Of a stretch of 64,000 nucleotides of DNA, positions 1-64,000 are shown piece after piece. The notes below the pieces were generated by a model that was not told the origin of the DNA, made no database searches, and saw only the letters and a program-made list of their open reading frames with translations. How positions within the stretch are numbered: position 1 is the stretch's first letter; each line of letters opens with the position of its first letter. Made by a program: the position numbers and the translations under genes. Source of the DNA: an uncultured Acidobacteriota bacterium (GTDB lineage Bacteria; Acidobacteriota; Blastocatellia; Pyrinomonadales; Pyrinomonadaceae); NCBI GenBank assembly GCA_963750925.1, contig CAVVSJ010000004.1, forward strand, positions 893,946-957,945. Direction: 5' to 3'.

Positions 1-74
1 CTGTTCGCGACAAACGCGGTCGCCGCGTAAACAAACAAAACCAAAGCCGTCACCTGGAACATCACTTTTTTCAT
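1..74 (-). CDS. 5' end of a leftward gene leaving the window; signal-peptide/TM-like N-terminus
   Basis: rc(1-74) reads ATG AAA AAA GTG ATG TTC CAG GTG ACG GCT TTG ..., giving MKKVMFQVTALVLFVYAATAFVAN. GGAGGA (rc of 81-86) lies 6 nt upstream of the ATG at 72-74. It is absent from the ORF track because the window edge truncates it. Confidence 0.45.
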   Translation of the reverse strand, partial: MKKVMFQVTALVLFVYAATAFVAN

Positions 75-156
75 ACTCTCTCCTCCACCTACTAACGCAG
101 GAACTCAATCCAAAACGGCTCAAGATTTATTTGAACCTCAAAAGCTCACTCCTGAT

Positions 157-186
157 TTTTTGTGATTTTTGTGCCTCTTAGTGGCT
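157..186. repeat. solo half copy (right-arm type) of the CACAAAAG palindromic-element family
   Basis: Sequence ttttttgtgatttttgtgcctcttagtggc. It is near-identical to 52741-52766 and to the right arm of the full palindrome at 16191-16220. No complementary arm lies nearby. Confidence 0.6.
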
Positions 187-231
187 AAAATTGGAGTGTG
201 GCGATAGAATTTCGCCCTCCCCGACATTCAA

Positions 232-801
232 ATGGGTCAACCGCAACAAGGTGTCACGCGACTACTCGTAGCATGGGGCGAAGGCGACAAGGCGGCACTC
301 GACGAGCTCATGCCCGTCGTGTACGACGAACTCCGCCGGCTCGCGCAGAACTATCTCAGCCGCGAACGGCCGGGACACACGCTGCAAACGACCGCCCTCG
401 TTCATGAAGCATATCTTCGTCTTGTCGATCAGCGATCGGTGAACTGGCAGAACCGCGCGCAGTTTTTTGGCATCGCGGCGCAGATGATGAGACGCATTCT
501 CATCAATCATGCCCAGAATCGAAACGCACAAAAGCGCCAGGGTTCCGCGACCACGGTTTCACTGGACGACGCCGTCAGTTTTTTTGAAAAACGAGAACTC
601 GATCTGATGGCGCTCGACGAGGCATTGAACGAGCTTGCCAAACTCGACGCGCAACAGACTCAGATTGTCGAGTTGCGTTTCTTCGGCGGACTCACGATCG
701 AAGAAGTCTCGGAAGTGCTCGGCATCTCGCCGGCCACTACCAAGCGCGAGTGGGATTCGGCGAAGTTGTGGTTACGGCGTCAACTCAGCAGCGGGAGGTA
801 G
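232..801 (+). CDS. ECF-type RNA polymerase sigma factor (kinase-associated ECF subfamily, TIGR02999/PF07638-like)
   Basis: 189-aa ORF. Region-2-like LVAWGEGDKAALDELMPVVYDELRRLAQNYLSRERPGHTLQTTALVHEAYLRL. Region-4 HTH LRFFGGLTIEEVSEVLGISPATTKREWDSAKLWL. It is followed directly by a Ser/Thr kinase gene rather than an anti-sigma factor. Confidence 0.9.
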   Translation: MGQPQQGVTRLLVAWGEGDKAALDELMPVVYDELRRLAQNYLSRERPGHTLQTTALVHEAYLRLVDQRSVNWQNRAQFFGIAAQMMRRILINHAQNRNAQKRQGSATTVSLDDAVSFFEKRELDLMALDEALNELAKLDAQQTQIVELRFFGGLTIEEVSEVLGISPATTKREWDSAKLWLRRQLSSGR

Positions 802-832
802 AAACAGCATCACTCCTGAACGTTGGCAACAA

Positions 833-3286
833 GTGAAGTACGTGCTTTCGGAGGCGCTCGAACTCGACACGGAGCGGCAGCAGCAGTTTCTCGCGTCAGC
901 CTGCGCGAACGATGCTGAGTTACGCGCTGAAGTAGACGTGTTGCTGGCCCAGCGAGTCGACGACGGACGCGACGTGATGGAGCAATGCGCCGTCGATGCC
1001 GCGAGCCTGCGGTTGGAACCGCAACGAGCAGCGCGAATCGGCAATCGTATTGGTCCATACAAGATCGTGCGCGAGATCGGTCACGGCGGAATGGGCACCG
1101 TTTATCTGGCCGTGCGCGACGACGAACATTACCAGCAGCAGGTCGCCGTCAAACTGATCAATCCGGGTCTGCGTGGTGAAGCCGTGCGACGCCGTTTTCG
1201 CAACGAGATGCAGGTCCTCGCTGATCTGAATCACGCGAACATTGCGCGACTGTTGGATGGCGGCGAGACACCCGACGGAGTTCCTTACCTGGTAATGGAA
1301 TTTGTTGAAGGTAAGCCTATCAACGTCTATTGCGACGAACAGAAACTCTCCACCGAAGAACGGCTGAAACTTTTTTGCACGGTCTGCGCTGCCGTTCAGT
1401 ATGCGCACCAGCACCTCGTCGTACATCGCGACATAAAGCCGGGCAACATCCTCGTCACCGGCGAAGGATTGCCGAAGCTGGTTGATTTCGGTATCGCGAA
1501 ACTCCTCGACAGCAGTCGTTCCGAAGTCACCGCCACGGCTCTCCCGTTTATGACTCCCGAATACGCGAGTCCGGAACAGGTGCAGGGAGTAGCGGTGACC
1601 ACGGCGACCGACGTGTACTCTCTGGGCGTTGTGCTCTATGTATTATTGAGCGGCCGCTTGCCGTATCGCTTCAAGAGCCGCGTGCCGCACGAGATCGCAA
1701 AGGCAATTTGCGATCAGGAACCGGAACGCCCGAGCGCCGCAATCGTCCACAGCAACGGCTTCAAAACAGAAGACGCGGTTCCGAAACTGCGAAAACGTTT
1801 GCACGCGGATCTCGACAACATCGTGCTGATGTCGATGCGCAAGGAACCGCAACGCCGGTACGCCACGCCGGAACAGCTCGCGGAAGATATTGGCCGTCAC
1901 TTGAGCGGGCTTCCGGTTCGCGCGCGTCAGGATACGTTTACATATCGCGCCGGCAAGTTTATTCGCAGACAGAAAGTCGCCGTGACGGCCGCGGCGCTGG
2001 TTGCAGTGTCGTTGCTGGTTGGAATTGTAGCGACGGCGTGGCAGGCGAGAGTCGCGCGTGTGGAACGAGCACAGTCTGAAAGACGCTTCAACGAAGTCAG
2101 GCAACTCGCAAACTCATTCGTATTTGAAGTTCACGATTCGATCGTGAACCTGCCGGGGTCGACCCCGGCTCGCTCGTTAATTGTGCAGAGAGGATTGAGT
2201 TATCTCGACAGTCTCGCGCAGGATGCCGGTGGCGATCTCGGGTTGCAACGTGAACTTGCTGCTGCTTACGAAAAGCTCGGCGCGGTGCAGTACACGCCTT
2301 CCGTGGCGCATCTCGGCGATTTGGAAAGCGCGTTGCAGAGTCATCGAAAAGCCGCGGCGCTGCGTGAAGCCCTCGTTGCGGCAGATCCGAACAATCGCGA
2401 TTACCGTCGCGAGTTGCTGGATAGTTACTGGTTTATCGCAACACTGCTCGGCGCGCAGGGCGACATGCAGCGTGAACTTGAAATGTTGCGACAGCAACTC
2501 TCGTCCCGCCAGGAGTTAGCCGCAGCGGAGAAAAACGATTTTCTCGATCGTTACAATCTGGCCGGCACTTACGGCTACATCGGCAGCATCCTGATGGCCA
2601 TGGGCGACACAAAAGGCGCACTCGAGAATCAGCAGGAGGCGCTTATGATACGCGAACAACTCGCCGCCGCCGATCCAATTGCAACTCGTTCGCAACGTGC
2701 TCTGTCGATCTCGTATGAGTATCTCGGTCTTGCGATTGATCGCGCTGGAGATACAAAGGCCGCGCTCGAGTGGCAACGTCGTGGACTGGAGACGCGCGAG
2801 TCTCTGGTGGCTGCCGATCCTTTGAACACGGATCTGCGTCTGATGTTGATCGAGAGTTACCGTTTCATAGGCGACATGCATTTGAAACTGGGTGACGTCG
2901 AGGAAGCGTCGCGGTATTACGCAAAACAGTTGGCGTTGAATGAAGAGATGGTTGCGGCCGATCCTGCGAACGCTCAGTTTCGCAGCAACAAGGCGGTCGC
3001 GTTAATTAAATCCGCCGATATCAAGTTGCGTTCGGGAAAGACGGCGGAAGCGCTCGCGTACTATAACGAGGCGTTACGTATTCGCGAGCAGTTGAACGCC
3101 GCTTCTGAACAGGACACGCATGCCCGTCGAGAGTTGGCTGAGATCCGGATCAAACTCGGCGACGCATTGGAACAAAACGGCGCGAGATCGCAGGCACGCG
3201 AGAACTATCAGAAGGCACAGCGGACACTCGAATGCGTTGGCGATCGCGATTCCCGCGCACGCCGGCATTCGCAAAATGTTGGCTGA
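833..3286 (+). CDS. Ser/Thr protein kinase with one TM helix and a C-terminal TPR-repeat domain
   Basis: Hanks motifs are present: GHGGMGTVYLA, VAVKLI, HRDIKPGNIL, DFGIAK, TPEYASPEQ. TM segment VAVTAAALVAVSLLVGIVATAW is followed by ~400 aa of TPR-like repeats. The longest ORF starts at TTG 635 but overlaps the sigma gene by 167 nt. The conserved ITPERWQQV starts at 809, and the first canonical in-frame start after the sigma stop is GTG 833. The start is uncertain; the stop is firm. Confidence 0.85.
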   Translation: MKYVLSEALELDTERQQQFLASACANDAELRAEVDVLLAQRVDDGRDVMEQCAVDAASLRLEPQRAARIGNRIGPYKIVREIGHGGMGTVYLAVRDDEHYQQQVAVKLINPGLRGEAVRRRFRNEMQVLADLNHANIARLLDGGETPDGVPYLVMEFVEGKPINVYCDEQKLSTEERLKLFCTVCAAVQYAHQHLVVHRDIKPGNILVTGEGLPKLVDFGIAKLLDSSRSEVTATALPFMTPEYASPEQVQGVAVTTATDVYSLGVVLYVLLSGRLPYRFKSRVPHEIAKAICDQEPERPSAAIVHSNGFKTEDAVPKLRKRLHADLDNIVLMSMRKEPQRRYATPEQLAEDIGRHLSGLPVRARQDTFTYRAGKFIRRQKVAVTAAALVAVSLLVGIVATAWQARVARVERAQSERRFNEVRQLANSFVFEVHDSIVNLPGSTPARSLIVQRGLSYLDSLAQDAGGDLGLQRELAAAYEKLGAVQYTPSVAHLGDLESALQSHRKAAALREALVAADPNNRDYRRELLDSYWFIATLLGAQGDMQRELEMLRQQLSSRQELAAAEKNDFLDRYNLAGTYGYIGSILMAMGDTKGALENQQEALMIREQLAAADPIATRSQRALSISYEYLGLAIDRAGDTKAALEWQRRGLETRESLVAADPLNTDLRLMLIESYRFIGDMHLKLGDVEEASRYYAKQLALNEEMVAADPANAQFRSNKAVALIKSADIKLRSGKTAEALAYYNEALRIREQLNAASEQDTHARRELAEIRIKLGDALEQNGARSQARENYQKAQRTLECVGDRDSRARRHSQNVG

Positions 3287-3319
3287 CGTACGTCTCAAGC
3301 TCACAAAGATCTCACCGCG

Positions 3320-4030
3320 TTAACTTTTCGCGCTCTCACGTTCCAGAACAATATCAAACACGCCGGTCTGAAAAGTTTTGCCGTTTACGGTGTGGTCCTG
3401 AACCGCAATCGCGTTTTCGGCGCGAAACATCGGGTCATTCTTTTTCGCGTCGCCCTGAAAGTGAATCTCGGTCACGAGCGGCTGGTAGCCGGGACAAATG
3501 ACGGCGAGATGATAGTGTGCGCAACGCCAGAAATCAGGCGAGCCGGTTGGATCCGGACGATATGGAATGGGACGAATACTTTCCAACTCGTATTGACCGG
3601 TTTCGGAAGACACGAGGCGGCCTCGATTGCGAAAATCCGTGGTGCCGTTTGAATATTTCTCCTGCATATCGACGTGCCAGAAATCCAGCACCGCGCCGGG
3701 AAGAGGACGCCTGGTGTCGTAGGCCCACACGCGGCCGGAGAGTACGAACGTAGTTCCCGGTTCACCCAGCAAACTGAGCTTGCCCCGGAAGGGCGCGCCC
3801 GCTCTGTAGAATGGTCCATAAGGCTGCGGTGTTATCTTCTTCAAGTCACGTGGCGCCGCCGTGGCCTCCTTCTGCATTGGTCCCAACTGGATGAGAACCT
3901 GATCAGACTTGTCACGACTGACTTGCTGAGTCGGCATTGCGTCGGAATTTAAGACAAGTCCTGAGACTCCAATCGTGGCGAGACCCATGACGGAATGCTG
4001 GAGGAACGTTCGTCGCGTTGAATCAGTCAT
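3320..4030 (-). CDS. Tat-exported intradiol ring-cleavage dioxygenase-like protein
   Basis: 236 aa. Twin-arginine signal MTDSTRRTFLQHSVMGLATIGVSG. Core CAHYHLAVICPGYQPLVTEIHFQGDAKKNDP resembles the aHiHf...Tq.yF.gD signature of the PF00775 dioxygenase family (from memory). Confidence 0.65.
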   Translation of the reverse strand: MTDSTRRTFLQHSVMGLATIGVSGLVLNSDAMPTQQVSRDKSDQVLIQLGPMQKEATAAPRDLKKITPQPYGPFYRAGAPFRGKLSLLGEPGTTFVLSGRVWAYDTRRPLPGAVLDFWHVDMQEKYSNGTTDFRNRGRLVSSETGQYELESIRPIPYRPDPTGSPDFWRCAHYHLAVICPGYQPLVTEIHFQGDAKKNDPMFRAENAIAVQDHTVNGKTFQTGVFDIVLERESAKS

Positions 4031-4167
4031 TTTTGTTCACCCTTCCGAAAATTTATCTGTCAGACTAGAAACACCGTTGGCGCCCGGTTTGTGCGTGGAG
4101 ATGTGACGAATCGGCCCTGGCGTGTGACAAGACGGCGTGCGGTCACGTCGAGCCATGGTCCATGCTA

Positions 4168-4229
4168 TGGAGTGCGGTGACTTGTCACCGCTTTGGCCCA
4201 AAGCGCCGCCAAGGCGGCGCACTCCAAAG
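4168..4229. repeat. GGAGTGCGG-type compound palindrome (family 2), copy 1
   Basis: tggagtgcg-gtgacttgtcac-cgctttgg cc caaagcg-ccgccaaggcgg-cgcactccaaa. The outer segments are mutually complementary. Each arm also carries its own small hairpin (gtgac-tt-gtcac; ccgcc-aa-ggcgg). Related to 49727-49810. Confidence 0.7.
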
Positions 4230-4514
4230 GCGGCTTGGCTCCATCTCTCCACGTGGATTTCCATATAGGTAAGTGCGAAGTTTCACCACTTTTTGCCGCT
4301 GCATTTCCTTGGATTTTTAAACAGTTTTACGTAGTTAAGGGAGAAGAAAAATAGTCGGGTAGAACCTCACCAAGATTGTTGACAACGGACATCAAAAAAG
4401 TCGATACTCCGCAAGCGCTCCTCACTGAGGTTGTTCTTCCAAATAGGCTCCCATTGCGCCCAGTACTCATGCCCAGGTCAACAGAAACTCCCCGTTGCAA
4501 CAGTAGGGTGAGCC

Positions 4515-5228
4515 ATGATTGGGGCGACAAAGCAAATCGCTATTGGCAACAGAATTCTTGGGGCGCTTCCTCATGAGGCCATCGCGCGTCTCATGCCCAA
4601 CATGGCCGTCGTCTCTATGGAAAGAGGCGAAGTCGTTTACATGGCCAAAGATAGAATCCGTTACGCCTATTTTCCCATAACCGGTTTGCTCTCTTTACGT
4701 TCGTCAACCACCGACGGCTCGACCATCGAGGTTGCGATGGTTGGGAACGAAGGCCTCGTCGGCCTTCCAGTGATCCTGAAACAGGATCTAATCCCTCATG
4801 AGATCGTCGTACAGATCAAGACCGATGCTTACAAGATCAAAGCGGAAGATCTGCAGGAAGAATTCGATCGCGGCGAAGCTCTTCAGGAGTTGATGTTGCG
4901 TTATCTTAATGTGCTCATTGCGGAAATCTCGCAGTCGTCGCTCTGTCATCGATTTCACACTCTCGAAAAATCTTTTAGCCGCTGGTTGTTGCTCGTTCAG
5001 GATCGCCTGAATACTGACCATCTGAATCTCACGCAGGAGACCATAGCTCATGCGCTTGGAGTTCCGCGTACAGGTGTTACCAAGGCTGCGGGTTCTCTAC
5101 AGAGCGCAGGTTTCATACGTTATTCTCGCGGTAAGATTGCAATTCTAAATCGGCAGGGACTCGAAGCGAACTCGTGCGAATGTTTTCGCCCGATGCATGA
5201 TGAGCTTAACCACTTTTTAAGAGAATAG
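4515..5228 (+). CDS. Crp/Fnr-family transcriptional regulator (cNMP-binding domain + C-terminal HTH)
   Basis: 237 aa. Beta-roll region MERGEVVYMAKDRIRYAYFPITGLLSL...VAMVGNEGLVG. HTH LTQETIAHALGVPRTGVTKAAGSLQSAGFIRYSRGKIAILNRQGLE. Confidence 0.85.
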   Translation: MIGATKQIAIGNRILGALPHEAIARLMPNMAVVSMERGEVVYMAKDRIRYAYFPITGLLSLRSSTTDGSTIEVAMVGNEGLVGLPVILKQDLIPHEIVVQIKTDAYKIKAEDLQEEFDRGEALQELMLRYLNVLIAEISQSSLCHRFHTLEKSFSRWLLLVQDRLNTDHLNLTQETIAHALGVPRTGVTKAAGSLQSAGFIRYSRGKIAILNRQGLEANSCECFRPMHDELNHFLRE

Positions 5229-5595
5229 TTTTCAGAAGATCTATTCTCCGGCAAATGAGATTTCGATCCAAAAAGTGAGAGTTGGTCTAGTAACAGACGG
5301 TCTGCATCCAGACAGACAGCAGAGTTTTTCTCAGTTACAAATACGTCGCTCTGAACTTATCGGATGGTTCCACCCCCCACGGACCCAGTGTCCGGCCTCC
5401 CAATAGTCCAAGCAGTAAACTCGACGTAGCAATAGAGAATAATGTTCTGTTTTCGCCTGACGGACACGGTGTCTCTGGGATTGCTCCCGCACGAAGTGGG
5501 TTTTCACCGACCCTACTCACTTAGTCTCCGTTTGTCGTCATCACAAATCAGAACAAGTCGAAAGATGTAGTCGCGTGGGAAGGAGGCCCCCAGCC

Positions 5596-6126
5596 TTGAT
5601 TATTGAAAACTCAAACTCTGATCAACCAACATGGTTTGCGATTTGTACCAACCCCAAACAGGAAGATCGCGCAGCTAGCAATCTCCAAGCGTGGGGCGTG
5701 GAATGTTTCAATCCAAAAGTGAAGGAATGTCGTCGCAACGAATTTACAGGCAGAGCTACGCTTATACCTAAACCTCTGTTTCCGAGATACATATTCTCGC
5801 GCTTTAGTTTAAGCAGCTCGCTCCACAAAATTAGTTTTACGCGCGGTGTTCATCGAATCGTGAGCTTCGACGACAAGCCAACTCCAATCGACGACGACGT
5901 GATCGCTTTGTTACAGGCCCGCGTGGATGATGACGGTTTTCTGAAACTCGGAGAGCCGCTTAAGCCTGGCGACAAAGTGAGAGTGAAAGATGGTCCATGG
6001 CAGACTCTCGTCGGCGTAGTTGAACGTGATATGAAGGCAGATGAGAGAATTATGATTCTGTTGGATACCATCAAGTTTCAGAGTCGCTTGACGATCGAAA
6101 GAGATCGCGTGGAAAAGATCAGTTAA
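5596..6126 (+). CDS. NusG-family specialised paralog (RfaH/LoaP/TaA-like), NGN + KOW domains
   Basis: NGN-like WFAICTNPKQEDRAASNLQAWGVECFNPKV...PLFPRYIFSRF...TRGVHRIVSF. KOW-like LKPGDKVRVKDGPWQTLVGVVERDM. The ORF track starts at GTG 5575. The in-frame TTG 5596 has AGGAGG (5581-5586) 9 nt upstream, so I prefer it. Confidence 0.8.
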   Translation: MIIENSNSDQPTWFAICTNPKQEDRAASNLQAWGVECFNPKVKECRRNEFTGRATLIPKPLFPRYIFSRFSLSSSLHKISFTRGVHRIVSFDDKPTPIDDDVIALLQARVDDDGFLKLGEPLKPGDKVRVKDGPWQTLVGVVERDMKADERIMILLDTIKFQSRLTIERDRVEKIS

Positions 6127-6156
6127 CGAAAAAAGGTTCGCCTTACACTGCACGAA

Positions 6157-6314
6157 ATGGGCCCGGCATCCTCGACCAGGGCCCATAATGGGTGAACGTA
6201 CGTCAAATCCCCCGAGGCCTTGCGTCTCGAGGGTGTAGCACGCTCTACGCACGTTCACCATCACCAAATAGTCTGCTGAGACTTTGCCTGTTGGCGCAAA
6301 GTGCGGTAGCTCTG
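6157..6314 (+). promoter_or_regulatory. structured 5' leader of the NRPS operon with an ops-like TGCGGTAGC motif
   Basis: Four stems are visible. (1) atgggccc 6157-6164 pairs with gggcccat 6179-6186. (2) ggtgaacgt 6191-6199 pairs with acgttcacc 6251-6259. (3) That stem encloses a small cgag/ctcg stem. (4) actttgc 6281-6287 pairs with gcaaagt 6296-6302. Then gTGCGGTAGCtctg (6301-6314) matches 7 of 8 bases of the enterobacterial ops core GGCGGTAG, 26 nt before the ATG at 6340. Confidence 0.4.
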
Positions 6315-6339
6315 CCCATTTCACGACCGCACACAAACG

Positions 6340-7491
6340 ATGCGGCCGGCACTGAGCTCTGAGTTGATGAATATAACCGCGGCGACACTCGTCGACCTGC
6401 TTCAATGGCGCGCTCAACGTCATCCGGAGCGAGTAGCCTACACGTTCCTCTCCGATGGACCAGGGGAAGAACTCACCTTTGGGGCACTCGACGGACAAGC
6501 GCGTGCGACCGGTGCATGGTTGCAGTCGCTGACTTCGCCTGGCGATCGTGTGCTCGTGCTCTATCCGCCCGGGCTTGAATACATCACCGTATTCTTCGGC
6601 TGTCTCTATGCGGGCGTAATCGCCGTACCTGCCTACCCTCCTCGACACAATCGCAACCTGCTGCGTTTGCAGTCTCTCATCGACGACGCGCAACCCGCAG
6701 TGGCGTTGACCACACCGTCGATACTTTCAAGAGTCACAGCTTCATTCGCAGGAAATCCCGGCCTGGCAAAACTTCGCTGGCTTACTGCCGGCAAGCACGC
6801 GCATAGCGATTGCTGGGCGCCACCTGCGATCACGAGCGCTGATCTTGCATTCCTCCAATACACGTCCGGCTCGACCTCCGCGCCCAAGGGCGTGATGCTG
6901 ACTCACGGCAATCTCCTGCACAACGATCGTCTGTTGCAAAAAGCTTTTGGCCAGACGGAGCAATCGATCATCGCCGGTTGGTTGCCGCTCTACCACGACA
7001 TGGGGCTGATCGGCATAGTGCTTCATTCACTTTCGGTCGGCGCGCGCTGCATCCTGATGTCGCCAATGACGTTTTTGCAGCAGCCGTTTCGCTGGTTACA
7101 GACAATCTCCGAGTACCGAGCGACGACGAGTGGTGGTCCAAACTTCTCTTACGAACTCTGCGTGCGCAAGATTACGGACGAACAGCGAGCAACTCTCGAT
7201 CTGACTCCTGGAACGTTGCCTTCAACGGCGCCGAACCAGTCAGAGCGGAGACGATTGATCGCTTCGCAAAAACTTTTGCGCCGTGCGGCTTCCGCCGCGA
7301 AGCCTTTCGCCCTTGTTACGGACTCGCGGAGGCGACGTTGCTCGTCTCCGCGCGCGAACACTCCAACCGTCAACAGACACCGCCTCTCGTCAAAGAAGTT
7401 TCTAAAAAAGCTCTGGAGCAAAATCGGATTGTCGAGGCGACGAACGAAGAGTTTGAAACACGCAAAGCCGTCGGCTGCGGCAATGCTTTGA
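6340..7491 (+). CDS. fatty acyl-AMP ligase (FAAL) domain, N-terminal part; reading frame lost near 7201-7206
   Basis: Adenylate-forming motifs YPPGLEYITVFFGCLYAGVIAVPAYPP and LQYTSGSTSAPKGVMLTHGNLL. Sense is lost after ...DEQRATLDL (about aa 288). The domain continues in the +2 frame as SWNVAFNGAEPVR... in ORF 6978-16139. Confidence 0.8.
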   Translation: MRPALSSELMNITAATLVDLLQWRAQRHPERVAYTFLSDGPGEELTFGALDGQARATGAWLQSLTSPGDRVLVLYPPGLEYITVFFGCLYAGVIAVPAYPPRHNRNLLRLQSLIDDAQPAVALTTPSILSRVTASFAGNPGLAKLRWLTAGKHAHSDCWAPPAITSADLAFLQYTSGSTSAPKGVMLTHGNLLHNDRLLQKAFGQTEQSIIAGWLPLYHDMGLIGIVLHSLSVGARCILMSPMTFLQQPFRWLQTISEYRATTSGGPNFSYELCVRKITDEQRATLDLTPGTLPSTAPNQSERRRLIASQKLLRRAASAAKPFALVTDSRRRRCSSPRANTPTVNRHRLSSKKFLKKLWSKIGLSRRRTKSLKHAKPSAAAML

Positions 7492-10400
7492 CCGAAGTGG
7501 CAATCGTTAACCCTGATTCGCTCAACCGGTGCGCGCCAGGTGAAGTCGGTGAAATCTGGGTTTCTGGTCCAAACGTCGCCGCCGGTTACTGGAACAAACC
7601 GGTCGAGAGCGATGAAACGTTTCGAGCGGTCCTGAAAAATGAAGATGGACATTTTCTGCGCACCGGCGATCTCGGCTTTGTCCGGGATGGCGAACTATTT
7701 CTCACCGGACGGCTCAAGGATGTGATACTCAGTCGCGGCCGGAATCACTATCCGCAGGACATCGAGTTGACTGTCGAGCAGTGTCATCCGTCGCTGCGGT
7801 CCGGTTGCGGCGCAGCATTTTCCGTGCTCGTCCACGATGAAGAACGTGTGGTGGTGGTCCAGGAGATAGAGCCGCGCCACTCGCCTGAGTTGCAGCCTCT
7901 CATCGCGTCGATTCGCGAGGCGATCAGCGAGGAACACGAAATCGCGGCACATGCGATCGTGCTCGTAAAAGCCGGGACGGTGCCCAAAACCTCGAGCGGC
8001 AAGATTCAACGAAGAGCATGCCGGAAGTTGTTTATCGAGAGTGGACTCGAGATTGTTGGGCAGTGGCGGGAGAGTCTCTCCGAGGAAAGCGGCGACCAGT
8101 CGCCGCACTCCAAAGAGGTTGCGGGTACGGTTGAAGACTGGTTGCGAGCGGAGTTTGCCGCGCTCCTGAAGATGAACGTCGCCGAGGTTGACGTTCAGCA
8201 GCCGATCCTGCGATATGGTTTGGATTCACTGTCCGCGACGGAGTTGACGCACCGGATCGAGAGCGTATTTGGGGTGGGCGTTCCGCTCACCGCTCTGCTC
8301 GAAAATCCCAGCATCGCACAACTCACAAACACGATCGAGAAGTGTGTGCAGAAACCTGCGGCGCTCGCGCCTGCCGAGGAGAGCGAGGAGCACCCGCTTT
8401 CGTTTGGGCAGAAGTCTTTGTGGTTTTTGCACCGGCTACAGCCGGAGAGTGCTGCGTACAATCTCTCGACTGCCTTTCGCATGTACGGCGAGTTGGATGT
8501 TGCGGCCCTGCAGCGCGCGTTTGAGGGCCTGGTCCAACGTCACGCCGCCTTGAGAACGACGTTCTCGCAAAACGGCGGCGAGCCTGTGCAGAAAGTAAAC
8601 AAACACCTGCCCGTTTGTTTCGAGCAGGTAGATGCTTCGTCATGGACGGAAGAAGTTGCGGGCGAATGGCTGGCGCAAGACGCGCACCGGCCGTTTGATT
8701 TGAGCACGGGTCCTTTGCTGCGTGTGTCGTTGTTGCGCCGTTCGGATCGCGAGCATGTCCTGCTCTTTGTAGTACATCACATCGTCTCCGACTTCTGGTC
8801 GCTTGCGGTTTTGATGAAGGAACTCGGCGTGCTCTACGAAGCGGAGTTGCGACAGACCGGCGCGAAGTTGTCACCTTTGTCGTTGCAATACATCGATTAC
8901 GTGCGGCAAGAGACGGCGATGTTGCAGGGGCCACGCGGCGAGCAACTCTGGAATTACTGGCGCGCCCAGCTCAACGGTGAGTTGCCTTCGCTGAATCTTC
9001 CCACCGATCGGCCGCGTCCGGCGCAGCAGAGTTTTCGCGGATCGTCACGACCGTTCAGGCTGAATTCCGAACTTGCGCTAAAACTCAGAGACCTCAGCCG
9101 TTCGGAAGGCGCAACGCTCTACATGGTCCTGCTCGCGGCGTTTCAAGCGCTGCTCTATCGATACACGGAACAGAAAGAATTTGTCGTAGGGTCACCTGCC
9201 GCGGCGCGTAATTCGGCTGCGATGTCCTCCGTGAGCGGCTACTTCGTGAACCCCCTCGCTTTGCGCGCGGATCTGTCCGGCAATCCGTCTTTTGTCGAAC
9301 TACTGGCTCGCGTGCGTCGCACGGTCCTCGATGCTTTTTCGCATCAGGAGTTTCCTTTCGCATTGCTGGTCGCGCGACTGCAACCCACACGCGATCCGAG
9401 TCGCAGCCCGTTGTTTCAGCACATGTTTGTGATGCAGCAATCCGGCGGCACGGGTGATCTGGCGGCGTTTGTGCTCGGCGACAGCAAGACGCAATTGGAA
9501 TTCGGCAAACTGCGTCTCGAGCCGGTGAATTTGGACGGGGGTGTATCGCTCTTCGATCTGAGATTGTCCGTCGCGGAAGCGGCGGAGACCCTCGTCGGCT
9601 CGATGGAATACAACTCCGACCTGTTCGAGGCTGCGACGATCGATCGCATGTTGGGCCACTTTGAGGAATTGCTCGAGAGTCTCGTTACGGACCCGCATCA
9701 GTCACTTCACCGGCATTCGCTGTTAACAACGTCTGAGAGAGAGTTGCTGACGGCGTGTAACGACACCGCGATTGATTATGGCCCATACCGCACACTCCAC
9801 GAACTCATCGACGAACAGGCGGAGCGCACACCAAATAACGTCGCGGTCAGGTTCGAAGATGAAGAACTGACTTATGCGGAGCTCGAGCGGCGCGCGGATT
9901 TACTTGCGCGTGAGCTGCGGGAATCGGGTGTCGGGCTCGACGTGACAGTCGGCGTCTGCATGGAGCGTTCGCCCGAATTGGTGGTGGCTTTGCTAGGCAT
10001 CCTCAAAGCCGGTGGCGCTTATGTGCCGCTCGATCCGGGTTATCCGCGCGAGCGTCTGCGGTTCATGCTCGAAGATTCGAGACCACCGGTGTTGTTGACA
10101 CAGAGTCGTCTGCGAGGACTGTTGCCGGAGTCAATAGCGGCGGAGGTTATCTGCGTCGACGAGAGCCTTCCTCGCCAAGGCGCAAAGGCGCAAAGGAAGC
10201 AAGGACGTTCGCAAAGTGGGAAGAATCTTGCTTACGTAATTTACACATCCGGCTCGACTGGTCAGCCAAAAGGCGCGATGAACACCCATGAGGGCATCGT
10301 CAACCGGCTGTTGTGGATGCAGGATCAATATCGATTGACGGCGGCTGACTGCGTGCTGCAAAAAACGCCTTTCAGTTTCGACGTCTCGGTGTGGGAATTC

Positions 10401-13400
10401 TTTTGGCCGCTGATTACGGGCGCGCGATTGGTGCTCGCGAGACCCGGTGGGCATCAGGATGCCGCCTACCTCGCCGATCTAATTGAATGTGAGCGTGTTA
10501 CGACGCTGCACTTCGTGCCTTCTATGTTGCACGCATTTCTGGCGAATGCGTCGCCCAATCGTTGCGCAAGCCTCAAGCGAGTGATTTGCAGCGGTGAAGC
10601 ACTCTCGTACGAATTGCAGGAACGTTTTTACGCGACGATGAGTGCCGAACTGCACAACCTTTACGGCCCGACCGAAGCCGCGGTTGATGTGACTTACTGG
10701 GCGTGTCAGCGCGGGCAGAGACAGGTAGTGCCGATTGGACGCCCGATCGCCAACACCGAAATCTACATCGTCGATTCGATGGGCCAACCGGTACCTGTCG
10801 GGGTCGCAGGCGAACTGCTAATCGGCGGTGTCGGCCTGGGACGCGGATATCTTGCGCGGCCGGATCTTACCGCGGAACGCTTTCAGCCAAATCCGTTTGC
10901 CGGCGAACCCGGTGCGCGTCTTTATCGCAGCGGCGACCTGGCGCGCTACCTCGCCGACGGCGAGATCGAGTACCTGGGACGTCTGGACCAGCAGGTGAAG
11001 TTGCGCGGTTTTCGCATCGAGCTGGGAGAAATTGAAGCGGCTCTCAGCACCCACGACGGCGTGCGTGAGTGTGTTGTGACCACGAATGAGCTTGCTCCCG
11101 GCGACGTGCGTTTGATCGCGTACGTGGTCCATCAGGTGGGCGGCACAGTTGCGTCTGAAGAGTTGCGACGCCACTTGCAGGAGAGACTGCCGGAATACAT
11201 GGTGCCGGCGTTTTTCGTTTGTCTGGATGAGATTCCACGTTTACCCAACGGCAAGATCGATCGACGCAGCCTGCCCGCGCCCTCTGCGGCACGGCCTGAA
11301 CTGGAACGTGAGTTTGTACCGCCGCGAAACCGGATCGAGGCCGAGGTCGCATCGATCTGGACAGCGGTGCTTGGTTTGGAGCAGGTCGGTGTTCATGACA
11401 ACTTCTTCGCACTCGGTGGTCACTCTCTCCTCGCCACGCAGATAGTCTCTCGTATCAACCAGTCGTTCGGGATCGACTTCCCGCTCAGGAAAATGTTTGA
11501 CGTTCCAACCGTTGCGGCGCTTGCGGAAGTCATCGATCAAAGTGCTCCGGCCGTGCGGCCACACGCGATCCAACGTGTTTCGCGCGAAGAAAGTCTGCCG
11601 CTCTCGTTCGCGCAGCAGCGTCTATGGTTTCTTGAACAGCTCGACCCGGCGAATGCGGCTTACAATATGCCGGTCCTGCTGCGCATCGATGGACCACTTG
11701 ACCTCGCCGTGCTCGAGCGATCCATCGCGGAGATCGTTCGTCGTCACGACGTGTTGCGCACGAGTATAGGTAACATTGCGGGCAGTCCGGTCCAGGTTGT
11801 GGCGCCGCCCGAACCGTGGACGTTGCCGGTCGTCGACTTGTCCGGCTTGCCAAAACATTACGGCTGGGCCGAAGCGATGCGGCGCGCGACGAAGGAAGCA
11901 CAACGGTCTTTTGATCTGACCACAGGCTCCCTCCTGCGCGCCCTCGTTTTGCGACTCGATGCGACCGATCATCTGCTTCTCTTCACGATGCATCACATCG
12001 TCAGCGACGGTTGGTCCATGGGCGTCTTCTGCGCTGAGTTGAGTGCGCTCTACAAGGCTTTTAAGGCCGGCCGGCCCTCGCCGCTTCCGGAGTTGCCGAT
12101 TCAATATGCCGACTTCGTGCAGTGGCAGCGCGAGCACCTCGCCACGGACGTCGACGAACAGCTTGCGTACTGGAAGCAGCAACTTGCCGGTCGTCTTCCG
12201 GTTATCGCATTGCCGAATGAACTGCAACGTCTGCCGGCGCCCACCGTTCGTGTCGCAACAGAATCGGTAGCTCTGCCGCCTCAGTTGCATAAGACTCTGA
12301 AAGAGTTCAGTCGCACTCGCGGAACCACGCTCTTCAACACCCTTCTGACTGCGTTTCAGATCCTGCTGCAACGCTATACCGGTCTCGAAGACATTGTGGT
12401 CGGCACACCCGTCGCCGGCCGCACGCGCGTCGAAACGGAAACACTCATCGGACTCTTCGCAAACACGCTCGTGCTGCGTAGCGATCTGTCAGGCAATCCG
12501 ACTTTCGGCGAGCTCCTCGATAAGGTTCGTGAGATGACGCTCGAAGCGCACGCGCACCAGGACGTTCCGTTCGAAATGCTCGTGGAAGAGTTGCACCCGG
12601 AAAGAGACTTGACGCGCACTCCGCTCTTCCAGGTGATGATTGTTCTCGACGCTCCACTGTCGGAAATCGATCTGCCGGAGTTGCAGGTACAGCAGATCGA
12701 ACTCGCCACGACAGCGCCAAAATTTGACCTGCTTTTGTTTCTGAGAGACCGGGGCGATGAGCTCGTCGCGGCGTGGGAGTACAACACTGCGCGTCTCGAC
12801 GGCGGAACCGTGAGCCGGATGGCGCAACAGTTTATGACCCTCCTGGAGCACGCGCTCGCAAATCCGGAACAGCGCATCTCGGACCTGGAACTTTTGACCG
12901 AGGCCGAACAGCGACATCTATTGGTGGAATGCAACGCCACGTCGTTGAACTATTCGCGAGACGTCTGTCTGCACCAACTCTTCGAAACTCAAGTCGCGCG
13001 CACGCCGGACTTGACGGCGCTCGTCTCGGGCGCGGAACGCCTGAGCTATCACGACCTGAACGAACGCGCGAATCGCGTTGCTCATCACCTGCGCTCGCTC
13101 GGCGTTGGACCAGAGTCGCTTGTCGGTGTATTGCTGGAGCGTTCGAGCCGGTTGATCGTGTCGTTGCTGGGTGTGCTCAAAGCAGGCGCTGCTTACGTGC
13201 CGCTCGATCCGGCGTACCCGCGCGAACGTCTGCGACTGATGCTCGACGATGCGGGCGTCGCGGTGCTGCTGACGCAGCAGAGTTTGATCGACGATCTGCC
13301 GTCTCACGACGCGCGTGTTGTTTGTGTCGATTCAGATTGGGAAAACATCGCGGCGCAGAGTAGCGATAACCTTCTGAATCAAACGCTGCCCGCAAATCTC

Positions 13401-16139
13401 GCCTACGTGATCTATACCTCGGGTTCCACTGGCAAGCCGAAAGGCGCGGCAATCGCACATCGCAGTGTCGTGACTTTAATGCACTGGTCGCACGACTTCT
13501 TTTCCGGCGGCGAGCTCGAAGGCGTTCTCGCATCGACTTCAGTTTGCTTCGACTTATCGGTGTTCGAGATCTTTGTTCCTTTAACGTGTGGCGGCAAAGT
13601 AATCCTCGCGGGAAATGCACTCGAGCTTCCGACACTCGAGACTGCAAATGAAGTCACGCTGATCAACACAGTGCCGTCCGCGATGGCTGAATTGATCCGG
13701 CTCGGAGGCGTTCCTGATTCCGTACGCGTTGTGAACCTCGCGGGAGAGCCGTTGCTGAAAGTGTTGGCCCAAAGAATTTACGAGCTCGATCATGTCGAGC
13801 GGCTGCTCAACCTTTACGGTCCTTCCGAAGACACCACTTACTCGACGTGGGCCCGGATCGAGAAAGGCGAACTTCAGCCGCCGACTATCGGGCGTCCGCT
13901 CGCCGACACGCAGGTTTACCTGCTCGACACTCAATTGCATCCGGTGCCGCCTGGCGTTACCGGCGAGCTATACATCAGCGGCGAAGGCCTGGTGCGCGGA
14001 TATCTGAACCGGCCTTCTTTGACGGCGGAGAAGTTTGTGCCGAATCCGTTCTCTGCTGAACCCGGCGCGCGAATGTATCGCACGGGCGATCTCGCACGTT
14101 ACCTGTCTGACGGCCGGATTGATTTTCTCGGGCGCATGGACCACCAGGTGAAGCTGCGTGGCTTTCGCATCGAGCTTGGCGAGATAGAGACGTTACTGGT
14201 CGAGCACCCGGCAGTGCAGGACGCCGTTGTGGTCGCACGGCAAAACGAGAACCTGGTCGCGTATTTCGTCACCGCACCGGAGCAGACCGTCACACAAAAA
14301 GATTTGCGTAGCTACCTGCTGGAACGCCTTCCGAAGCACATGGTGCCGGCGTTCTTTGTATCGTTGGCCGAGTTGCCCCTCACGCCAAACGGAAAGATCA
14401 ATCGCGCCGCGCTACCTGCGCCGGAAGCGAGTGATGACGAAGCACAAGGCATCGTTACGTTACCGCGCACGCGTGTTGAAGCGGCAGTCGCGAGTTTGTG
14501 GGAGCAGTTGCTCAATCGCAGGCAGGTCGGGATTCACGACGACTTTTTCATGCTTGGCGGCCATTCTTTACTTGCCGCGCAAGTCGTCGCGCGACTGCGT
14601 GAACAGTTTCGCGCCGAGCTGCCATTGCGGAGTATTTTCGAGCGACCGACGGTTGCGGGGTTGGCGGAAGTTATCGAGAACGCATCGGCACTTTCGTCAC
14701 CGCTCGTGCCGGTTTCACGCGGAGCGACGTCTCCGGTCTCGTTCGCGCAACAACGGCTCTGGTTCCTGGACCAGCTAGCGCCCGGCAACTCTGCCTACAA
14801 CATTGTCGGCGGCATGCGTTTGCGTGGCGAGTTAGACCGGCAGGCGTTTGTGGAGGCGCTTGATGCGATCACCGCGCGTCACGAGATCCTGCGAACCAGT
14901 TTTACGACTACTGACGGCCGGCCCGTGCAGGTTGTTGCTCCTGAATATCCGGTAGCGCTCACTTTTTCAGACTTGAGCAGCCTGGACGAAGATGCCCGCG
15001 AAGGTAAAGTGCGCGCTCTTGCTCGAAATGAGCTGGACCAGCCATTCGATCTCACGCGTGCGCCGCTCTGGCGTGTCGGTCTACTGCGGCTCGGCGAGGG
15101 CAAACATGTGGTGCTCGTGACGATGCATCACATCATCGCCGACGGGTGGTCCATGGGAGTTTTCGTCAAGGAGTTTGTCACTCTTTACGAAGCGATCCGC
15201 AACATGCAACCTGTGAGACTCACGGCGCTGCCGATTCAGTATGCCGACTTCGCGCACTGGCAACGTGAATGGCTGCGCGACGAATTGATCGACGAGCAGC
15301 TTGAATACTGGCGACGCACGCTCGCAGGAGCGCCGCCGGCGCTCGAACTCCCCTCAGACCAATCGCGTGAGGCGGAACCGGCTCTGCGCGCCGAAAAAGC
15401 GTTCTTCAAGATCCCCGCCGAGCTTTCCGAGTCGTTGCGCGAACTCAGTCGCCGCGAAGGCGTCACGCTCTTCATGACTCTCCTCGCTGCGTTCAAGACA
15501 CTGCTTTACCGCTACACCAGCCAGGACGACGTCGTAATCGGGACAGCGATTGCGGGACGCAGTCGTGTCGAAGTTGAAAACCTGATCGGCATCTTCATCA
15601 ACATGCTGGTGCTGCGTACAAGTCTTGCCGGCAATCCGACGTTCAGGGAGCTGCTCGGTCGCGTGCGCGAGGTGACGCTCAATGCGTATGCGCACCAGGA
15701 CGTACCGTTCGAGCGTCTCGTCGAGAAGTTGCAGCCGGCTCGCACGAGCGCGCGTTCGCCGTTCTTTCAAATCGCGTTCGGATTGCAAAACCAGCCGGTG
15801 CAGAGTTTCTCGTTGCCGGGACTCGAGTTGAGTCCGCTGAATTTCGACACAGACGTATCGCGATACGATCTGACCCTCTGGGTTTTTGAAAGTGAACCGG
15901 AGCTGACAGCCTCATGGACGTTCAACACCGATCTCTTCAAAGCGGAAACGATCAAGCTTATGCACATGCGTTTCGAAACCCTGCTATCACACATTGTGAG
16001 AGATCCTGAGGCGTGCCTCGCCTCGCTCGAGATACTTTCGGACGAAGAGAAGCAGCAGGAAGCGATGCGCGAGCAGTCGAGCATCGGCAAGCTGCTTTCC
16101 GTCAAGCGCCGCACGATCACGAGAACCGCGGGAGCGTAA
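6978..16139 (+). CDS. NRPS 1: (FAAL C-terminal part)-ACP-C(starter)-A(Ser-like)-T-C-A(Ala-like)-T-C
   Basis: The meaningful sequence starts about 7205 (SWNVAFNGAEPVRAETIDRF...GDLGF..GRLKD = FAAL C-terminal half). Carrier Ser codons are in GLDSLS (~8224), GGHSL (~11415) and GGHSL (~14555). C His motifs are HHIVSDFWS (~8776), HHIVSDGWS (~11991) and HHIIADGWS (~15125). A cores are YTSGSTGQPKG (~10245) and YTSGSTGKPKG (~13410). Hand-extracted 10-residue codes: DVWHISLVDK (compare Ser DVWHLSLIDK) and DLFNNALTYK (Ala as I recall). The protein ends in a C domain. Confidence 0.9.
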   Translation: MVAALPRHGADRHSASFTFGRRALHPDVANDVFAAAVSLVTDNLRVPSDDEWWSKLLLRTLRAQDYGRTASNSRSDSWNVAFNGAEPVRAETIDRFAKTFAPCGFRREAFRPCYGLAEATLLVSAREHSNRQQTPPLVKEVSKKALEQNRIVEATNEEFETRKAVGCGNALTEVAIVNPDSLNRCAPGEVGEIWVSGPNVAAGYWNKPVESDETFRAVLKNEDGHFLRTGDLGFVRDGELFLTGRLKDVILSRGRNHYPQDIELTVEQCHPSLRSGCGAAFSVLVHDEERVVVVQEIEPRHSPELQPLIASIREAISEEHEIAAHAIVLVKAGTVPKTSSGKIQRRACRKLFIESGLEIVGQWRESLSEESGDQSPHSKEVAGTVEDWLRAEFAALLKMNVAEVDVQQPILRYGLDSLSATELTHRIESVFGVGVPLTALLENPSIAQLTNTIEKCVQKPAALAPAEESEEHPLSFGQKSLWFLHRLQPESAAYNLSTAFRMYGELDVAALQRAFEGLVQRHAALRTTFSQNGGEPVQKVNKHLPVCFEQVDASSWTEEVAGEWLAQDAHRPFDLSTGPLLRVSLLRRSDREHVLLFVVHHIVSDFWSLAVLMKELGVLYEAELRQTGAKLSPLSLQYIDYVRQETAMLQGPRGEQLWNYWRAQLNGELPSLNLPTDRPRPAQQSFRGSSRPFRLNSELALKLRDLSRSEGATLYMVLLAAFQALLYRYTEQKEFVVGSPAAARNSAAMSSVSGYFVNPLALRADLSGNPSFVELLARVRRTVLDAFSHQEFPFALLVARLQPTRDPSRSPLFQHMFVMQQSGGTGDLAAFVLGDSKTQLEFGKLRLEPVNLDGGVSLFDLRLSVAEAAETLVGSMEYNSDLFEAATIDRMLGHFEELLESLVTDPHQSLHRHSLLTTSERELLTACNDTAIDYGPYRTLHELIDEQAERTPNNVAVRFEDEELTYAELERRADLLARELRESGVGLDVTVGVCMERSPELVVALLGILKAGGAYVPLDPGYPRERLRFMLEDSRPPVLLTQSRLRGLLPESIAAEVICVDESLPRQGAKAQRKQGRSQSGKNLAYVIYTSGSTGQPKGAMNTHEGIVNRLLWMQDQYRLTAADCVLQKTPFSFDVSVWEFFWPLITGARLVLARPGGHQDAAYLADLIECERVTTLHFVPSMLHAFLANASPNRCASLKRVICSGEALSYELQERFYATMSAELHNLYGPTEAAVDVTYWACQRGQRQVVPIGRPIANTEIYIVDSMGQPVPVGVAGELLIGGVGLGRGYLARPDLTAERFQPNPFAGEPGARLYRSGDLARYLADGEIEYLGRLDQQVKLRGFRIELGEIEAALSTHDGVRECVVTTNELAPGDVRLIAYVVHQVGGTVASEELRRHLQERLPEYMVPAFFVCLDEIPRLPNGKIDRRSLPAPSAARPELEREFVPPRNRIEAEVASIWTAVLGLEQVGVHDNFFALGGHSLLATQIVSRINQSFGIDFPLRKMFDVPTVAALAEVIDQSAPAVRPHAIQRVSREESLPLSFAQQRLWFLEQLDPANAAYNMPVLLRIDGPLDLAVLERSIAEIVRRHDVLRTSIGNIAGSPVQVVAPPEPWTLPVVDLSGLPKHYGWAEAMRRATKEAQRSFDLTTGSLLRALVLRLDATDHLLLFTMHHIVSDGWSMGVFCAELSALYKAFKAGRPSPLPELPIQYADFVQWQREHLATDVDEQLAYWKQQLAGRLPVIALPNELQRLPAPTVRVATESVALPPQLHKTLKEFSRTRGTTLFNTLLTAFQILLQRYTGLEDIVVGTPVAGRTRVETETLIGLFANTLVLRSDLSGNPTFGELLDKVREMTLEAHAHQDVPFEMLVEELHPERDLTRTPLFQVMIVLDAPLSEIDLPELQVQQIELATTAPKFDLLLFLRDRGDELVAAWEYNTARLDGGTVSRMAQQFMTLLEHALANPEQRISDLELLTEAEQRHLLVECNATSLNYSRDVCLHQLFETQVARTPDLTALVSGAERLSYHDLNERANRVAHHLRSLGVGPESLVGVLLERSSRLIVSLLGVLKAGAAYVPLDPAYPRERLRLMLDDAGVAVLLTQQSLIDDLPSHDARVVCVDSDWENIAAQSSDNLLNQTLPANLAYVIYTSGSTGKPKGAAIAHRSVVTLMHWSHDFFSGGELEGVLASTSVCFDLSVFEIFVPLTCGGKVILAGNALELPTLETANEVTLINTVPSAMAELIRLGGVPDSVRVVNLAGEPLLKVLAQRIYELDHVERLLNLYGPSEDTTYSTWARIEKGELQPPTIGRPLADTQVYLLDTQLHPVPPGVTGELYISGEGLVRGYLNRPSLTAEKFVPNPFSAEPGARMYRTGDLARYLSDGRIDFLGRMDHQVKLRGFRIELGEIETLLVEHPAVQDAVVVARQNENLVAYFVTAPEQTVTQKDLRSYLLERLPKHMVPAFFVSLAELPLTPNGKINRAALPAPEASDDEAQGIVTLPRTRVEAAVASLWEQLLNRRQVGIHDDFFMLGGHSLLAAQVVARLREQFRAELPLRSIFERPTVAGLAEVIENASALSSPLVPVSRGATSPVSFAQQRLWFLDQLAPGNSAYNIVGGMRLRGELDRQAFVEALDAITARHEILRTSFTTTDGRPVQVVAPEYPVALTFSDLSSLDEDAREGKVRALARNELDQPFDLTRAPLWRVGLLRLGEGKHVVLVTMHHIIADGWSMGVFVKEFVTLYEAIRNMQPVRLTALPIQYADFAHWQREWLRDELIDEQLEYWRRTLAGAPPALELPSDQSREAEPALRAEKAFFKIPAELSESLRELSRREGVTLFMTLLAAFKTLLYRYTSQDDVVIGTAIAGRSRVEVENLIGIFINMLVLRTSLAGNPTFRELLGRVREVTLNAYAHQDVPFERLVEKLQPARTSARSPFFQIAFGLQNQPVQSFSLPGLELSPLNFDTDVSRYDLTLWVFESEPELTASWTFNTDLFKAETIKLMHMRFETLLSHIVRDPEACLASLEILSDEEKQQEAMREQSSIGKLLSVKRRTITRTAGA
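10168..10216. repeat. half copy of the GCGCAAAG palindromic-element variant embedded in frame in the A1 domain
   Basis: ttcctcgccaaggcgcaaaggcgcaaaggaagcaaggacgttcgcaaag. Compare the left arm tttcctcgcaaagacgccaaggcgcaaag at 18322-18350. It encodes LPRQGAKAQRKQGRSQSG in the variable stretch just before NLAYVIYTSGSTG. Confidence 0.6.
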
Positions 16140-16140
16140 C

Positions 16141-16220
16141 GCCACAAAAGGCACATAAGTCACAAAAGACAAAAACCATTTTTCTTAATATTTTTTGTGA
16201 CTTATGTGCCTTTTTGTGGC
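16141..16220. repeat. intercistronic palindrome A (CACAAAAG variant)
   Basis: The left arm gccacaaaaggcacataagtcacaaaa pairs with the right arm ttttgtgacttatgtgcctttttgtggc. That is 27 bp with one bulged A. The element starts 2 nt after the stop at 16139 and ends 15 nt before the ATG at 16236. Confidence 0.85.
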
Positions 16221-16235
16221 TTCCTCAGTTGAATC

Positions 16236-17276
16236 ATGATTAGTCAGGAATTTAGATCGTCGCGACGCAGGGCTGTGCGTCTGAATCCGGCGGCGTTGAC
16301 CAGGAATTACTATCTCGATGCCGAGCGCCGGTTGCCGCTCGTCGTCGAGCCGGCGGTGAACGATCTCGAGCTGGCGACATGGGCCATGGACCATCGCGAG
16401 TTTATTGCCGATGAGCTGGCGCGTCACGGCGCAATCCTGCTGCGTGGATTCGACGTTCGGACGGTGGAGAGTTTTGAGAGATTTGTCGCTGCGACCTCGA
16501 ATGGCGCCTTACCTTACAACGAACGTTCTTCACCGCGCAGCCAGGTAAACGGGAACATATACACGTCGACGGATTACCCCGCGTCTGAACGCATTTTTCT
16601 GCACAACGAGCAATCGTACAACTTGCAGTTTCCGTTGAAGATCTACTTTTTCTGCCTCGTGAAAGCTGACGAAGGCGGCGAGACACCAATCGCCGACACG
16701 CGCAGAGTTTTTGCACGGATTGATCCGGAAATCCGGCGTCGTTTCTCAAAGCATGGTTACACCTACGCGCGAAACTTCGGCAACGGCTTTGGATTGTCAT
16801 GGCAGGACACTTTCCAAACACGAAGCAAAGCTGAAGTGGAGCAGTACTGCGCCCAACATCAGATTTCATGCAAGTGGCTGGGTGGTGATCGATTGCGCAC
16901 CGCGCAAGTGAGACCCGCGATCGCGCAGCATCCGCGAACCGGGGAGTTGGCCTGGTTTAATCACGCGACTTTTTTTCACGTCTCGACTCTCGAACCTGTA
17001 ATTCGCGAACGCGTGCTCGCCGAGTTTGGTGAGGAGGATTTGCCGAACAACACCTATTACGGCGACGGCGCGCGTATTGAACCTGAAGCGATGGACCATC
17101 TGCGGCAGGCCTATCTGCAGGAGAAGATCGTGTTTCCGTGGCAGCAGTATGATGTGTTGATGCTGGACAACATGCTGACCTCACACGCGCGCGAAGCGTT
17201 TAGCGGACGCCGCCAGGTCGTTGCCGGTATGGCCGATCCGTGTCTCTGGAATGACGTCTTACCCACCGAGTTGTAG
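16236..17276 (+). CDS. TauD/TfdA-family (SyrP-like) Fe(II)/2-oxoglutarate dioxygenase
   Basis: 346 aa. HxE facial-triad start in IFLHNEQSY, GGETPIADTR, and distal His/Arg in LDNMLTSHAREAFSGRR. Its size and position inside an NRPS operon resemble carrier-protein-dependent amino-acid beta-hydroxylases. Confidence 0.8.
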   Translation: MISQEFRSSRRRAVRLNPAALTRNYYLDAERRLPLVVEPAVNDLELATWAMDHREFIADELARHGAILLRGFDVRTVESFERFVAATSNGALPYNERSSPRSQVNGNIYTSTDYPASERIFLHNEQSYNLQFPLKIYFFCLVKADEGGETPIADTRRVFARIDPEIRRRFSKHGYTYARNFGNGFGLSWQDTFQTRSKAEVEQYCAQHQISCKWLGGDRLRTAQVRPAIAQHPRTGELAWFNHATFFHVSTLEPVIRERVLAEFGEEDLPNNTYYGDGARIEPEAMDHLRQAYLQEKIVFPWQQYDVLMLDNMLTSHAREAFSGRRQVVAGMADPCLWNDVLPTEL

Positions 17277-17281
17277 AAGCC

Positions 17282-28400: not shown

Positions 28401-29255
28401 AGCGTTGTCCTCCCGCTGCATCATTCCATTCGCGTCGCGGAGGAATGGTCGGTGGTCGATAACCTTTCGAACGGGCGCGCGGGAGTCTCGTTCACCTCGG
28501 GTTGGATTCCGAACGACTTCGCGTTTTTCCCGGAACGTTTTCCCAACAAACGCGAGGAGATGCTGCGCGGGATCGAAGAAGTGCAACGTCTCTGGCGTGG
28601 CGAAACGATCTCCGCGATCGACGGAGCAGGGAAGAGCCGCGATCTGAGCATCCTGCCGCGGCCGATCCAGGCTGAGTTGCCGATCTGGTTGACGTGCAGC
28701 GGCGATCCGCAAATGTTCGTCAAGGCGGGTGAACTCGGACTGCACGTTCTCACCGCCCTCCTGTCGCAGTCAGTCGAAGAAGTAGAGAGCAAGATCAAAC
28801 TCTACCGCGATGCGCGCCGGGCGAACGGACACGATCCTGACACGGGCGTCGTGACGCTGATGATGCACACGTTTGTCGGCGAGAACGAGCAGAAAGTTCT
28901 CGACATCACGCGTGGTCCACTCAGCGAGTATCTGAAAGCTCACGTCGGCCTGATCGAGACGATGACGCAGAGTCTCGACATCAAGGTTGACATCAATAAG
29001 GAAGAGTATCTCGACTACCTCATCGCTTTTGCCCTCGAGCGCTACTACAAGATCGCGTCACTGATCGGCACGCCCGAGAAATGCCTGCCGCTCGTCCAGC
29101 GACTCTCGGATATCGGCGTTGACGAACTCGCGTGTTTTATCGATTTCGGCGTTAACGTAGACGCCGTGCTCGAGGGATTGCGCCACCTACACAAACTGAA
29201 ACAACTCTGCGAAACACCACGGATTGCACCGCTCACACGAACTCAATCCGCATAA
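22452..29255 (+). CDS. Hybrid PKS module: KS-AT(malonyl-type)-KR-DH-carrier-LLM (luciferase-like monooxygenase) domain
   Basis: ATGA start/stop overlap with NRPS 2. KS motifs TACSTSLVAVH (~22991), EAHGTGT, KANIGHLDVAAG. AT motifs GHSIGE (~24336) and HAFH (~24629). KR motifs TGGMGGMG (~25920) and DYCAANNF (~26399). DH motifs HRIGGRAVLPG (~26658) and LHPSLLD. Carrier GGDSV (~27804). An acidic linker EEDDEFDDEEEE follows. LLM domain IDFSLFYFAAD...WTPERHF...SFTSGW runs from ~28178 to the end. Confidence 0.9.
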   Translation: MSKNDLNAASQGIAIVGLAGRFPQAKTLTEFWRNLTEGTQTVSFFTDDELRAEGIASAVLEDSRYVKAKGMLDDVEWFDASFFGITPKEAEMMDPQQRLFLECAWTALEDAGYDSEQHNGSIGLFAGASINSYLLLNLLSNPDLVDRVGILQSSIPNRTDHLTTRAAYKLNLKGPAITVQTACSTSLVAVHLACQSLASYGCDLALAGGVTVSVPKKSGYYFQEGGVLSSDGYCRPFDHKANGTVVGNGAGVVVLKRLADALAEGDEIHAVIKGSAINNDGSLKVGYTAPSLEGQVEVIAMAQAVAGVDPETISYVEAHGTGTTLGDPIELAALSEIFRASTNRKNFCAIGSLKANIGHLDVAAGVAGLIKTTLALRHGVVPPVLNFERPNPQIDLESSPFYVNTKSIEWKRNGTPRRAGVSSFGIGGTNAHVVLEEAPAREQSEASRPSQLLLLSAATASALETATTNLSAHLRENPQLDLADVAHTLAVGRRAFRHRRILAAHDLEDAARALDGLDPRRVVTALQEPKNRPVMFMFPGQGAQFVNMGRELYESEPVFRAEVDHCAEQLRRHLDVDLRAILYPDDAVSTESVERLKQTAITQPALFVTEYALAKLLMHWGVSPAGMIGHSIGEFVAACLSGVLSLSDALSLVAARGRLMQSVENGEMLVLPLPEAQVQPLLGDELSLASVNSPSLCVVAGPASAIAKLDEKLKTQDVLSRRLHTSHAFHSKMMDPILDSFRDEVSRVKLNAPRIPFVSNLTGTWIRAEDATDPEYWVKHLRQTVRFGEGVTRLFEQPDSILLEVGPGKTLMTIARWHAAKTAGQTVLTSMSHPDEPRSDLVALQNSVGKLWLAGVNISWRDFYAHEQRRRVSLPTYPFERRRFWIDPATQTVGLSATKNGLRKNPNLAEWFYTPSWKSSVPPARPATAKDQSPWVLFVDECGLGRGVARQLENAGREVITVSAGVEFTSRGDRDFVVAPNSKEDFETLLQTLAARGIRPASFVHLWNVTSAFDSLNDSARAVDCERKGFYSLLALAQALGNDSESKPAELTIVTNEMQRVTGDESLSPDKATVLGAVRVVPQEYKQITCRSIDVRLDHDEDKLAELLASELLAGSSDKTIAYRNHQRWVQNFEPYSLPKPAQIDAGLRQKGVYLITGGMGGMGLVFAEHLARTAGARLALVGRSTFPSRERWRRWLGTHDEHDEVSQKIRRLQEFEKYGARVEVFSADVSDLEQMKDVHARVVKQFGPVNGVIHAAGVAGGGMIHLKTPEKAASILAPKVEGTRVLGRIFAGAGLDFLFLCSSRSSILGGFGQIDYCAANNFLDAFANYYTAKTGTFTIAADWDGWQEVGMLVNTAAQYGLAKESKQTIDHPLLAERVSQTPDRETFVKQFSVADSWILEEHRIGGRAVLPGVTYLEMAHAAFEQHAGVDGPVELRDVFFITPMSINDDEKRDVRLVLERNGDAFRFRASSKPSGNGDSDAAWQDHAMGEVGRAAVREPRRHNLEEIIKRCGTREIFGGDEERDPDLGPRWQNITKVYLGEREMVVLFELDEAFAPDLERLKLHPSLLDRAAGTGMLYMELDGVYLPMSYKRLRVEQPLPRRIFAHIRETENNYSKKETITFDVLIMDEHGNELVEIEEFSEKRINDLTEQVRAMSDKTARADVNEPAATLVKSFYEESIGEGIAPAEGVEVLMRILNGAKVPQVIVSTKDLAASIADANSFIENKVSDEIDKLQVARPLHPRPDVQTPYAAPRNELEEMLAGIMQEALGVDRVGVDDNFFELGGDSVLSIQIIARVNRAGWQITPQQIFQHQTIAELAAVAVKTGEPKAETVSTAPAPPAEKTGFGVAGLEGRRLNKLSRLLEEDDEFDDEEEEAIVEEPAAKVIAVSGNGTGVKEMTIKEPKKAKQIDFSLFYFAADNSQSGGDKYRLYLEGAKFADKHGFSAVWTPERHFHESGGLYPNPSVLSAALAAVTEQIKLRAGSVVLPLHHSIRVAEEWSVVDNLSNGRAGVSFTSGWIPNDFAFFPERFPNKREEMLRGIEEVQRLWRGETISAIDGAGKSRDLSILPRPIQAELPIWLTCSGDPQMFVKAGELGLHVLTALLSQSVEEVESKIKLYRDARRANGHDPDTGVVTLMMHTFVGENEQKVLDITRGPLSEYLKAHVGLIETMTQSLDIKVDINKEEYLDYLIAFALERYYKIASLIGTPEKCLPLVQRLSDIGVDELACFIDFGVNVDAVLEGLRHLHKLKQLCETPRIAPLTRTQSA

Positions 29256-29269
29256 GCACGAATTAATTT

Positions 29270-29336
29270 GGGTCTTTGGTCTTGGGTTTTGGGTCTTCAA
29301 GATTACCCAGGACCCTAGACCAAAGACCAAAGACCA
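29270..29336. repeat. intercistronic palindrome C (GACCAAAG variant)
   Basis: ggtctttggtctt (29271-29283) pairs perfectly with aagaccaaagacc (29323-29335). The inner extension 29285-29296 / 29310-29321 pairs at most positions, including G-U. The loop is ~13 nt. Confidence 0.75.
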
Positions 29337-29365
29337 CTCTGGCTGTGAACACAAGGGTCGAAATA

Positions 29366-32300
29366 ATGAAAATGAAGAACGTCGAAGACATCTATCCGCT
29401 CTCGCCAATGCAGGAAGGAATTCTCTTCCATACGCGTCACGATCCGGCGTTTGCGATGTACTTCGAGATTATTACGGGGACGATGCGCGGCGACGTCGAT
29501 CTGGCGGCGTTCGCACGCGCATGGCAGTCAGTTGTGGATCGACACGCCGTGTTGCGTACCGCCTTTGTCTGGGAAGGACTCGACGAGCCGGTCCAGGTCG
29601 TGCGCAAGCGCGCTAAGTTGGCAGTGACTAACTACGACTGGCGCGGACTCTCCAGCGACGAGCAGGCAAACGCGCTCGCCGAATTATTTGCCGCCGAACG
29701 CGCGCGTGGCTTCGATCTTTCAAAAGCGCCCCTCATGCGTGTGGCGCTGATCCAGACGGCTGACGATTCATATCGTTTTGTTTGGACTTACTACCACGGC
29801 CTGGTTGACGGCTGGTCCGGCTCGCTCGTTTTCAACGACGTGTTTTCCTACTACGAGGCGTCGATTCGCGGCGTCGAGATCAGTCTGCCGCCCGCGCCTT
29901 CGTTCCGCAGTTATATCGACTGGGTTCGCAAGCAGGACCTCGATAAGGCGCGCGAGTATTGGCAGGGCGCGTTGCGAGGCTTTAAGGCCGCCACGCCGAT
30001 CGAGCTGGTGCGCGCGCGTGAGACGTCTATCTCAGATGAGACGCGGAGTTACCGTGAGCTCGAGTTTAGTCTCGACGCTGAAACCACCGCCAAACTCGTA
30101 AGACTTTCGCGCCAGCAGCAATTGACGCTGAACACGATTTGCCAGGGCGCCTGGGCCATGTTGCTGAATCGCTACAGCGGCGAGCAGGACGTGGTGTTTG
30201 GCGTGGCCGTGTCGGGCCGTCCGCCGATGCTCGAAAACGTCGAAACCATGATCGGCATGCTTATCAACACGCTTCCCGCGCGTATTCAGGTGACGCCGGA
30301 GGCGATGTTGATTCCGTGGCTCAAAGATATCCAGAGCGCGCAGTGGGAGATGCGGGAGTATGAGTACAGCCCGCTTGTGCAGGTCCAGGGATGGAGTGAG
30401 GTGTCTCGCACGAGTCCTCTGTTCGATTCGATCGTGTCGTTTGAAAATCACCCGATTGATTATTCGCTGTTGAAGCGCAGCGACCGGGCTGAAGTGCGTG
30501 ACGTGGTCCATTACCACACGGCCACGGGCTATCCGATCAATATCATCATCGAGCCGGGCAACAAGTTGACGGTGAAGTTGATGTACGACTTCGGCCGCGT
30601 CGATGATATTGCGGTCGAGCGAATTCTCGGCCACCTGAGACAGTTGCTTACCGCGATCGCGGAGAATGAAGATCGACATCTCTCTGATTTCGCGATACTG
30701 ACACCAATTGAGCAGCAGCAGTTGTTGTTTGAATGGAACGGCAATACCGCGGAGTATCGACGTGATGTTTGCCTGCACGAGTTGTTTGAAGAGCAGGTGC
30801 AGCGCACGCCTGAAGCCCCTGCAGTCGTCTTCCGCGACCAGCAACTTAGCTTCGCCGAACTGAACAGCCGTGCCAACCAACTCGCCCGGTATTTACGGCA
30901 ACTCGGCGTCGGTCCGGAAGTCAGGACAGCGCTCTGCATGGAACGCTCGGTGGAGATGGTCGTGGGCATGCTGGCGATCCTGAAAGCCGGTGGTGTCTAT
31001 GTACCGCTCGAGATGGCCCAGCCGCAGGCGCGGCTGAAGTTCATGCTGGAGGATGCGGACGCGCGTGTGGTGCTGACGCAGCAAGCGCTCGTGGATCTCC
31101 TGCCTAAGCACGACGTGCCGATCGTTTGCGTGGACGAATGTGTCCTGGATGAAAACGCCGACAACCTGCCGGTGAACGCCACGGCCGACAATCTCGCTTA
31201 CGTGATCTACACCTCGGGCTCAACCGGCACGCCGAAAGGCGTGATGGTGGGTCATCGTTCGGCAGTGAATCTGGTGAGCGGCTTGCGCCAGGCGATCTAC
31301 GATCGTCACGCCGCGCCGCTGCGCGTGAGTGTGAACGCGCAGATCGTCTTCGATGCTTCCATCAAGCAACTGGTGCAACTGCTTGGCGGGCACACCCTCG
31401 TGGTGATTCCGGAAGACGTGCGCGCAAGTGGCGAGGCCATGCTGGCGCACATCGCGGAGCAGCGTCTGGACGTGCTCGACTGCACGCCGTCGCAACTGCA
31501 ACTGCTGCTGGCCTCGGAAGCGTGGGAGCGTGACAAGCCGCAAGCACTGCTGATCGGCGGCGAGGCGATCAGCGCCGATCTGTGGGATCGCTTGTCAGCA
31601 CAGAGCGGCACAGAATGCTACAACGTGTATGGACCAACGGAGTGCACGGTAGACGCCGCCATCGGGCACGTCGAAACTGCCGGTGAGACGCCCAACATCG
31701 GGCATCCGATCACGAACGCGCGGATCTACCTGTTGGACGCCCAGCAACGGCCGGTGCCGATCGGAGTGCGCGGCGAGATCTGCGTGGCGGGCGAGTGTCT
31801 GGCGCGTGGATATCTGAATGCCCCGGGACTGACGGCGGAGAAGTTTGTGCCGGAGCCGTTCTCGGGCGTGGCGGGCGCGCGGATGTATCGCACGGGCGAC
31901 CTGGGGCGATATCTGGCGGACGGGCGGATCGAGTTTGTCGGGCGCGTGGACCATCAGGTGAAGGTGCGTGGTGTACGGATCGAGTTAGGAGAGATCGAAG
32001 CGGCGCTGAGACAGCATGCAGCCGTGCGCGACGCAGTGGTCCAGGTGCGTGAAGATATCACAAACGACAAGCGTCTCATCGCTTACGTCGTCCCCGAGGA
32101 GACACAGGGTCTACCGCTCGTGCCGAAAGTAGCGGGCGAAGAGCGCGAAGATTTGTTGTCAGGCAGGCAGTTAACAAAACTGCCGAACGGCATGCTCATC
32201 GCCGGTCACGGCAGCTTGCAGGCGAGCGGCGTCTACCGCGAGATCTTCGAAGACAACATCTACTTCAAGCACGGGGTTCGACTCGACGAAGGCGCGTGCG

Positions 32301-35300
32301 TTTTCGACGTCGGCGCAAACATCGGTCTGTTCACCTTATTTGTGAAGCAGCAGGTGCGCGCGTCGCGCGTCTACTCATTCGAACCTCTGCCGCCAAACTT
32401 CCAGGCTCTGCAAACCAACGCGAAACTTTACGGTCTCGACGTCAAACTCTTCGAGTGCGGACTTTCGAATCGACGCGATACCGCGACGTTCACGTTTTAT
32501 CCACACGCGGCGGCGATGTCAGGCAAGGGCACGCGCGTCGAGGAAGACAAAGTCGCGGCCATGGCCAACGTCGGCAGTTGGCTCAAGACTTTCGAGCACG
32601 ATCCCCACTCAGCGCCGGGCGAATACGATCTCGACAACTTCGTCGAACACTACCTCATCAGCGAATCGTACACGTGCCAGCTTCGCACTCTCTCCGAGAT
32701 CATTCGCGAACACGGCATCGAGCGCATCGATCTGTTGAAGCTTGACGTTGAACGAAGCGAGTTTGACGTGCTCACGGGCATTGAGGATGACGACTGGAAA
32801 AAGATCAGGCAATTCGTGATCGAAGTGCACTCCGACGAGTTGCTGGAGCAGATCGCGGCTCTGTTGCGAACACGAGGATACACGTTTGCGATAGAGAAGA
32901 GTTCGATCGTCGAAACGAGCGGACAGGATGTGGTCCGGGGTTACATGCTTTACGCATTTGATCCGGCGCAACGGAACGCGTCTTCGAATGGTCACGGGTT
33001 GAATGGCGCGAACCCTCGGCCTCTCGCGCTTTCCGATGCGGCCCTGTCGCCGGATAGCCTGCGCAACTTCCTGCTCGAACGATTACCGGTGCAGATGATC
33101 CCGACAGGGTTCGTCGTGCTTAAAGAATTGCCGCTCATGGCGAGTGGTAAAGTCGATCGCCGCGCGCTGCCCGCGCCGGAGGACCAGTCTTTACTCAGCG
33201 GCGACGAGCACGTAGCGCCGCGCACACCGGTGGAAGAGATCGTTGCAGGGATCTGCGCCTCGGTATTGCGTCTGGAGAGCGTCAGCGTCACGGCAAACTT
33301 CTTCGATCTCGGTGGTCACTCGTTGCTGGCGGCCCAGGTGATCTCTCGCGTGCGCGAGACGTTTCACGTCGAGCTAAGCCTGCGCAGTTTGTTCTTGAAA
33401 CCCACTGTCGAAGGTCTGGCTGAGAACATCGAAAAATCTCTCACGGCGGGCGATCAGGTTGCGGGTGGACGAATTGAACCCATTGCACACGAAGGCGAGT
33501 TGCCACTTTCGTTCTCACAACAACGCATCTGGTTTTTGGACCAGATGGCCGGCAGCACACCTTATTACAACATCACTTCGCGGGTGCGTTTGCAGGGAGA
33601 TTTGAATCTCGAAGCCTTGCAAAAAGCTTTCTCCGAGATTGTCAGGCGACACGAAATTCTGCGCACCACGTTTTCGAAGGTGAGAGGGCGGCCGGCGCAG
33701 ATCATAAATCCCGCGCAGCCTCTGACGCTCGGGATCGAAGACGTTCCCGGCGAAACATTCGAAGACCGCGTCGAAAATGCTCGTTCGATCGCGCGAGCGG
33801 ACGCCGAGCAACCGTTTGATCTGAACGTTGGCCCATTGCTCCGCATTCGTCTGCTGCGTCTGGACAACTCGGAACACCTCGCGCTGTTGACGATGCATCA
33901 CATCATCTCCGACGGATGGTCCACGAGTGTTCTCATAAGTGAACTCTCGGCGCTTTACTCCGCGTTCCTGAAAGGCGAGCCGTCGCCCCTGCCGGAGTTG
34001 CCGCTACAGTACGTCGATTACGCCGTCTGGCAACGCAACTGGCTCCAGGGTGAGACGCTCGAAACGCAGCTCAACTACTGGCGCGAGAAACTTCAGGGCG
34101 CACCCGCCCTCCTGGAACTCCCGACAGACAAGCCGCGTCCGGCCACGCAAACTTTCAACGGCGCTTCGGAGAATTGGCGGATTGGACCACAGACGACCGC
34201 GCGGCTGCGTCAACTCTCGCGCGACGAAGGCACGACGCTCTACATGACCCTGCTCGCCGCCTTCAAGACGCTTCTCTATCGCTACTCGGGTCAAACCGAC
34301 CTCGTGATCGGAACGGACATCGCCAACCGCACACGCTCCGAGACTGAAAATCTGATCGGCTTCTTCGCGAACATAGTCCTGATGCGCAGCGACATGTCGC
34401 GGAATCCGACTTTCGCGGAACTGCTGGGCCATGTTCGCGAAACCGCGCTGGGCGCCTATGCGCACCAGGATCTGCCTTTCGAAAAGCTCGTCGAGGAGTT
34501 GCAGCCCGAGCGGAGCCTCAGTCACGCGCCCTTCTTCAACGTCATCTTCGTCCTGCAAAACACACCGCGCGGCACACTCGACATGCCCGGGCTCAAACTT
34601 ACCTCCGAAGAGTTTGACAGTAACTTCACGCGCTTCGATCTCGAGTTTCACTTGTGGGAACGTGACGGCGAGCTGAGCGGCTTTCTGATTTACAACACCG
34701 ACCTGTTCGAAGCAGAGACGATCAGCCGTCTGTTGGGCCACTTCACGAACCTGCTCGATGGAATTATCACGGACCCCGATCGACGTGTTGCCAGTCTGCC
34801 ATTGCTCGCTGCGGAAGAGCGGCAGACGTTATTGACTGCATGGAACGACACCGCCACCGATTATCCGCGCAACGATGTGATTCACCGGCAGTTTGAGTTG
34901 CAGGCCGCGCAAAGACCGCACGCCACCGCGTTGATCTTCGGCGATCGCGAAATGACTTATGACGAGCTCAATCGCCGTGCGAATCAACTCGCGCATCACC
35001 TGGTGTCGCTCGGTATCGGACCGGAAACTCCGGTTGCGGTTTGCCTCGAGCGTTCGTTTGAAGTGGTCATCGCGTTGCTCGGCATACTCAAGGCGGGTGG
35101 TTATTACGTGCCGCTCGATCGCGAGTATCCGATCGACCGCCTGGCGTTCATGATCAACGATTCAGCCGTCCCAGTCGTGCTGACGCAGACGTCGCTGCTC
35201 GAAGTGCTGCCTGCGCACTGGTCACAGATCGTGACTATGGACGACGACTGGGAAATGATCGCAAACGAAAGCGACGAGAACCTCGTCACGCGCGGAACGG

Positions 35301-38300
35301 CCGAGAACCTTGCGTACGTCATGTACACGTCAGGGTCGACGGGTGAACCGAAAGGCGTGAGCATCACGCATCGCGGCGTGCTGCGTCTCGTTAAGGAGAC
35401 GAACTTTGCGAACTTCGGAACGGATGAAGTGTTCCTGCAACTCGCGCCCGTCACTTTTGACGCGTCGACTTACGAAGTGTGGGGAAGTTTACTCAACGGC
35501 GGACGGCTCGTGATCATGCCGCCGGAAGCGCCTGAGCTGGATGAACTGGGAGCAGCGCTGCAGCGTTATGGTGTGACGACGTTGTGGCTCACGGCCGGCC
35601 TGTTTCATCTGATGGTGGACCAGCGTCCGGATGACCTGCGAGGGCTCCGCCAACTGCTTGCCGGCGGTGACGTGCTGTCGCCAACGCACGTGCGAAAGAG
35701 TCTGAGCATTGTTCAGGGCCAGGTGGTCAATGCTTATGGACCAACGGAAAACACGACCTTTACCACCACGAACCCGATGACGCGTGAGACGCAATTCGAC
35801 GGCGTGGTTTCGATCGGGCGTCCAATTGCGAACACGCAAGTTTACCTGCTGAATCGAGAGCTCGAGCCGGTGCCGGTCGGCGCGATGGGCGAACTCTACA
35901 CCGGCGGCGACGGTCTCGCACGCGGTTACCATAATCGACCCGAGTTCACCGCCGATCGTTTTATTCCGCATCCTCATGGGCCTGCCGGCGCGCGGCTTTA
36001 TCGAACAGGTGACCTGGCCCGTTATCTTCCCGACGGTCGCATAGAGTTTGTCGGAAGGTTGGACCAGCAGGTCAAAGTACGCGGTTTCCGCATCGAGCTG
36101 GAGGAGATCGAGATCGCACTGGCATCTCATCCGGCGGTGCGGCAGTGCGTCGTCCTTGCGCGTGCAGATGGAGGCCGCGAGAAACAACTCGTCGCATACG
36201 TTGTGCTGCAGGCAGAACGTGAACTAACCGCAACGGAGATGCGTTCGTACCTGGGCCGGCACCTGCCGGAGTACATGGTTCCGCCACAGCTCGTCGTGCT
36301 CGAGGCGTTTCCGCTGACGTCAAATGGAAAAGTGAATCGCAAGGCGTTGCCTGCTCCGGGTGACGTGCGGGATTCATCACAGAATGGATTTGTCGCGCCG
36401 CAATCCGCTGCCGAGAAGGTGCTGGCGGAAGTTTGGCAGGAGGTGCTGGGCGTCGAGCGCGTCAGTGTCAACGATAACTTTTTCGATCTCGGCGGCGATT
36501 CGATCCGCAGCATCCAGGTGCAGGCGCAGGTGGAGGAGCGCGGCTTCGAAGTTTCCGTTCGCCAGATCCTGCAAGTCCAGACGCTTGGCGATCTCGCGCG
36601 CGAAGCGAAGGACGCGACCGGGATTGTCCGGAGGCATTCGCGGACCCTCCCGTTCAGCCTGGTCAGAAGCGAGGATCTTCAGAAGCTGCCCGAAGAGATA
36701 GAGGACGCGTATCCACTCTCGTTTCTGCAAAGAGGCATGTTGTATCACACCGGGGTGAGCGGGGAACTGGCGCTTTACCACGTGATTTTCAGTTGCGTCA
36801 TTCGCGGCGCGCTCGATCCCGTGGCGTTACAGACGGCGATGCAGCAACTCGCCGCGGAGCATCCGGTCCTGCGAACGTCGTTTGACCTGCACTCTTACGG
36901 CGAGCCGTTGCAGTTGGTCCATAAGGAAGTCGTGGTGCCGTTTGAGATCAGGGATCAGCGGCAGCTAACGAAGGCCGAGCAGAAGCAGACGTTCGCGGCC
37001 TGGAAGGAAGACGACAAAGCGCGCGGTTTTGATTGGTCGACCGCGCCGATCATGCGTCTGAACATCTTTCTTCACGACGACGATGAGTTTCGCATTGCAG
37101 TGAGTTTTCACCACGCGGTTCTTGACGGGTGGAGTTTGAGTTCGCTGTTGTCGGAACTCTTCGTGCGCTATCTGGAGCTTCGCGAGGGTGGCGCGCAAGG
37201 GGAAAGAATTGCCGCGCCGGCGACGTTTAGAGACTTCATCGCGCTCGAGCAGGATTCTTTGCAGTCTGAAGAGACGCGGCAGTACTGGTCTGAAAAACTG
37301 GCTTCACTTCCGGCGACGGCGTTGCCGCCGCGCGATGCGGTCGCTTCCGAAGAAGCCGGCAGAAAGGTCATGCAGACGAGTCTCGGCAGCGAGCTGGTCG
37401 ACGGTTTGAAATCGTTTGCGCGGGAGACGGGTGTGTCGCTCAAGTCAGTCCTGCTCGCGACGCACTGCAAGATACTCGGACTGCTGACCGGACAGGCGGA
37501 AGTCACGACCGGCCTGGTTTCAAACGGGCGTCCGGAAGAAGCCGGCGGCGATCGCGCGCTCGGGCTCTTTTTGAACACGATTCCGTTTTCGTTGCCGCTT
37601 CGCGACCGGTCATGGCGCGAGTTGGTCCAGGCCGTTGCCGAGTCTGAGAAAGAGCTGGCGGAGTTTCGCCGTTACCCGTTCGCCGAGCTGCAAAAGTCGC
37701 ATGGCGGCCAGCCTCCTTTCGAGGCCACATTCAACTACACGCACTTTCACATTCTTGAGAAAGTGCATGAGGCTCCGAATTTCGAGGTGGTTGACGTAGA
37801 AGTCTTCAGCCAGATCAACTTTCCTCTCAGCGTCGGATTCGATCTAAACAACAACTCCGAGCTCATCCTCATCCTCGAACACGATCTCTCACGCCTCAGC
37901 GTGCGCCAGGTCGAAGAGATCAAAAACTACTACTCACGCGCGCTTCACGCGATCGTGACGGATCCCGCAGGCGGCGCCGACAACGCGTGGGCGCTGAACG
38001 ACGAGGAGCGCCAACGTCTCCTGGTCCAATGGAACGACACGCGTGCCGAATATCCGGCCGGCGTTTGCCTGCACGAACTGATTGAAGCGCAGGCAGCACG
38101 CACGCCGGGCGCGATTGCCCTGACTTCACGTGACGCAGCAATCACGTACCGTAAATTGAATGAGCGCGCGAACCAACTCGCGCATCACCTCAAGTCGCTG
38201 GGCGTGGGCCCGGAGGTGCTTGTCGGCGTCATGCTCGACCGTTCCGTCGAGATGGTTGTCGCTCTGTTGGGCGTCTTGAAAGCCGGCGGCGCTTACGTCC

Positions 38301-41300
38301 CACTCGATCCGGATTACCCGCGCGAGCGTGTGCGTTTCATGCTTGAAGATGCAGGCGTGGCGGTCTTGCTGAGTGAGTGGGGTTTGGCGGACAGGTTACC
38401 GGACAATGGTCCCACAATACTCTTTGTAGACTCGGATGAGATCCGGCAACAGAGCCGCGCGAATCTCGTGAGTGGCGTGACTGCCGATAACCTGGTCTAC
38501 GTGATTTACACGTCGGGAACCACGGGCCAGCCAAAGGGTTCGATGCTGGACCATCGCGAAGTTGTGAACTGCGTGCTCTGGATGCAGGAGACTTACGCCC
38601 TCACGCCTGAAGATCGAATGTTGTGCAAGACGACGCTCAACTTCGATCCGTCAGTCTGGGAGATCTTCTGGCCATTGATGGTCGGCGGTCAGGTGGTCTT
38701 GAGCCGTCCGGGCGAACAGCACGATCCTGCCGCGCTCGTGCAAACAATTACAAATCAGGAAGTGACGACGGCTTATTTCGTCCCGTCCATGTTGTCCCTC
38801 GTTCTGGCTGAAAAGGAACTCGAACAGGCGACGTCGTTGCAGCAGGTGATCTGCGGTGGTGAATCTTTGCCGCACGATTTGGTCCGGCTCTTTTACGAGC
38901 GTCTGCCTCAGGCCACCCTGCATCACTCGTATGGACCAACAGAGACCGCGATTGCTTCCTCGGAAATAGTCTGCGAGCGCGACAGTTCGTACCGGATAAC
39001 GCCCATTGGCCGCCCACTCGCAAACACGCAGTTGTACGTACTCGATCAGAAAATGCAACTCGTGCCTGCCGGCGTGATTGGGGAGTTGTACATCGGCGGT
39101 GCGGGCGTCGGGCGCGGTTATCTCAATCGTCCTGATTTAACAGCGCAGAAGTTTGTGCCCGATTCGTTCGGGGTTGCTGCCGGCGGCCGTTTGTATCGCA
39201 CCGGCGACATGGTTCGTTACTTACCCGACGGCAATGTCGAATTTCACGGACGACGTGACGAGCAGGTGAAAGTGCGTGGCGTTCGTATTGAACTCGCGGA
39301 GATCGAGACTGCGTTGAGAGCCCTCTCGGAAGTGCAGGCGGCGCTCGTCGCGTTGCGTCAGGACGATGCCGGCGAGAATAACCTGGTGGCGTACGTGGTC
39401 CCGAAAGACGGAGTTGAATTAGTTACGGCTGACTTGCGGCAAAAACTTTCGCAACGCTTGCCCGTCGCGATGGTGCCCGCGATCTTTGTTACCTTGCCGG
39501 AAATTCCGCTTCTGCCAAACGGAAAGATCGATCGGACCGCACTACCCGCGCCGGGAGCCGAACCGGCACATAAGTACGTCGCGCCACATGATGCGACCGA
39601 GGAGCTGATCGCCGGAATCTGGGCTGAAGTTCTCGACCTCGAACGTGTCAGCGTACATGACGACTTCTTCACGATCGGCGGACACTCGCTAACGGCGACG
39701 CAGATCATGGCGCGATTGTTCGACGTGTTCCAGGTCGATCTCGGTTTGCGGGCCTTGTTCGAGACGCCGACGGTCACGGGTCTTGCGCGCCGTGTGAACG
39801 AGGCGATGCGCGAGGGCGCGTTTGGTCAATCACCGACAATCGTGCCGCGAACTCGTCCGCAGTCGCTGCCGCTCTCATTCGCGCAACAGCGACTCTGGTT
39901 CCTCGAACAATTGGAATCCGCGGGCGCTGCTTATCACATCCCGGTCATCTTCCGTATTCATGGCCGGCTCGACGTGCCGGCGCTCGAACGAGTCCTCAAC
40001 GAGATCATGGAGCGTCACGAATCGCTGCGCACGAGTTTTCGCGCGGTAGATGGTGAACCGATGCAGGTGATTGAACCGCATCGAAAAGTGTCCCTGCCGG
40101 TTATCAATCTCAGCGACTTGCCGGAGGCGCAACGCGAGGCTGAAACGGCATTGCTGTCGAGCGAGCAGGCGCAGCTCAAATTTGATTTGACGACTGCTCC
40201 GCTTTTGCACGCGCGTCTCGTGCGATTAAGTGACGAAGAGCACGTGCTGCAACTGTCGATGCATCACTTGATCACCGATGGCTGGTCAGTGGCCGTGCTC
40301 GCGCGCGAGACCGGCGCGCTCTACGAAGCGTTCACGCAGGACAAAGATTCGCCGTTGCCGGCTCTGCGCGCGCAGTATGCCGACTTTGCTTTATGGCAAC
40401 GCGAATGGTTGCAGGGCGATTTACTGGCTGCGCAGATCGACTACTGGCGCAGACACCTTGCGAGCGCGCCGAAGGCGCTCGATCTCCCCACCGATCATCC
40501 GCGTCCGTCAACGCAGAGGTTCCGCGGCGCGCAGCTTCGTTTCAAGCTTCCGTCGTCGCTGACGGCACAGGTGCAGGAGTTGAGCAGGCGTGAAGGCGCG
40601 ACGATCTTCATGACGCTGCTGGCTGCTTACTCAGTGGTGCTGTCGCGTTTCGCGGATCAGGACGACGTTGTAGTCGGTACGCCGATCGCGAATCGTCGTC
40701 AAAGTGAGCTCGAGGATCTGATCGGATTCTTCGCGAACACGCTTGCGTTGCGCGTTAAGGTCCATCCCGCGCTCACCTTTCACGAGTTGCTGCGCAACGT
40801 TCGTGAAGTGACGCTTGGCGCTTATGCGAATCAGGACGTGCCGTTCGAAAAACTCGTGGAAGAATTGCAGCCCGCGCGTGACCTGAACCGCAATCCGTTT
40901 TTCCAGGTGACGTTTGGCGTGCAGAATTTTCCAAACAGTCAGCTCAACCTGCCGGGACTCACGATCAGTATGCAGGAGTTTGATACTGCCGCCACGCGGT
41001 TTGATCTCGAATGTTTCCTGCGCGAAACGGATGGAGAGCTGAACGGAATTTATGTCTACAACACGGACCTGTTTGAAGAACAGACCGTCAAAGACATAAT
41101 CAAACACTTCGAGCAACTGCTGGAAATTGTGACGGCAAATCCGAAAGTCCCAATCAGCGAGTTGCCGAATCCTTTCAGCGCCCTCGAGCGCAAGCGCGTT
41201 ACAGAGGAACAACCGAGCACACACCCGGAGCTGCCGCAGATCGTGGCGGAGACGCCGACGGCGGAGTTGCTGGCAAACATCTGGGCTGAAGTGCTCGGCA

Positions 41301-42865
41301 AAGACCGTATCGGTTTGCACGCCAACTTCTTCGATCTCGGTGGTCACTCGTTGCTGGCGACGCGAGTTATTTCACGCGTGCGTGAAGCGTTCAAACTTGA
41401 AGTGCCGTTGCGACGATTGTTTGAAATGCCGACCGTGTTTGAGCTTTCCGCGTACATCGACGCGCAGCTTGGCTCGGGCACGAACGTGGCCCAGGCTCCG
41501 ATTCGCCGGCAGCAGCAACAGGACAACGCGCGGCCTCTCTCGTTCGCGCAGCAGCGCCTATGGTTCTGGGAGCAGTTGGAGCCGGACACTCCGACTTACA
41601 ATCTCATTTCAGCATTCCGGCTCGTTGGAGATCTGGATCTCGCGGTGATGGAGCAGAGTCTGAATGAGATCGTGCGGCGTCACGAGATTTTACGCACTTC
41701 GTTTACTTCGGTTGACGGCGATCCGGTGCAGGTAGTCGCACCGCGCAAAACCCTGCGACTCACTCTCGTGGATCTGAGTTGGTTGCCGGAAGTGCAACGC
41801 GAAGCGGAAGCGCGCCGGCTCACTGGAGAAGAAGCGTTGCGGCCGTTTGCGTTGAACAAGGCGCCCCTGTTTCGACTCACGATTCTGCGTTTGAGTCCGC
41901 ACGAACACGTTGCGGTCGTGGCCATGCATCACATCATTTCCGACGGCTGGTCAGTGGGCATTTTCGTCGACGAAGTGACCTCGTTGTATGAATCTTATAG
42001 TCTGAAGCAGCCGTCGCAATTGCGCGATCTGCCGGTGCAGTATGCCGACTTTGCGCAGTGGCAAAAAGAGATGTTGCAACCGGGCAGCGAAATTCTCGAG
42101 TCGCAGCTCAGTTACTGGAAAGAGCAATTGCGCGATGCGCCGAACCTGGAGCTGCCGACCGATCGACCTCGACCGGAAGTCTACAATCCGCGCGGCGCGA
42201 TCATGCCGGTGAGTTTCACGACGGAGTTGTCGGATGAACTCAGAGCGTTGAGCCGGCGAGAGCGTGTCACACTCTTCATGACGTTGCTCGCGGCTTTCAA
42301 CGTCATGCTTCATGCACAGAGCGGGCAGGAGGATATTGTCGTCGGAACCGACATTGCCAATCGCACGCGAGTTGAGACTGAAGGACTGATCGGATTCTTC
42401 GTCAACATGCTGGTGCTGCGTACTGATCTCGCCGGCAATCCGACGTTCAGCGAGTTGTTGCAACGCGTGCGCGAAGTCACGCTCGGCGCTTACGCTCATC
42501 AGGACGTGCCGTTTGCAACACTTGTCGGAGAGTTGCACGTGAAGCGCGACTTGAGTCGCAACCCGCTGTTCCAGGTTGTTTGTGTTCTGCAGAATGCTTC
42601 GGCGAAGAAACTCGAGTTGCCGGGACTGACGCTGACTCCGTTCGAGTTCGAGGTCACGACCGCGCCACTCGACATGGTGCTGTCTCTCAATGAACTCGAG
42701 GAAAACCTGGTGGGGTCGATAACGTACAACACCGAACTCTTCGAAGAACACACGATTCGCCGCATGTTCAATCACTATCAGCAGGTGCTTGAACGCGTCG
42801 TAGCCAACCCTCACCAGCCACTTTCCAGCTTGAAAGCATTCGCACGCGCGGTGGCGGCGGATTAA
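29366..42865 (+). CDS. NRPS 3: C-A(Glu)-[FkbM MT]-T-C-A(Val-like)-T-C-A(unassigned)-T-C-T-C
   Basis: The ORF track starts at 29276 inside palindrome C. ATG 29366 begins MKMKNVEDIYPLSPMQEGILFH. C His motifs: YYHGLVDGWS (~29789), HHIISDGWS (~33896), HHAVLDGWS (~37109), HHLITDGWS (~40262), HHIISDGWS (~41926). Carrier serines: GGHSL ~33311, GGDSI ~36491, GGHSL ~39677, GGHSL ~41338. Hand-extracted codes: DAKDLGVVDK, DAYWLGATFK, DPWYIGSIAK. Only ~35 aa separate the fifth C from T5, so there is no A domain there. The protein ends in a C domain with no TE. Confidence 0.9.
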   Translation: MKMKNVEDIYPLSPMQEGILFHTRHDPAFAMYFEIITGTMRGDVDLAAFARAWQSVVDRHAVLRTAFVWEGLDEPVQVVRKRAKLAVTNYDWRGLSSDEQANALAELFAAERARGFDLSKAPLMRVALIQTADDSYRFVWTYYHGLVDGWSGSLVFNDVFSYYEASIRGVEISLPPAPSFRSYIDWVRKQDLDKAREYWQGALRGFKAATPIELVRARETSISDETRSYRELEFSLDAETTAKLVRLSRQQQLTLNTICQGAWAMLLNRYSGEQDVVFGVAVSGRPPMLENVETMIGMLINTLPARIQVTPEAMLIPWLKDIQSAQWEMREYEYSPLVQVQGWSEVSRTSPLFDSIVSFENHPIDYSLLKRSDRAEVRDVVHYHTATGYPINIIIEPGNKLTVKLMYDFGRVDDIAVERILGHLRQLLTAIAENEDRHLSDFAILTPIEQQQLLFEWNGNTAEYRRDVCLHELFEEQVQRTPEAPAVVFRDQQLSFAELNSRANQLARYLRQLGVGPEVRTALCMERSVEMVVGMLAILKAGGVYVPLEMAQPQARLKFMLEDADARVVLTQQALVDLLPKHDVPIVCVDECVLDENADNLPVNATADNLAYVIYTSGSTGTPKGVMVGHRSAVNLVSGLRQAIYDRHAAPLRVSVNAQIVFDASIKQLVQLLGGHTLVVIPEDVRASGEAMLAHIAEQRLDVLDCTPSQLQLLLASEAWERDKPQALLIGGEAISADLWDRLSAQSGTECYNVYGPTECTVDAAIGHVETAGETPNIGHPITNARIYLLDAQQRPVPIGVRGEICVAGECLARGYLNAPGLTAEKFVPEPFSGVAGARMYRTGDLGRYLADGRIEFVGRVDHQVKVRGVRIELGEIEAALRQHAAVRDAVVQVREDITNDKRLIAYVVPEETQGLPLVPKVAGEEREDLLSGRQLTKLPNGMLIAGHGSLQASGVYREIFEDNIYFKHGVRLDEGACVFDVGANIGLFTLFVKQQVRASRVYSFEPLPPNFQALQTNAKLYGLDVKLFECGLSNRRDTATFTFYPHAAAMSGKGTRVEEDKVAAMANVGSWLKTFEHDPHSAPGEYDLDNFVEHYLISESYTCQLRTLSEIIREHGIERIDLLKLDVERSEFDVLTGIEDDDWKKIRQFVIEVHSDELLEQIAALLRTRGYTFAIEKSSIVETSGQDVVRGYMLYAFDPAQRNASSNGHGLNGANPRPLALSDAALSPDSLRNFLLERLPVQMIPTGFVVLKELPLMASGKVDRRALPAPEDQSLLSGDEHVAPRTPVEEIVAGICASVLRLESVSVTANFFDLGGHSLLAAQVISRVRETFHVELSLRSLFLKPTVEGLAENIEKSLTAGDQVAGGRIEPIAHEGELPLSFSQQRIWFLDQMAGSTPYYNITSRVRLQGDLNLEALQKAFSEIVRRHEILRTTFSKVRGRPAQIINPAQPLTLGIEDVPGETFEDRVENARSIARADAEQPFDLNVGPLLRIRLLRLDNSEHLALLTMHHIISDGWSTSVLISELSALYSAFLKGEPSPLPELPLQYVDYAVWQRNWLQGETLETQLNYWREKLQGAPALLELPTDKPRPATQTFNGASENWRIGPQTTARLRQLSRDEGTTLYMTLLAAFKTLLYRYSGQTDLVIGTDIANRTRSETENLIGFFANIVLMRSDMSRNPTFAELLGHVRETALGAYAHQDLPFEKLVEELQPERSLSHAPFFNVIFVLQNTPRGTLDMPGLKLTSEEFDSNFTRFDLEFHLWERDGELSGFLIYNTDLFEAETISRLLGHFTNLLDGIITDPDRRVASLPLLAAEERQTLLTAWNDTATDYPRNDVIHRQFELQAAQRPHATALIFGDREMTYDELNRRANQLAHHLVSLGIGPETPVAVCLERSFEVVIALLGILKAGGYYVPLDREYPIDRLAFMINDSAVPVVLTQTSLLEVLPAHWSQIVTMDDDWEMIANESDENLVTRGTAENLAYVMYTSGSTGEPKGVSITHRGVLRLVKETNFANFGTDEVFLQLAPVTFDASTYEVWGSLLNGGRLVIMPPEAPELDELGAALQRYGVTTLWLTAGLFHLMVDQRPDDLRGLRQLLAGGDVLSPTHVRKSLSIVQGQVVNAYGPTENTTFTTTNPMTRETQFDGVVSIGRPIANTQVYLLNRELEPVPVGAMGELYTGGDGLARGYHNRPEFTADRFIPHPHGPAGARLYRTGDLARYLPDGRIEFVGRLDQQVKVRGFRIELEEIEIALASHPAVRQCVVLARADGGREKQLVAYVVLQAERELTATEMRSYLGRHLPEYMVPPQLVVLEAFPLTSNGKVNRKALPAPGDVRDSSQNGFVAPQSAAEKVLAEVWQEVLGVERVSVNDNFFDLGGDSIRSIQVQAQVEERGFEVSVRQILQVQTLGDLAREAKDATGIVRRHSRTLPFSLVRSEDLQKLPEEIEDAYPLSFLQRGMLYHTGVSGELALYHVIFSCVIRGALDPVALQTAMQQLAAEHPVLRTSFDLHSYGEPLQLVHKEVVVPFEIRDQRQLTKAEQKQTFAAWKEDDKARGFDWSTAPIMRLNIFLHDDDEFRIAVSFHHAVLDGWSLSSLLSELFVRYLELREGGAQGERIAAPATFRDFIALEQDSLQSEETRQYWSEKLASLPATALPPRDAVASEEAGRKVMQTSLGSELVDGLKSFARETGVSLKSVLLATHCKILGLLTGQAEVTTGLVSNGRPEEAGGDRALGLFLNTIPFSLPLRDRSWRELVQAVAESEKELAEFRRYPFAELQKSHGGQPPFEATFNYTHFHILEKVHEAPNFEVVDVEVFSQINFPLSVGFDLNNNSELILILEHDLSRLSVRQVEEIKNYYSRALHAIVTDPAGGADNAWALNDEERQRLLVQWNDTRAEYPAGVCLHELIEAQAARTPGAIALTSRDAAITYRKLNERANQLAHHLKSLGVGPEVLVGVMLDRSVEMVVALLGVLKAGGAYVPLDPDYPRERVRFMLEDAGVAVLLSEWGLADRLPDNGPTILFVDSDEIRQQSRANLVSGVTADNLVYVIYTSGTTGQPKGSMLDHREVVNCVLWMQETYALTPEDRMLCKTTLNFDPSVWEIFWPLMVGGQVVLSRPGEQHDPAALVQTITNQEVTTAYFVPSMLSLVLAEKELEQATSLQQVICGGESLPHDLVRLFYERLPQATLHHSYGPTETAIASSEIVCERDSSYRITPIGRPLANTQLYVLDQKMQLVPAGVIGELYIGGAGVGRGYLNRPDLTAQKFVPDSFGVAAGGRLYRTGDMVRYLPDGNVEFHGRRDEQVKVRGVRIELAEIETALRALSEVQAALVALRQDDAGENNLVAYVVPKDGVELVTADLRQKLSQRLPVAMVPAIFVTLPEIPLLPNGKIDRTALPAPGAEPAHKYVAPHDATEELIAGIWAEVLDLERVSVHDDFFTIGGHSLTATQIMARLFDVFQVDLGLRALFETPTVTGLARRVNEAMREGAFGQSPTIVPRTRPQSLPLSFAQQRLWFLEQLESAGAAYHIPVIFRIHGRLDVPALERVLNEIMERHESLRTSFRAVDGEPMQVIEPHRKVSLPVINLSDLPEAQREAETALLSSEQAQLKFDLTTAPLLHARLVRLSDEEHVLQLSMHHLITDGWSVAVLARETGALYEAFTQDKDSPLPALRAQYADFALWQREWLQGDLLAAQIDYWRRHLASAPKALDLPTDHPRPSTQRFRGAQLRFKLPSSLTAQVQELSRREGATIFMTLLAAYSVVLSRFADQDDVVVGTPIANRRQSELEDLIGFFANTLALRVKVHPALTFHELLRNVREVTLGAYANQDVPFEKLVEELQPARDLNRNPFFQVTFGVQNFPNSQLNLPGLTISMQEFDTAATRFDLECFLRETDGELNGIYVYNTDLFEEQTVKDIIKHFEQLLEIVTANPKVPISELPNPFSALERKRVTEEQPSTHPELPQIVAETPTAELLANIWAEVLGKDRIGLHANFFDLGGHSLLATRVISRVREAFKLEVPLRRLFEMPTVFELSAYIDAQLGSGTNVAQAPIRRQQQQDNARPLSFAQQRLWFWEQLEPDTPTYNLISAFRLVGDLDLAVMEQSLNEIVRRHEILRTSFTSVDGDPVQVVAPRKTLRLTLVDLSWLPEVQREAEARRLTGEEALRPFALNKAPLFRLTILRLSPHEHVAVVAMHHIISDGWSVGIFVDEVTSLYESYSLKQPSQLRDLPVQYADFAQWQKEMLQPGSEILESQLSYWKEQLRDAPNLELPTDRPRPEVYNPRGAIMPVSFTTELSDELRALSRRERVTLFMTLLAAFNVMLHAQSGQEDIVVGTDIANRTRVETEGLIGFFVNMLVLRTDLAGNPTFSELLQRVREVTLGAYAHQDVPFATLVGELHVKRDLSRNPLFQVVCVLQNASAKKLELPGLTLTPFEFEVTTAPLDMVLSLNELEENLVGSITYNTELFEEHTIRRMFNHYQQVLERVVANPHQPLSSLKAFARAVAAD
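30719..32047 (+). repeat. A-domain core duplicate, copy 2 (pairs with 19672-21009)
   Basis: See copy 1. The flanks on both sides are unrelated or strongly diverged: the upstream C domains differ in type, and the downstream MT inserts are only roughly half identical at the protein level by eye. Confidence 0.9.
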
Positions 42866-42875
42866 AGCCGCCACC
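42850..42875 (+). other. 9-bp perfect hairpin spanning the NRPS 3 stop codon
   Basis: ggtggcggc (42850-42858), loop ggattaaa containing TAA 42863-42865, then gccgccacc (42867-42875). No U-tract follows. Confidence 0.6.
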
Positions 42876-43044
42876 AAAAGCACAAAAGTCACAAAACATT
42901 CCTCTTTACAAACGACCCTCACCTGTTCCCGCCTGACAGACGCGCGCTCTCCGCGCGTTAACGCATAAGTCCGCCCAAAACAATTCCAGGAACACAACTG
43001 AAATTTGTAAGGCACATTTGTGCTTTATTGTGCCTCTTTGTAGC
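42870..43044. repeat. split copy of the CACAAAAG palindromic element (arms ~106 nt apart)
   Basis: The left-arm type is gccaccaaaagcacaaaagtcacaaaac (42870-42897). The right-arm type is tttgtaaggcacatttgtgctttattgtgcctctttgtagc (43004-43044). The spacer contains a 7-bp hairpin, acgcgcg-ctctc-cgcgcgt, at about 42938-42958. Confidence 0.55.
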
Positions 43045-43146
43045 TACCACTATCGGGTTAGTTAAAAAGACTTCGATCTCGGGATGCTGCTATTTGTCCG
43101 TTAAAAGACAATCGCGCTTCGCAACACTAACTTACCGGAGGCATTT

Positions 43147-43986
43147 ATGGGCACGATCACTACTAAAGACGGCACGCAGATCTACTACAAGGATTGGGGC
43201 AAAGGGCAACCGATTGTTTTCAGTCACGGCTGGCCTTTATCCGCAGACGCATTTGAAGATCAGATGTTCTTTCTCGCCTCAAACGGTTTTCGCTGTATCG
43301 CGCACGATCGGCGCGGTCACGGCCGTTCGAGTCAGCCATGGGAAGGCAACGACATGGATACATACGCGGACGATCTCAATGATCTCGTAACCGCGCTCGA
43401 TCTGAAGGATGCGATCCACGTGGGCCACTCGACGGGGGGCGGGGAAGTGACGCGCTACATTGGCCGCCACGGCACCAAACGAGTTGCCAAAGCCGTGCTG
43501 ATCAGCGCGATACCGCCGTTGATGCTGAAGACTGAGGCGAATCCCGGTGGCTTGCCGATCGAGGTATTCGATGAGATTCGCGCGGGCGTGCTTGCTGACC
43601 GTTCGCAGTATTTCAAGGACCTCACCACACCGTTCTATGGAGCTAATCGCCCCGGCGCGCAGGTGTCGCAGGGTTTGCGCGATTCGTTCTGGCTGCAAGG
43701 TATGATGTGCGGACATAAAGCCGCTTACGACTGTATCAAGGCTTTCTCCGAAACTGATCTGACTGAGGATCTGAAAAAGATCGACGTGCCCACACTGATT
43801 CTGCACGGCGATGACGATCAGATCGTTCCCATCGGCGCGTCGGCGCTGCTCTCGTCGAAGATTGTTAAGGATGCGACGTTGAAAGTTTATCCGGGCTTTG
43901 ATCACGGAATGTGCTCGACGCACAAGGACCAGATCAACGCGGATCTGCTGGCGTTTGTGAAAGGCGAAAAAGCCGCAACAGCGTGA
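43147..43986 (+). CDS. alpha/beta hydrolase of the non-haem haloperoxidase / arylesterase (perhydrolase) family
   Basis: 279 aa. [35 protein letters not shown], nucleophile elbow [15 protein letters not shown], and terminal DHG. This is the textbook pattern for the family. Confidence 0.85.
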
Positions 43987-44194
43987 CGTGTCTTGTAAGA
44001 GGAGAAGATCCATAAGCGCCGGCGCTGAATATGAGGCACCCGGTTATCGCCTCAGCCGAGCCGGGTGAGCGCTGGGTCTACTGCTACCCGGATGATGCGT
44101 TTGCGGAGTATTGAAGCATCCTTTGAAACTCCGGGCGCTTTCGGATCGTACCTCGCTTATCGTTCGCAAACCTCCACAGACAGGAAAACAGTCG

Positions 44195-45079
44195 ATGAGC
44201 ACAGATTACGCGTCCGGCACGACAGTTAGCGATCACGATCTGACCCTCGCCATGCCGGGTGATTTGGGCGGTGTTCGCACGCGCCTGATCGAGGCCCTTC
44301 AGAAACTCGGCTACAGGGTTCTTGGCGAGCAGCCGATTTACGCGAAACGCGGTAGTCAGGGCGCGGCCTGTTGGGAGTGTTCCCTTAACACGCTCGATTA
44401 TCCAACCAGTCTTTCAATTTCGTTGAAGCAGGTGAATGACCTTTCAGTGCTGGCGACCTTCAACTACGAGGTCAAGAGCTACATGCGCATGACGAAAGGC
44501 GACCGGCAAACGCTTGCTCGCGAGGCCGAAGCGATTGTGGCCCTGGCGAGCGATCGTCTGACCATCGCATCCTGTCGTGCCTGCGGCACACAGATCACCG
44601 ACGAATCTCACTTCTGCCGGCGCTGTGGCGCACCGCTCGTGCTGGATGTGCCGGAACTCGAAGTGCTGCGACTGACGCGGGGAACACGTGGGAGCTATCA
44701 CAACATCATCGTCGGACTAATCACGTTGCTGCTGTCGGCAATCACTCTCTCGATCATGTTTGTTCTGACGGGCGTAAGGATTACAGGACCAGCACTCGCG
44801 ATGGGCATTCCATTGCTGTACGCGCTTTACCTTTTAGGTATCGGAGCCTGGCAACTTCACTACACCTTGAACACGAAGACTCCGAAAAGTGCGACAACAA
44901 ACGCCGCCGCTCGCGTTGGCGCTTCAGTTACAACCGCCTTGCCTCGTCCGCCGACGAACCTTTCAATCACCGAAGGCACTACCGAGTTACTGGCGGTGAC
45001 CAACGAGTCGCGCCAGCCTGAACCGGTACGGCGCAAGGTTCACAACACCGCCGAGCTCGATAACGACCGTTTGATGTAA
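44195..45079 (+). CDS. hypothetical membrane protein with a central zinc-ribbon (CxxC...CxxC)
   Basis: CRACGTQITDESHFCRRCGAPL is followed by two hydrophobic helices (IIVGLITLLLSAITLSIMFVL; LAMGIPLLYALYLLGIGAW). The ORF track starts at TTG 44111. ATG 44195 has AGGAAA upstream. Confidence 0.5.
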   Translation: MSTDYASGTTVSDHDLTLAMPGDLGGVRTRLIEALQKLGYRVLGEQPIYAKRGSQGAACWECSLNTLDYPTSLSISLKQVNDLSVLATFNYEVKSYMRMTKGDRQTLAREAEAIVALASDRLTIASCRACGTQITDESHFCRRCGAPLVLDVPELEVLRLTRGTRGSYHNIIVGLITLLLSAITLSIMFVLTGVRITGPALAMGIPLLYALYLLGIGAWQLHYTLNTKTPKSATTNAAARVGASVTTALPRPPTNLSITEGTTELLAVTNESRQPEPVRRKVHNTAELDNDRLM

Positions 45080-45087
45080 TCACTCGT

Positions 45088-45325
45088 GTAGTGGGTAAAT
45101 GTGTTGTCGAAACGAGGGCTGTCGGTCCCGTAGGGACCAGATGTTTATAGATTCTCAGCAACGTTACAGTCCGGCTCCGGAGGAGCCGCATGTTTATCTT
45201 TGTCAGCAGCGATGTCGCTCCCACGGAGCGAGTAGTTTCATTCGCGCAAGCTATTAACATTTGGCCGCTCTGCGGCCAGGCCAAGAACTCAAAGTTAGTT
45301 CCACAACACGCTATTACCCGACTAC
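45088..45325. repeat. MITE-like element, copy 1 (imperfect terminal inverted repeats, four GC-rich triloop hairpins)
   Basis: The ends gtagtgggtaaatgtgttgt and acaacacgctattacccgactac are imperfectly inverted. The interior has ggtccc-gta-gggacc + agATGTTTATAG, ggctcc-gga-ggagcc + gcATGTTTATC, cgctcc-cac-ggagcg, and gCTATTAACATtt + ggccgc-tct-gcggcc. Confidence 0.65.
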
Positions 45326-45430
45326 GATCGAGCCCTTTCGGGAAAAAGCCGCAAAAAATGCTATCTTGTTAACCCTTTAGTTCAATCTGTCGAGGCGCCT
45401 GGCGCTTTGATATAAATTCAAGGGTAAACA

Positions 45431-46570
45431 ATGCATCAAGTTTCCTCTCGCCGACGGATCCAATCTCTGCTGATTTTATTCGCCGCGCTTTTACTCGCTC
45501 CTACAGTTGCGGCGCAAAAGATCTGCTTTACGGCTGCCGAGCGAGCCCGCGCAGAACAGACCGCCAGAGTTTATCGAACACCCGATCCGGGCTATGACCC
45601 GGTGCTGGGCTACAACCCGAACGCCGGCCCGCGCGCGGGTGCGCTGTCCCTCGATGCAAACGGTCTGGCGAAGCCAATCAACTGCGTCGCAAACAAAGAC
45701 GAGTCACCGGGCGCCGGCACCACGCCCAAATTTCATTGCTCGATCCCGGGTGTCACTGACGGCGACGGCAACCTGATTCGTTACAAAGTGAAGCCTCACT
45801 TTAAGGGACAGGCGGCCAACAAACGCAACGGCGAGATTTATGGCGAGTTTCTTTCGTCGCGTTTTTCAAAGGCCCTCGGCTTTTTCGCCGACGATGAATG
45901 GGTCGCGGATGTGAACTGTCCTGATTGCGAAAAGAGTTTGACCAGCAGTTTTCAGGGCGCAAGTTTTTCGCCATTTCAACCCGCGGCCGGCGTGGAGCTT
46001 CCACTCGGAAGAGGCATCGACGTCAACTGCAACAACAAGGATTCGGGCTCTCTCGCGGACTCACTTCAAAAGCTGCTTCAGAACGGCGCGCCTCGTGCGG
46101 AGATCGATGCATTCAAGCTTTGGCTTGCGTTTATCGATCACGGCGACACGAAGACCGACAATCATAAGTTTGCCTGCCTCAAGTCGAGCAAGAGCGGCGA
46201 TAACAGGATCTGCGAGCCCGGCGAAGCAGTCTTCTACGTTGGCGACATGGGTTCAACATTCGGCTACTCCAGATCGAGTGAAAACAAAGCACGGCTTGAA
46301 GCCTGGAGCAAGAGAGATCCGATCGAAGTAAGCGGCGGAAGTTGTAAGACGACCGCGAAGAGCGTCGGCGAAGCAAACATCAGCGAGGCCGGTCGACAGT
46401 TGCTCGCCGATGGACTGCAACGGCTGCTCGACGCCGAGAAACGAGACAAGACAATCACTCGAGTGTTCCAGGTTTCGCGAAATGCGGAGCGCGATCGTCC
46501 ACCCGCGGAGTGGGCGGCGGAATTCGAGCGTAAGGCGCGGATGATTATCGACGCGCGTTGTTCAAAGTAG
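45431..46570 (+). CDS. secreted hypothetical protein with protein-kinase-like catalytic-loop and DxG motifs
   Basis: Signal peptide MHQVSSRRRIQSLLILFAALLLAPTVAAQ. IDHGDTKTDNH (~46132-46164) fits H-x-D-x-K-x-x-N. VGDMGSTFG (~46238-46264) fits a DFG-like motif. RYKVKP is a candidate beta-3 Lys. I recognise no named family. Confidence 0.5.
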   Translation: MHQVSSRRRIQSLLILFAALLLAPTVAAQKICFTAAERARAEQTARVYRTPDPGYDPVLGYNPNAGPRAGALSLDANGLAKPINCVANKDESPGAGTTPKFHCSIPGVTDGDGNLIRYKVKPHFKGQAANKRNGEIYGEFLSSRFSKALGFFADDEWVADVNCPDCEKSLTSSFQGASFSPFQPAAGVELPLGRGIDVNCNNKDSGSLADSLQKLLQNGAPRAEIDAFKLWLAFIDHGDTKTDNHKFACLKSSKSGDNRICEPGEAVFYVGDMGSTFGYSRSSENKARLEAWSKRDPIEVSGGSCKTTAKSVGEANISEAGRQLLADGLQRLLDAEKRDKTITRVFQVSRNAERDRPPAEWAAEFERKARMIIDARCSK

Positions 46571-46600
46571 CTGATCGTCAATATCCAGGGGTAGTTATAA

Positions 46601-48760
46601 ATGCCATCAGATTTCGCACATGAAATGAAGTCGAAGCCGAAGCGTTTTTTCGCCTGGTCCGTGCTCAACCGCGACCTGTGCCAGTTGGAATTCTTCCGGC
46701 GAGTTCTGGAAGAAGCCACTGACAAATCCACGCCGGCGCTCGAGAAGCTAAAATTTCTCGCGGTGTTTTCCTCCAACCTCGACGAGTTCTTCATGGTCCG
46801 TGTTTCCGGTCTCAAGGAGATGTTGGGTATCGACGACATTGGACCAATGCCGGGCGAGTTGACTCCGACAGAACAGCTTCGAGTAATTCGCGAACGAGTG
46901 GTTCCCCTTGTTGAAGAGCACACACGTTGTCTTCGTGATGAAGTGATTCCGGAGCTGCGTGCCGAGGGCGTGGTAATCGCGCAGTATAAATCACTCTCGG
47001 AAGAGGAGAAGGGTGGTCTTGCACAGTATTTTCTGAAGAATATTTTTCTGGTGCTCACGCCGCAGGCTGTCGATCCGGCACGTCCGTTTCCTTACATTTC
47101 AAACCTCAGCCTGAATATCGGTCTGACGGTGGAAAGCAATCCGGAGGACACTCTCGCCGGATCGCCGCTCGGAAATGAAGCGAGATTTGTACGAATCAAA
47201 GTGCCGCCCGTGGTGCCGCGCTTGATACCCGTGCGTGAAGGCGAGATGAAGTTTGCACTCGTCGAAGAGGTGATCGAGGCAAACATCCACTCGCTCTTTC
47301 CGAGTATGAACCTGAGCAAGGGACATCTCTTCCGCGTCACGCGCGACGCGGACGTGGAGATTCGCGACGATAAAGCGGCGGACCTGTTGGCGCTGATAAA
47401 AGAGTCGCTGCGCGAACGTCGTTTTGGTTTGCCTGTGCGGCTCGAAGTGTCGTCGTCGATGCCCGCTGAGATGGTCGATTACCTGACCAGCTCGCTTCAT
47501 ATCGACGCTGATGACGTTTACCAGGTCGACGGTTTGTTGGACGTCCCCGACCTGATGGAAATCTACGGGCTGAACCAGCCGGATCTGAAGGATAAACCGC
47601 TGAAGACAGTTGTACCGGCGGCGTTGCGTAACAAGGAGTCGCTTTTCGAAGCCATCAAGAAGCAGGACGTACTGCTTCATCACCCGTACACGAGTTTTGG
47701 AACGATCGTCGACTTCATTCAGGCGGCTGCACAGGATCCGCAGGTTGTCGCGATCAAGATGTGCCTATATCGAACCGGGAAAAGGTCTCCGATTCCGCAG
47801 GCGCTTATCGAAGCGAGTGAACGTGGAAAACAGGTGACGGCCGTAGTCGAGATCAAAGCGAGGTTTGACGAGGAGCACAACATCGAGTGGGCCAAACGAC
47901 TCGGCGAGTCAGGCGTACACGTGGTTTATGGTGTGGTGGGCCTGAAGACGCACAGCAAAGTAGCACTCGTCGTGAGACGTGAAAACGAAGGTCTTCAGAC
48001 TTTTACACACATCGCGACCGGAAACTACAACCCGACTACGTCGAGGCTCTACACCGATCTCGGCCTGCTCACGAACGATTCGATGATCGGCGATGATGCT
48101 ACTGACCTGTTCAACTTCCTCACCGGCTTTTCCATCCAAAAAGAGTTTACGAGGCTCCTCGTCGCGCCGCTGAATTTGCGCAAACGAATGATGGCCATGA
48201 TCAAGCGCGAGACAGCGCATGCGCTGGAAGGCCGTCCCGCGCACATCATGGCGAAAGTCAATCGCCTCACGGATCTCAACATCATCGAACTGCTTTACGA
48301 AGCGTCGCAAGCCGGAGTCAAAATCGATCTAATCGTAAGAGGAGCATGTATGATTCGGCCCGGCGAGCCGGGACTTTCGCAGACGATTCACGTGCGCAGC
48401 ATTGTCGGAAGGTTTCTCGAGCACAGTCGCATCTTTTACTTCGCGAATGGCGGCGACGAAGAAGTTTACATTGGTTCCGCCGACTGGATGACGCGCAATC
48501 TCGATCGTCGCGTTGAAGTGGTGACGCCCGTATTTGATCCGCAAGCGAAGACGTATTTGAAAGACACGGTGCTGGGTGCGTACCTGCGCGATAACGTGAA
48601 AGCGAGAGTGATGTTGTCTGACGGATCGTATGTGATGCCGCCGACGGAGCCTGGCGAAGAGCCGTTCAACAGCCAGTTGTTTTTCGAAGGTCCAAACAGT
48701 TCGCCGCCGGTTGGAACCGTTCACTCGCTAAAGCGAAATCGTTTGTGGGCCAAGCAATAA
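46601..48760 (+). CDS. ppk: polyphosphate kinase 1
   Basis: 719 aa. LNRDLCQLEFFRRVLEEA, SSNLDEFFMVRVSGL, LKTHSKVALVVRRE, RFLEHSRIFYF, RNLDRRVEV. This is a characteristic PPK1 layout. Confidence 0.95.
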   Translation: MPSDFAHEMKSKPKRFFAWSVLNRDLCQLEFFRRVLEEATDKSTPALEKLKFLAVFSSNLDEFFMVRVSGLKEMLGIDDIGPMPGELTPTEQLRVIRERVVPLVEEHTRCLRDEVIPELRAEGVVIAQYKSLSEEEKGGLAQYFLKNIFLVLTPQAVDPARPFPYISNLSLNIGLTVESNPEDTLAGSPLGNEARFVRIKVPPVVPRLIPVREGEMKFALVEEVIEANIHSLFPSMNLSKGHLFRVTRDADVEIRDDKAADLLALIKESLRERRFGLPVRLEVSSSMPAEMVDYLTSSLHIDADDVYQVDGLLDVPDLMEIYGLNQPDLKDKPLKTVVPAALRNKESLFEAIKKQDVLLHHPYTSFGTIVDFIQAAAQDPQVVAIKMCLYRTGKRSPIPQALIEASERGKQVTAVVEIKARFDEEHNIEWAKRLGESGVHVVYGVVGLKTHSKVALVVRRENEGLQTFTHIATGNYNPTTSRLYTDLGLLTNDSMIGDDATDLFNFLTGFSIQKEFTRLLVAPLNLRKRMMAMIKRETAHALEGRPAHIMAKVNRLTDLNIIELLYEASQAGVKIDLIVRGACMIRPGEPGLSQTIHVRSIVGRFLEHSRIFYFANGGDEEVYIGSADWMTRNLDRRVEVVTPVFDPQAKTYLKDTVLGAYLRDNVKARVMLSDGSYVMPPTEPGEEPFNSQLFFEGPNSSPPVGTVHSLKRNRLWAKQ

Positions 48761-48807
48761 TTCACGCCGGCGAAGGCACAAGTGAATCACGGAAAGGACA
48801 ATGAGAT

Positions 48808-49701
48808 ATGAACCGTATGACTCTTGCGGTGTTGGGGACGTTTGTCGCCTTGCTGCTGGGCAGCGGCATACTTGCTTACGTTCTGCGCGATCGTCCGGGC
48901 ACTACGACAACCAGTACCGCGGCGCCGGCGGCTTCGCCAAACGCGACCACCACTACACCGAGTGAAATCCCTTTGCTGGGAGAAGTCTTTGGGCCGGACG
49001 AGCCTGGTACTGGTTCAACGCCGACTACTTTCGCGAGTTGGGAAACAACGTCCGCCCGGATCGCATTGAGATTTTCACTCGCCGCATTTCTCGCGGCCCT
49101 GCTGGCCTTTCGCCCGCGGCGTGACTTGTCAGTGTTTCGGCGTAATCCATACGTGGCCCAGACGCAGATTCTGATGGCGGTGGTAGCGGGCGCGATGATG
49201 ATGGTGGTTGGGGACAGCGCGGCGCGTGCTTTCGGTATTTTTGCGGCCGCCTCGCTCGTACGTTTCCGCACGAACATACGCGATCCGAAAGAGATTACGG
49301 TCCTGTTGGTTTGTCTCGGAGTCGGTCTGGCGGCGGGAGTGGGCCGCTGGGATATGGCTGTGATCCTGACGGTGTTTGTGCTAATCGCGTTAACGATTCT
49401 CGAATACTTCGAACAGTTTCAGGTATTCCGTTCGATGGAAATCAGTGTAACGACGCGTAACGTAGACGAAACCAACGAGGTGCTGAAACGAATGTTTGCA
49501 CGTCACCGTTTCGATTCGGAGTTGCGTGAGCTCAACCGGCAGGACGAAGAGGAGCCGCTAGGCAAGATCGTCTATCTCGTACATCTTGACCCGACGATTA
49601 GTACGGGCAGGTTGAGTGACGAGATACTTTCGGTGGATGGTGAGAATGTTGATGGTGTGGAGTGGAATCAGAAGGAGAGTAAGACGTATATTTATAAGTA
49701 A
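48808..49701 (+). CDS. DUF4956-like membrane protein
   Basis: 297 aa. An N-terminal TM and a Thr/Pro-rich linker are followed by a membrane core with ASLVRFRTNIRDPKEITVLLVCLGVGLAAGVG. I associate that core with DUF4956 (from memory). Confidence 0.55.
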   Translation: MNRMTLAVLGTFVALLLGSGILAYVLRDRPGTTTTSTAAPAASPNATTTTPSEIPLLGEVFGPDEPGTGSTPTTFASWETTSARIALRFSLAAFLAALLAFRPRRDLSVFRRNPYVAQTQILMAVVAGAMMMVVGDSAARAFGIFAAASLVRFRTNIRDPKEITVLLVCLGVGLAAGVGRWDMAVILTVFVLIALTILEYFEQFQVFRSMEISVTTRNVDETNEVLKRMFARHRFDSELRELNRQDEEEPLGKIVYLVHLDPTISTGRLSDEILSVDGENVDGVEWNQKESKTYIYK

Positions 49702-49726
49702 GCGAAGTAAAAAGATTATTCTCCGA

Positions 49727-49810
49727 TTTGGAGTGCGGCGGCTTGACGCCGCTTTGTTCTTGAGTGTGCGTGTTCGAGACTAAAGCGGCGTCAAGCCGCC
49801 GCACTCCAAA
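49727..49810. repeat. GGAGTGCGG-type palindrome (family 2), copy 2
   Basis: tttggagtgcggcggcttgacgccgcttt (49727-49755) is the exact reverse complement of aaagcggcgtcaagccgccgcactccaaa (49782-49810), a 29/29 match. Each arm also contains gcggc...gccgc. Confidence 0.85.
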
Positions 49811-49811
49811 A

Positions 49812-49851
49812 TGGAAAATAAAACGGGCGCCTCCGGAAGAGACGCCCGTTG
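49812..49851 (-). terminator. Rho-independent terminator of the phosphatase gene (minus strand)
   Basis: On the minus strand: aacgggcg-tctcttccggagg-cgcccgtt followed by ttattttcc. It starts 15 nt after the stop at 49866-49868. Confidence 0.7.
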
Positions 49852-49865
49852 CCGTTAGAGTTAAA

Positions 49866-50459
49866 CTATTTTTCCGTTGCTGCTTTACTCTGCTGCTGCT
49901 GCATCTGCTCGTAGTAGTCCTTCACGAAGTCTTTGAACGCGCCGTGTCCCCAGCTCGTGTAAAAGTCAAACTGCTTCATCTCCTTGTACACCTGATCGAA
50001 GTTCCAGTTATAAAACTGGTAACGATAGACGGCGCCCATCGCGCCGGTGCGATGACGTCCGCCCGCGCAGTGGACAAAAAATTTGCCGGTCGCGGGATCG
50101 TTGACGGTCTTGAGAAACATCGCCGTCGCTTCGGGTGTTGGATACTTCTTGGCGATCATGGGAATGTTGACGTAAGTCATGCCCAGTGATTCAGCCATGG
50201 CCTTTGAGTAGGATTCCGTTTCTTCTCGCAGGTCGATGATGGTGCGAATTCCGAGTTGGGCCAGGGCTTTGTAATCCTTTTCCTTTGGCTGGGCGCCACG
50301 ATAGAAACGCTCATCCATCTGTCCAAAATTCTTGATCTTGACCGGTGCTTCGTTGGAGCTGTGATTGTTTTGTGCTGCAGAGACTGTGGCGAGCGAAAGA
50401 ACAGCGATCAGCGCCAGCAAAACCTGGTGGCGGCGCTTCTGATTTCCGGGATTTCCCAT
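49866..50459 (-). CDS. secreted protein-tyrosine/dual-specificity phosphatase-like protein (CX5R)
   Basis: P-loop HCAGGRHRTGAMG. Signal peptide MGNPGNQKRRHQVLLALIAVLSLATVSAAQ begins at ATG 50459. The ORF track extends to TTG 50519, which adds a non-signal-like prefix. Confidence 0.75.
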   Translation of the reverse strand: MGNPGNQKRRHQVLLALIAVLSLATVSAAQNNHSSNEAPVKIKNFGQMDERFYRGAQPKEKDYKALAQLGIRTIIDLREETESYSKAMAESLGMTYVNIPMIAKKYPTPEATAMFLKTVNDPATGKFFVHCAGGRHRTGAMGAVYRYQFYNWNFDQVYKEMKQFDFYTSWGHGAFKDFVKDYYEQMQQQQSKAATEK

Positions 50460-50520
50460 TCGTATTCCTTTTCCTTGTAGAGTTTGGTGAAAGGAAAGAT
50501 ACCATTCCCGGATTATCAAC

Positions 50521-50724
50521 TCAAGAATTCTGTTCAGGATTTAGTTCTTTGCGGCGACGGGTCTCCTGTAAAGACGTTAGGCGATCGTTCAGCTTACCCG
50601 TCGAAAACAGGCGCGTCGCCGCCTCGTCATTGCACGCGTGGTGAACGAGGGGCGCGCCGTCGTATCGACAGAATCTGAGATTCTCGTCGGAATACAACAA
50701 CCTGCATTTGGGACAACGTTTCAT
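50521..50724 (-). CDS. small zinc-ribbon protein, hypothetical
   Basis: 67 aa. MKRCPKCRLLYSDENLRFCRYDGAPL has the CxxC...C pattern. It abuts the phosphatase gene. Confidence 0.4.
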   Translation of the reverse strand: MKRCPKCRLLYSDENLRFCRYDGAPLVHHACNDEAATRLFSTGKLNDRLTSLQETRRRKELNPEQNS

Positions 50725-50823
50725 AACAGCACCTGATCCTTTTCCGTCTGCTAAGAAACGCGGAAAACGAGGGGTGGGAATCCTGAAATTTTGTGAAAAG
50801 TTATGAAAGTTATCGTGTGCCGC

Positions 50824-51069
50824 AGTGGGGTAATAGTGTGTTTCTGAGGAATTAAGTCGCGGGGGATCAGATGAATCTTGGTCCCGGAGGGACCAAATGT
50901 TTATAGCTCTTGGGAAGGGATTTAGCGCGCTCCAGCGGAGCGCAATGTGGGCGCGTAAAAAACATGAGACTCCTTACGAAGCCTGCAAAGCGGAGGTTCC
51001 TGAGAGCTATAAACATTGGGCCGCGCTGCGGCCAGTCAGCAAATTAAGGCAACACACTATTACCCCACT
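50824..51069. repeat. MITE-like element, copy 2 (19-bp perfect terminal inverted repeats)
   Basis: agtggggtaatagtgtgtt (50824-50842) is the reverse complement of aacacactattaccccact (51051-51069). The interior has ggtccc-gga-gggacc + aaATGTTTATAGctct, gcgctcc-agc-ggagcgc, and agagCTATAAACATt + gggccgc-gct-gcggcc. It lies 90 nt upstream of tRNA-Lys. Confidence 0.7.
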
Positions 51070-51158
51070 ACGGGGTGTGCGGGCTGGTTTGAGGTTAAAA
51101 AATCCTATGGTATATTTCTCACCGCATTCACAGACGACGTTGTTTTGTTTGCTTGAAT

Positions 51159-51234
<76 letters not shown>

Positions 51235-51251
51235 TTATTTTCGATGAATTG

Positions 51252-51282
51252 CGGCAGGTTGAAGGACCTGCCGTTTTCGTTT
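51252..51282 (+). terminator. Rho-independent terminator after tRNA-Lys
   Basis: cggcaggt-tgaagg-acctgccg followed by ttttcgttt. Confidence 0.7.
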
Positions 51283-51518
51283 GCGCCTGCCATTCGTTTC
51301 GCTGCACCCGCCGAGCATCACAGAATCTCAATGAACTGACGCAGTATTGTAATAGTAAGTATTCGGAAGCTCTGTTAATCTACAGTCTCCCTTTCTGTGA
51401 ATTACAACAAGTTTCCTCGCTAGTGGGTAATGGTTCGGTGTACTTGAACGATGGTCGTGGGCCCCATGAACTTTGTAACAGGTAATCTGCATACACATTC
51501 ATTAAAAGGAACACTGGC

Positions 51519-52535
51519 ATGACTCCACAAACTCTGACTCGGCTAATCATCGCAACCGCGGCTGTATCTTTGCTGGCATTGCTGCTTTTTAGTGGGATAG
51601 CACCTGCTGCGAAGGCACAAAAACGACCGAAGGCAGATACATCGGCCCCCACGACGCCAACCAACCTCGTCGTAACTGCAATCACGGAAAATACAGTTTC
51701 GCTGCGGTGGAATGCTTCCACGGATAACTCAGGTAAGTTTTCTTACCGAGTCAAAATCACCTGGTGGAATAGCCCCTCTAACGTGCTGGCGTCGGTGAGT
51801 CAGACGCAAACCGCTTACACGGTTCAGTACCTGGCGCCATTCGGCAAGTACACCTTTGCCCTCTATGCCATCGATGAAAGCGGCAATCGCTCGGGCGACA
51901 GCAATCTTGTTACCGCCGACACCCCAGGGGATACCATTCCGCCGAGTGCTCCGGTTCTGCAGGCCACCGCGCTTGGACCGTCTCGGGTGCAGTTAACCTG
52001 GACCAACGCGATCGACAACGTCCCGAATTATTGCTGCTCGTACGCTCTTAGCATGAACGGCAGTCCACTAACGCAACACATCAACTCGGCTGCCGCGCCG
52101 AGTGGTCACCAGTCAGTTATCATTCGTCACTTACCGCCCGGCACCGTCAATACATTCAAGGTCACTGCCTTTGACTACACCGGAAGAAACTCATCGACCA
52201 GCAACGGTGCGAGCGCCGAGACATGGCCCAGCACTGACACCACACCGCCAAGTGTTCCTACTAACCTGCGCGCGTTCAATGTCGATACTGGCGGCGGCGA
52301 ACTGTGGTTGGGATGGACACAATCAGTTGATGAAACTGACGCACAAAATAATATCGAGTATGAGCTATATGTAAACGGAGTGTTGAGTCCACTTCCGGTT
52401 TCGGCTGGAATCGACTTTGACTTCGTCTACGCTATGCCGGGATGCGAGAATACCTTTACCATCAAAGCAGTTGATCAGTCAGGCAATTCGTCGGCAGCCA
52501 GCGCTCCAATCAAAGTAAGTTTCTGGATGTGTTAG
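51519..52535 (+). CDS. secreted protein with three fibronectin type III-like domains
   Basis: A signal/TM N-terminus is followed by three repeats. Each opens with D-T-x-(A/P)-P-(T/S)-x-P and contains L-x-W...Y: PTNLVVTAITENTVSLRWNAS, PVLQATALGPSRVQLTWTNA, PTNLRAFNVDTGGGELWLGWTQS. Confidence 0.75.
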   Translation: MTPQTLTRLIIATAAVSLLALLLFSGIAPAAKAQKRPKADTSAPTTPTNLVVTAITENTVSLRWNASTDNSGKFSYRVKITWWNSPSNVLASVSQTQTAYTVQYLAPFGKYTFALYAIDESGNRSGDSNLVTADTPGDTIPPSAPVLQATALGPSRVQLTWTNAIDNVPNYCCSYALSMNGSPLTQHINSAAAPSGHQSVIIRHLPPGTVNTFKVTAFDYTGRNSSTSNGASAETWPSTDTTPPSVPTNLRAFNVDTGGGELWLGWTQSVDETDAQNNIEYELYVNGVLSPLPVSAGIDFDFVYAMPGCENTFTIKAVDQSGNSSAASAPIKVSFWMC

Positions 52536-52740
52536 ATCCGGGTCACGGTTAATTGATAAGGCGTGGCCGGTAGATTCCCGAGCTACGGGGATCTGCCGGC
52601 ACGCCCGGCCACTTGTATGATGCCAAGCACACGACGCTCGCAGATCCTCACCGTGCGGTTGCAGCTCGTGATCAAAAATCAATAATTCAAACAGGTTATC
52701 TTCAGTAAGTGGTAAGCTTCGCGCAGTTGGTCCAACTCGC

Positions 52741-52766
52741 TTTGTGACCTTTTGTGCTTTAGTGGC
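52741..52766. repeat. solo half copy (right-arm type) of the CACAAAAG element family
   Basis: tttgtgaccttttgtgctttagtggc. Compare 157-186. It lies 76 nt upstream of the ATG at 52843. Confidence 0.6.
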
Positions 52767-52842
52767 TATCTCTTGCGGCCGTTCTGTGCGGACCTCGTCA
52801 TTGGGATGTATCATCTCCACGCCGGCGGTAAAGAATCAGATC

Positions 52843-54507
52843 ATGAGCAAAGTAATTCTCAAAACTTTCCTGTTTACCCTCGCGGTCGGGTTTTTGAGTG
52901 TCAGTCACGCTCAGCAATCCACGGCTGCCTTGACTGGCGAGTGGGTGGGTAACAGCGAGCCGCCCGGCAGGTCCGAGTTTTTGCGTCTGAGTCTTACTAA
53001 AAATGCAGGCGAGATGCAGAGACCGCTTAAAGCAAAATTGACATTGGTCCAACTCGAAGGTTCTCGCGTCCGCCTGGAGTTGAGCTCGCTTAAACTCGTC
53101 ATGACCGGAACTCTCTCCGGCGATGTAATCGAAGGAGAGGCCGAGGTGCCGGGAACCAAAGCTCGCTTTCATCTGGTGCGCACCGTGAAGGTCGCGCCGG
53201 AAATTTTGGCGCGCTATGTCGGCGCGTATCGCTTTCGCAACGGCGACTACATAGTGATCGATAGCTTTCCCGATACTCCTGACACCCTGTGGGTGACCGA
53301 CGTGAAATCCGGCGAAGCCCGCGCGGTCTTCCCACGATCGGAGACTCAATTCACAGGTGGACCAGCCCTGCGTGTAGTGTCTCCAACGCGGCAAACACTT
53401 ACATTTCGCAACAATGGAAGTGCTGAGGGAGTTCACGTAGTCGATTTGGACCATAAGGGTCGCCCCTCTTATAGCCCCTCCTATAGAACGCTCGGAGCAT
53501 TCGCCGTGCGAGTTCCCATTCGCCAGGAAGAAGTCACTTTCAAAAACGGTGATGTCACGCTCGCGGGCACGCTGGTGCTCCCCGCTGCGCCCACTGCATC
53601 GAAAGCAAAGCGCCCCGCTCTCGTGTTTGTTCATGGCAGTGGCGCGCAATCGCGCGAAATGTATTGGGGCCTCGGATACCTCTACGCCGCACGCGGGTTT
53701 GCCGTGCTCGCTTATGACAAGCGAGGCGTGGGCAAGTCGACGGGTAACTGGCGTGAGTCGAGCTTTCAAGACCTGGCGGATGACGCGGTTGCGGGAGCCA
53801 AATTTCTACAGGCACGAAACGAAATTGCAGCAAATCAGATCGGCTTCTGGGGTCAAAGTCAGGGCGGGTGGATTGCTCCTCTCGCCGCTTCACGTTTTCC
53901 CGAGGCCGCTTTCGCAGTCGCTTTGTCAGGCGGCGGCCTGTCACCCGCTGAGACGGAGTTGTTTGATAGCGAGTACGAATTGTTGAAAGCAGGCTATACC
54001 GCGGATGAAGTGAAGGAAGCGCTTGCGTTTCAAAAGCTGAAGGACGAGATCATTGCGTCGCCTAGTGCAAACGACAAGTGGGACGAGTACGCGAAAGCTC
54101 AAGCGATAGCCAGAGACAAAAAATGGTTTCGCCACCCGGGCATAGATATCTATGGGCCGGAGCGCCGCGACCATCCGTTCTGGACTTTCATGAGGCGTTT
54201 TTATCTCTACGATCCGGCGCCAACGTTGCGTGCTTCACGCGCTCCGCTGCTGGCGATATTCGGCGAGCTCGATTCGCCTGAGGGTGTCAAAGCGCAGGTG
54301 CGTGCGATCAAACAGATCCTGGACCAAGCGGGACGTAAGGATTACATGGTTAAGGTTTACCCGAACGGATCGCACAACCTAATGGAGGTCCCGCCAGACA
54401 ATCCGAACGAGCAGGTCCGCCTCAAACGCTTCCCACCGGGCTTCTTCGAATCGATGGTCGACTGGACGACAACGCAGGTTCGCCGGCGTGCACCAGCAAG
54501 GCGTTAG
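52843..54507 (+). CDS. secreted alpha/beta-hydrolase (S9 peptidase / dienelactone-hydrolase-like serine hydrolase)
   Basis: Signal peptide [25 protein letters not shown] at ATG 52843 (the ORF track starts at 52744). [12 protein letters not shown], nucleophile elbow GQSQGG, late YPNGSHNL (candidate His). Confidence 0.7.
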
Positions 54508-54752
54508 TCATGAGTAGACTCAAAGGTGTTGCGCTCCGTCGTCAGTAGTCTCATAAGCTTTGGATGGATAAATAGCTTTTCGCGGCCGACGACTTTCTCT
54601 TCCAGTACGCCAACTCTCACCAATTCTTTCAGATAACCAGAGGCTGTCTGGCGAACGGCGATTTTTCGTTCGGTCACGTTCTGAATGCGGCAGTAGGGCG
54701 ATTCGAATATCAAATCATCAGTTCGTGGCGTGCGTTTTTCGGAGGCTGCCAT
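54504..54752 (-). pseudogene. C-terminal remnant of a Fic/DOC-family protein (winged-helix tail only)
   Basis: 82 aa. [52 protein letters not shown] resembles the C-terminal wHTH of long Fic proteins. No HPFxxGNGR Fic core is encoded upstream. Confidence 0.5.
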
Positions 54753-54980
54753 AGCGAAGAGTTATGTTAACGCTCTTAACACGTCAAAGAGATATGTTAA
54801 AAACCGAGAGACTTTTTAACACGTTCGGAATATGTCGCTCCAATGAAGGGGCTGTCGCTCCCCCTTAAGACGGCCTAGACGTTTGGCCTTCCACATCGTA
54901 CTAGGGCACAATGCGGCGTTATCTCACGTGTGGGCTCGCGTAGCGATATTACGTTACGAAAAATCGATTAATCGAATCCA

Positions 54981-57980
54981 ATGACGCCAGCTGAACGCCA
55001 ACTTGAAGAACAGCTTATCGAGAAGCTTCGCGGCCTGAAGTATGAATACCGCACGGATATCCGAGACCGCGCCACGCTCGAGAAGAACTTCCGCGAGAAG
55101 TTCGAAGCGCTCAATCGCGTCCGCCTAACGGATGGCGAGTTCCAACGGCTTCTGGATGAAATCGTCACGCCGGACGTCTTCGCCTCCGCCCGCAAGCTCC
55201 GCGAAACCAACGATTTCATTCGTGACGACGGCACGCCGCTGAATTTCAAACTGGTCAACATCAAGGACTGGTGCAAAAACACCTTCCAGGTGATCAACCA
55301 ACTCCGTATCAACACCGACAATAGCCACCACCGCTACGATGTGTTTCTGCTTATCAACGGCATGCCCGCAGTTCAGATCGAATTGAAAACACTTGGAATC
55401 AGTCCTCGCCGCGCCGTGGAGCAGGTCGTTGAGTACAAAAACGACCCAGGTAACGGCTACTCCAGAACCCTTCTCTGCTTCGTGCAACTGTTCGTCGTCA
55501 GTAACCGCACCGATACCTGGTACTTCGCCAACAACAACATTCGCCATTTCAGCTTCAATGCCGACGAGCGATTTCTTCCCGTCTACCAGTTTGCCTCAGA
55601 AGACAACAAGAAGATCACCCACCTCGACAGCTTTGCCGAAACATTTCTCGCCAAGTGCACCTTGGGCCACATGCTCAGCCGCTACATGGTGCTTGTCGCC
55701 AGCGAACAGAAGTTGGTGATGATGCGTCCCTACCAGATCTACGCCGTCAAGGCTATCGAGGCATGTATCAACGAGAACTACGGCAATGGCTACATATGGC
55801 ATACCACCGGCAGCGGCAAGACATTGACCTCGTTCAAGGCCTCAACCCTTCTTAAGGACAACCCGGACATCGAGAAGTGCTTATTCGTCGTGGACCGCAA
55901 AGACCTCGATCGGCAAACACGCGAGGAGTTCAATCGATTCCAGGAAGGTAGCGTAGAGGAAAACACCAATACGGGAACGCTTGTTCGTCGTTTACTCTCC
56001 GAGGACTACGCTGACAAAGTGATCGTCACCACCATTCAGAAGCTCGGCCTCGCACTCAACGAAGATAGTAAACGCAACCAGCAAAACGTAAAGCAGGGCA
56101 AATCAACCTACAAGCAACAGTTGGAGCCGCTGAGAAACAAGCGAATGGTCTTTATCTTCGACGAGTGTCACCGCTCGCAATTTGGCGAGAACCATCAAAC
56201 TATCAAGGAGTTCTTTCCGAACTCTCAGCTCTTCGGCTTCACCGGCACTCCCATCTTTGAACAAAACGCAAGTTACCAGCAAGTCGAAGGGGAGCATGCA
56301 TCGCTCAGGACCACCGAGGACCTTTTCCAACGCGAGCTACACGCCTACACCATCACGCACGCCATCGAAGATCAAAATGTCCTGCGCTTCCACGTCGACT
56401 ACTACAAGGCCGAGGGCAAGACCATCAATCCCGGTCAAACGCTCACCAAGCAAGCCGTCGTCGAAGCCATCCTGTCTAAGCACGATACAGCCACGGGCGG
56501 GCGTCGCTTTAACGCGATCCTCGCTACCGCTTCCATCAACAACGCGATCGAATACTTCGAACTCTTCAAGACCGTGCAGAACGAGATGGTACAGGCGAAC
56601 TCCGAGTTTGCCCCACTCAACATCGCTTGTGTCTTTTCTCCTCCTGCAGATGGCAACAAAGATGTGCAACAGATTCAAGAAGACCTGCCGCAGGAGAAGG
56701 CCGACAACGAGCAAGAGCCCGAACGGAAGAAAGAGGCTCTTAAGGCCATCATCGAAGACTACAACGCCCGCTACAAATCGAACCACTCTATCAACGAATT
56801 CGATCTCTACTATCAGGATGTGCAGAAGCGCATCAAGGACCAGCAGTTTCCCAATCAGGACCTGCCGCATGCCGAGAAGATCGACCTCATAATCGTGGTC
56901 GACATGCTACTGACCGGTTTCGACTCCAAATACCTAAACACGCTCTACGTGGATAAGAACCTGAAGCACCACGGGCTGATTCAGGCCTTCTCCCGCACAA
57001 ACCGCGTTCTCAACGCCACCAAGCCCTACGGCAATATTCTTGACTTCCGCAATCAGCAGGCCGCCGTCGATGAAGCCATCGCGCTGTTCTCCGGCGCTAA
57101 AGCCGACAAGGCCCGCAAAATCTGGCTCGTGGACAAGGCTCCCGTCGTCATCGAAAAGCTTCAAACCGCTATTCGCGACCTGGACGACTTCATGAAGTCA
57201 CAGGGCCTGTCCTACAAACCTGAAGATGTGCTCAATCTCAAAGGAGACGACGCACGCAGCCAGTTCATCAATCGCTTCAAGGAAGTCCAGCGTCTCCAGA
57301 CCCAGCTCGACCAATACACCGATCTCACCGCGGAAAACCAGCAGGCCATCGTGCAGGTTCTGCCCAAAGAACAGTTGACGGCTTTCCGTGGCGTTTATCT
57401 CGAAACCGCCCAGCGGCTCAAAGCACAGCAAGGCAAGGTTGGCGAAAAAGCCAGCCCGGAAGTGGAGCAGCTCGATTTTGAGTTCGTGCTCTTCGCCTCC
57501 GCCGTCATCGACTACGACTACATCATGGGTCTGATCGCCCGATACTCGCAGCAGGTTCCGGGCAAACAGATAATGAGTCGCGAGCAGCTCATTGGCCTGA
57601 TCGAGTCCGACGCCAAGTTCATCGATGAGCGTGAGGACATTACCGAATACGTCCGCTCGCTGAAGGCGGGCGGAGGCCTCGATGAAAAAGCGATCCGCGA
57701 AGGCTACCAGCGATTCAAGGCGGAGAAAAACGCACAAGAACTTGCCAACATTGCCGCGAAGCACGGATTGGCCATCGCATCACTGCAAAGCTTTGTTGAC
57801 GGCATCCTGCAGCGGATGATCTTCGACGGCGAACACCTCGTCGATCTCCTTGCTCCGCTGGAACTAGGCTGGAAAGCCCGCACGCAGAAGGAACTCGCGC
57901 TGATGGACGACCTCGTCCCCTTGTTACGCAAACGTGCTCAAGGCCGCGATATCTCAGGGTTGAGCGCGTATGAAGAATAA
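54981..57980 (+). CDS. hsdR: type I restriction endonuclease subunit R
   Basis: 999 aa. Helicase motifs HTTGSGKTLTSF, FIFDECHRSQ, GFTGTPI. The N-terminal nuclease region and long C-terminal helical tail are typical of HsdR. Confidence 0.92.
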   Translation: MTPAERQLEEQLIEKLRGLKYEYRTDIRDRATLEKNFREKFEALNRVRLTDGEFQRLLDEIVTPDVFASARKLRETNDFIRDDGTPLNFKLVNIKDWCKNTFQVINQLRINTDNSHHRYDVFLLINGMPAVQIELKTLGISPRRAVEQVVEYKNDPGNGYSRTLLCFVQLFVVSNRTDTWYFANNNIRHFSFNADERFLPVYQFASEDNKKITHLDSFAETFLAKCTLGHMLSRYMVLVASEQKLVMMRPYQIYAVKAIEACINENYGNGYIWHTTGSGKTLTSFKASTLLKDNPDIEKCLFVVDRKDLDRQTREEFNRFQEGSVEENTNTGTLVRRLLSEDYADKVIVTTIQKLGLALNEDSKRNQQNVKQGKSTYKQQLEPLRNKRMVFIFDECHRSQFGENHQTIKEFFPNSQLFGFTGTPIFEQNASYQQVEGEHASLRTTEDLFQRELHAYTITHAIEDQNVLRFHVDYYKAEGKTINPGQTLTKQAVVEAILSKHDTATGGRRFNAILATASINNAIEYFELFKTVQNEMVQANSEFAPLNIACVFSPPADGNKDVQQIQEDLPQEKADNEQEPERKKEALKAIIEDYNARYKSNHSINEFDLYYQDVQKRIKDQQFPNQDLPHAEKIDLIIVVDMLLTGFDSKYLNTLYVDKNLKHHGLIQAFSRTNRVLNATKPYGNILDFRNQQAAVDEAIALFSGAKADKARKIWLVDKAPVVIEKLQTAIRDLDDFMKSQGLSYKPEDVLNLKGDDARSQFINRFKEVQRLQTQLDQYTDLTAENQQAIVQVLPKEQLTAFRGVYLETAQRLKAQQGKVGEKASPEVEQLDFEFVLFASAVIDYDYIMGLIARYSQQVPGKQIMSREQLIGLIESDAKFIDEREDITEYVRSLKAGGGLDEKAIREGYQRFKAEKNAQELANIAAKHGLAIASLQSFVDGILQRMIFDGEHLVDLLAPLELGWKARTQKELALMDDLVPLLRKRAQGRDISGLSAYEE

Positions 57981-58833
57981 GGCGAAGGCAAGCACGATGA
58001 ACGACCAGAACAAAGGAGGGCTGAAGCCCAAGCTGCGGTTTCCAGAGTTCCGGGTTGAGCCATCGTGGGTCCGTGTCTCTATTAGTTCATTATGCGACTC
58101 CTTTAGTGGCGGAACCCCTGATACTTCCAAGAAAGAGTTTTATGGCGGAAACATACCCTTTATCAGATCAGCCGAGGTAAACGCCGAGAACCCTGAACTC
58201 AGTTTGACTGAAGAAGGACTGAATAATTCCGCTGCCAAGTTGGTAAAGAAGGGTGACGTTCTCATCGCCCTTTACGGAGCAAATAGTGGCGACGTAGGGC
58301 TTGCTAAACTTGATGGCGCTATTAACCAAGCGATACTGTGTTTGCGGTCCACTGGGAGTAACGACTTTCTTTATCAATATCTCACCTCGAAAAAGGCTTG
58401 GATAGTTGCCACCTACTTACAAGGCGGTCAAGGCAATCTATCTGGCGAGATCGTAAAGTCGATAACTCTCCATTTTCCATCCTCTAAAGAGCAAAGCCGA
58501 ATCGCGCACTGTCTGAGTTCGCTGGACGAGTTGATCGCGGCCCACGGCCGGAAACTGGACTCGCTCAAGGCCCACAAGAAAGGGCTGATGCAGCAGCTTT
58601 TCCCTCGCGAAGGCGAAGCCCTCCCCAGCCTCCGCTTCCCCGAATTCCAAGACGCCGGGGAGTGGGAGGAAAAGAAGCTCGAAGATTTTGGCGAAACGAA
58701 GGGTCTGGTCACACCCCAAACAAGGCGAAGGAAGAGTATTACAATGGCGGCATTAAATGGGTGTCGCTTGCTGACTCAAAGCGACTGGACAATGGCTTCA
58801 TTTCGGATACCGAAATTGAAATTTCTGAGCTAG
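57970..58833 (+). CDS. hsdS: type I R-M specificity subunit S, N-terminal part (TRD1 + central conserved region); frame lost near 58697-58703
   Basis: LRFPEF...GGTPDTSKKEFYGGNIPFIRSAEV (TRD1). Conserved spacer EQSRIAHCLSSLDELIAAHGRKLDSLKAHKKGLMQQLFP. A second LRFPEF follows, then sense is lost after DFGETKG. Confidence 0.8.
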   Translation: MKNKAKASTMNDQNKGGLKPKLRFPEFRVEPSWVRVSISSLCDSFSGGTPDTSKKEFYGGNIPFIRSAEVNAENPELSLTEEGLNNSAAKLVKKGDVLIALYGANSGDVGLAKLDGAINQAILCLRSTGSNDFLYQYLTSKKAWIVATYLQGGQGNLSGEIVKSITLHFPSSKEQSRIAHCLSSLDELIAAHGRKLDSLKAHKKGLMQQLFPREGEALPSLRFPEFQDAGEWEEKKLEDFGETKGLVTPQTRRRKSITMAALNGCRLLTQSDWTMASFRIPKLKFLS

Positions 58834-59252
58834 GAATTGAACATTCGTCGGCTGTTCTCCGTCCCGCAGGCTCCGTCATCCTCAGTCGCGATGCCGGGGT
58901 GGGCAAAAGCGCAATCATGGGTGTTTCAATGGCAGTAAGTCAGCACTTTATCGTCTGGACGTGCGACGGCCACCAACTCTCGAACTGGTTCTTGTATTAT
59001 ATTTTGCAGAAAAAAAAGCCGTTATTCGAAAGAGTTGCTTCAGGAAGCACCATCAAAACCATCGGGCTTCCGTTCTTTATAGAGATGCGCATAACAGTTC
59101 CCCTGCTGCCGGAGCAGCAGAGAATTGCCGACTGCCTTTCCTCCCTAGACGACCTAATCGCCGCCCAAACCCAAAAGCTCGACGCCCTCAAGACCCACAA
59201 AAAAGGGCTGATGCAGCAGCTGTTCCCATCCCCGGAGGAGACTGAAGCATGA
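58662..59252 (+). CDS. hsdS: type I R-M specificity subunit S, C-terminal part (TRD2 + distal conserved region)
   Basis: In the +2 frame: GSGHTPNKAKEEYYNGGIKWVSLADS (TRD2 start) ... EQQRIADCLSSLDDLIAAQTQKLDALKTHKKGLMQQLFP. This duplicates the central conserved helix of the first part. Confidence 0.8.
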   Translation: MGGKEARRFWRNEGSGHTPNKAKEEYYNGGIKWVSLADSKRLDNGFISDTEIEISELGIEHSSAVLRPAGSVILSRDAGVGKSAIMGVSMAVSQHFIVWTCDGHQLSNWFLYYILQKKKPLFERVASGSTIKTIGLPFFIEMRITVPLLPEQQRIADCLSSLDDLIAAQTQKLDALKTHKKGLMQQLFPSPEETEA

Positions 59253-60385
59253 GCGCCACTCCCTTTGCGGACCTGAGCGCCTTGGCCGGGCACCTGCGCA
59301 CGGAACTGGTAACCAAGAAATTCATTTTGCTCTACGCCTACAACGGCACCGGCAAGACACGCCTGTCAACCGCCTTCAAAGACCTCGGCAAGAACGGCGA
59401 CGAGCGCGACACGCTCTACTTCAATGCTTTCACTGAAGACTTGTTCTACTGGGACAACGATCTCGAAAACGACCGTGAGCGTGTGCTGAAAATGAATGCA
59501 AAGTCCCGCTTCTTCGATGGGCTTCGTGAAATGGAGATGAACAATCTTGTTCGACCGATCCTAAGGCGTTATGCCGACTTCGATTTCCAGATCGACAAGG
59601 TGAATGATGAGTTGTGGGAGGCAAGTTTTTCCCGCGATGTGCTGGTTGAAGGTCGTCTCACAACTGTGGAAGACATCAAGATCTCCCGCGGCGAAGAGAA
59701 CATTTTTATTTGGTGTTTTTTCCTCGCGATTGTGCAACTCACGATTGACAGGGCCGAGGCATACCAGTGGGTGAAACACGTCTACATCGATGATCCTATC
59801 TCGTCGCTTGATGAGAATAATGCTGTCGCCGTCGCGAACCATCTGGCGCAGGTGCTTACCTCGTCAGATAAAGGACCAACAACGGTCATCTCTTCGCATC
59901 ATGTGCTTTTCTTCAATGTCCTCTGCAATGAGTTGAAGAAAAAGGCTCACCGACACTTTCTCAAGAAGGGTCCGGCACCGGATAATTACGCCCTTCAAGA
60001 TACGACCAGTAAACCGTTCCTGCATCATCTCGCGACATTGGTCGAACTTGATGAGTTGCAGAAATCAGGCGCGCTTTATACGCATCATTTCAACATGATG
60101 CGTCGCGTGATGGAACAAACCGCTAACTTCTTTGGCCTTGGAGACTGGACGGACTGTATAAAAGTCGAGGAAGACGATCTGGATAAGACGTTGTTCAAGC
60201 GGGTGATCGACCTTATGAGCCATGGCGATTATTCACTGTATGAGCCGAAGGAGATGATGGAGGAGAACAAAAACCATTTCCGGAAGATCTTTCGCCAATT
60301 CATAGCTAACCACCCATTCAACCCGACGCTGTTCTTCAACGCATCGGCGTCGGCCCCCGGCAGCAGCTCCAGCGACCGCACCTGA
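59249..60385 (+). CDS. prrC: PrrC-like anticodon nuclease / AAA_13 ABC-type ATPase embedded in the R-M operon
   Basis: 378 aa. Walker A YAYNGTGKTRLS, signature-like ISRGEEN, Walker B VYIDDPISSLD. The C-terminal region has RRVMEQ (R-x3-E) and SHGDYS (His), recalling the Arg/Glu/His triad I remember for E. coli PrrC. Its position between hsdS and hsdM matches the prr locus logic. ATGA overlap with hsdS. Confidence 0.6.
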   Translation: MSATPFADLSALAGHLRTELVTKKFILLYAYNGTGKTRLSTAFKDLGKNGDERDTLYFNAFTEDLFYWDNDLENDRERVLKMNAKSRFFDGLREMEMNNLVRPILRRYADFDFQIDKVNDELWEASFSRDVLVEGRLTTVEDIKISRGEENIFIWCFFLAIVQLTIDRAEAYQWVKHVYIDDPISSLDENNAVAVANHLAQVLTSSDKGPTTVISSHHVLFFNVLCNELKKKAHRHFLKKGPAPDNYALQDTTSKPFLHHLATLVELDELQKSGALYTHHFNMMRRVMEQTANFFGLGDWTDCIKVEEDDLDKTLFKRVIDLMSHGDYSLYEPKEMMEENKNHFRKIFRQFIANHPFNPTLFFNASASAPGSSSSDRT

Positions 60386-60394
60386 ACCCATATC

Positions 60395-62023
60395 ATGACC
60401 GACGATAACCAAAAGCAACTCGGCAAAACCCTCTGGAACATCGCCGACCAATTACGCGGAGCGATGAACGCGGACGATTTCCGCGACTACATGCTGTCTT
60501 TCCTCTTCCTGCGGTATCTCTCGGACAATTACGAGTCCGCTGCCCAGAAAGAACTCGGGCCGGATTATCCAAAGCTGAATGGCGACGACCGCAGCGTGCC
60601 CCTGGCAATCTGGTATGAGAACAACCCCGACGACGTAGCCGAATTTGAAAAGCAGATGCGTCGCAAGGCTCACTACGTCATTAAGCCCGAACACCTCTGG
60701 AATAGCATTGCCAACTTGGCTCGCACGCAGAACAGCGAACTACTCAATACCCTTCAGGCCGGATTCAAATACATCGAGAATGAATCCTTCGAAAGCACGT
60801 TTCAAGGATTGTTCTCGGAAATCAATCTCAGCTCAGACAAACTTGGCAAAACCTATACTGACCGAAACGCCAAGCTGTGCAAAATCATCGCGAAGATTGC
60901 GGAAGGTCTGGCGGAGTTTTCTACCGACTCGGACGGGCTCGGTGACGCCTACGAATACCTGATCGGCCAATTCGCTGCTGGCTCGGGCAAGAAGGCGGGC
61001 GAGTTCTACACGCCGCAGCAAATATCCAGCATTTTGTCCGGCATCGTTACCTTGGACAGTCAGGAGCCTTCCACGGGGAAAAGATCGCGATTGGAAAGCG
61101 TGCTTGATTTCGCCTGTGGCTCAGGTTCATTGCTTCTAAACGTGCGCCATCGCATGGGTCCGCATGGCATCGGCAAGATCTATGGCCAGGAGAAGAACAT
61201 CACTACCTACAACCTGGCGCGGATGAACATGCTGTTGCACGGGGTGAAGGATTCGGAGTTTGAAATCTACCACGGCGACACGTTAACCAACGATTGGGAC
61301 ATGCTGCGTGAAACCAATCCCGCCAAGAAGCCATATTTCGACGCGGTCGTCGCGAATCCACCCTTTAGCTATCGCTGGGAGTCTACAGAAGCGATGGGTG
61401 AGGATGTGCGGTTTAAGAACTACGGACTGGCCCCAAAATCCGCCGCTGACTTTGCCTTCCTTCTCCACGGCTTTCACTATCTGAAGGAAGAAGGCGTGAT
61501 GGCGATCGTCTTGCCCCACGGTGTGTTGTTCCGGGGCGGCGCGGAAGAACGCATACGCCGCAAGCTACTCGATGACGGACACATCGATACCGTCATCGGC
61601 CTACCTGCCAATCTGTTCTACTCCACTGGCATCCCGGTTTGCATTCTCGTCCTGAAGAGGTGCAAGAAGCCGGACGACGTACTCTTCATCAATGCCAGCG
61701 AACACTTCGTGAAAGGCAAGCGCCAGAACCAGCTGACGGAAGCTCACATAAATAAGATTGTCAAGACCTACCAGTTCCGTGAGGAAGAGGAACGATATTC
61801 AAAGCGAATCTCGATGGAGCGAGTCGTCAAGGAGGGATACAACCTAAACATTTCTCGCTACATCAGCACTGCCGTTCAGGAGAAAGAGATCGACCTGGCG
61901 GCGACTCACCGGGAATTGGTTGAAATCGAGAACGCTATCCAAAACGCAACGACGAAGCACAATGAATTCCTGAAAGAGCTAGGCTTACCCCCGTTGCCAC
62001 ATTCCGAGAACGCAGCTGAATGA
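60395..62023 (+). CDS. hsdM: type I R-M DNA methyltransferase subunit M (N6-adenine)
   Basis: 542 aa. N-terminal HsdM_N-like LWNIADQLRGAMNADDFRDYMLSFLFLRYLS, FYTPQQIS, AdoMet motif DFACGSGSLLL, catalytic ANPPFS. Confidence 0.93.
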   Translation: MTDDNQKQLGKTLWNIADQLRGAMNADDFRDYMLSFLFLRYLSDNYESAAQKELGPDYPKLNGDDRSVPLAIWYENNPDDVAEFEKQMRRKAHYVIKPEHLWNSIANLARTQNSELLNTLQAGFKYIENESFESTFQGLFSEINLSSDKLGKTYTDRNAKLCKIIAKIAEGLAEFSTDSDGLGDAYEYLIGQFAAGSGKKAGEFYTPQQISSILSGIVTLDSQEPSTGKRSRLESVLDFACGSGSLLLNVRHRMGPHGIGKIYGQEKNITTYNLARMNMLLHGVKDSEFEIYHGDTLTNDWDMLRETNPAKKPYFDAVVANPPFSYRWESTEAMGEDVRFKNYGLAPKSAADFAFLLHGFHYLKEEGVMAIVLPHGVLFRGGAEERIRRKLLDDGHIDTVIGLPANLFYSTGIPVCILVLKRCKKPDDVLFINASEHFVKGKRQNQLTEAHINKIVKTYQFREEEERYSKRISMERVVKEGYNLNISRYISTAVQEKEIDLAATHRELVEIENAIQNATTKHNEFLKELGLPPLPHSENAAE

Positions 62024-62049
62024 ATGCTCGCGGAAGAATGGGCGCAGCG

Positions 62050-62082
62050 CCGTGTCTCCGCGCTTATGCCGCAGAGACACGG
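62050..62082. other. 9-bp hairpin between the convergent hsdM gene and the small minus-strand ORF
   Basis: ccgtgtctc (62050-62058) pairs with gagacacgg (62074-62082). It has GC-rich flanks and no U-tract. Confidence 0.4.
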
Positions 62083-62103
62083 AGCGGCGCGAAGGATTCT
62101 TAA

Positions 62104-62325
62104 TCACTCCAAAGAGATGTGGTCGATGCGCGTTTCGCCGGCCTCAACACGATTCACTACTTGCTCAAGGTATTCGTCTTTGATCTCCAATCCATAACGG
62201 ATCAGTGAGCGTGTTCTTGGATCGACTCTGCTGTCGGTTGCGAGTTTTCGAGCGCGTCGTTTTAGATTGGCGTCGAGTGTGTGAGATTCTGGTTTGCGCG
62301 GTGATGCGCTACCATGTTTTGCCAT
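62104..62325 (-). CDS. small hypothetical protein
   Basis: 73-aa ORF, basic N-terminus, no recognisable motifs. It is kept only because nothing else occupies the interval. Confidence 0.3.
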   Translation of the reverse strand: MAKHGSASPRKPESHTLDANLKRRARKLATDSRVDPRTRSLIRYGLEIKDEYLEQVVNRVEAGETRIDHISLE

Positions 62326-62576
62326 GGTCCTTATCCTTTCTTGAGAAGGTTGAGGATCTAGGGCTGGCTTTGTGGTTCAAGCACAAGTCGGCCCGCTTCT
62401 TTTTCGATTAGGTGGGTATCAGCAACCTAGCGCAAAAGTTTTCGTTTGTCATCAATCGATTTGACAGGTAGTCGCCATTGTCTCGCGTTCTGAATCAGTG
62501 CTATAAGCGGATGCTTTGATTCGCGCCGCTGCGTGCTTGCCGCCGGTCAGCGCGCGGGGCATCAGAATGGAGGCAT

Positions 62577-63011
62577 TTGATGAGAGAAGATGTTGCCGCA
62601 GTCAACGTTACCCGATCGTATACGCTCGCCGGGACGAACATCGCGATCTTCACCTTCATGCTGTTCTTTCTGTACCCGAGGTTCGAGAGCGGCAGGATCA
62701 ATCCCGTGTTGTTCCAGGCCACACTGATTGCGATGGGTGTCGCGACCTTCTCACTCGTGTTCGCGACGTTGCATTACTACCGATGTTCGCTGGGCGGACG
62801 GTTGAGTGACACCGAAAGGACGCTGCAAGCCCGGCGAGCGGATCGCTTCTGGCTTCTGGGTTACACCACGATGTTCCTGGCGCCAAGTCTGGTCCTGTTC
62901 CTGATACGGCTTCCTATCGTCGCATCTGTCTGGCTCGCATTCTGGCTTTTGTACTTGTTCTTTGTGGTCCGTTACTTCCCGAGAGTTCAGACGCCGCGGA
63001 GCGACCAATAG
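62577..63011 (+). CDS. hypothetical integral membrane protein (about 4 TM helices)
   Basis: 144 aa with four hydrophobic stretches (IAIFTFMLFFLY, ATLIAMGVATFSLVFATL, FWLLGYTTMFLAPSLVLFLI, VASVWLAFWLLYLFFVV). Confidence 0.45.
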   Translation: MMREDVAAVNVTRSYTLAGTNIAIFTFMLFFLYPRFESGRINPVLFQATLIAMGVATFSLVFATLHYYRCSLGGRLSDTERTLQARRADRFWLLGYTTMFLAPSLVLFLIRLPIVASVWLAFWLLYLFFVVRYFPRVQTPRSDQ

Positions 63012-63104
63012 CATGATGAGCGAAGATTGTCATTATCCGTCGAACGATTTGTTGGGCGGACTGTCTCGCTGAGTAGGTTTCAACTACAGGTGGACCAACA
63101 ACAG

Positions 63105-63566
63105 ATGACGCTGTTATTCGCATTTCTAATTGGACTCTTCGCCGGGTTGCGCTCGCTTACGCCTCCGGCGGCGGTCGCGTGGGCCGTGTACCTGGGTTGG
63201 CTCAAACTTGCCCGGCCACTCTCTCTCATCGGCTCGCTTCCTGCTGTAATAATTCTGAGCCTGTTGGCCGTCACAGAATTCATTGTTGATAAGCTGCCGA
63301 CTGCTCCGAACCGCACTGCTCCTCTCGGACTTATCGCCCGCATCGTCACCGGTGGCTTAACTGGCGCATGCGTTTCTGTTGGCGGCGGACGGTCGGCTCT
63401 CGTTGGTGCGGGGCTGGGACTGCTCGGCGGAATCGTCGGTTGTTTCGCCGGGTATCAGGCCCGCGTTCGGCTCGTAAGGTCCCTGCGCCAACCGGATTTT
63501 AACGTTGCTTTGGTTGAGGACTTGATTGCGATCGCTGGCAGTCTGTTCATCGTTTCGCGATTCTAG
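63105..63566 (+). CDS. DUF4126-like membrane protein
   Basis: MTLLFAFLIGLFAGLRSLTPPAAVAW...TEFIVDKLP...GG...GG pattern, which I associate with DUF4126. The ORF track starts at TTG 63027; ATG 63105 opens directly into the first TM helix. Confidence 0.5.
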   Translation: MTLLFAFLIGLFAGLRSLTPPAAVAWAVYLGWLKLARPLSLIGSLPAVIILSLLAVTEFIVDKLPTAPNRTAPLGLIARIVTGGLTGACVSVGGGRSALVGAGLGLLGGIVGCFAGYQARVRLVRSLRQPDFNVALVEDLIAIAGSLFIVSRF

Positions 63567-63581
63567 TGCCCGCAACCTGAC

Positions 63582-63989
63582 TTACATCCCCGGCTCGTCA
63601 CCCGAAGGTCCATAAATCGAAGGGACCTTCCCTCCCATAGGTCGTAGATACGCACTCAACTGCCCCCGATGATGGATCGCATCGAACATGAAGTCCCAAA
63701 GAAACTCTACCAATGGTCTTTCCATCACGACGTGGCCCTGGTAAAGAAACTGGGCGCTGCGCTGCTGGGAAGCATCATCCAGGTTGGCAACCTTGTCGAG
63801 TAACTCAGTCGACCACTTCTCATACATTCCGATCATCTCGTCCAAACCTTGCGGAGTAGTGCTTTGCCATTCACATTTGCCGGTTTCGACTACATCGATC
63901 AACGCTTTCATTTCATAAGTAATGGTCCATACTAACTGTTCGGCCGACGGTGAACGCTCGTCCGGTTTGTAGCTCAGGTCCGAGGGCAA
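63582..63989 (-). CDS. DinB-family (four-helix-bundle metalloenzyme-like) protein
   Basis: C-terminal DAIHHRGQLSAYLRPMGGKVPSIYGPSGDEP is the typical DinB/YfiT tail. The true start could lie slightly upstream, near the window edge. Confidence 0.65.
   Translation of the reverse strand: MPSDLSYKPDERSPSAEQLVWTITYEMKALIDVVETGKCEWQSTTPQGLDEMIGMYEKWSTELLDKVANLDDASQQRSAQFLYQGHVVMERPLVEFLWDFMFDAIHHRGQLSAYLRPMGGKVPSIYGPSGDEPGM

Positions 63990-64000: not shown

Follow-up and report, generated by a model that had tools for sequence, protein, structure and literature searches.

A conserved FAAL-primed NRPS/PKS operon headed by a NusG paralog in soil Pyrinomonadaceae, with AMB- and myxoglucamide-like features

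A conserved biosynthetic operon in Pyrinomonadaceae

In the window analysed here, a stretch of 64 kb, positions 5596-42865 hold a true biosynthetic operon belonging to a soil bacterium of the Pyrinomonadaceae (Acidobacteriota); the cluster is real, conserved and uncharacterised, and most of its odd features match recently described enzyme logic. Taken as a whole, the locus is probably an operon under a NusG paralog that assembles an N-acyl peptide-polyketide in a manner resembling AMB and myxoglucamide biosynthesis. As an earlier note on this DNA had claimed, it comprises seven co-directional genes, all on the + strand (as are all cluster features given below): the NusG paralog, the FAAL-NRPS gene G1, two TauD-family oxygenase genes, and the genes G4 (NRPS), G5 (PKS) and G6 (NRPS). 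The gaps along the operon, computed from the best start codons, are 213 (NusG paralog to G1), 96, 5, 122, -4 and ~110 nt, the first of them exceeding the range of 0-123 nt given in that note. The domain strings, established by Pfam, internal BLAST and motif and alignment work, are essentially those first listed, and they support the predicted FAAL-primed NRPS/PKS hybrid and N-acyl peptide-polyketide of ~7-8 units. Since the cluster ORFs extend up to 13.6 kb and Pfam E-values run from ~1e-13 to 0, chance is no concern for these domain calls.

Many Pyrinomonadaceae MAGs and contigs from soil metagenomes share this gene order, with 55-82% identity, and the block consisting of the two TauD genes, G4 and the PKS gene is found at 55-80% identity in L001, L003/L004, L138 and the P0257 contig. 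Every gene junction is seen again in independent contigs, which rules against a chimeric assembly, a possibility that the earlier note had raised. A literature search found no published description of the cluster or its product, nor any cluster that matches it in overall gene order and domain string, in agreement with the earlier note. This lack of a match would suit an unprecedented line, in which the tandem C-C* junction, the A-less module and the missing TE represent unknown biochemistry, or else a chimeric assembly, but the recurrence of the junctions and the availability of a published analogue for each oddity make either of these very unlikely indeed. The view that the architecture is unrecognisable and rule-breaking, as had been supposed, finds no support: AMB, myxoglucamide and AlbB-C3 provide published counterparts to its oddities.

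The absences that had been listed for the window hold with one qualification. Pfam detected neither TE nor R domains among the scanned ORFs of at least 150 aa, and motifs for MbtH and Sfp-type PPTases are missing from all six frames. E domains, P450s and glycosyltransferases were likewise not detected by Pfam in the cluster and the scanned flanking ORFs, though missing E domains are ordinary rather than a breach of rules. Dual epimerization/condensation domains, which carry an N-terminal HH[I/L]xxxxGD motif (Rausch 2007, PMC1894796), were considered as an account of the missing E domains, but a regular-expression search found this second His motif in none of the six proteins. As for transporters, none of the flanking ORFs scanned could be placed in a transporter family, but one of these has DUF4956/MgtC matches below cut-off and several have no match at all, so that a transporter may be present among them.

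Lipoinitiation and a frameshift in G1

G1 (6340..16139) encodes FAAL (~6340-8060), ACP (~8136-8378), a starter C domain with the motif HHIVSDF (~8388-9749), a Ser-type A domain (code DVWHISLVDK, ~9786-11318) and its T domain (~11346-11534), a second C domain (~11586-12923), an Ala-type A domain (code DLFNNALTYK, ~12951-14453) with T (~14487-14675), and a C-terminal C domain bearing HHIIADG (~14733-16055). It had been listed as one gene, overlooking a 1-nt deletion at 7204/7205 that interrupts the FAAL domain: after ...ATLDL a codon is reduced to 'ac' (7204-7205) and the frame shifts, at a point where the ortholog L088, on the 1.03-Mb contig CAVVHV010000006.1, reads LDLSSWNV. The deletion reflects either an error in sequencing or a true pseudogenizing mutation, and because it falls in the FAAL domain this copy of the cluster may be inactive. 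If real, the lipoinitiation module would not be made and the cluster would be a relic without product, a reading that we regard as possible but rather unlikely. The frameshift lies outside any homopolymer and the orthologs are intact single genes (3350 aa), both of which speak for a true mutation; on the other hand, the other 35 kb of coding sequence, with ORFs of 13.6 and 6.8 kb, is free of further disruption, which is unexpected for a decaying cluster, and another gene in the window, hsdS, is likewise divided between two frames, a hint that the assembly contains occasional indel errors.

Paired oxygenases and a probable interface-type domain at a glutamate module

Downstream of G1 lie two genes for TauD-family Fe(II)/2-oxoglutarate oxygenases, at 16236..17276 (Pfam TauD, E 7.6e-43) and 17282..18307 (E 8.4e-48), whose products share 49% identity. 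Pairwise alignment places HxE and C-terminal SHxRE motifs in both proteins, probably representing the metal and 2-oxoglutarate ligands; the first has HxE...H and the Arg, and the best PDB matches of the second, 9YUT and At3g21360, are both clavaminate-synthase-like. The two genes are kept as a pair in L001, L003, L138 and the P0257 contig.

G4 (18430..22455, with a likely GTG start at 18430) follows with the string C*-A(Glu)-MT-T. Its C* domain (~18457-19680; Pfam Condensation, E 2.6e-52) spans ~420-460 aa and has QPSLCGD in place of HHxxxDG, lacking the catalytic His motif, while G1 upstream ends in the HHIIADG-bearing C domain. C* is best read as an interface-type domain, conserved and without the His, rather than as a broken C domain. 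The pattern [PS]A[LMI][CS]xD occupies the motif position in the orthologs L001 and L003, in the TauD-linked C* domains of the unrelated clusters L090 and L102, where the A domain is of Asn type and one TauD gene is present, and in further relatives such as Nostoc P0394, the gene for which directly follows a TauD gene in L142. A TauD gene is located directly or within ~1.6 kb upstream of C* in our window, L001, L003, L138, the P0257 contig, L090, L102 and L142. A homology search with C* by itself returned just 25 short matches, all of them unnamed.

The remainder of G4 consists of an A core (19738-21183), an FkbM-type MT (PF05050, 21229-21828) inserted between A8 and A9, the A9-A10 portion (~21949-22068) and a T domain (22147-22338). 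Both MT-interrupted A domains, in G4 and in G6, have the Stachelhaus code DAKDLGVVDK, the canonical code for Glu, and both MT copies lie between A8 and A9 with an intact SAM motif (VxDVGANIG). A 1.34-kb internal repeat (blastn, 94% identity) between 19672..21009 and 30719-32047 represents the homogenized Glu-activating A-domain cores of the two genes.

It was in siderophore NRPSs that interface domains and free-standing TauD hydroxylases were originally defined (Reitz et al. 2019, cited in PMC12971057 and in the cyanochelin preprint), and the pairing is typical of beta-hydroxy-aspartate siderophores. FAAL-primed lipid siderophores are known as well (PMC7100376), and one might accordingly picture a lipopeptide that chelates iron through beta-hydroxy-acid groups. 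We judge this very unlikely: the 64-kb window shows no recognisable TonB-dependent receptor and no gene for siderophore transport or iron regulation, the substrate is Glu rather than Asp or His, the chelating hydroxyl would be capped by an O-methyltransferase, and a PKS with an alpha-oxidation module is atypical of siderophores.

More weight attaches to a simpler chemistry at these modules, in which each TauD enzyme would beta-hydroxylate one of the two T-bound Glu residues and the MT would yield beta-methoxy-Glu or a gamma-methyl ester, without any decarboxylation to a vinyl group or vinyl ether. TauD paralogs and A(Glu)-MT-T modules number two each, the cluster showed no dehydrating C domain resembling AmbE-C2, and kutzneride biosynthesis offers a paralog pair, KtzO/KtzP (cited in PMC7100376). 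However, clusters with a single I-A(Asn)-T unit (L090, L102) carry one TauD gene, whereas the Glu-MT cassette is always accompanied by two oxygenases, either the TauD pair or TauD plus PhyH (L141), and such counts per module fit two hydroxylations per residue, as in AMB. The interface-type domain, moreover, stands at just one of the two Glu modules, that of G4, the second Glu-MT module (in G6) starting with a His-containing C domain. We consider one hydroxylation per Glu unlikely and favour two, on C3 and C4 of the same residue, by analogy to AmbC/AmbD.

The PKS and its fused LLM

G5 (22452..29255) was assigned from Pfam and motifs as KS-AT-KR-DH-ACP-LLM, and its full-length homologs share 55-81% identity. 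The KS (22485-23615) is followed by a malonyl-type AT (24054-25016; GHSIG/HAFH), a KR (25905-26495) and a DH (26565-27395) in which HxxxGxxxxP is present (HRIGGRAVLP) and LGP replaces YGP (DLGPRW). After the ACP (27735-27914) comes the LLM (28212-29123), which scores 497.1 bits against TIGR04020, the model for MupA/Atu3671 FMN-dependent luciferase-like monooxygenases (LLMs; cut-off 244.45).

The G6 NRPS and chain termination

G6 (29366..42865; its ortholog in L001, on ERZ27253265 k141_334689, has 4924 aa) encodes C1 with YHGLVDG (29396-30727), A(Glu) (30788-32230), MT (32306-32884) and T1 (33239-33430); C2 (33491-34834), a Val-like A domain (code DAYWLGATFK, 34883-36331) and T2 (36419-36598); C3 (36701-38023), an A domain of unassigned specificity (code DPWYIGSIAK, 38084-39535) and T3 (39605-39787); and finally C4 (39866-41167), the A-less T4 (41267-41458) and the terminal C5 (41534-42844). 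In PDB comparisons the C domains of the cluster are closer to Txo1/2 and TycC6 than to SrfA-C and TycB1. Specifically, G6 C2 scores 396 bits to the C domain of teixobactin Txo2 and 75 bits to AmbE-C2 (7R9X); it is thus much closer to the Txo C domains than to the dehydrating AmbE-C2, and no candidate catalyst for a vinyl-ether step was recognised. Catalytic residues are not conserved among DHCs, according to a review.

The domain map confirms the earlier observation that two proteins, G1 and G6, end in C domains. The C4-T4-C5 end is kept in L006, L007 and L008, while L009 has a Pro-like A domain at this place, and the C-T-C end is conserved in four related loci while the genes downstream vary. 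An alpha/beta hydrolase gene (43147-43986) begins 281 nt downstream of the cluster, and was considered as the missing TE or as a SyrC-like shuttle. It encodes a GHSTG nucleophile motif and belongs to the cofactor-free chloroperoxidase/arylesterase family (chloroperoxidase F/arylesterase match, E 5e-138 to PDB 1A8S), and it is absent downstream of the orthologs in L007, L008 and L009; given this family and these absences, it is not a thioesterase.

The NusG paralog and its leader element

The first gene of the operon (5596..6126, with a likely TTG start at 5596 preceded by a GGAGG ribosome-binding site) encodes a specialized NusG paralog (Pfam NusG NGN, E 9e-16) that is RfaH-like. Against NCBIfam models its best score is to RfaH (104 bits, cut-off 144.5), followed by UpxY (69, cut-off 100), LoaP (46, cut-off 125) and NusG (42, cut-off 136), below the curated cut-off in all four. 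It is predicted to work like the RfaH, UpxY and LoaP families, yet represents a separate lineage. Homologs with 44-78% identity are positioned upstream of FAAL/NRPS genes in many Pyrinomonadaceae and Blastocatellia MAGs.

Alignment further revealed a conserved ops-like element in the leader, TTGGCGCAAAGTGCGGTAGCTCTGCCC (6293..6320), downstream of the NusG paralog and ahead of the FAAL gene. Of the 38 acidobacterial loci that were examined, 13 carry the 15-mer TGCGGTAGCTCTGCC or a form of it with 1-5 changes, in each case 125-433 nt 3' of the NusG paralog. Its core, GCGGTAGC, is identical to that of the E. coli RfaH ops element. It is plausible that the RfaH-like paralog, acting on this leader element, controls the operon.

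Proposed assembly and significance

On the account that we favour, a fatty acid would be loaded by FAAL-ACP, coupled to Ser by the starter C domain and followed by Ala, after which the C-terminal C domain of G1 would condense the chain with the Glu loaded on the G4 T domain. The C* domain of G4 would be a non-catalytic interface (I/'Q') domain instead of a second condensation catalyst. The tethered Glu might be hydroxylated by both TauD oxygenases, and the FkbM-type MT within the A domain may O-methylate one of the resulting hydroxyls; the regiochemistry of both steps is what we infer from AMB. G5 would extend the residue with malonate, reduce it and, through its LGP DH, dehydrate it, and its fused FMN-dependent LLM could oxidize the alpha position to give an alpha-hydroxy or alpha-keto gamma-amino acid, as in the myxoglucamides. 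G6 would then add a second Glu modified by the same cassette, a Val-like residue and the residue of the unassigned A domain, with the chain perhaps crossing the A-less C-T unit by way of T4 before the terminal C domain releases it, be it by hydrolysis, cyclization or nucleophile capture.

A bolder form of this proposal, which we put forward as speculative and doubtful in its entirety, is a lipopeptide with two Glu-derived oxyvinylglycine residues, one of them PKS-extended to a methoxyvinyl alpha-keto gamma-amino acid, released by an A-less, thioesterase-free C-T-C end and governed by an undescribed RfaH/ops-like antitermination switch serving the whole BGC family and many other Pyrinomonadaceae BGCs. 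If so, a PLP-enzyme-inactivating warhead and an alpha-ketoamide warhead would be combined in one molecule.

Acidobacteria are abundant in soil and chemically almost untapped; to our knowledge, very few acidobacterial natural products have been characterized. The present cluster family is widespread in Pyrinomonadaceae metagenomes, and appears to reuse the rare chemistry of the AMB and myxoglucamide pathways (hydroxylated, O-methylated and possibly vinylic Glu derivatives, alpha-oxidized gamma-amino acids) in a much larger lipopeptide. The concrete and testable structure prediction gives a rational starting point for synthesis or for expression in a heterologous host, and the family offers natural experiments on the role of interface domains, chain passage at A-less C-T units and release by terminal C domains. 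The pair of NusG paralog and ops-like element could, in addition, serve to activate silent acidobacterial clusters.

Comparison with known systems

The regulatory head of the operon resembles RfaH/LoaP-type systems, whose NusG paralogs render long operons processive, in that an NGN-KOW protein heads a long operon (here 37 kb), RfaH is the best profile and a GCGGTAG-containing element is conserved in the leader. It differs in scoring below the RfaH, UpxY and LoaP cut-offs, in its acidobacterial lineage and in its element, which is TGCGGTAGCTCTGCC and not GGCGGTAGnnTG.

At the other end of the line, the terminal C domain and the A-less C-T unit have precedents in AlbB-C3 of albopeptide and in C2-T2 of AmbE. 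As with AlbB-C3, the line ends in a C domain with intact HHxxxDG and without TE or R, although here an A-less T precedes that domain (C-T-C). CroK-C2 of crocacin, another case of terminal-C release, may likewise be compared to the end of G6.

C* shares with interface domains (Reitz et al. 2019; glidomide GlmF) a C-fold without HHxxxDG, a position directly before the A domain of a (predicted) hydroxylated residue and a linked TauD-family gene. The substrate is Glu here, and Asn in L090 and L102, as opposed to Asp or His, and the context is not that of a siderophore cluster.

AMB (L-2-amino-4-methoxy-trans-3-butenoate, methoxyvinylglycine) of Pseudomonas aeruginosa is the product of ambABCDE (PA2302-PA2306), a pathway that includes AmbB (A-T-C), AmbE (Q-A(Glu)-MT-T1-C2-T2-TE), AmbC and AmbD (PMC4357302, PMC8968710, PMC10880069), with an AmbE N-terminus of 461 aa (PMC4357302). 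In both systems two Fe(II)/2-oxoglutarate oxygenase genes adjoin the NRPS; a non-catalytic N-terminus of ~460 aa is followed by A(Glu), an embedded MT and T; the upstream protein ends in a C domain that condenses (here, by prediction) onto that T; and an A-less C-T unit is present. Representatives of AmbE size (2.1 kaa) retrieved with the MT as query were considered as AmbE-like but are actually C-A-MT-MT-T-C. AMB, however, is a dipeptide prodrug released by a TE, whereas we describe a long lipopeptide/PKS line without TE, in which the cassette occurs twice, a KS follows the T domain of G4 where AMB has a dehydrating C domain, G6 C2 is distant from AmbE-C2 in bit score, and the LysE exporter gene is absent.

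In the myxoglucamide (mxg) cluster of Cystobacterineae sp. MCy9003 (GenBank OR000721; Wang et al., Angew. Chem. 2026, PMC13638107), FAAL-ACP-C is followed by I-A(Glu)-PCP, the DH carries LGP and an FMN oxygenase is present. That cluster differs from ours in having a single oxygenase domain, fused to MxgA, instead of two free-standing enzymes, in lacking an MT, in the fusion of its Ox to a C domain (MxgE) rather than, as with the LLM, to the PKS, in its E domain, TE, P450 and glycosyltransferases, and in a tripeptide-sized product compared with the ~eight units predicted here; two extra modules, for Ser and Ala, also intervene in our line. Nevertheless, the two systems share FAAL-ACP-C initiation with I-A(Glu)-PCP on a later protein (the next one in mxg), a 2-oxoglutarate oxygenase for (here presumed) action on PCP-bound Glu together with a His-less interface domain before A(Glu), a PKS with a KR and a DH bearing LGP in place of YGP/FGP (MxgC) and, by description, an FMN-dependent monooxygenase for alpha-oxidation of a gamma-amino acid. 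Judged by architecture, then, the two TauD enzymes, the MT and C* are the likely counterparts of AmbC/AmbD, the AmbE MT and Q domains and the interface domain of MxgB.

Organization and conservation of the cluster

Seven genes at 5596–42865, all co-directional on the forward strand, make up the cluster. With the best starts (TTG at 5596 for the NusG paralog, GTG at 18430 for G4 and ATG at 29366 for G6), the intergenic gaps are 213, 96, 5, 122, −4 and ~110 nt in gene order, so that the 0–123 nt of the earlier note was slightly off. Its domain strings, by comparison, are correct, as judged from Pfam scans, BLAST comparisons between the proteins and their domains, motif searches, the nine C domains aligned together and Stachelhaus codes extracted via A4, A5 and neighbouring anchor motifs. 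Downstream of the NusG paralog lie the FAAL-NRPS G1 (FAAL-ACP-C-A-T-C-A-T-C), two TauD-family proteins, the NRPS G4 (C*-A-MT-T, where C* is a His-less C-family domain), the PKS-LLM protein G5 (KS-AT-KR-DH-ACP-LLM) and the large NRPS G6 (C-A-MT-T-C-A-T-C-A-T-C-T-C). The two A domains of G1 carry codes for Ser (DVWHISLVDK) and Ala (DLFNNALTYK); the G4 A domain and the first of G6 share the canonical Glu code DAKDLGVVDK; the second of G6 is Val-like (DAYWLGATFK), and from the code of the third (DPWYIGSIAK) no substrate was read.

Full-length homologs of the PKS-LLM protein are numerous (55–81% identity), and every one derives from a soil metagenome or a MAG named Pyrinomonadaceae. The order [FAAL-NRPS]-TauD-TauD-[C-A-MT-T]-[PKS-LLM]-[NRPS] is repeated in several records of independent origin: ENA/JGI contigs L001 and L002, NCBI MAG GCA_036387195.1 (L003/L004), L138 and the P0257 contig. 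At the upstream end, the related locus L088 carries the NusG paralog (78% identical), the upstream Crp-family gene (72%) and the FAAL-C starter (73%), which also stand together in L089. Because all gene junctions occur independently elsewhere, a contig chimeric across them, which the earlier note had named as a threat to its reading, is excluded. The flanking genes, including an ECF sigma factor (PF07638) and a TPR-repeat Ser/Thr kinase, and the GC content of 51–60% fit an acidobacterial origin. The cluster is a real, conserved biosynthetic gene cluster family of Pyrinomonadaceae without a known product.

G1 is not intact in the window: a 1-nt deletion at 7204/7205 leaves only ‘ac’ (7204–7205) of the codon after ...EQRATLDL, the other frame reads SWNVAFNGAEP past 7205, and the gene falls into reading frames at 6340–7491 and 6978–16139. 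The closest ortholog, in L088, reads LDLSSWNV at this site, and G1 orthologs are intact as one protein of ~3350 aa. The window copy may be inactive, or the deletion may stem from an error in the assembly. Sporadic indel errors in the assembly are favoured by another gene of the window that is also split: hsdS, from the type I restriction-modification operon at 54981–62023 (hsdR, hsdS, hsdM), consists of two overlapping ORFs in different frames (57970–58833 and 58662–59252). A PrrC-like anticodon nuclease gene (59249–60385; PADLOC PrrC, 441 bits) sits between hsdS and hsdM.

A putative antitermination system

The NusG paralog scores best with the RfaH model, yet falls under all family cut-offs. 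Between it and G1 lies an ops-like element, TGCGGTAGCTCTGCC (6293–6320), whose core matches that of the RfaH ops element. The element recurs, exact or with 1–5 changes, 125–433 nt downstream of the NusG paralog in 13 of the 38 acidobacterial loci examined, the window not counted (L088, L089, L090, L095, L096, L099, L102, L103, L105, L111, L112, L113 and L117), and these are Pyrinomonadaceae and Blastocatellia biosynthetic loci. The recurrent pairing suggests an undescribed acidobacterial antitermination system of the RfaH/ops type for long NRPS/PKS operons.

Glutamate cassettes and the C* domain

The two TauD proteins are 49% identical, and in the pairwise alignment both show HxE plus a C-terminal SHxRE, motifs that we read as probable ligand residues. 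Both Glu-activating A domains contain an FkbM-type MT between A8 and A9 with an intact SAM motif. In the methoxyvinylglycine (AMB) pathway of P. aeruginosa, Glu tethered to T1 receives hydroxyl groups at C3 and C4 from AmbC and AmbD, and its 4-OH is O-methylated by the embedded MT; AmbB-C then adds Ala, AmbE-C2 dehydrates, with decarboxylation giving the methoxyvinyl group, and the product is transferred to the A-less T2 (PMC8968710, PMC10880069). The window holds the same parts list, two TauD proteins and two Glu-activating A domains with embedded MTs, and from this architecture and the published chemistry an AMB-type role may be assigned to the set. A 1.34-kb direct repeat (19672–21009 and 30719–32047; 94% DNA identity) spans both Glu A-domain cores, while outside it the modules have diverged to only ~66% protein identity; the repeat is probably due to gene conversion. 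A distant cluster (L141, ENA ERZ25039533 contig_22647) encodes C-A-MT-T-C-A-MT-T flanked by a TauD protein, a PhyH dioxygenase, a stand-alone C domain and two radical-SAM proteins, one of which is fused with a C-like region, and offers a further unexplored context for FkbM-interrupted A domains.

In the C-domain alignment, C* of G4 has TQPSLCGDAESL at the position of HHxxxDGxS in the other C domains. The orthologs L001 and L003 have QPALCADA, TauD-linked domains of the unrelated clusters L090 and L102 have LPALCAD, and more distant relatives, one from Nostoc included, have [PS]A[LMI][CS]xD, so the His loss is not a private accident. In every context inspected a TauD gene lies directly upstream of C* or within ~1.6 kb upstream. 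The partner A domain in L090 and L102 has an Asn-type code (DLTKIGEVGK), with a single TauD in each cluster, and the Glu-MT cassette has two oxygenases in all cases seen. By these motifs and neighbours C* appears to match the ‘interface domain’ concept. In the myxoglucamide (mxg) pathway, MxgB (I-A(Glu)-PCP) lies downstream of MxgA, whose C domain performs condensation (PMC13638107), and AmbE, which has 461 N-terminal residues of unassigned function before A(Glu)-MT-T1, follows AmbB, which ends in C (PMC4357302). A protein ending in C followed by one starting with C* is therefore a known arrangement, and this junction, first taken as rule-breaking, has published counterparts; the terminal C domain of G1 would be the condensation catalyst.

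The PKS-LLM module and the end of the line

The AT of G5 is of malonyl type (GHSIG/HAFH), its KS and KR motifs are intact, and its DH has HxxxGxxxxP with LGP instead of the usual YGP/FGP, the same deviation as in the MxgC DH, which was shown to be functional (PMC13638107). With 497 bits to TIGR04020 (cut-off 244), the C-terminal domain is, by sequence, a bona fide MupA/Atu3671 FMN-dependent LLM. In mxg an FMN-dependent oxygenase puts an alpha-hydroxy/alpha-keto group on a gamma-amino acid derived from Glu plus malonate (PMC13638107), and most economically G5 would be predicted to give the same result.

L007 (82%), L008 (70%) and L006 (62%) retain the C4-T4-C5 end of G6 in collinear form. In L009 a Pro-like A domain (DVQLVGHVVK; ~8400–9860) stands between C4 and T4, exactly where the last module of the window has none, so the A-less state traces to an entire A domain having been lost or gained. 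G6 orthologs measure 4493 aa in L138, like the protein of the window, and 4924 aa in L001. Downstream genes are unlike in each relative compared. L007 has a response regulator together with a kinase. L008 (6785–13467) encodes an OTCase-like carbamoyltransferase, a PhyH dioxygenase, an 801-aa protein whose N-terminal domain is that of a lantibiotic dehydratase (LanB-N-like), and an M28 peptidase; this tailoring set, which lies behind a 73%-identical terminal C domain, is not found in the window. L009 has a PLP enzyme and L006 another NRPS. An alpha/beta hydrolase 281 nt downstream of G6 (43147–43986) is of the cofactor-free chloroperoxidase/arylesterase family and is not conserved beside orthologous clusters. 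Given this hydrolase family and the variable downstream genes, the missing TE, already remarked on in the earlier note, is a conserved property rather than a contig-edge artefact.

Five C domains form one class (39–50% identical to each other; best PDB matches Txo1/2 and TycC6), and G6 C1 and C3 form a separate, ‘LSPMQEG’-type class. A search for the dual-E/C motif HH[I/L]xxxxGD found it in no C domain of the cluster; the missing E domain is no anomaly in itself, since an all-L peptide requires none.

Comparison with known systems

The literature searched holds no description of the whole combination, which by analogy would comprise a pair of AMB-type cassettes, with a PKS-LLM fed by one of them, in a FAAL-primed octa-unit line ending C-T-C, and the cluster keeps its orphan status. 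For its individual oddities, by contrast, a rule-breaking reading is not supported. The terminal C domain and A-less C-T have precedents in AlbB-C3, a terminal C domain acting by dehydration and hydrolytic release, and in AmbE C2-T2, where transfer onto an A-less T domain occurs (both from a review), and on architectural comparison the oddities as a whole correspond to AMB, myxoglucamide, interface-domain and terminal-C precedents.

What the first reader, a model, noticed from the sequence alone, without database searches (positions are those of the whole stretch)
16141..29336. Every intergenic junction of the operon is filled by a long near-perfect palindrome
Layout of the junctions:
- Stop 16139, palindrome 16141-16220 (27 bp plus one bulge), ATG 16236.
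- Stop 18307, palindrome 18322-18404 (29-nt arms, one mismatch), GTG 18430.
- Stop 29255, palindrome 29271-29335 (13 perfect bp plus an imperfect extension), ATG 29366.
- The stop at 42865 sits in the loop of a 9-bp hairpin, followed by a split copy.
- The two remaining junctions have no spacer (a 5-nt gap and an ATGA overlap).

None of the stems is followed by a U-tract, so they are not canonical intrinsic terminators.

Possible roles:
- RNase III/E processing or 3'-end stabilisers that set cistron stoichiometry.
- Pause or termination sites overridden by the NusG paralog.
- Control of re-initiation at the next start codon.
Basis: partly seen in the sequence, partly recalled or inferred. Interest (0 to 1): 0.7.

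Follow-up and report, generated by a model that had tools for sequence, protein, structure and literature searches.

The report
Dispersed palindromic repeats filling operon junctions
The long hairpins between the genes of this antibiotic-type gene cluster are real, but they are copies of repeat families scattered through soil Acidobacteria genomes, usually right after stop codons, not a control system built for this operon.

Summary
Three long palindromes fill the three real spacers of an NRPS/PKS operon (16140-16221, 18317-18409, 29271-29335). They fold far better than shuffles (z -12, -9, -6). A degenerate split copy follows the last gene.

The operon-specific reading does not hold.
- The first palindrome's arm pattern matched at least 120 metagenome contigs. 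The shared consensus is TAGCCACAAAAAGGCACAAAAGTCACAAAAG, then a variable loop, then its complement.
- These copies sit at gene 3' ends: 38 convergent against 5 divergent.
- Their terminal TAG is often the stop codon itself.
- The same contigs carry one long palindrome per 3.2 kb, from many families with arms built of tandem short units. Relatives of the second palindrome are among them.
- In five orthologous clusters each junction is empty, holds a solo arm, or holds a palindrome of a different family.

The third palindrome has no second copy and is assigned by analogy only.

An RfaH-like NusG paralog and a conserved ops-like leader motif (GCGGTAGCTCTG, 6303-6314) may explain why the operon tolerates them. 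Effects on RNA are untested.

The parts
16140..16221 (.). P1: a full copy of the dispersed CACAAAAG-unit palindrome family, starting 1 nt after the stop at 16137-16139 and ending 15 nt before the ATG at 16236
   Evidence: z -12.2. The arm profile built from metagenome copies hits both arms (E 4e-6 and 2e-4). Its arm pattern matched at least 120 metagenome contigs.
18317..18409 (.). P2: a palindrome whose arms are tandem CGCAAAG(N) units, between the stop at 18307 and the GTG at 18430
   Evidence: z -9.2. Relatives were found in unrelated contigs: L137 4828-4919 (with a similar loop), L199 5958-6024, L152 3035-3119, and solo arms in L171 and L092.
29271..29335 (.). P3: a palindrome whose arms are tandem GGTCTT(N) units, T-rich arm first; no second copy was found
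   Evidence: z -6.0. No relative was found in about 2 Mb of related DNA or, as a palindrome, in viral contigs. It is assigned to the same class by architecture only.
42850..42875 (+). A 9-bp hairpin with the stop codon of the last megasynthase in its loop; its 3' arm is the outer end of the P4 left arm
   Evidence: z -4.95.
42866..42897 (.). P4 left arm: a P1-family arm directly after the stop codon
   Evidence: 89% over 28 nt to the P1 left arm; profile E 0.025.
43008..43047 (.). P4 right arm: a degenerate P1-family arm about 110 nt downstream of the left arm (weak)
   Evidence: The profile hit at 43028-43046 reaches only E 9.7. By eye, the reverse complement TAGCTACAAAGAGGCACAATAAAGCACAAATG resembles the family consensus.
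155..188 (.). A solo P1-family arm outside the operon, in a divergent intergenic region
   Evidence: 87.5% over 32 nt; E 1e-5; sequence.
5632..6126 (+). A specialised NusG paralog (RfaH/UpxY/LoaP-like) encoded just upstream of the operon
   Evidence: TIGR01955 RfaH E 4e-30 (below the curated cut-off), UpxY 3e-19, LoaP 3e-12, NusG 6e-11.
6303..6314 (+). The ops-like motif GCGGTAGCTCTG in the leader, ending 25 nt before the ATG at 6340
   Evidence: the only match in the window to GCGGTAGCNNTG (0.09 expected); the exact 12-mer occurs 4 times in 2.18 Mb (about 0.26 expected). Three of the four are in leaders of NRPS operons (window, L001 position 6, L082 position 9917).
49716..49821 (.). A 48-nt-arm palindrome of another dispersed family (GGAGTGCGGCGG...CGCCGCTTTG) between convergent genes outside the operon
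   Evidence: z -14.2. Related copies are at 4165-4229 and 8086-8114, and in L098 and L121.
10168..10200 (+). A P2-like solo arm inside the megasynthase coding sequence, in frame
   Evidence: It lies in a variable A-domain loop that is 6 aa longer than in the L001 ortholog.

Best explanation
The junction palindromes are copies of dispersed, REP/REPIN/MITE-like palindromic repeat families. These families are abundant in Pyrinomonadaceae-type soil Acidobacteria.

Shown here:
- Each element is a pair of conserved inverted arms, each built of 3-4 tandem 7-10-nt units, around a short and poorly conserved loop.
- The families sit in intergenic DNA, overwhelmingly at gene 3' ends and flush against stop codons.
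- The best-sampled family, to which P1 and P4 belong, ends in TAG on both sides, and that TAG often serves as the stop codon.
- In this operon the spacers largely consist of the palindromes. Orthologous clusters have 27-58-nt junctions or gene overlaps where the elements are absent.
- The elements turn over: they are gained, replaced by another family, or decay to solo arms.

Inferred, not shown:
- They spread by transposition or a related copying process. Candidates are a TA/TAG target, or an IS200/IS605-type tyrosine transposase as for REPs and the acidobacterial TIR families.
- Once transcribed they fold into 22-29-bp hairpins. Like REPs or Correia elements, these may pause or partly terminate RNA polymerase, block 3' exonucleases or be cut by RNase III.
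- The operon tolerates them because its RNA polymerase is modified by the RfaH-like NusG paralog, recruited at the ops-like site in the leader.
For: 1. Dispersal. The outer 14 nt of each arm (TAGCCACAAAAAGG) were not in the pattern yet are 68-95% conserved, while the loops vary from 8 to 38 nt. An arm profile finds 275 arms in 118 loci, up to 7 in 8.4 kb.
2. Context. Among 115 unique copies, 38 are convergent, 39 co-directional and 5 divergent. Stop codons of ORFs reading into the element peak at the element's own terminal TAG (41 of 129), and TAG makes up 45% of those stops.
3. Load. The same 664 kb holds 210 palindromes scoring at least 14, one per 3.2 kb. They come from many tandem-unit families, including P2 relatives. 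Outside the ascertained sites, 24% of co-directional, 37% of convergent and 13% of divergent spacers carry one.
4. No positional conservation. Results by junction:
   - J1: P1 in the window, a decayed P1-type element in L203, a CTCTGCG-family palindrome in L081, nothing in L001/L205, two MITE copies in L207.
   - J2: P2 in the window, a solo P1 arm in L001/L205 and in L081 (in L081 its TAG is the stop codon), nothing in L203 and L207.
   - The ATGA-overlap junction holds a 155-nt palindrome-bearing spacer in L207.
   - J3: P3 in the window, nothing (27-33 nt) in L203/L204, CTCTGTG-family palindromes in L205 and L207.

5. Outside the operon, the window carries a solo P1 arm (155-188), other palindrome families (4165-4229, 49716-49821, 50879-51034) and arms inside coding sequence (8086-8114, 10168-10200).
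6. Stems show no excess of G-U over A-C mismatches in the sense orientation (21 against 30, p = 0.26).
7. Precedent: GTAG REPs often supply the TAG stop codon to flanking ORFs, also occur inside genes, and Acidobacteria have their own group of TIR-associated tyrosine transposases (PMC3733652). REPINs are hairpins formed by inverted REP doublets together with an intervening spacer (PMC3116915).
Against: - P3 has no second copy in anything I could search. Its membership rests on architecture alone.
- The source genome could not be retrieved, so density in its own intergenic DNA is known only for this 64-kb window.
- By the strict score, 3 of 3 operon spacers carry a palindrome against 0 of 8 co-directional spacers elsewhere in the window. 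Against a 24% background in related contigs, 3 of 3 has p of about 0.014. Some enrichment in the operon is therefore not excluded.
- No transposase, unambiguous target-site duplication or exact empty site was found. The terminal TA could be either part of the inverted repeat or a duplication.
- Highly conserved arms around hypervariable loops are not what recent copies of a classical MITE look like.
Confidence: 0.75

Rival explanations
1. The palindromes are domesticated terminator or attenuator modules working with processive antitermination. They act as pause or termination signals inside the operon. Only RNA polymerase loaded with the RfaH-like paralog at the ops-like site reads through, so expression of the whole 36-kb operon depends on the paralog.
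For: - An RfaH/LoaP-like protein is encoded directly upstream.
- The ops-like GCGGTAGCTCTG motif is conserved in three NRPS leaders.
- The P1 family has an A-tract, GC-clamped stem and U-tract layout (GGCAC...GTGCC followed by TTTTTGTGG), and sits at 3' ends and between convergent genes.
- Low-GC copies are followed by T-runs.
- LoaP-controlled biosynthetic operons are described as terminator-laden (PMC12691694).
Against: - Orthologous clusters work with empty junctions.
- The families differ in polarity: P3 and the CTCTGCG/CTCTGTG family have the pyrimidine-rich arm first and no U-tract, so they cannot be intrinsic terminators in either direction.
- Stems of 22-29 bp with 15-25-nt loops are far from measured terminators of 7-9 bp. 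In one system long stems made terminators resistant to antitermination (PMC10325885).
- The simple terminator scan does not single out the junction palindromes. Its only hits there are short 6-7-bp sub-stems with weak tails, and the total number of hits is no higher than in shuffles.
Confidence: 0.2
2. The palindromes are operon-specific RNA processing or stability elements. The hairpins are RNase III/E sites or 3'-exonuclease barriers, selected to set the ratio of the cistrons or to control re-initiation at the next start codon.
For: - The hairpins are very stable and lie 1-15 nt after stops and 15-30 nt before starts.
- P3 pairs better in the sense RNA, with two G-U pairs.
- REP and Correia elements are known to have such effects (PMC2649163; malEFG REPs and REPs within 15 nt of stop codons, from my own knowledge, not checked here).
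Against: - The same families occur next to unrelated genes.
- Junction content is not conserved among orthologs.
- The L203 copy at J1 has decayed to -21 kcal/mol.
- There is no sense-strand G-U bias across 78 co-directional elements.
Confidence: 0.1
3. The palindromes arose locally without mobility. Each would come from expansion of a short tandem unit after the stop codon, followed by fold-back copying of one arm onto the other. Similar sequences elsewhere would then reflect convergence on low-complexity units.
For: - The arms are tandem 7-10-nt units.
- Loops are unrelated between copies.
- Some copies extend the palindrome into unique flanking sequence.
- P3 is unique.
Against: - Near-identical 30-nt arms, including positions not imposed by the search pattern, recur in more than 100 contigs. 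Convergence cannot produce this.
- P2 shares even its loop sequence with L137.
Confidence: 0.07

Closest known systems
REP elements and REPINs (RAYT-associated), including GTAG-tagged REPs
   Same: They are high-copy extragenic palindromes biased to gene 3' ends and intercistronic spacers. REPINs are REP doublets in inverted orientation that, with the intervening spacer, form a hairpin (PMC3116915), which matches the arm-loop-arm layout here. [quoted passage not shown] Both features are seen here.
   Different: The arms here are not themselves small palindromes but arrays of tandem 7-10-nt units. TAG occurs at both ends, and the preceding base is G in only 9-13% of copies, so there is no GTAG tag. 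No RAYT gene could be looked for.
Bacterial MITEs such as Correia/NEMIS elements of Neisseria
   Same: Both have terminal inverted repeats and a possible TA target. Both insert between co-transcribed genes, show presence/absence differences between relatives, and fold into long RNA hairpins. In Neisseria those hairpins are bound or cut by RNase III and alter expression of neighbouring genes (PMC2649163).
   Different: Correia elements have a conserved 100-150-bp body. Here there is almost no body, only arms and a variable 8-38-nt loop. No cognate insertion sequence is known, and RNase III cleavage is untested.
TIR repeat families linked to TIRYT tyrosine transposases in Acidobacteria (Koribacter versatilis and others)
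   Same: They occur in the same phylum and are moderately abundant families of inverted repeats unrelated to classical REPs (PMC3733652).
   Different: I could not compare sequences, since the TIR sequences are in a figure. No link between the families here and a TIRYT gene was tested.
Terminator-laden biosynthetic operons read through by NusG paralogs (LoaP at dfn/mln; RfaH with ops)
   Same: A NusG paralog is encoded beside a long NRPS/PKS operon, a conserved leader motif resembles the ops core GCGGTAG, and hairpins lie inside the operon (PMC12691694).
   Different: The hairpins here are generic genome-wide repeats rather than dedicated terminators. Most lack a canonical U-tract. Orthologous operons often lack them.

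Membership tests
REP / REPIN | High-copy, dispersed, extragenic palindromic repeat | tested here: met
   At least 120 contigs match the P1 arm pattern. There are 275 arms in 118 loci. Context is 38 convergent and 39 co-directional against 5 divergent. P2 relatives occur in 5 unrelated contigs. This is not shown for P3.
REP / REPIN | Conserved GTAG (or CGTC) tetranucleotide at one end | tested here: not met
   The consensus is (T/A)TAG at both ends. G precedes TAG in only 9-13% of copies.
REP / REPIN | Two inverted REP units flanking a spacer and forming a hairpin | tested here: inconclusive
   The layout of conserved inverted arms around a variable loop is present. However, each arm is a tandem-unit array, not a small palindrome.
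REP / REPIN | Cognate RAYT (IS200/IS605-type tyrosine transposase) flanked by the same repeats | not tested
   The source genome was not retrievable. ORFs of the metagenome loci were not screened for transposases.
MITE | Terminal inverted repeats shared by all copies | tested here: met
   The 30-nt arms are conserved across copies.
MITE | Target-site duplication flanking the element | tested here: inconclusive
   TA is present at both ends in about 68% of copies. Because TA is itself palindromic, it cannot be told apart from the end of the inverted repeat.
MITE | Filled and empty sites among related genomes | tested here: met
   Junctions J1, J2, J3 and the ATGA overlap are each filled in some orthologous clusters and empty in others. 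The sequences are too diverged to define exact empty sites.
MITE | Autonomous insertion sequence with the same inverted repeats | not tested
   Arm pairs 300-3500 bp apart are neighbouring independent elements. No transposase search was made.
Intrinsic (Rho-independent) terminator | Short GC-rich stem (about 5-15 bp) with a small loop | tested here: not met
   The stems are 22-29 bp and A/T-rich, with loops of 15-25 nt. The consensus scan hits only short 6-7-bp sub-stems inside P2 and P3, not the long stems, and its total is no higher than in shuffles.
Intrinsic (Rho-independent) terminator | U-tract immediately 3' of the stem | tested here: inconclusive
   P1 has TTTTTGTGG right after the inner stem GGCAC...GTGCC. 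P2 has AAATTTTCTT. P3 and the CTCTGCG/CTCTGTG family have none.
Operon under a specialised NusG paralog (RfaH/LoaP type) | NusG paralog encoded at the operon | tested here: met
   The protein at 5632-6126 hits RfaH at E 4e-30, UpxY at 3e-19 and LoaP at 3e-12, all below the curated cut-offs.
Operon under a specialised NusG paralog (RfaH/LoaP type) | Recruitment element in the 5' leader (ops, or a LoaP hairpin) | tested here: inconclusive
   GCGGTAGCTCTG at 6303-6314 shares the GCGGTAG core of ops (consensus GGCGGTAGnnTG, from my own knowledge). It recurs in the leaders of L001 and L082. Binding is untested.
Operon under a specialised NusG paralog (RfaH/LoaP type) | Internal termination or pause sites whose read-through needs the paralog | not testable with these tools
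   This needs transcript end mapping or in vitro transcription.

The most novel reading that the evidence does not exclude
The palindromes with tandem-unit arms would form an undescribed superfamily of stop-codon-seeking mobile hairpins. They would insert at the TA of a stop codon and bring their own TAG. At least the CACAAAAG family would act as a portable bidirectional terminator. Contigs with G+C from 0.24 to 0.72 carry it, which may mean several phyla. Long biosynthetic operons would then survive colonisation only because they carry RfaH-like antitermination, which would tie repeat load to NusG-paralog control.
Probability: 0.15. Interest if true: 0.6.

Novelty: new member of a known kind. 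Interest (0 to 1): 0.3.

Why it matters
For this operon the result is deflationary: the striking junction hairpins are not evidence of a bespoke regulatory design. Anyone mining acidobacterial biosynthetic clusters should expect them as generic repeats, which may also be a nuisance for heterologous expression.

The families themselves are little described. None of the six arm-derived strings I searched (from the P1 and CTCTGTG families) appears in the open literature in a relevant context; the only match is a 16-mer in an unrelated Bacteroides fragilis capsule-locus paper. They could be useful as markers, as a case of repeats that supply stop codons, and as a natural test of how much secondary structure an RfaH-type operon can tolerate.

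Tried and rejected
- Retrieving the source genome failed. The exact proteins of four window genes are not in the contig index, although an identical TauD exists on a 1.34-Mb contig.
- Rfam at gathering thresholds found only a tRNA.
- The consensus promoter/terminator scan was uninformative. Its loop limit of 8 nt excludes these hairpins, and its counts do not exceed shuffles.
- The window-wide direct-repeat search was swamped by NRPS domain paralogy.
- The search for P3 relatives found nothing. There was none in about 2 Mb of related loci. A viral-contig scan with (GACCAAA)n returned only plain tandem repeats.
- A literature search for six arm-derived strings found nothing relevant.
- A search for arm pairs enclosing a transposase found only neighbouring independent elements.
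- CRP-type sites were considered and rejected: the TCACA...TGTGA half-sites are in the wrong orientation and spacing.
- CRISPR, dif and attC were also considered and rejected, since no spacer array, dif-like core or integron context is present.

Full report
**What the window is**

The 64-kb window carries a hybrid NRPS/PKS operon on the + strand.
- The first megasynthase (fatty-acyl-AMP ligase plus NRPS modules) runs from 6340 (or 6978) to 16139.
- Two TauD-family dioxygenases lie at 16236-17276 and 17282-18307.
- An NRPS lies at 18430-22455.
- A PKS module with a luciferase-like monooxygenase lies at 22452-29255.
- A 4.5-k-residue NRPS lies at 29366-42865.

Just upstream, 5632-6126 encodes a specialised NusG paralog. 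Its best match is RfaH (E 4e-30), followed by UpxY and LoaP, all below the curated cut-offs. The nearest relatives of the TauD protein are MAGs labelled Pyrinomonadaceae (Acidobacteriota), at 70-74% identity. The source genome itself is not among the 185,579 representative genomes. An identical protein exists on an unnamed 1.34-Mb contig that the tools could not deliver.

**Checking the observation**

- P1 has a 22-bp perfect core that extends to about 29 bp (-42.4 kcal/mol, z -12.2).
- P2 has 29-nt arms with one mismatch (-58.6 kcal/mol, z -9.2).
- P3 has 25-nt arms at 88% complementarity (-39.7 kcal/mol, z -6.0).
- In each case none of 200 shuffles folds as well.

A dedicated palindrome finder reports only five elements scoring at least 13 in the whole window. 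All are intergenic and three lie in the operon. The 5-nt gap, the ATGA overlap and the 9-bp hairpin with the final stop codon in its loop are also as described.

The "split copy" after the last gene has two parts. One is a left arm 89% identical to the P1 left arm (42869-42896). The other is a much weaker right arm about 110 nt further on.

The one inaccurate statement is that no stem is followed by a U-tract. In P1 the inner stem GGCAC...GTGCC is followed directly by TTTTTGTGG. P2 is followed by AAATTTTCTT. P3 has none.

**Anatomy**

All of these arms are arrays of three or four tandem 7-10-nt units.
- P1 and P4 use CACAAAAG(N).
- P2 uses CGCAAAG(N).
- P3 uses GGTCTT(N).

P1 and P2 read A-rich arm then T-rich arm on either strand. 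P3 reads T-rich arm first. The loops are 15-25 nt and A/T-rich.

**Are they special to the operon? The window**

They are not confined to the operon.
- A solo P1-type arm lies at 155-188, in a divergent intergenic region.
- Other palindrome families lie at 4165-4229 and at 49716-49821 (48-nt arms, z -14).
- A MITE-like inverted repeat lies at 50879-51034, with a partial second copy at 45124-45279.
- Repeat arms even sit in frame inside the megasynthase gene, at 8086-8114 (encoding SGDQSPHSK in the ligase-carrier linker) and at 10168-10200. The second lies in a variable adenylation-domain loop that is 6 residues longer than in the ortholog.

**Are they special to the operon? Public metagenomes**

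Most are soil and rhizosphere contigs of 52-58% G+C.

The 14 nt outside the pattern are conserved too. The family consensus is TAGCCACAAAAAGGCACAAAAGTCACAAAAG, then a loop, then its complement. The loops are unrelated in sequence and length. A profile of the arms finds 275 arms in 118 of these loci. Of these, 121 are paired elements and about 36 are solo arms, with up to seven arms in 8.4 kb.

**Context of the family**

- Among 115 unique copies, 38 lie between convergent genes and 39 between co-directional genes. Only 5 lie between divergent genes.
- ORFs reading into an element end within 60 nt of the core on 129 of 194 sides.
- The position of the stop codon peaks sharply on the element's own terminal TAG (41 of 129).
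- TAG makes up 45% of those stops.
- In many convergent pairs the element is the entire spacer.

GTAG REPs are already known to supply TAG stops to flanking ORFs and to occur inside genes (PMC3733652).

**Repeat load of such genomes**

The 664 kb fetched for the P1 family holds 210 palindromes scoring at least 14, one per 3.2 kb. Ninety-one of them lack the P1 core and come mostly from other families of the same tandem-unit style, plus some ordinary hairpins.
- CTCTGCG/CTCTGTG units (four copies in 9 kb of L132)
- GGAGACGCG units
- CAGGATTAA units
- CACGAAG/CACAAAG units
- P2 relatives: L137 4828-4919 shares even the P2 loop, L199 and L152 are full copies, and L171 and L092 hold solo arms

Leaving out the ascertained site, 24% of co-directional, 37% of convergent and 13% of divergent spacers of at least 40 nt carry such a palindrome. 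P3 is the exception. I found no second copy in about 2 Mb of related DNA, and a viral-contig scan returned only plain tandem repeats.

Five further clusters share the gene order: L001/L205, L081, L203/L204 and L207. Their TauD or PKS proteins are 74-81% identical to the window's. The junctions compare as follows.

| Junction | Window | Orthologous clusters |
|---|---|---|
| J1 (megasynthase to TauD) | P1 | L203: decayed P1-type element (-21 kcal/mol). L081: CTCTGCG-family palindrome. L001/L205: nothing (43 nt). L207: two copies of a MITE. |
| J2 (TauD to NRPS) | P2 | L001/L205 and L081: solo P1-type left arm starting right after the stop or at it (in L081 the stop codon is the element's TAG). 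L203 (56 nt) and L207 (27 nt): nothing. |
| NRPS to PKS | ATGA overlap | L001, L203, L205: same overlap. L207: 155-nt spacer holding a CTCTGTG-family palindrome. |
| J3 (PKS to NRPS) | P3 | L203/L204: nothing (27-33 nt). L205 and L207: CTCTGTG-family palindromes. |

The hairpins are therefore not conserved in position. They come and go, are replaced by other families and decay to single arms. Where present, they account for most of the spacer length. More distant Pyrinomonadaceae NRPS clusters carry 125-200-nt MITE-like elements in their junctions instead (L010, L017, L031, L053, L056).

**RNA-level selection**

If the stems were kept as sense-strand RNA helices, mismatches should favour G-U over A-C in the transcribed orientation. 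Across 78 elements in co-directional spacers the counts are 21 G-U against 30 A-C (p = 0.26). This gives no support for directional RNA-level selection. The test is weak, however, and does not exclude function on both strands.

**Best explanation**

P1/P4 and P2 are members of dispersed REP/REPIN/MITE-like families. I place P3 with them by analogy only. These families populate the intergenic DNA of such genomes and preferentially end up flush against stop codons. The operon's junctions are permissive landing sites, and the palindromes are passengers. How they spread is not shown.

The terminal TA/TAG suggests one of two routes. One is a TA target, which would regenerate a TAG stop when a stop codon is hit. 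The other is a REP-like mechanism using a tyrosine transposase. Acidobacteria have their own group of TIR-associated tyrosine transposases (PMC3733652).

The layout of inverted arms around a spacer resembles REPINs (PMC3116915). Two things differ: the arms are not small palindromes, and there is no GTAG tag.

**What the elements may still do**

Once transcribed they will form 22-29-bp hairpins 1-15 nt after stop codons. By analogy with REPs and Correia elements, they could slow or partly stop RNA polymerase, protect upstream RNA from 3' exonucleases, or be bound or cut by RNase III (PMC2649163). The malEFG and stop-proximal REP effects are cited from my own knowledge and were not checked here. 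Any such effect would be a by-product.

The P1 family does have the A-tract, clamped-stem and U-tract layout of a bidirectional terminator, and low-GC copies are followed by T-runs. The CTCTGCG/CTCTGTG family and P3 have the opposite polarity and cannot be terminators of that kind.

**The NusG paralog**

- The leader contains GCGGTAGCTCTG at 6303-6314, ending 25 nt before the first start codon. It shares the GCGGTAG core of the RfaH recruitment element ops (consensus from my own knowledge).
- It is the only match to GCGGTAGCNNTG in the window (0.09 expected).
- The exact 12-mer occurs four times in 2.18 Mb, against about 0.26 expected. Three of the four are in leaders of NRPS operons: the window, the orthologous L001, and L082.

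An RfaH-type, pause- and termination-resistant polymerase would explain why a 36-kb operon tolerates strong hairpins. LoaP-controlled clusters have been called terminator-laden (PMC12691694). This is inference.

One point runs against a designed partnership. In one antitermination system, long stems (15 bp) made a terminator resistant to read-through (PMC10325885).

**Remaining doubt**

By the strict score, all three operon spacers carry a palindrome, and none of eight co-directional spacers elsewhere in the window does. Against the 24% background, 3 of 3 has p of about 0.014.

Much of this is circular, because in a tightly packed operon a spacer of 100 nt exists only when an element has been inserted. 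With looser criteria, 8 of 13 non-operon spacers in the window also hold a repeat or a long hairpin (my reading). Only the full source genome can settle whether the operon is enriched.

**Verdict**

The families are new members of a known kind. Interest is modest. The more novel reading is a stop-codon-seeking, terminator-like mobile hairpin superfamily whose load is buffered by NusG-paralog antitermination. The evidence does not exclude it, and I rate its probability at about 0.15.

Noticed in passing
window 6340-7491 and 6978-16139: The first megasynthase is split over two overlapping reading frames inside its fatty-acyl-AMP ligase domain. The AMP-binding profile positions 1-274 of 384 fall in the first ORF and the rest in the second. 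This is either a sequencing error or a real frameshift, which would make it a pseudogene.
   Followed up: partly
window 8086-8114: AAAGCGGCGACCAGTCGCCGCACTCCAAAG lies in frame inside the megasynthase gene, encoding SGDQSPHSK in the ligase-carrier linker. It is a unit of the GGAGTGCGGCG...CGCCGCTTTG repeat family seen at 49716-49821 and 4165-4229.
   Followed up: partly
window 10168-10200: A P2-like solo arm (CTCGCCAAGGCGCAAAGGCGCAAAGG) lies in frame in a variable adenylation-domain loop. The loop is 6 residues longer than in the L001 ortholog. A near-identical solo arm occurs in L171 at 4432-4456.
   Followed up: partly
window 6303-6314; L001 6-17; L082 9917-9928: The ops-like 12-mer GCGGTAGCTCTG occurs on the sense strand in the leaders of three NRPS operons. 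It occurs 4 times in 2.18 Mb against about 0.26 expected. It may be the recruitment site for the RfaH-like paralog.
   Followed up: partly
L087, L096, L101, L102, L113, L135, L144, L146, L156, L159, L173, L180, L185, L187, L198 (G+C 0.30-0.40); L111, L123, L154, L167 (G+C about 0.70): The same CACAAAAGTCACAAAAG palindrome core occurs in low-GC contigs and in high-GC contigs. From the ORFs of L180, the low-GC contigs look Bacteroidota-like (unverified). In the low-GC copies the stem is followed by T-runs, like a canonical bidirectional terminator. A family shared across such different genomes is unexpected.
   Followed up: no
window 50879-51034 and 45124-45279; L017 1-162: A MITE-like element with ends of the form GGTCCC..GGGACC..ATGTTTATAG has a full copy beside a tRNA gene (51159-51231) and a partial second copy in the window. 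A related copy occurs in another Pyrinomonadaceae contig.
   Followed up: partly
L010 4608-4733 and 7748-7872; L017 2227-2355; L085 5139-5266; L126 9166-9293: A roughly 125-nt element with 40-nt terminal inverted repeats (CTTGGATCGGGTCAGTACAGGGAGCGGTAGCGACCTGGTC) is shared almost unchanged by contigs from different MAGs and metagenomes. In L010 and L017 it lies in NRPS junctions.
   Followed up: no
L132 930-8061: Five palindromes of the CTCTGCG/CTCTGTG-unit type (four of them 37-39-nt-arm copies), plus a P1-type element, lie within 9 kb. That is about one per gene end and shows how dense these repeats can be.
   Followed up: no
window 16236, L001 9971, L081 3496: The first TauD gene has no recognisable Shine-Dalgarno sequence in any of the three clusters. 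The NRPS after the second TauD has a conserved GGAGACAAA 5-8 nt before its start codon.
   Followed up: no
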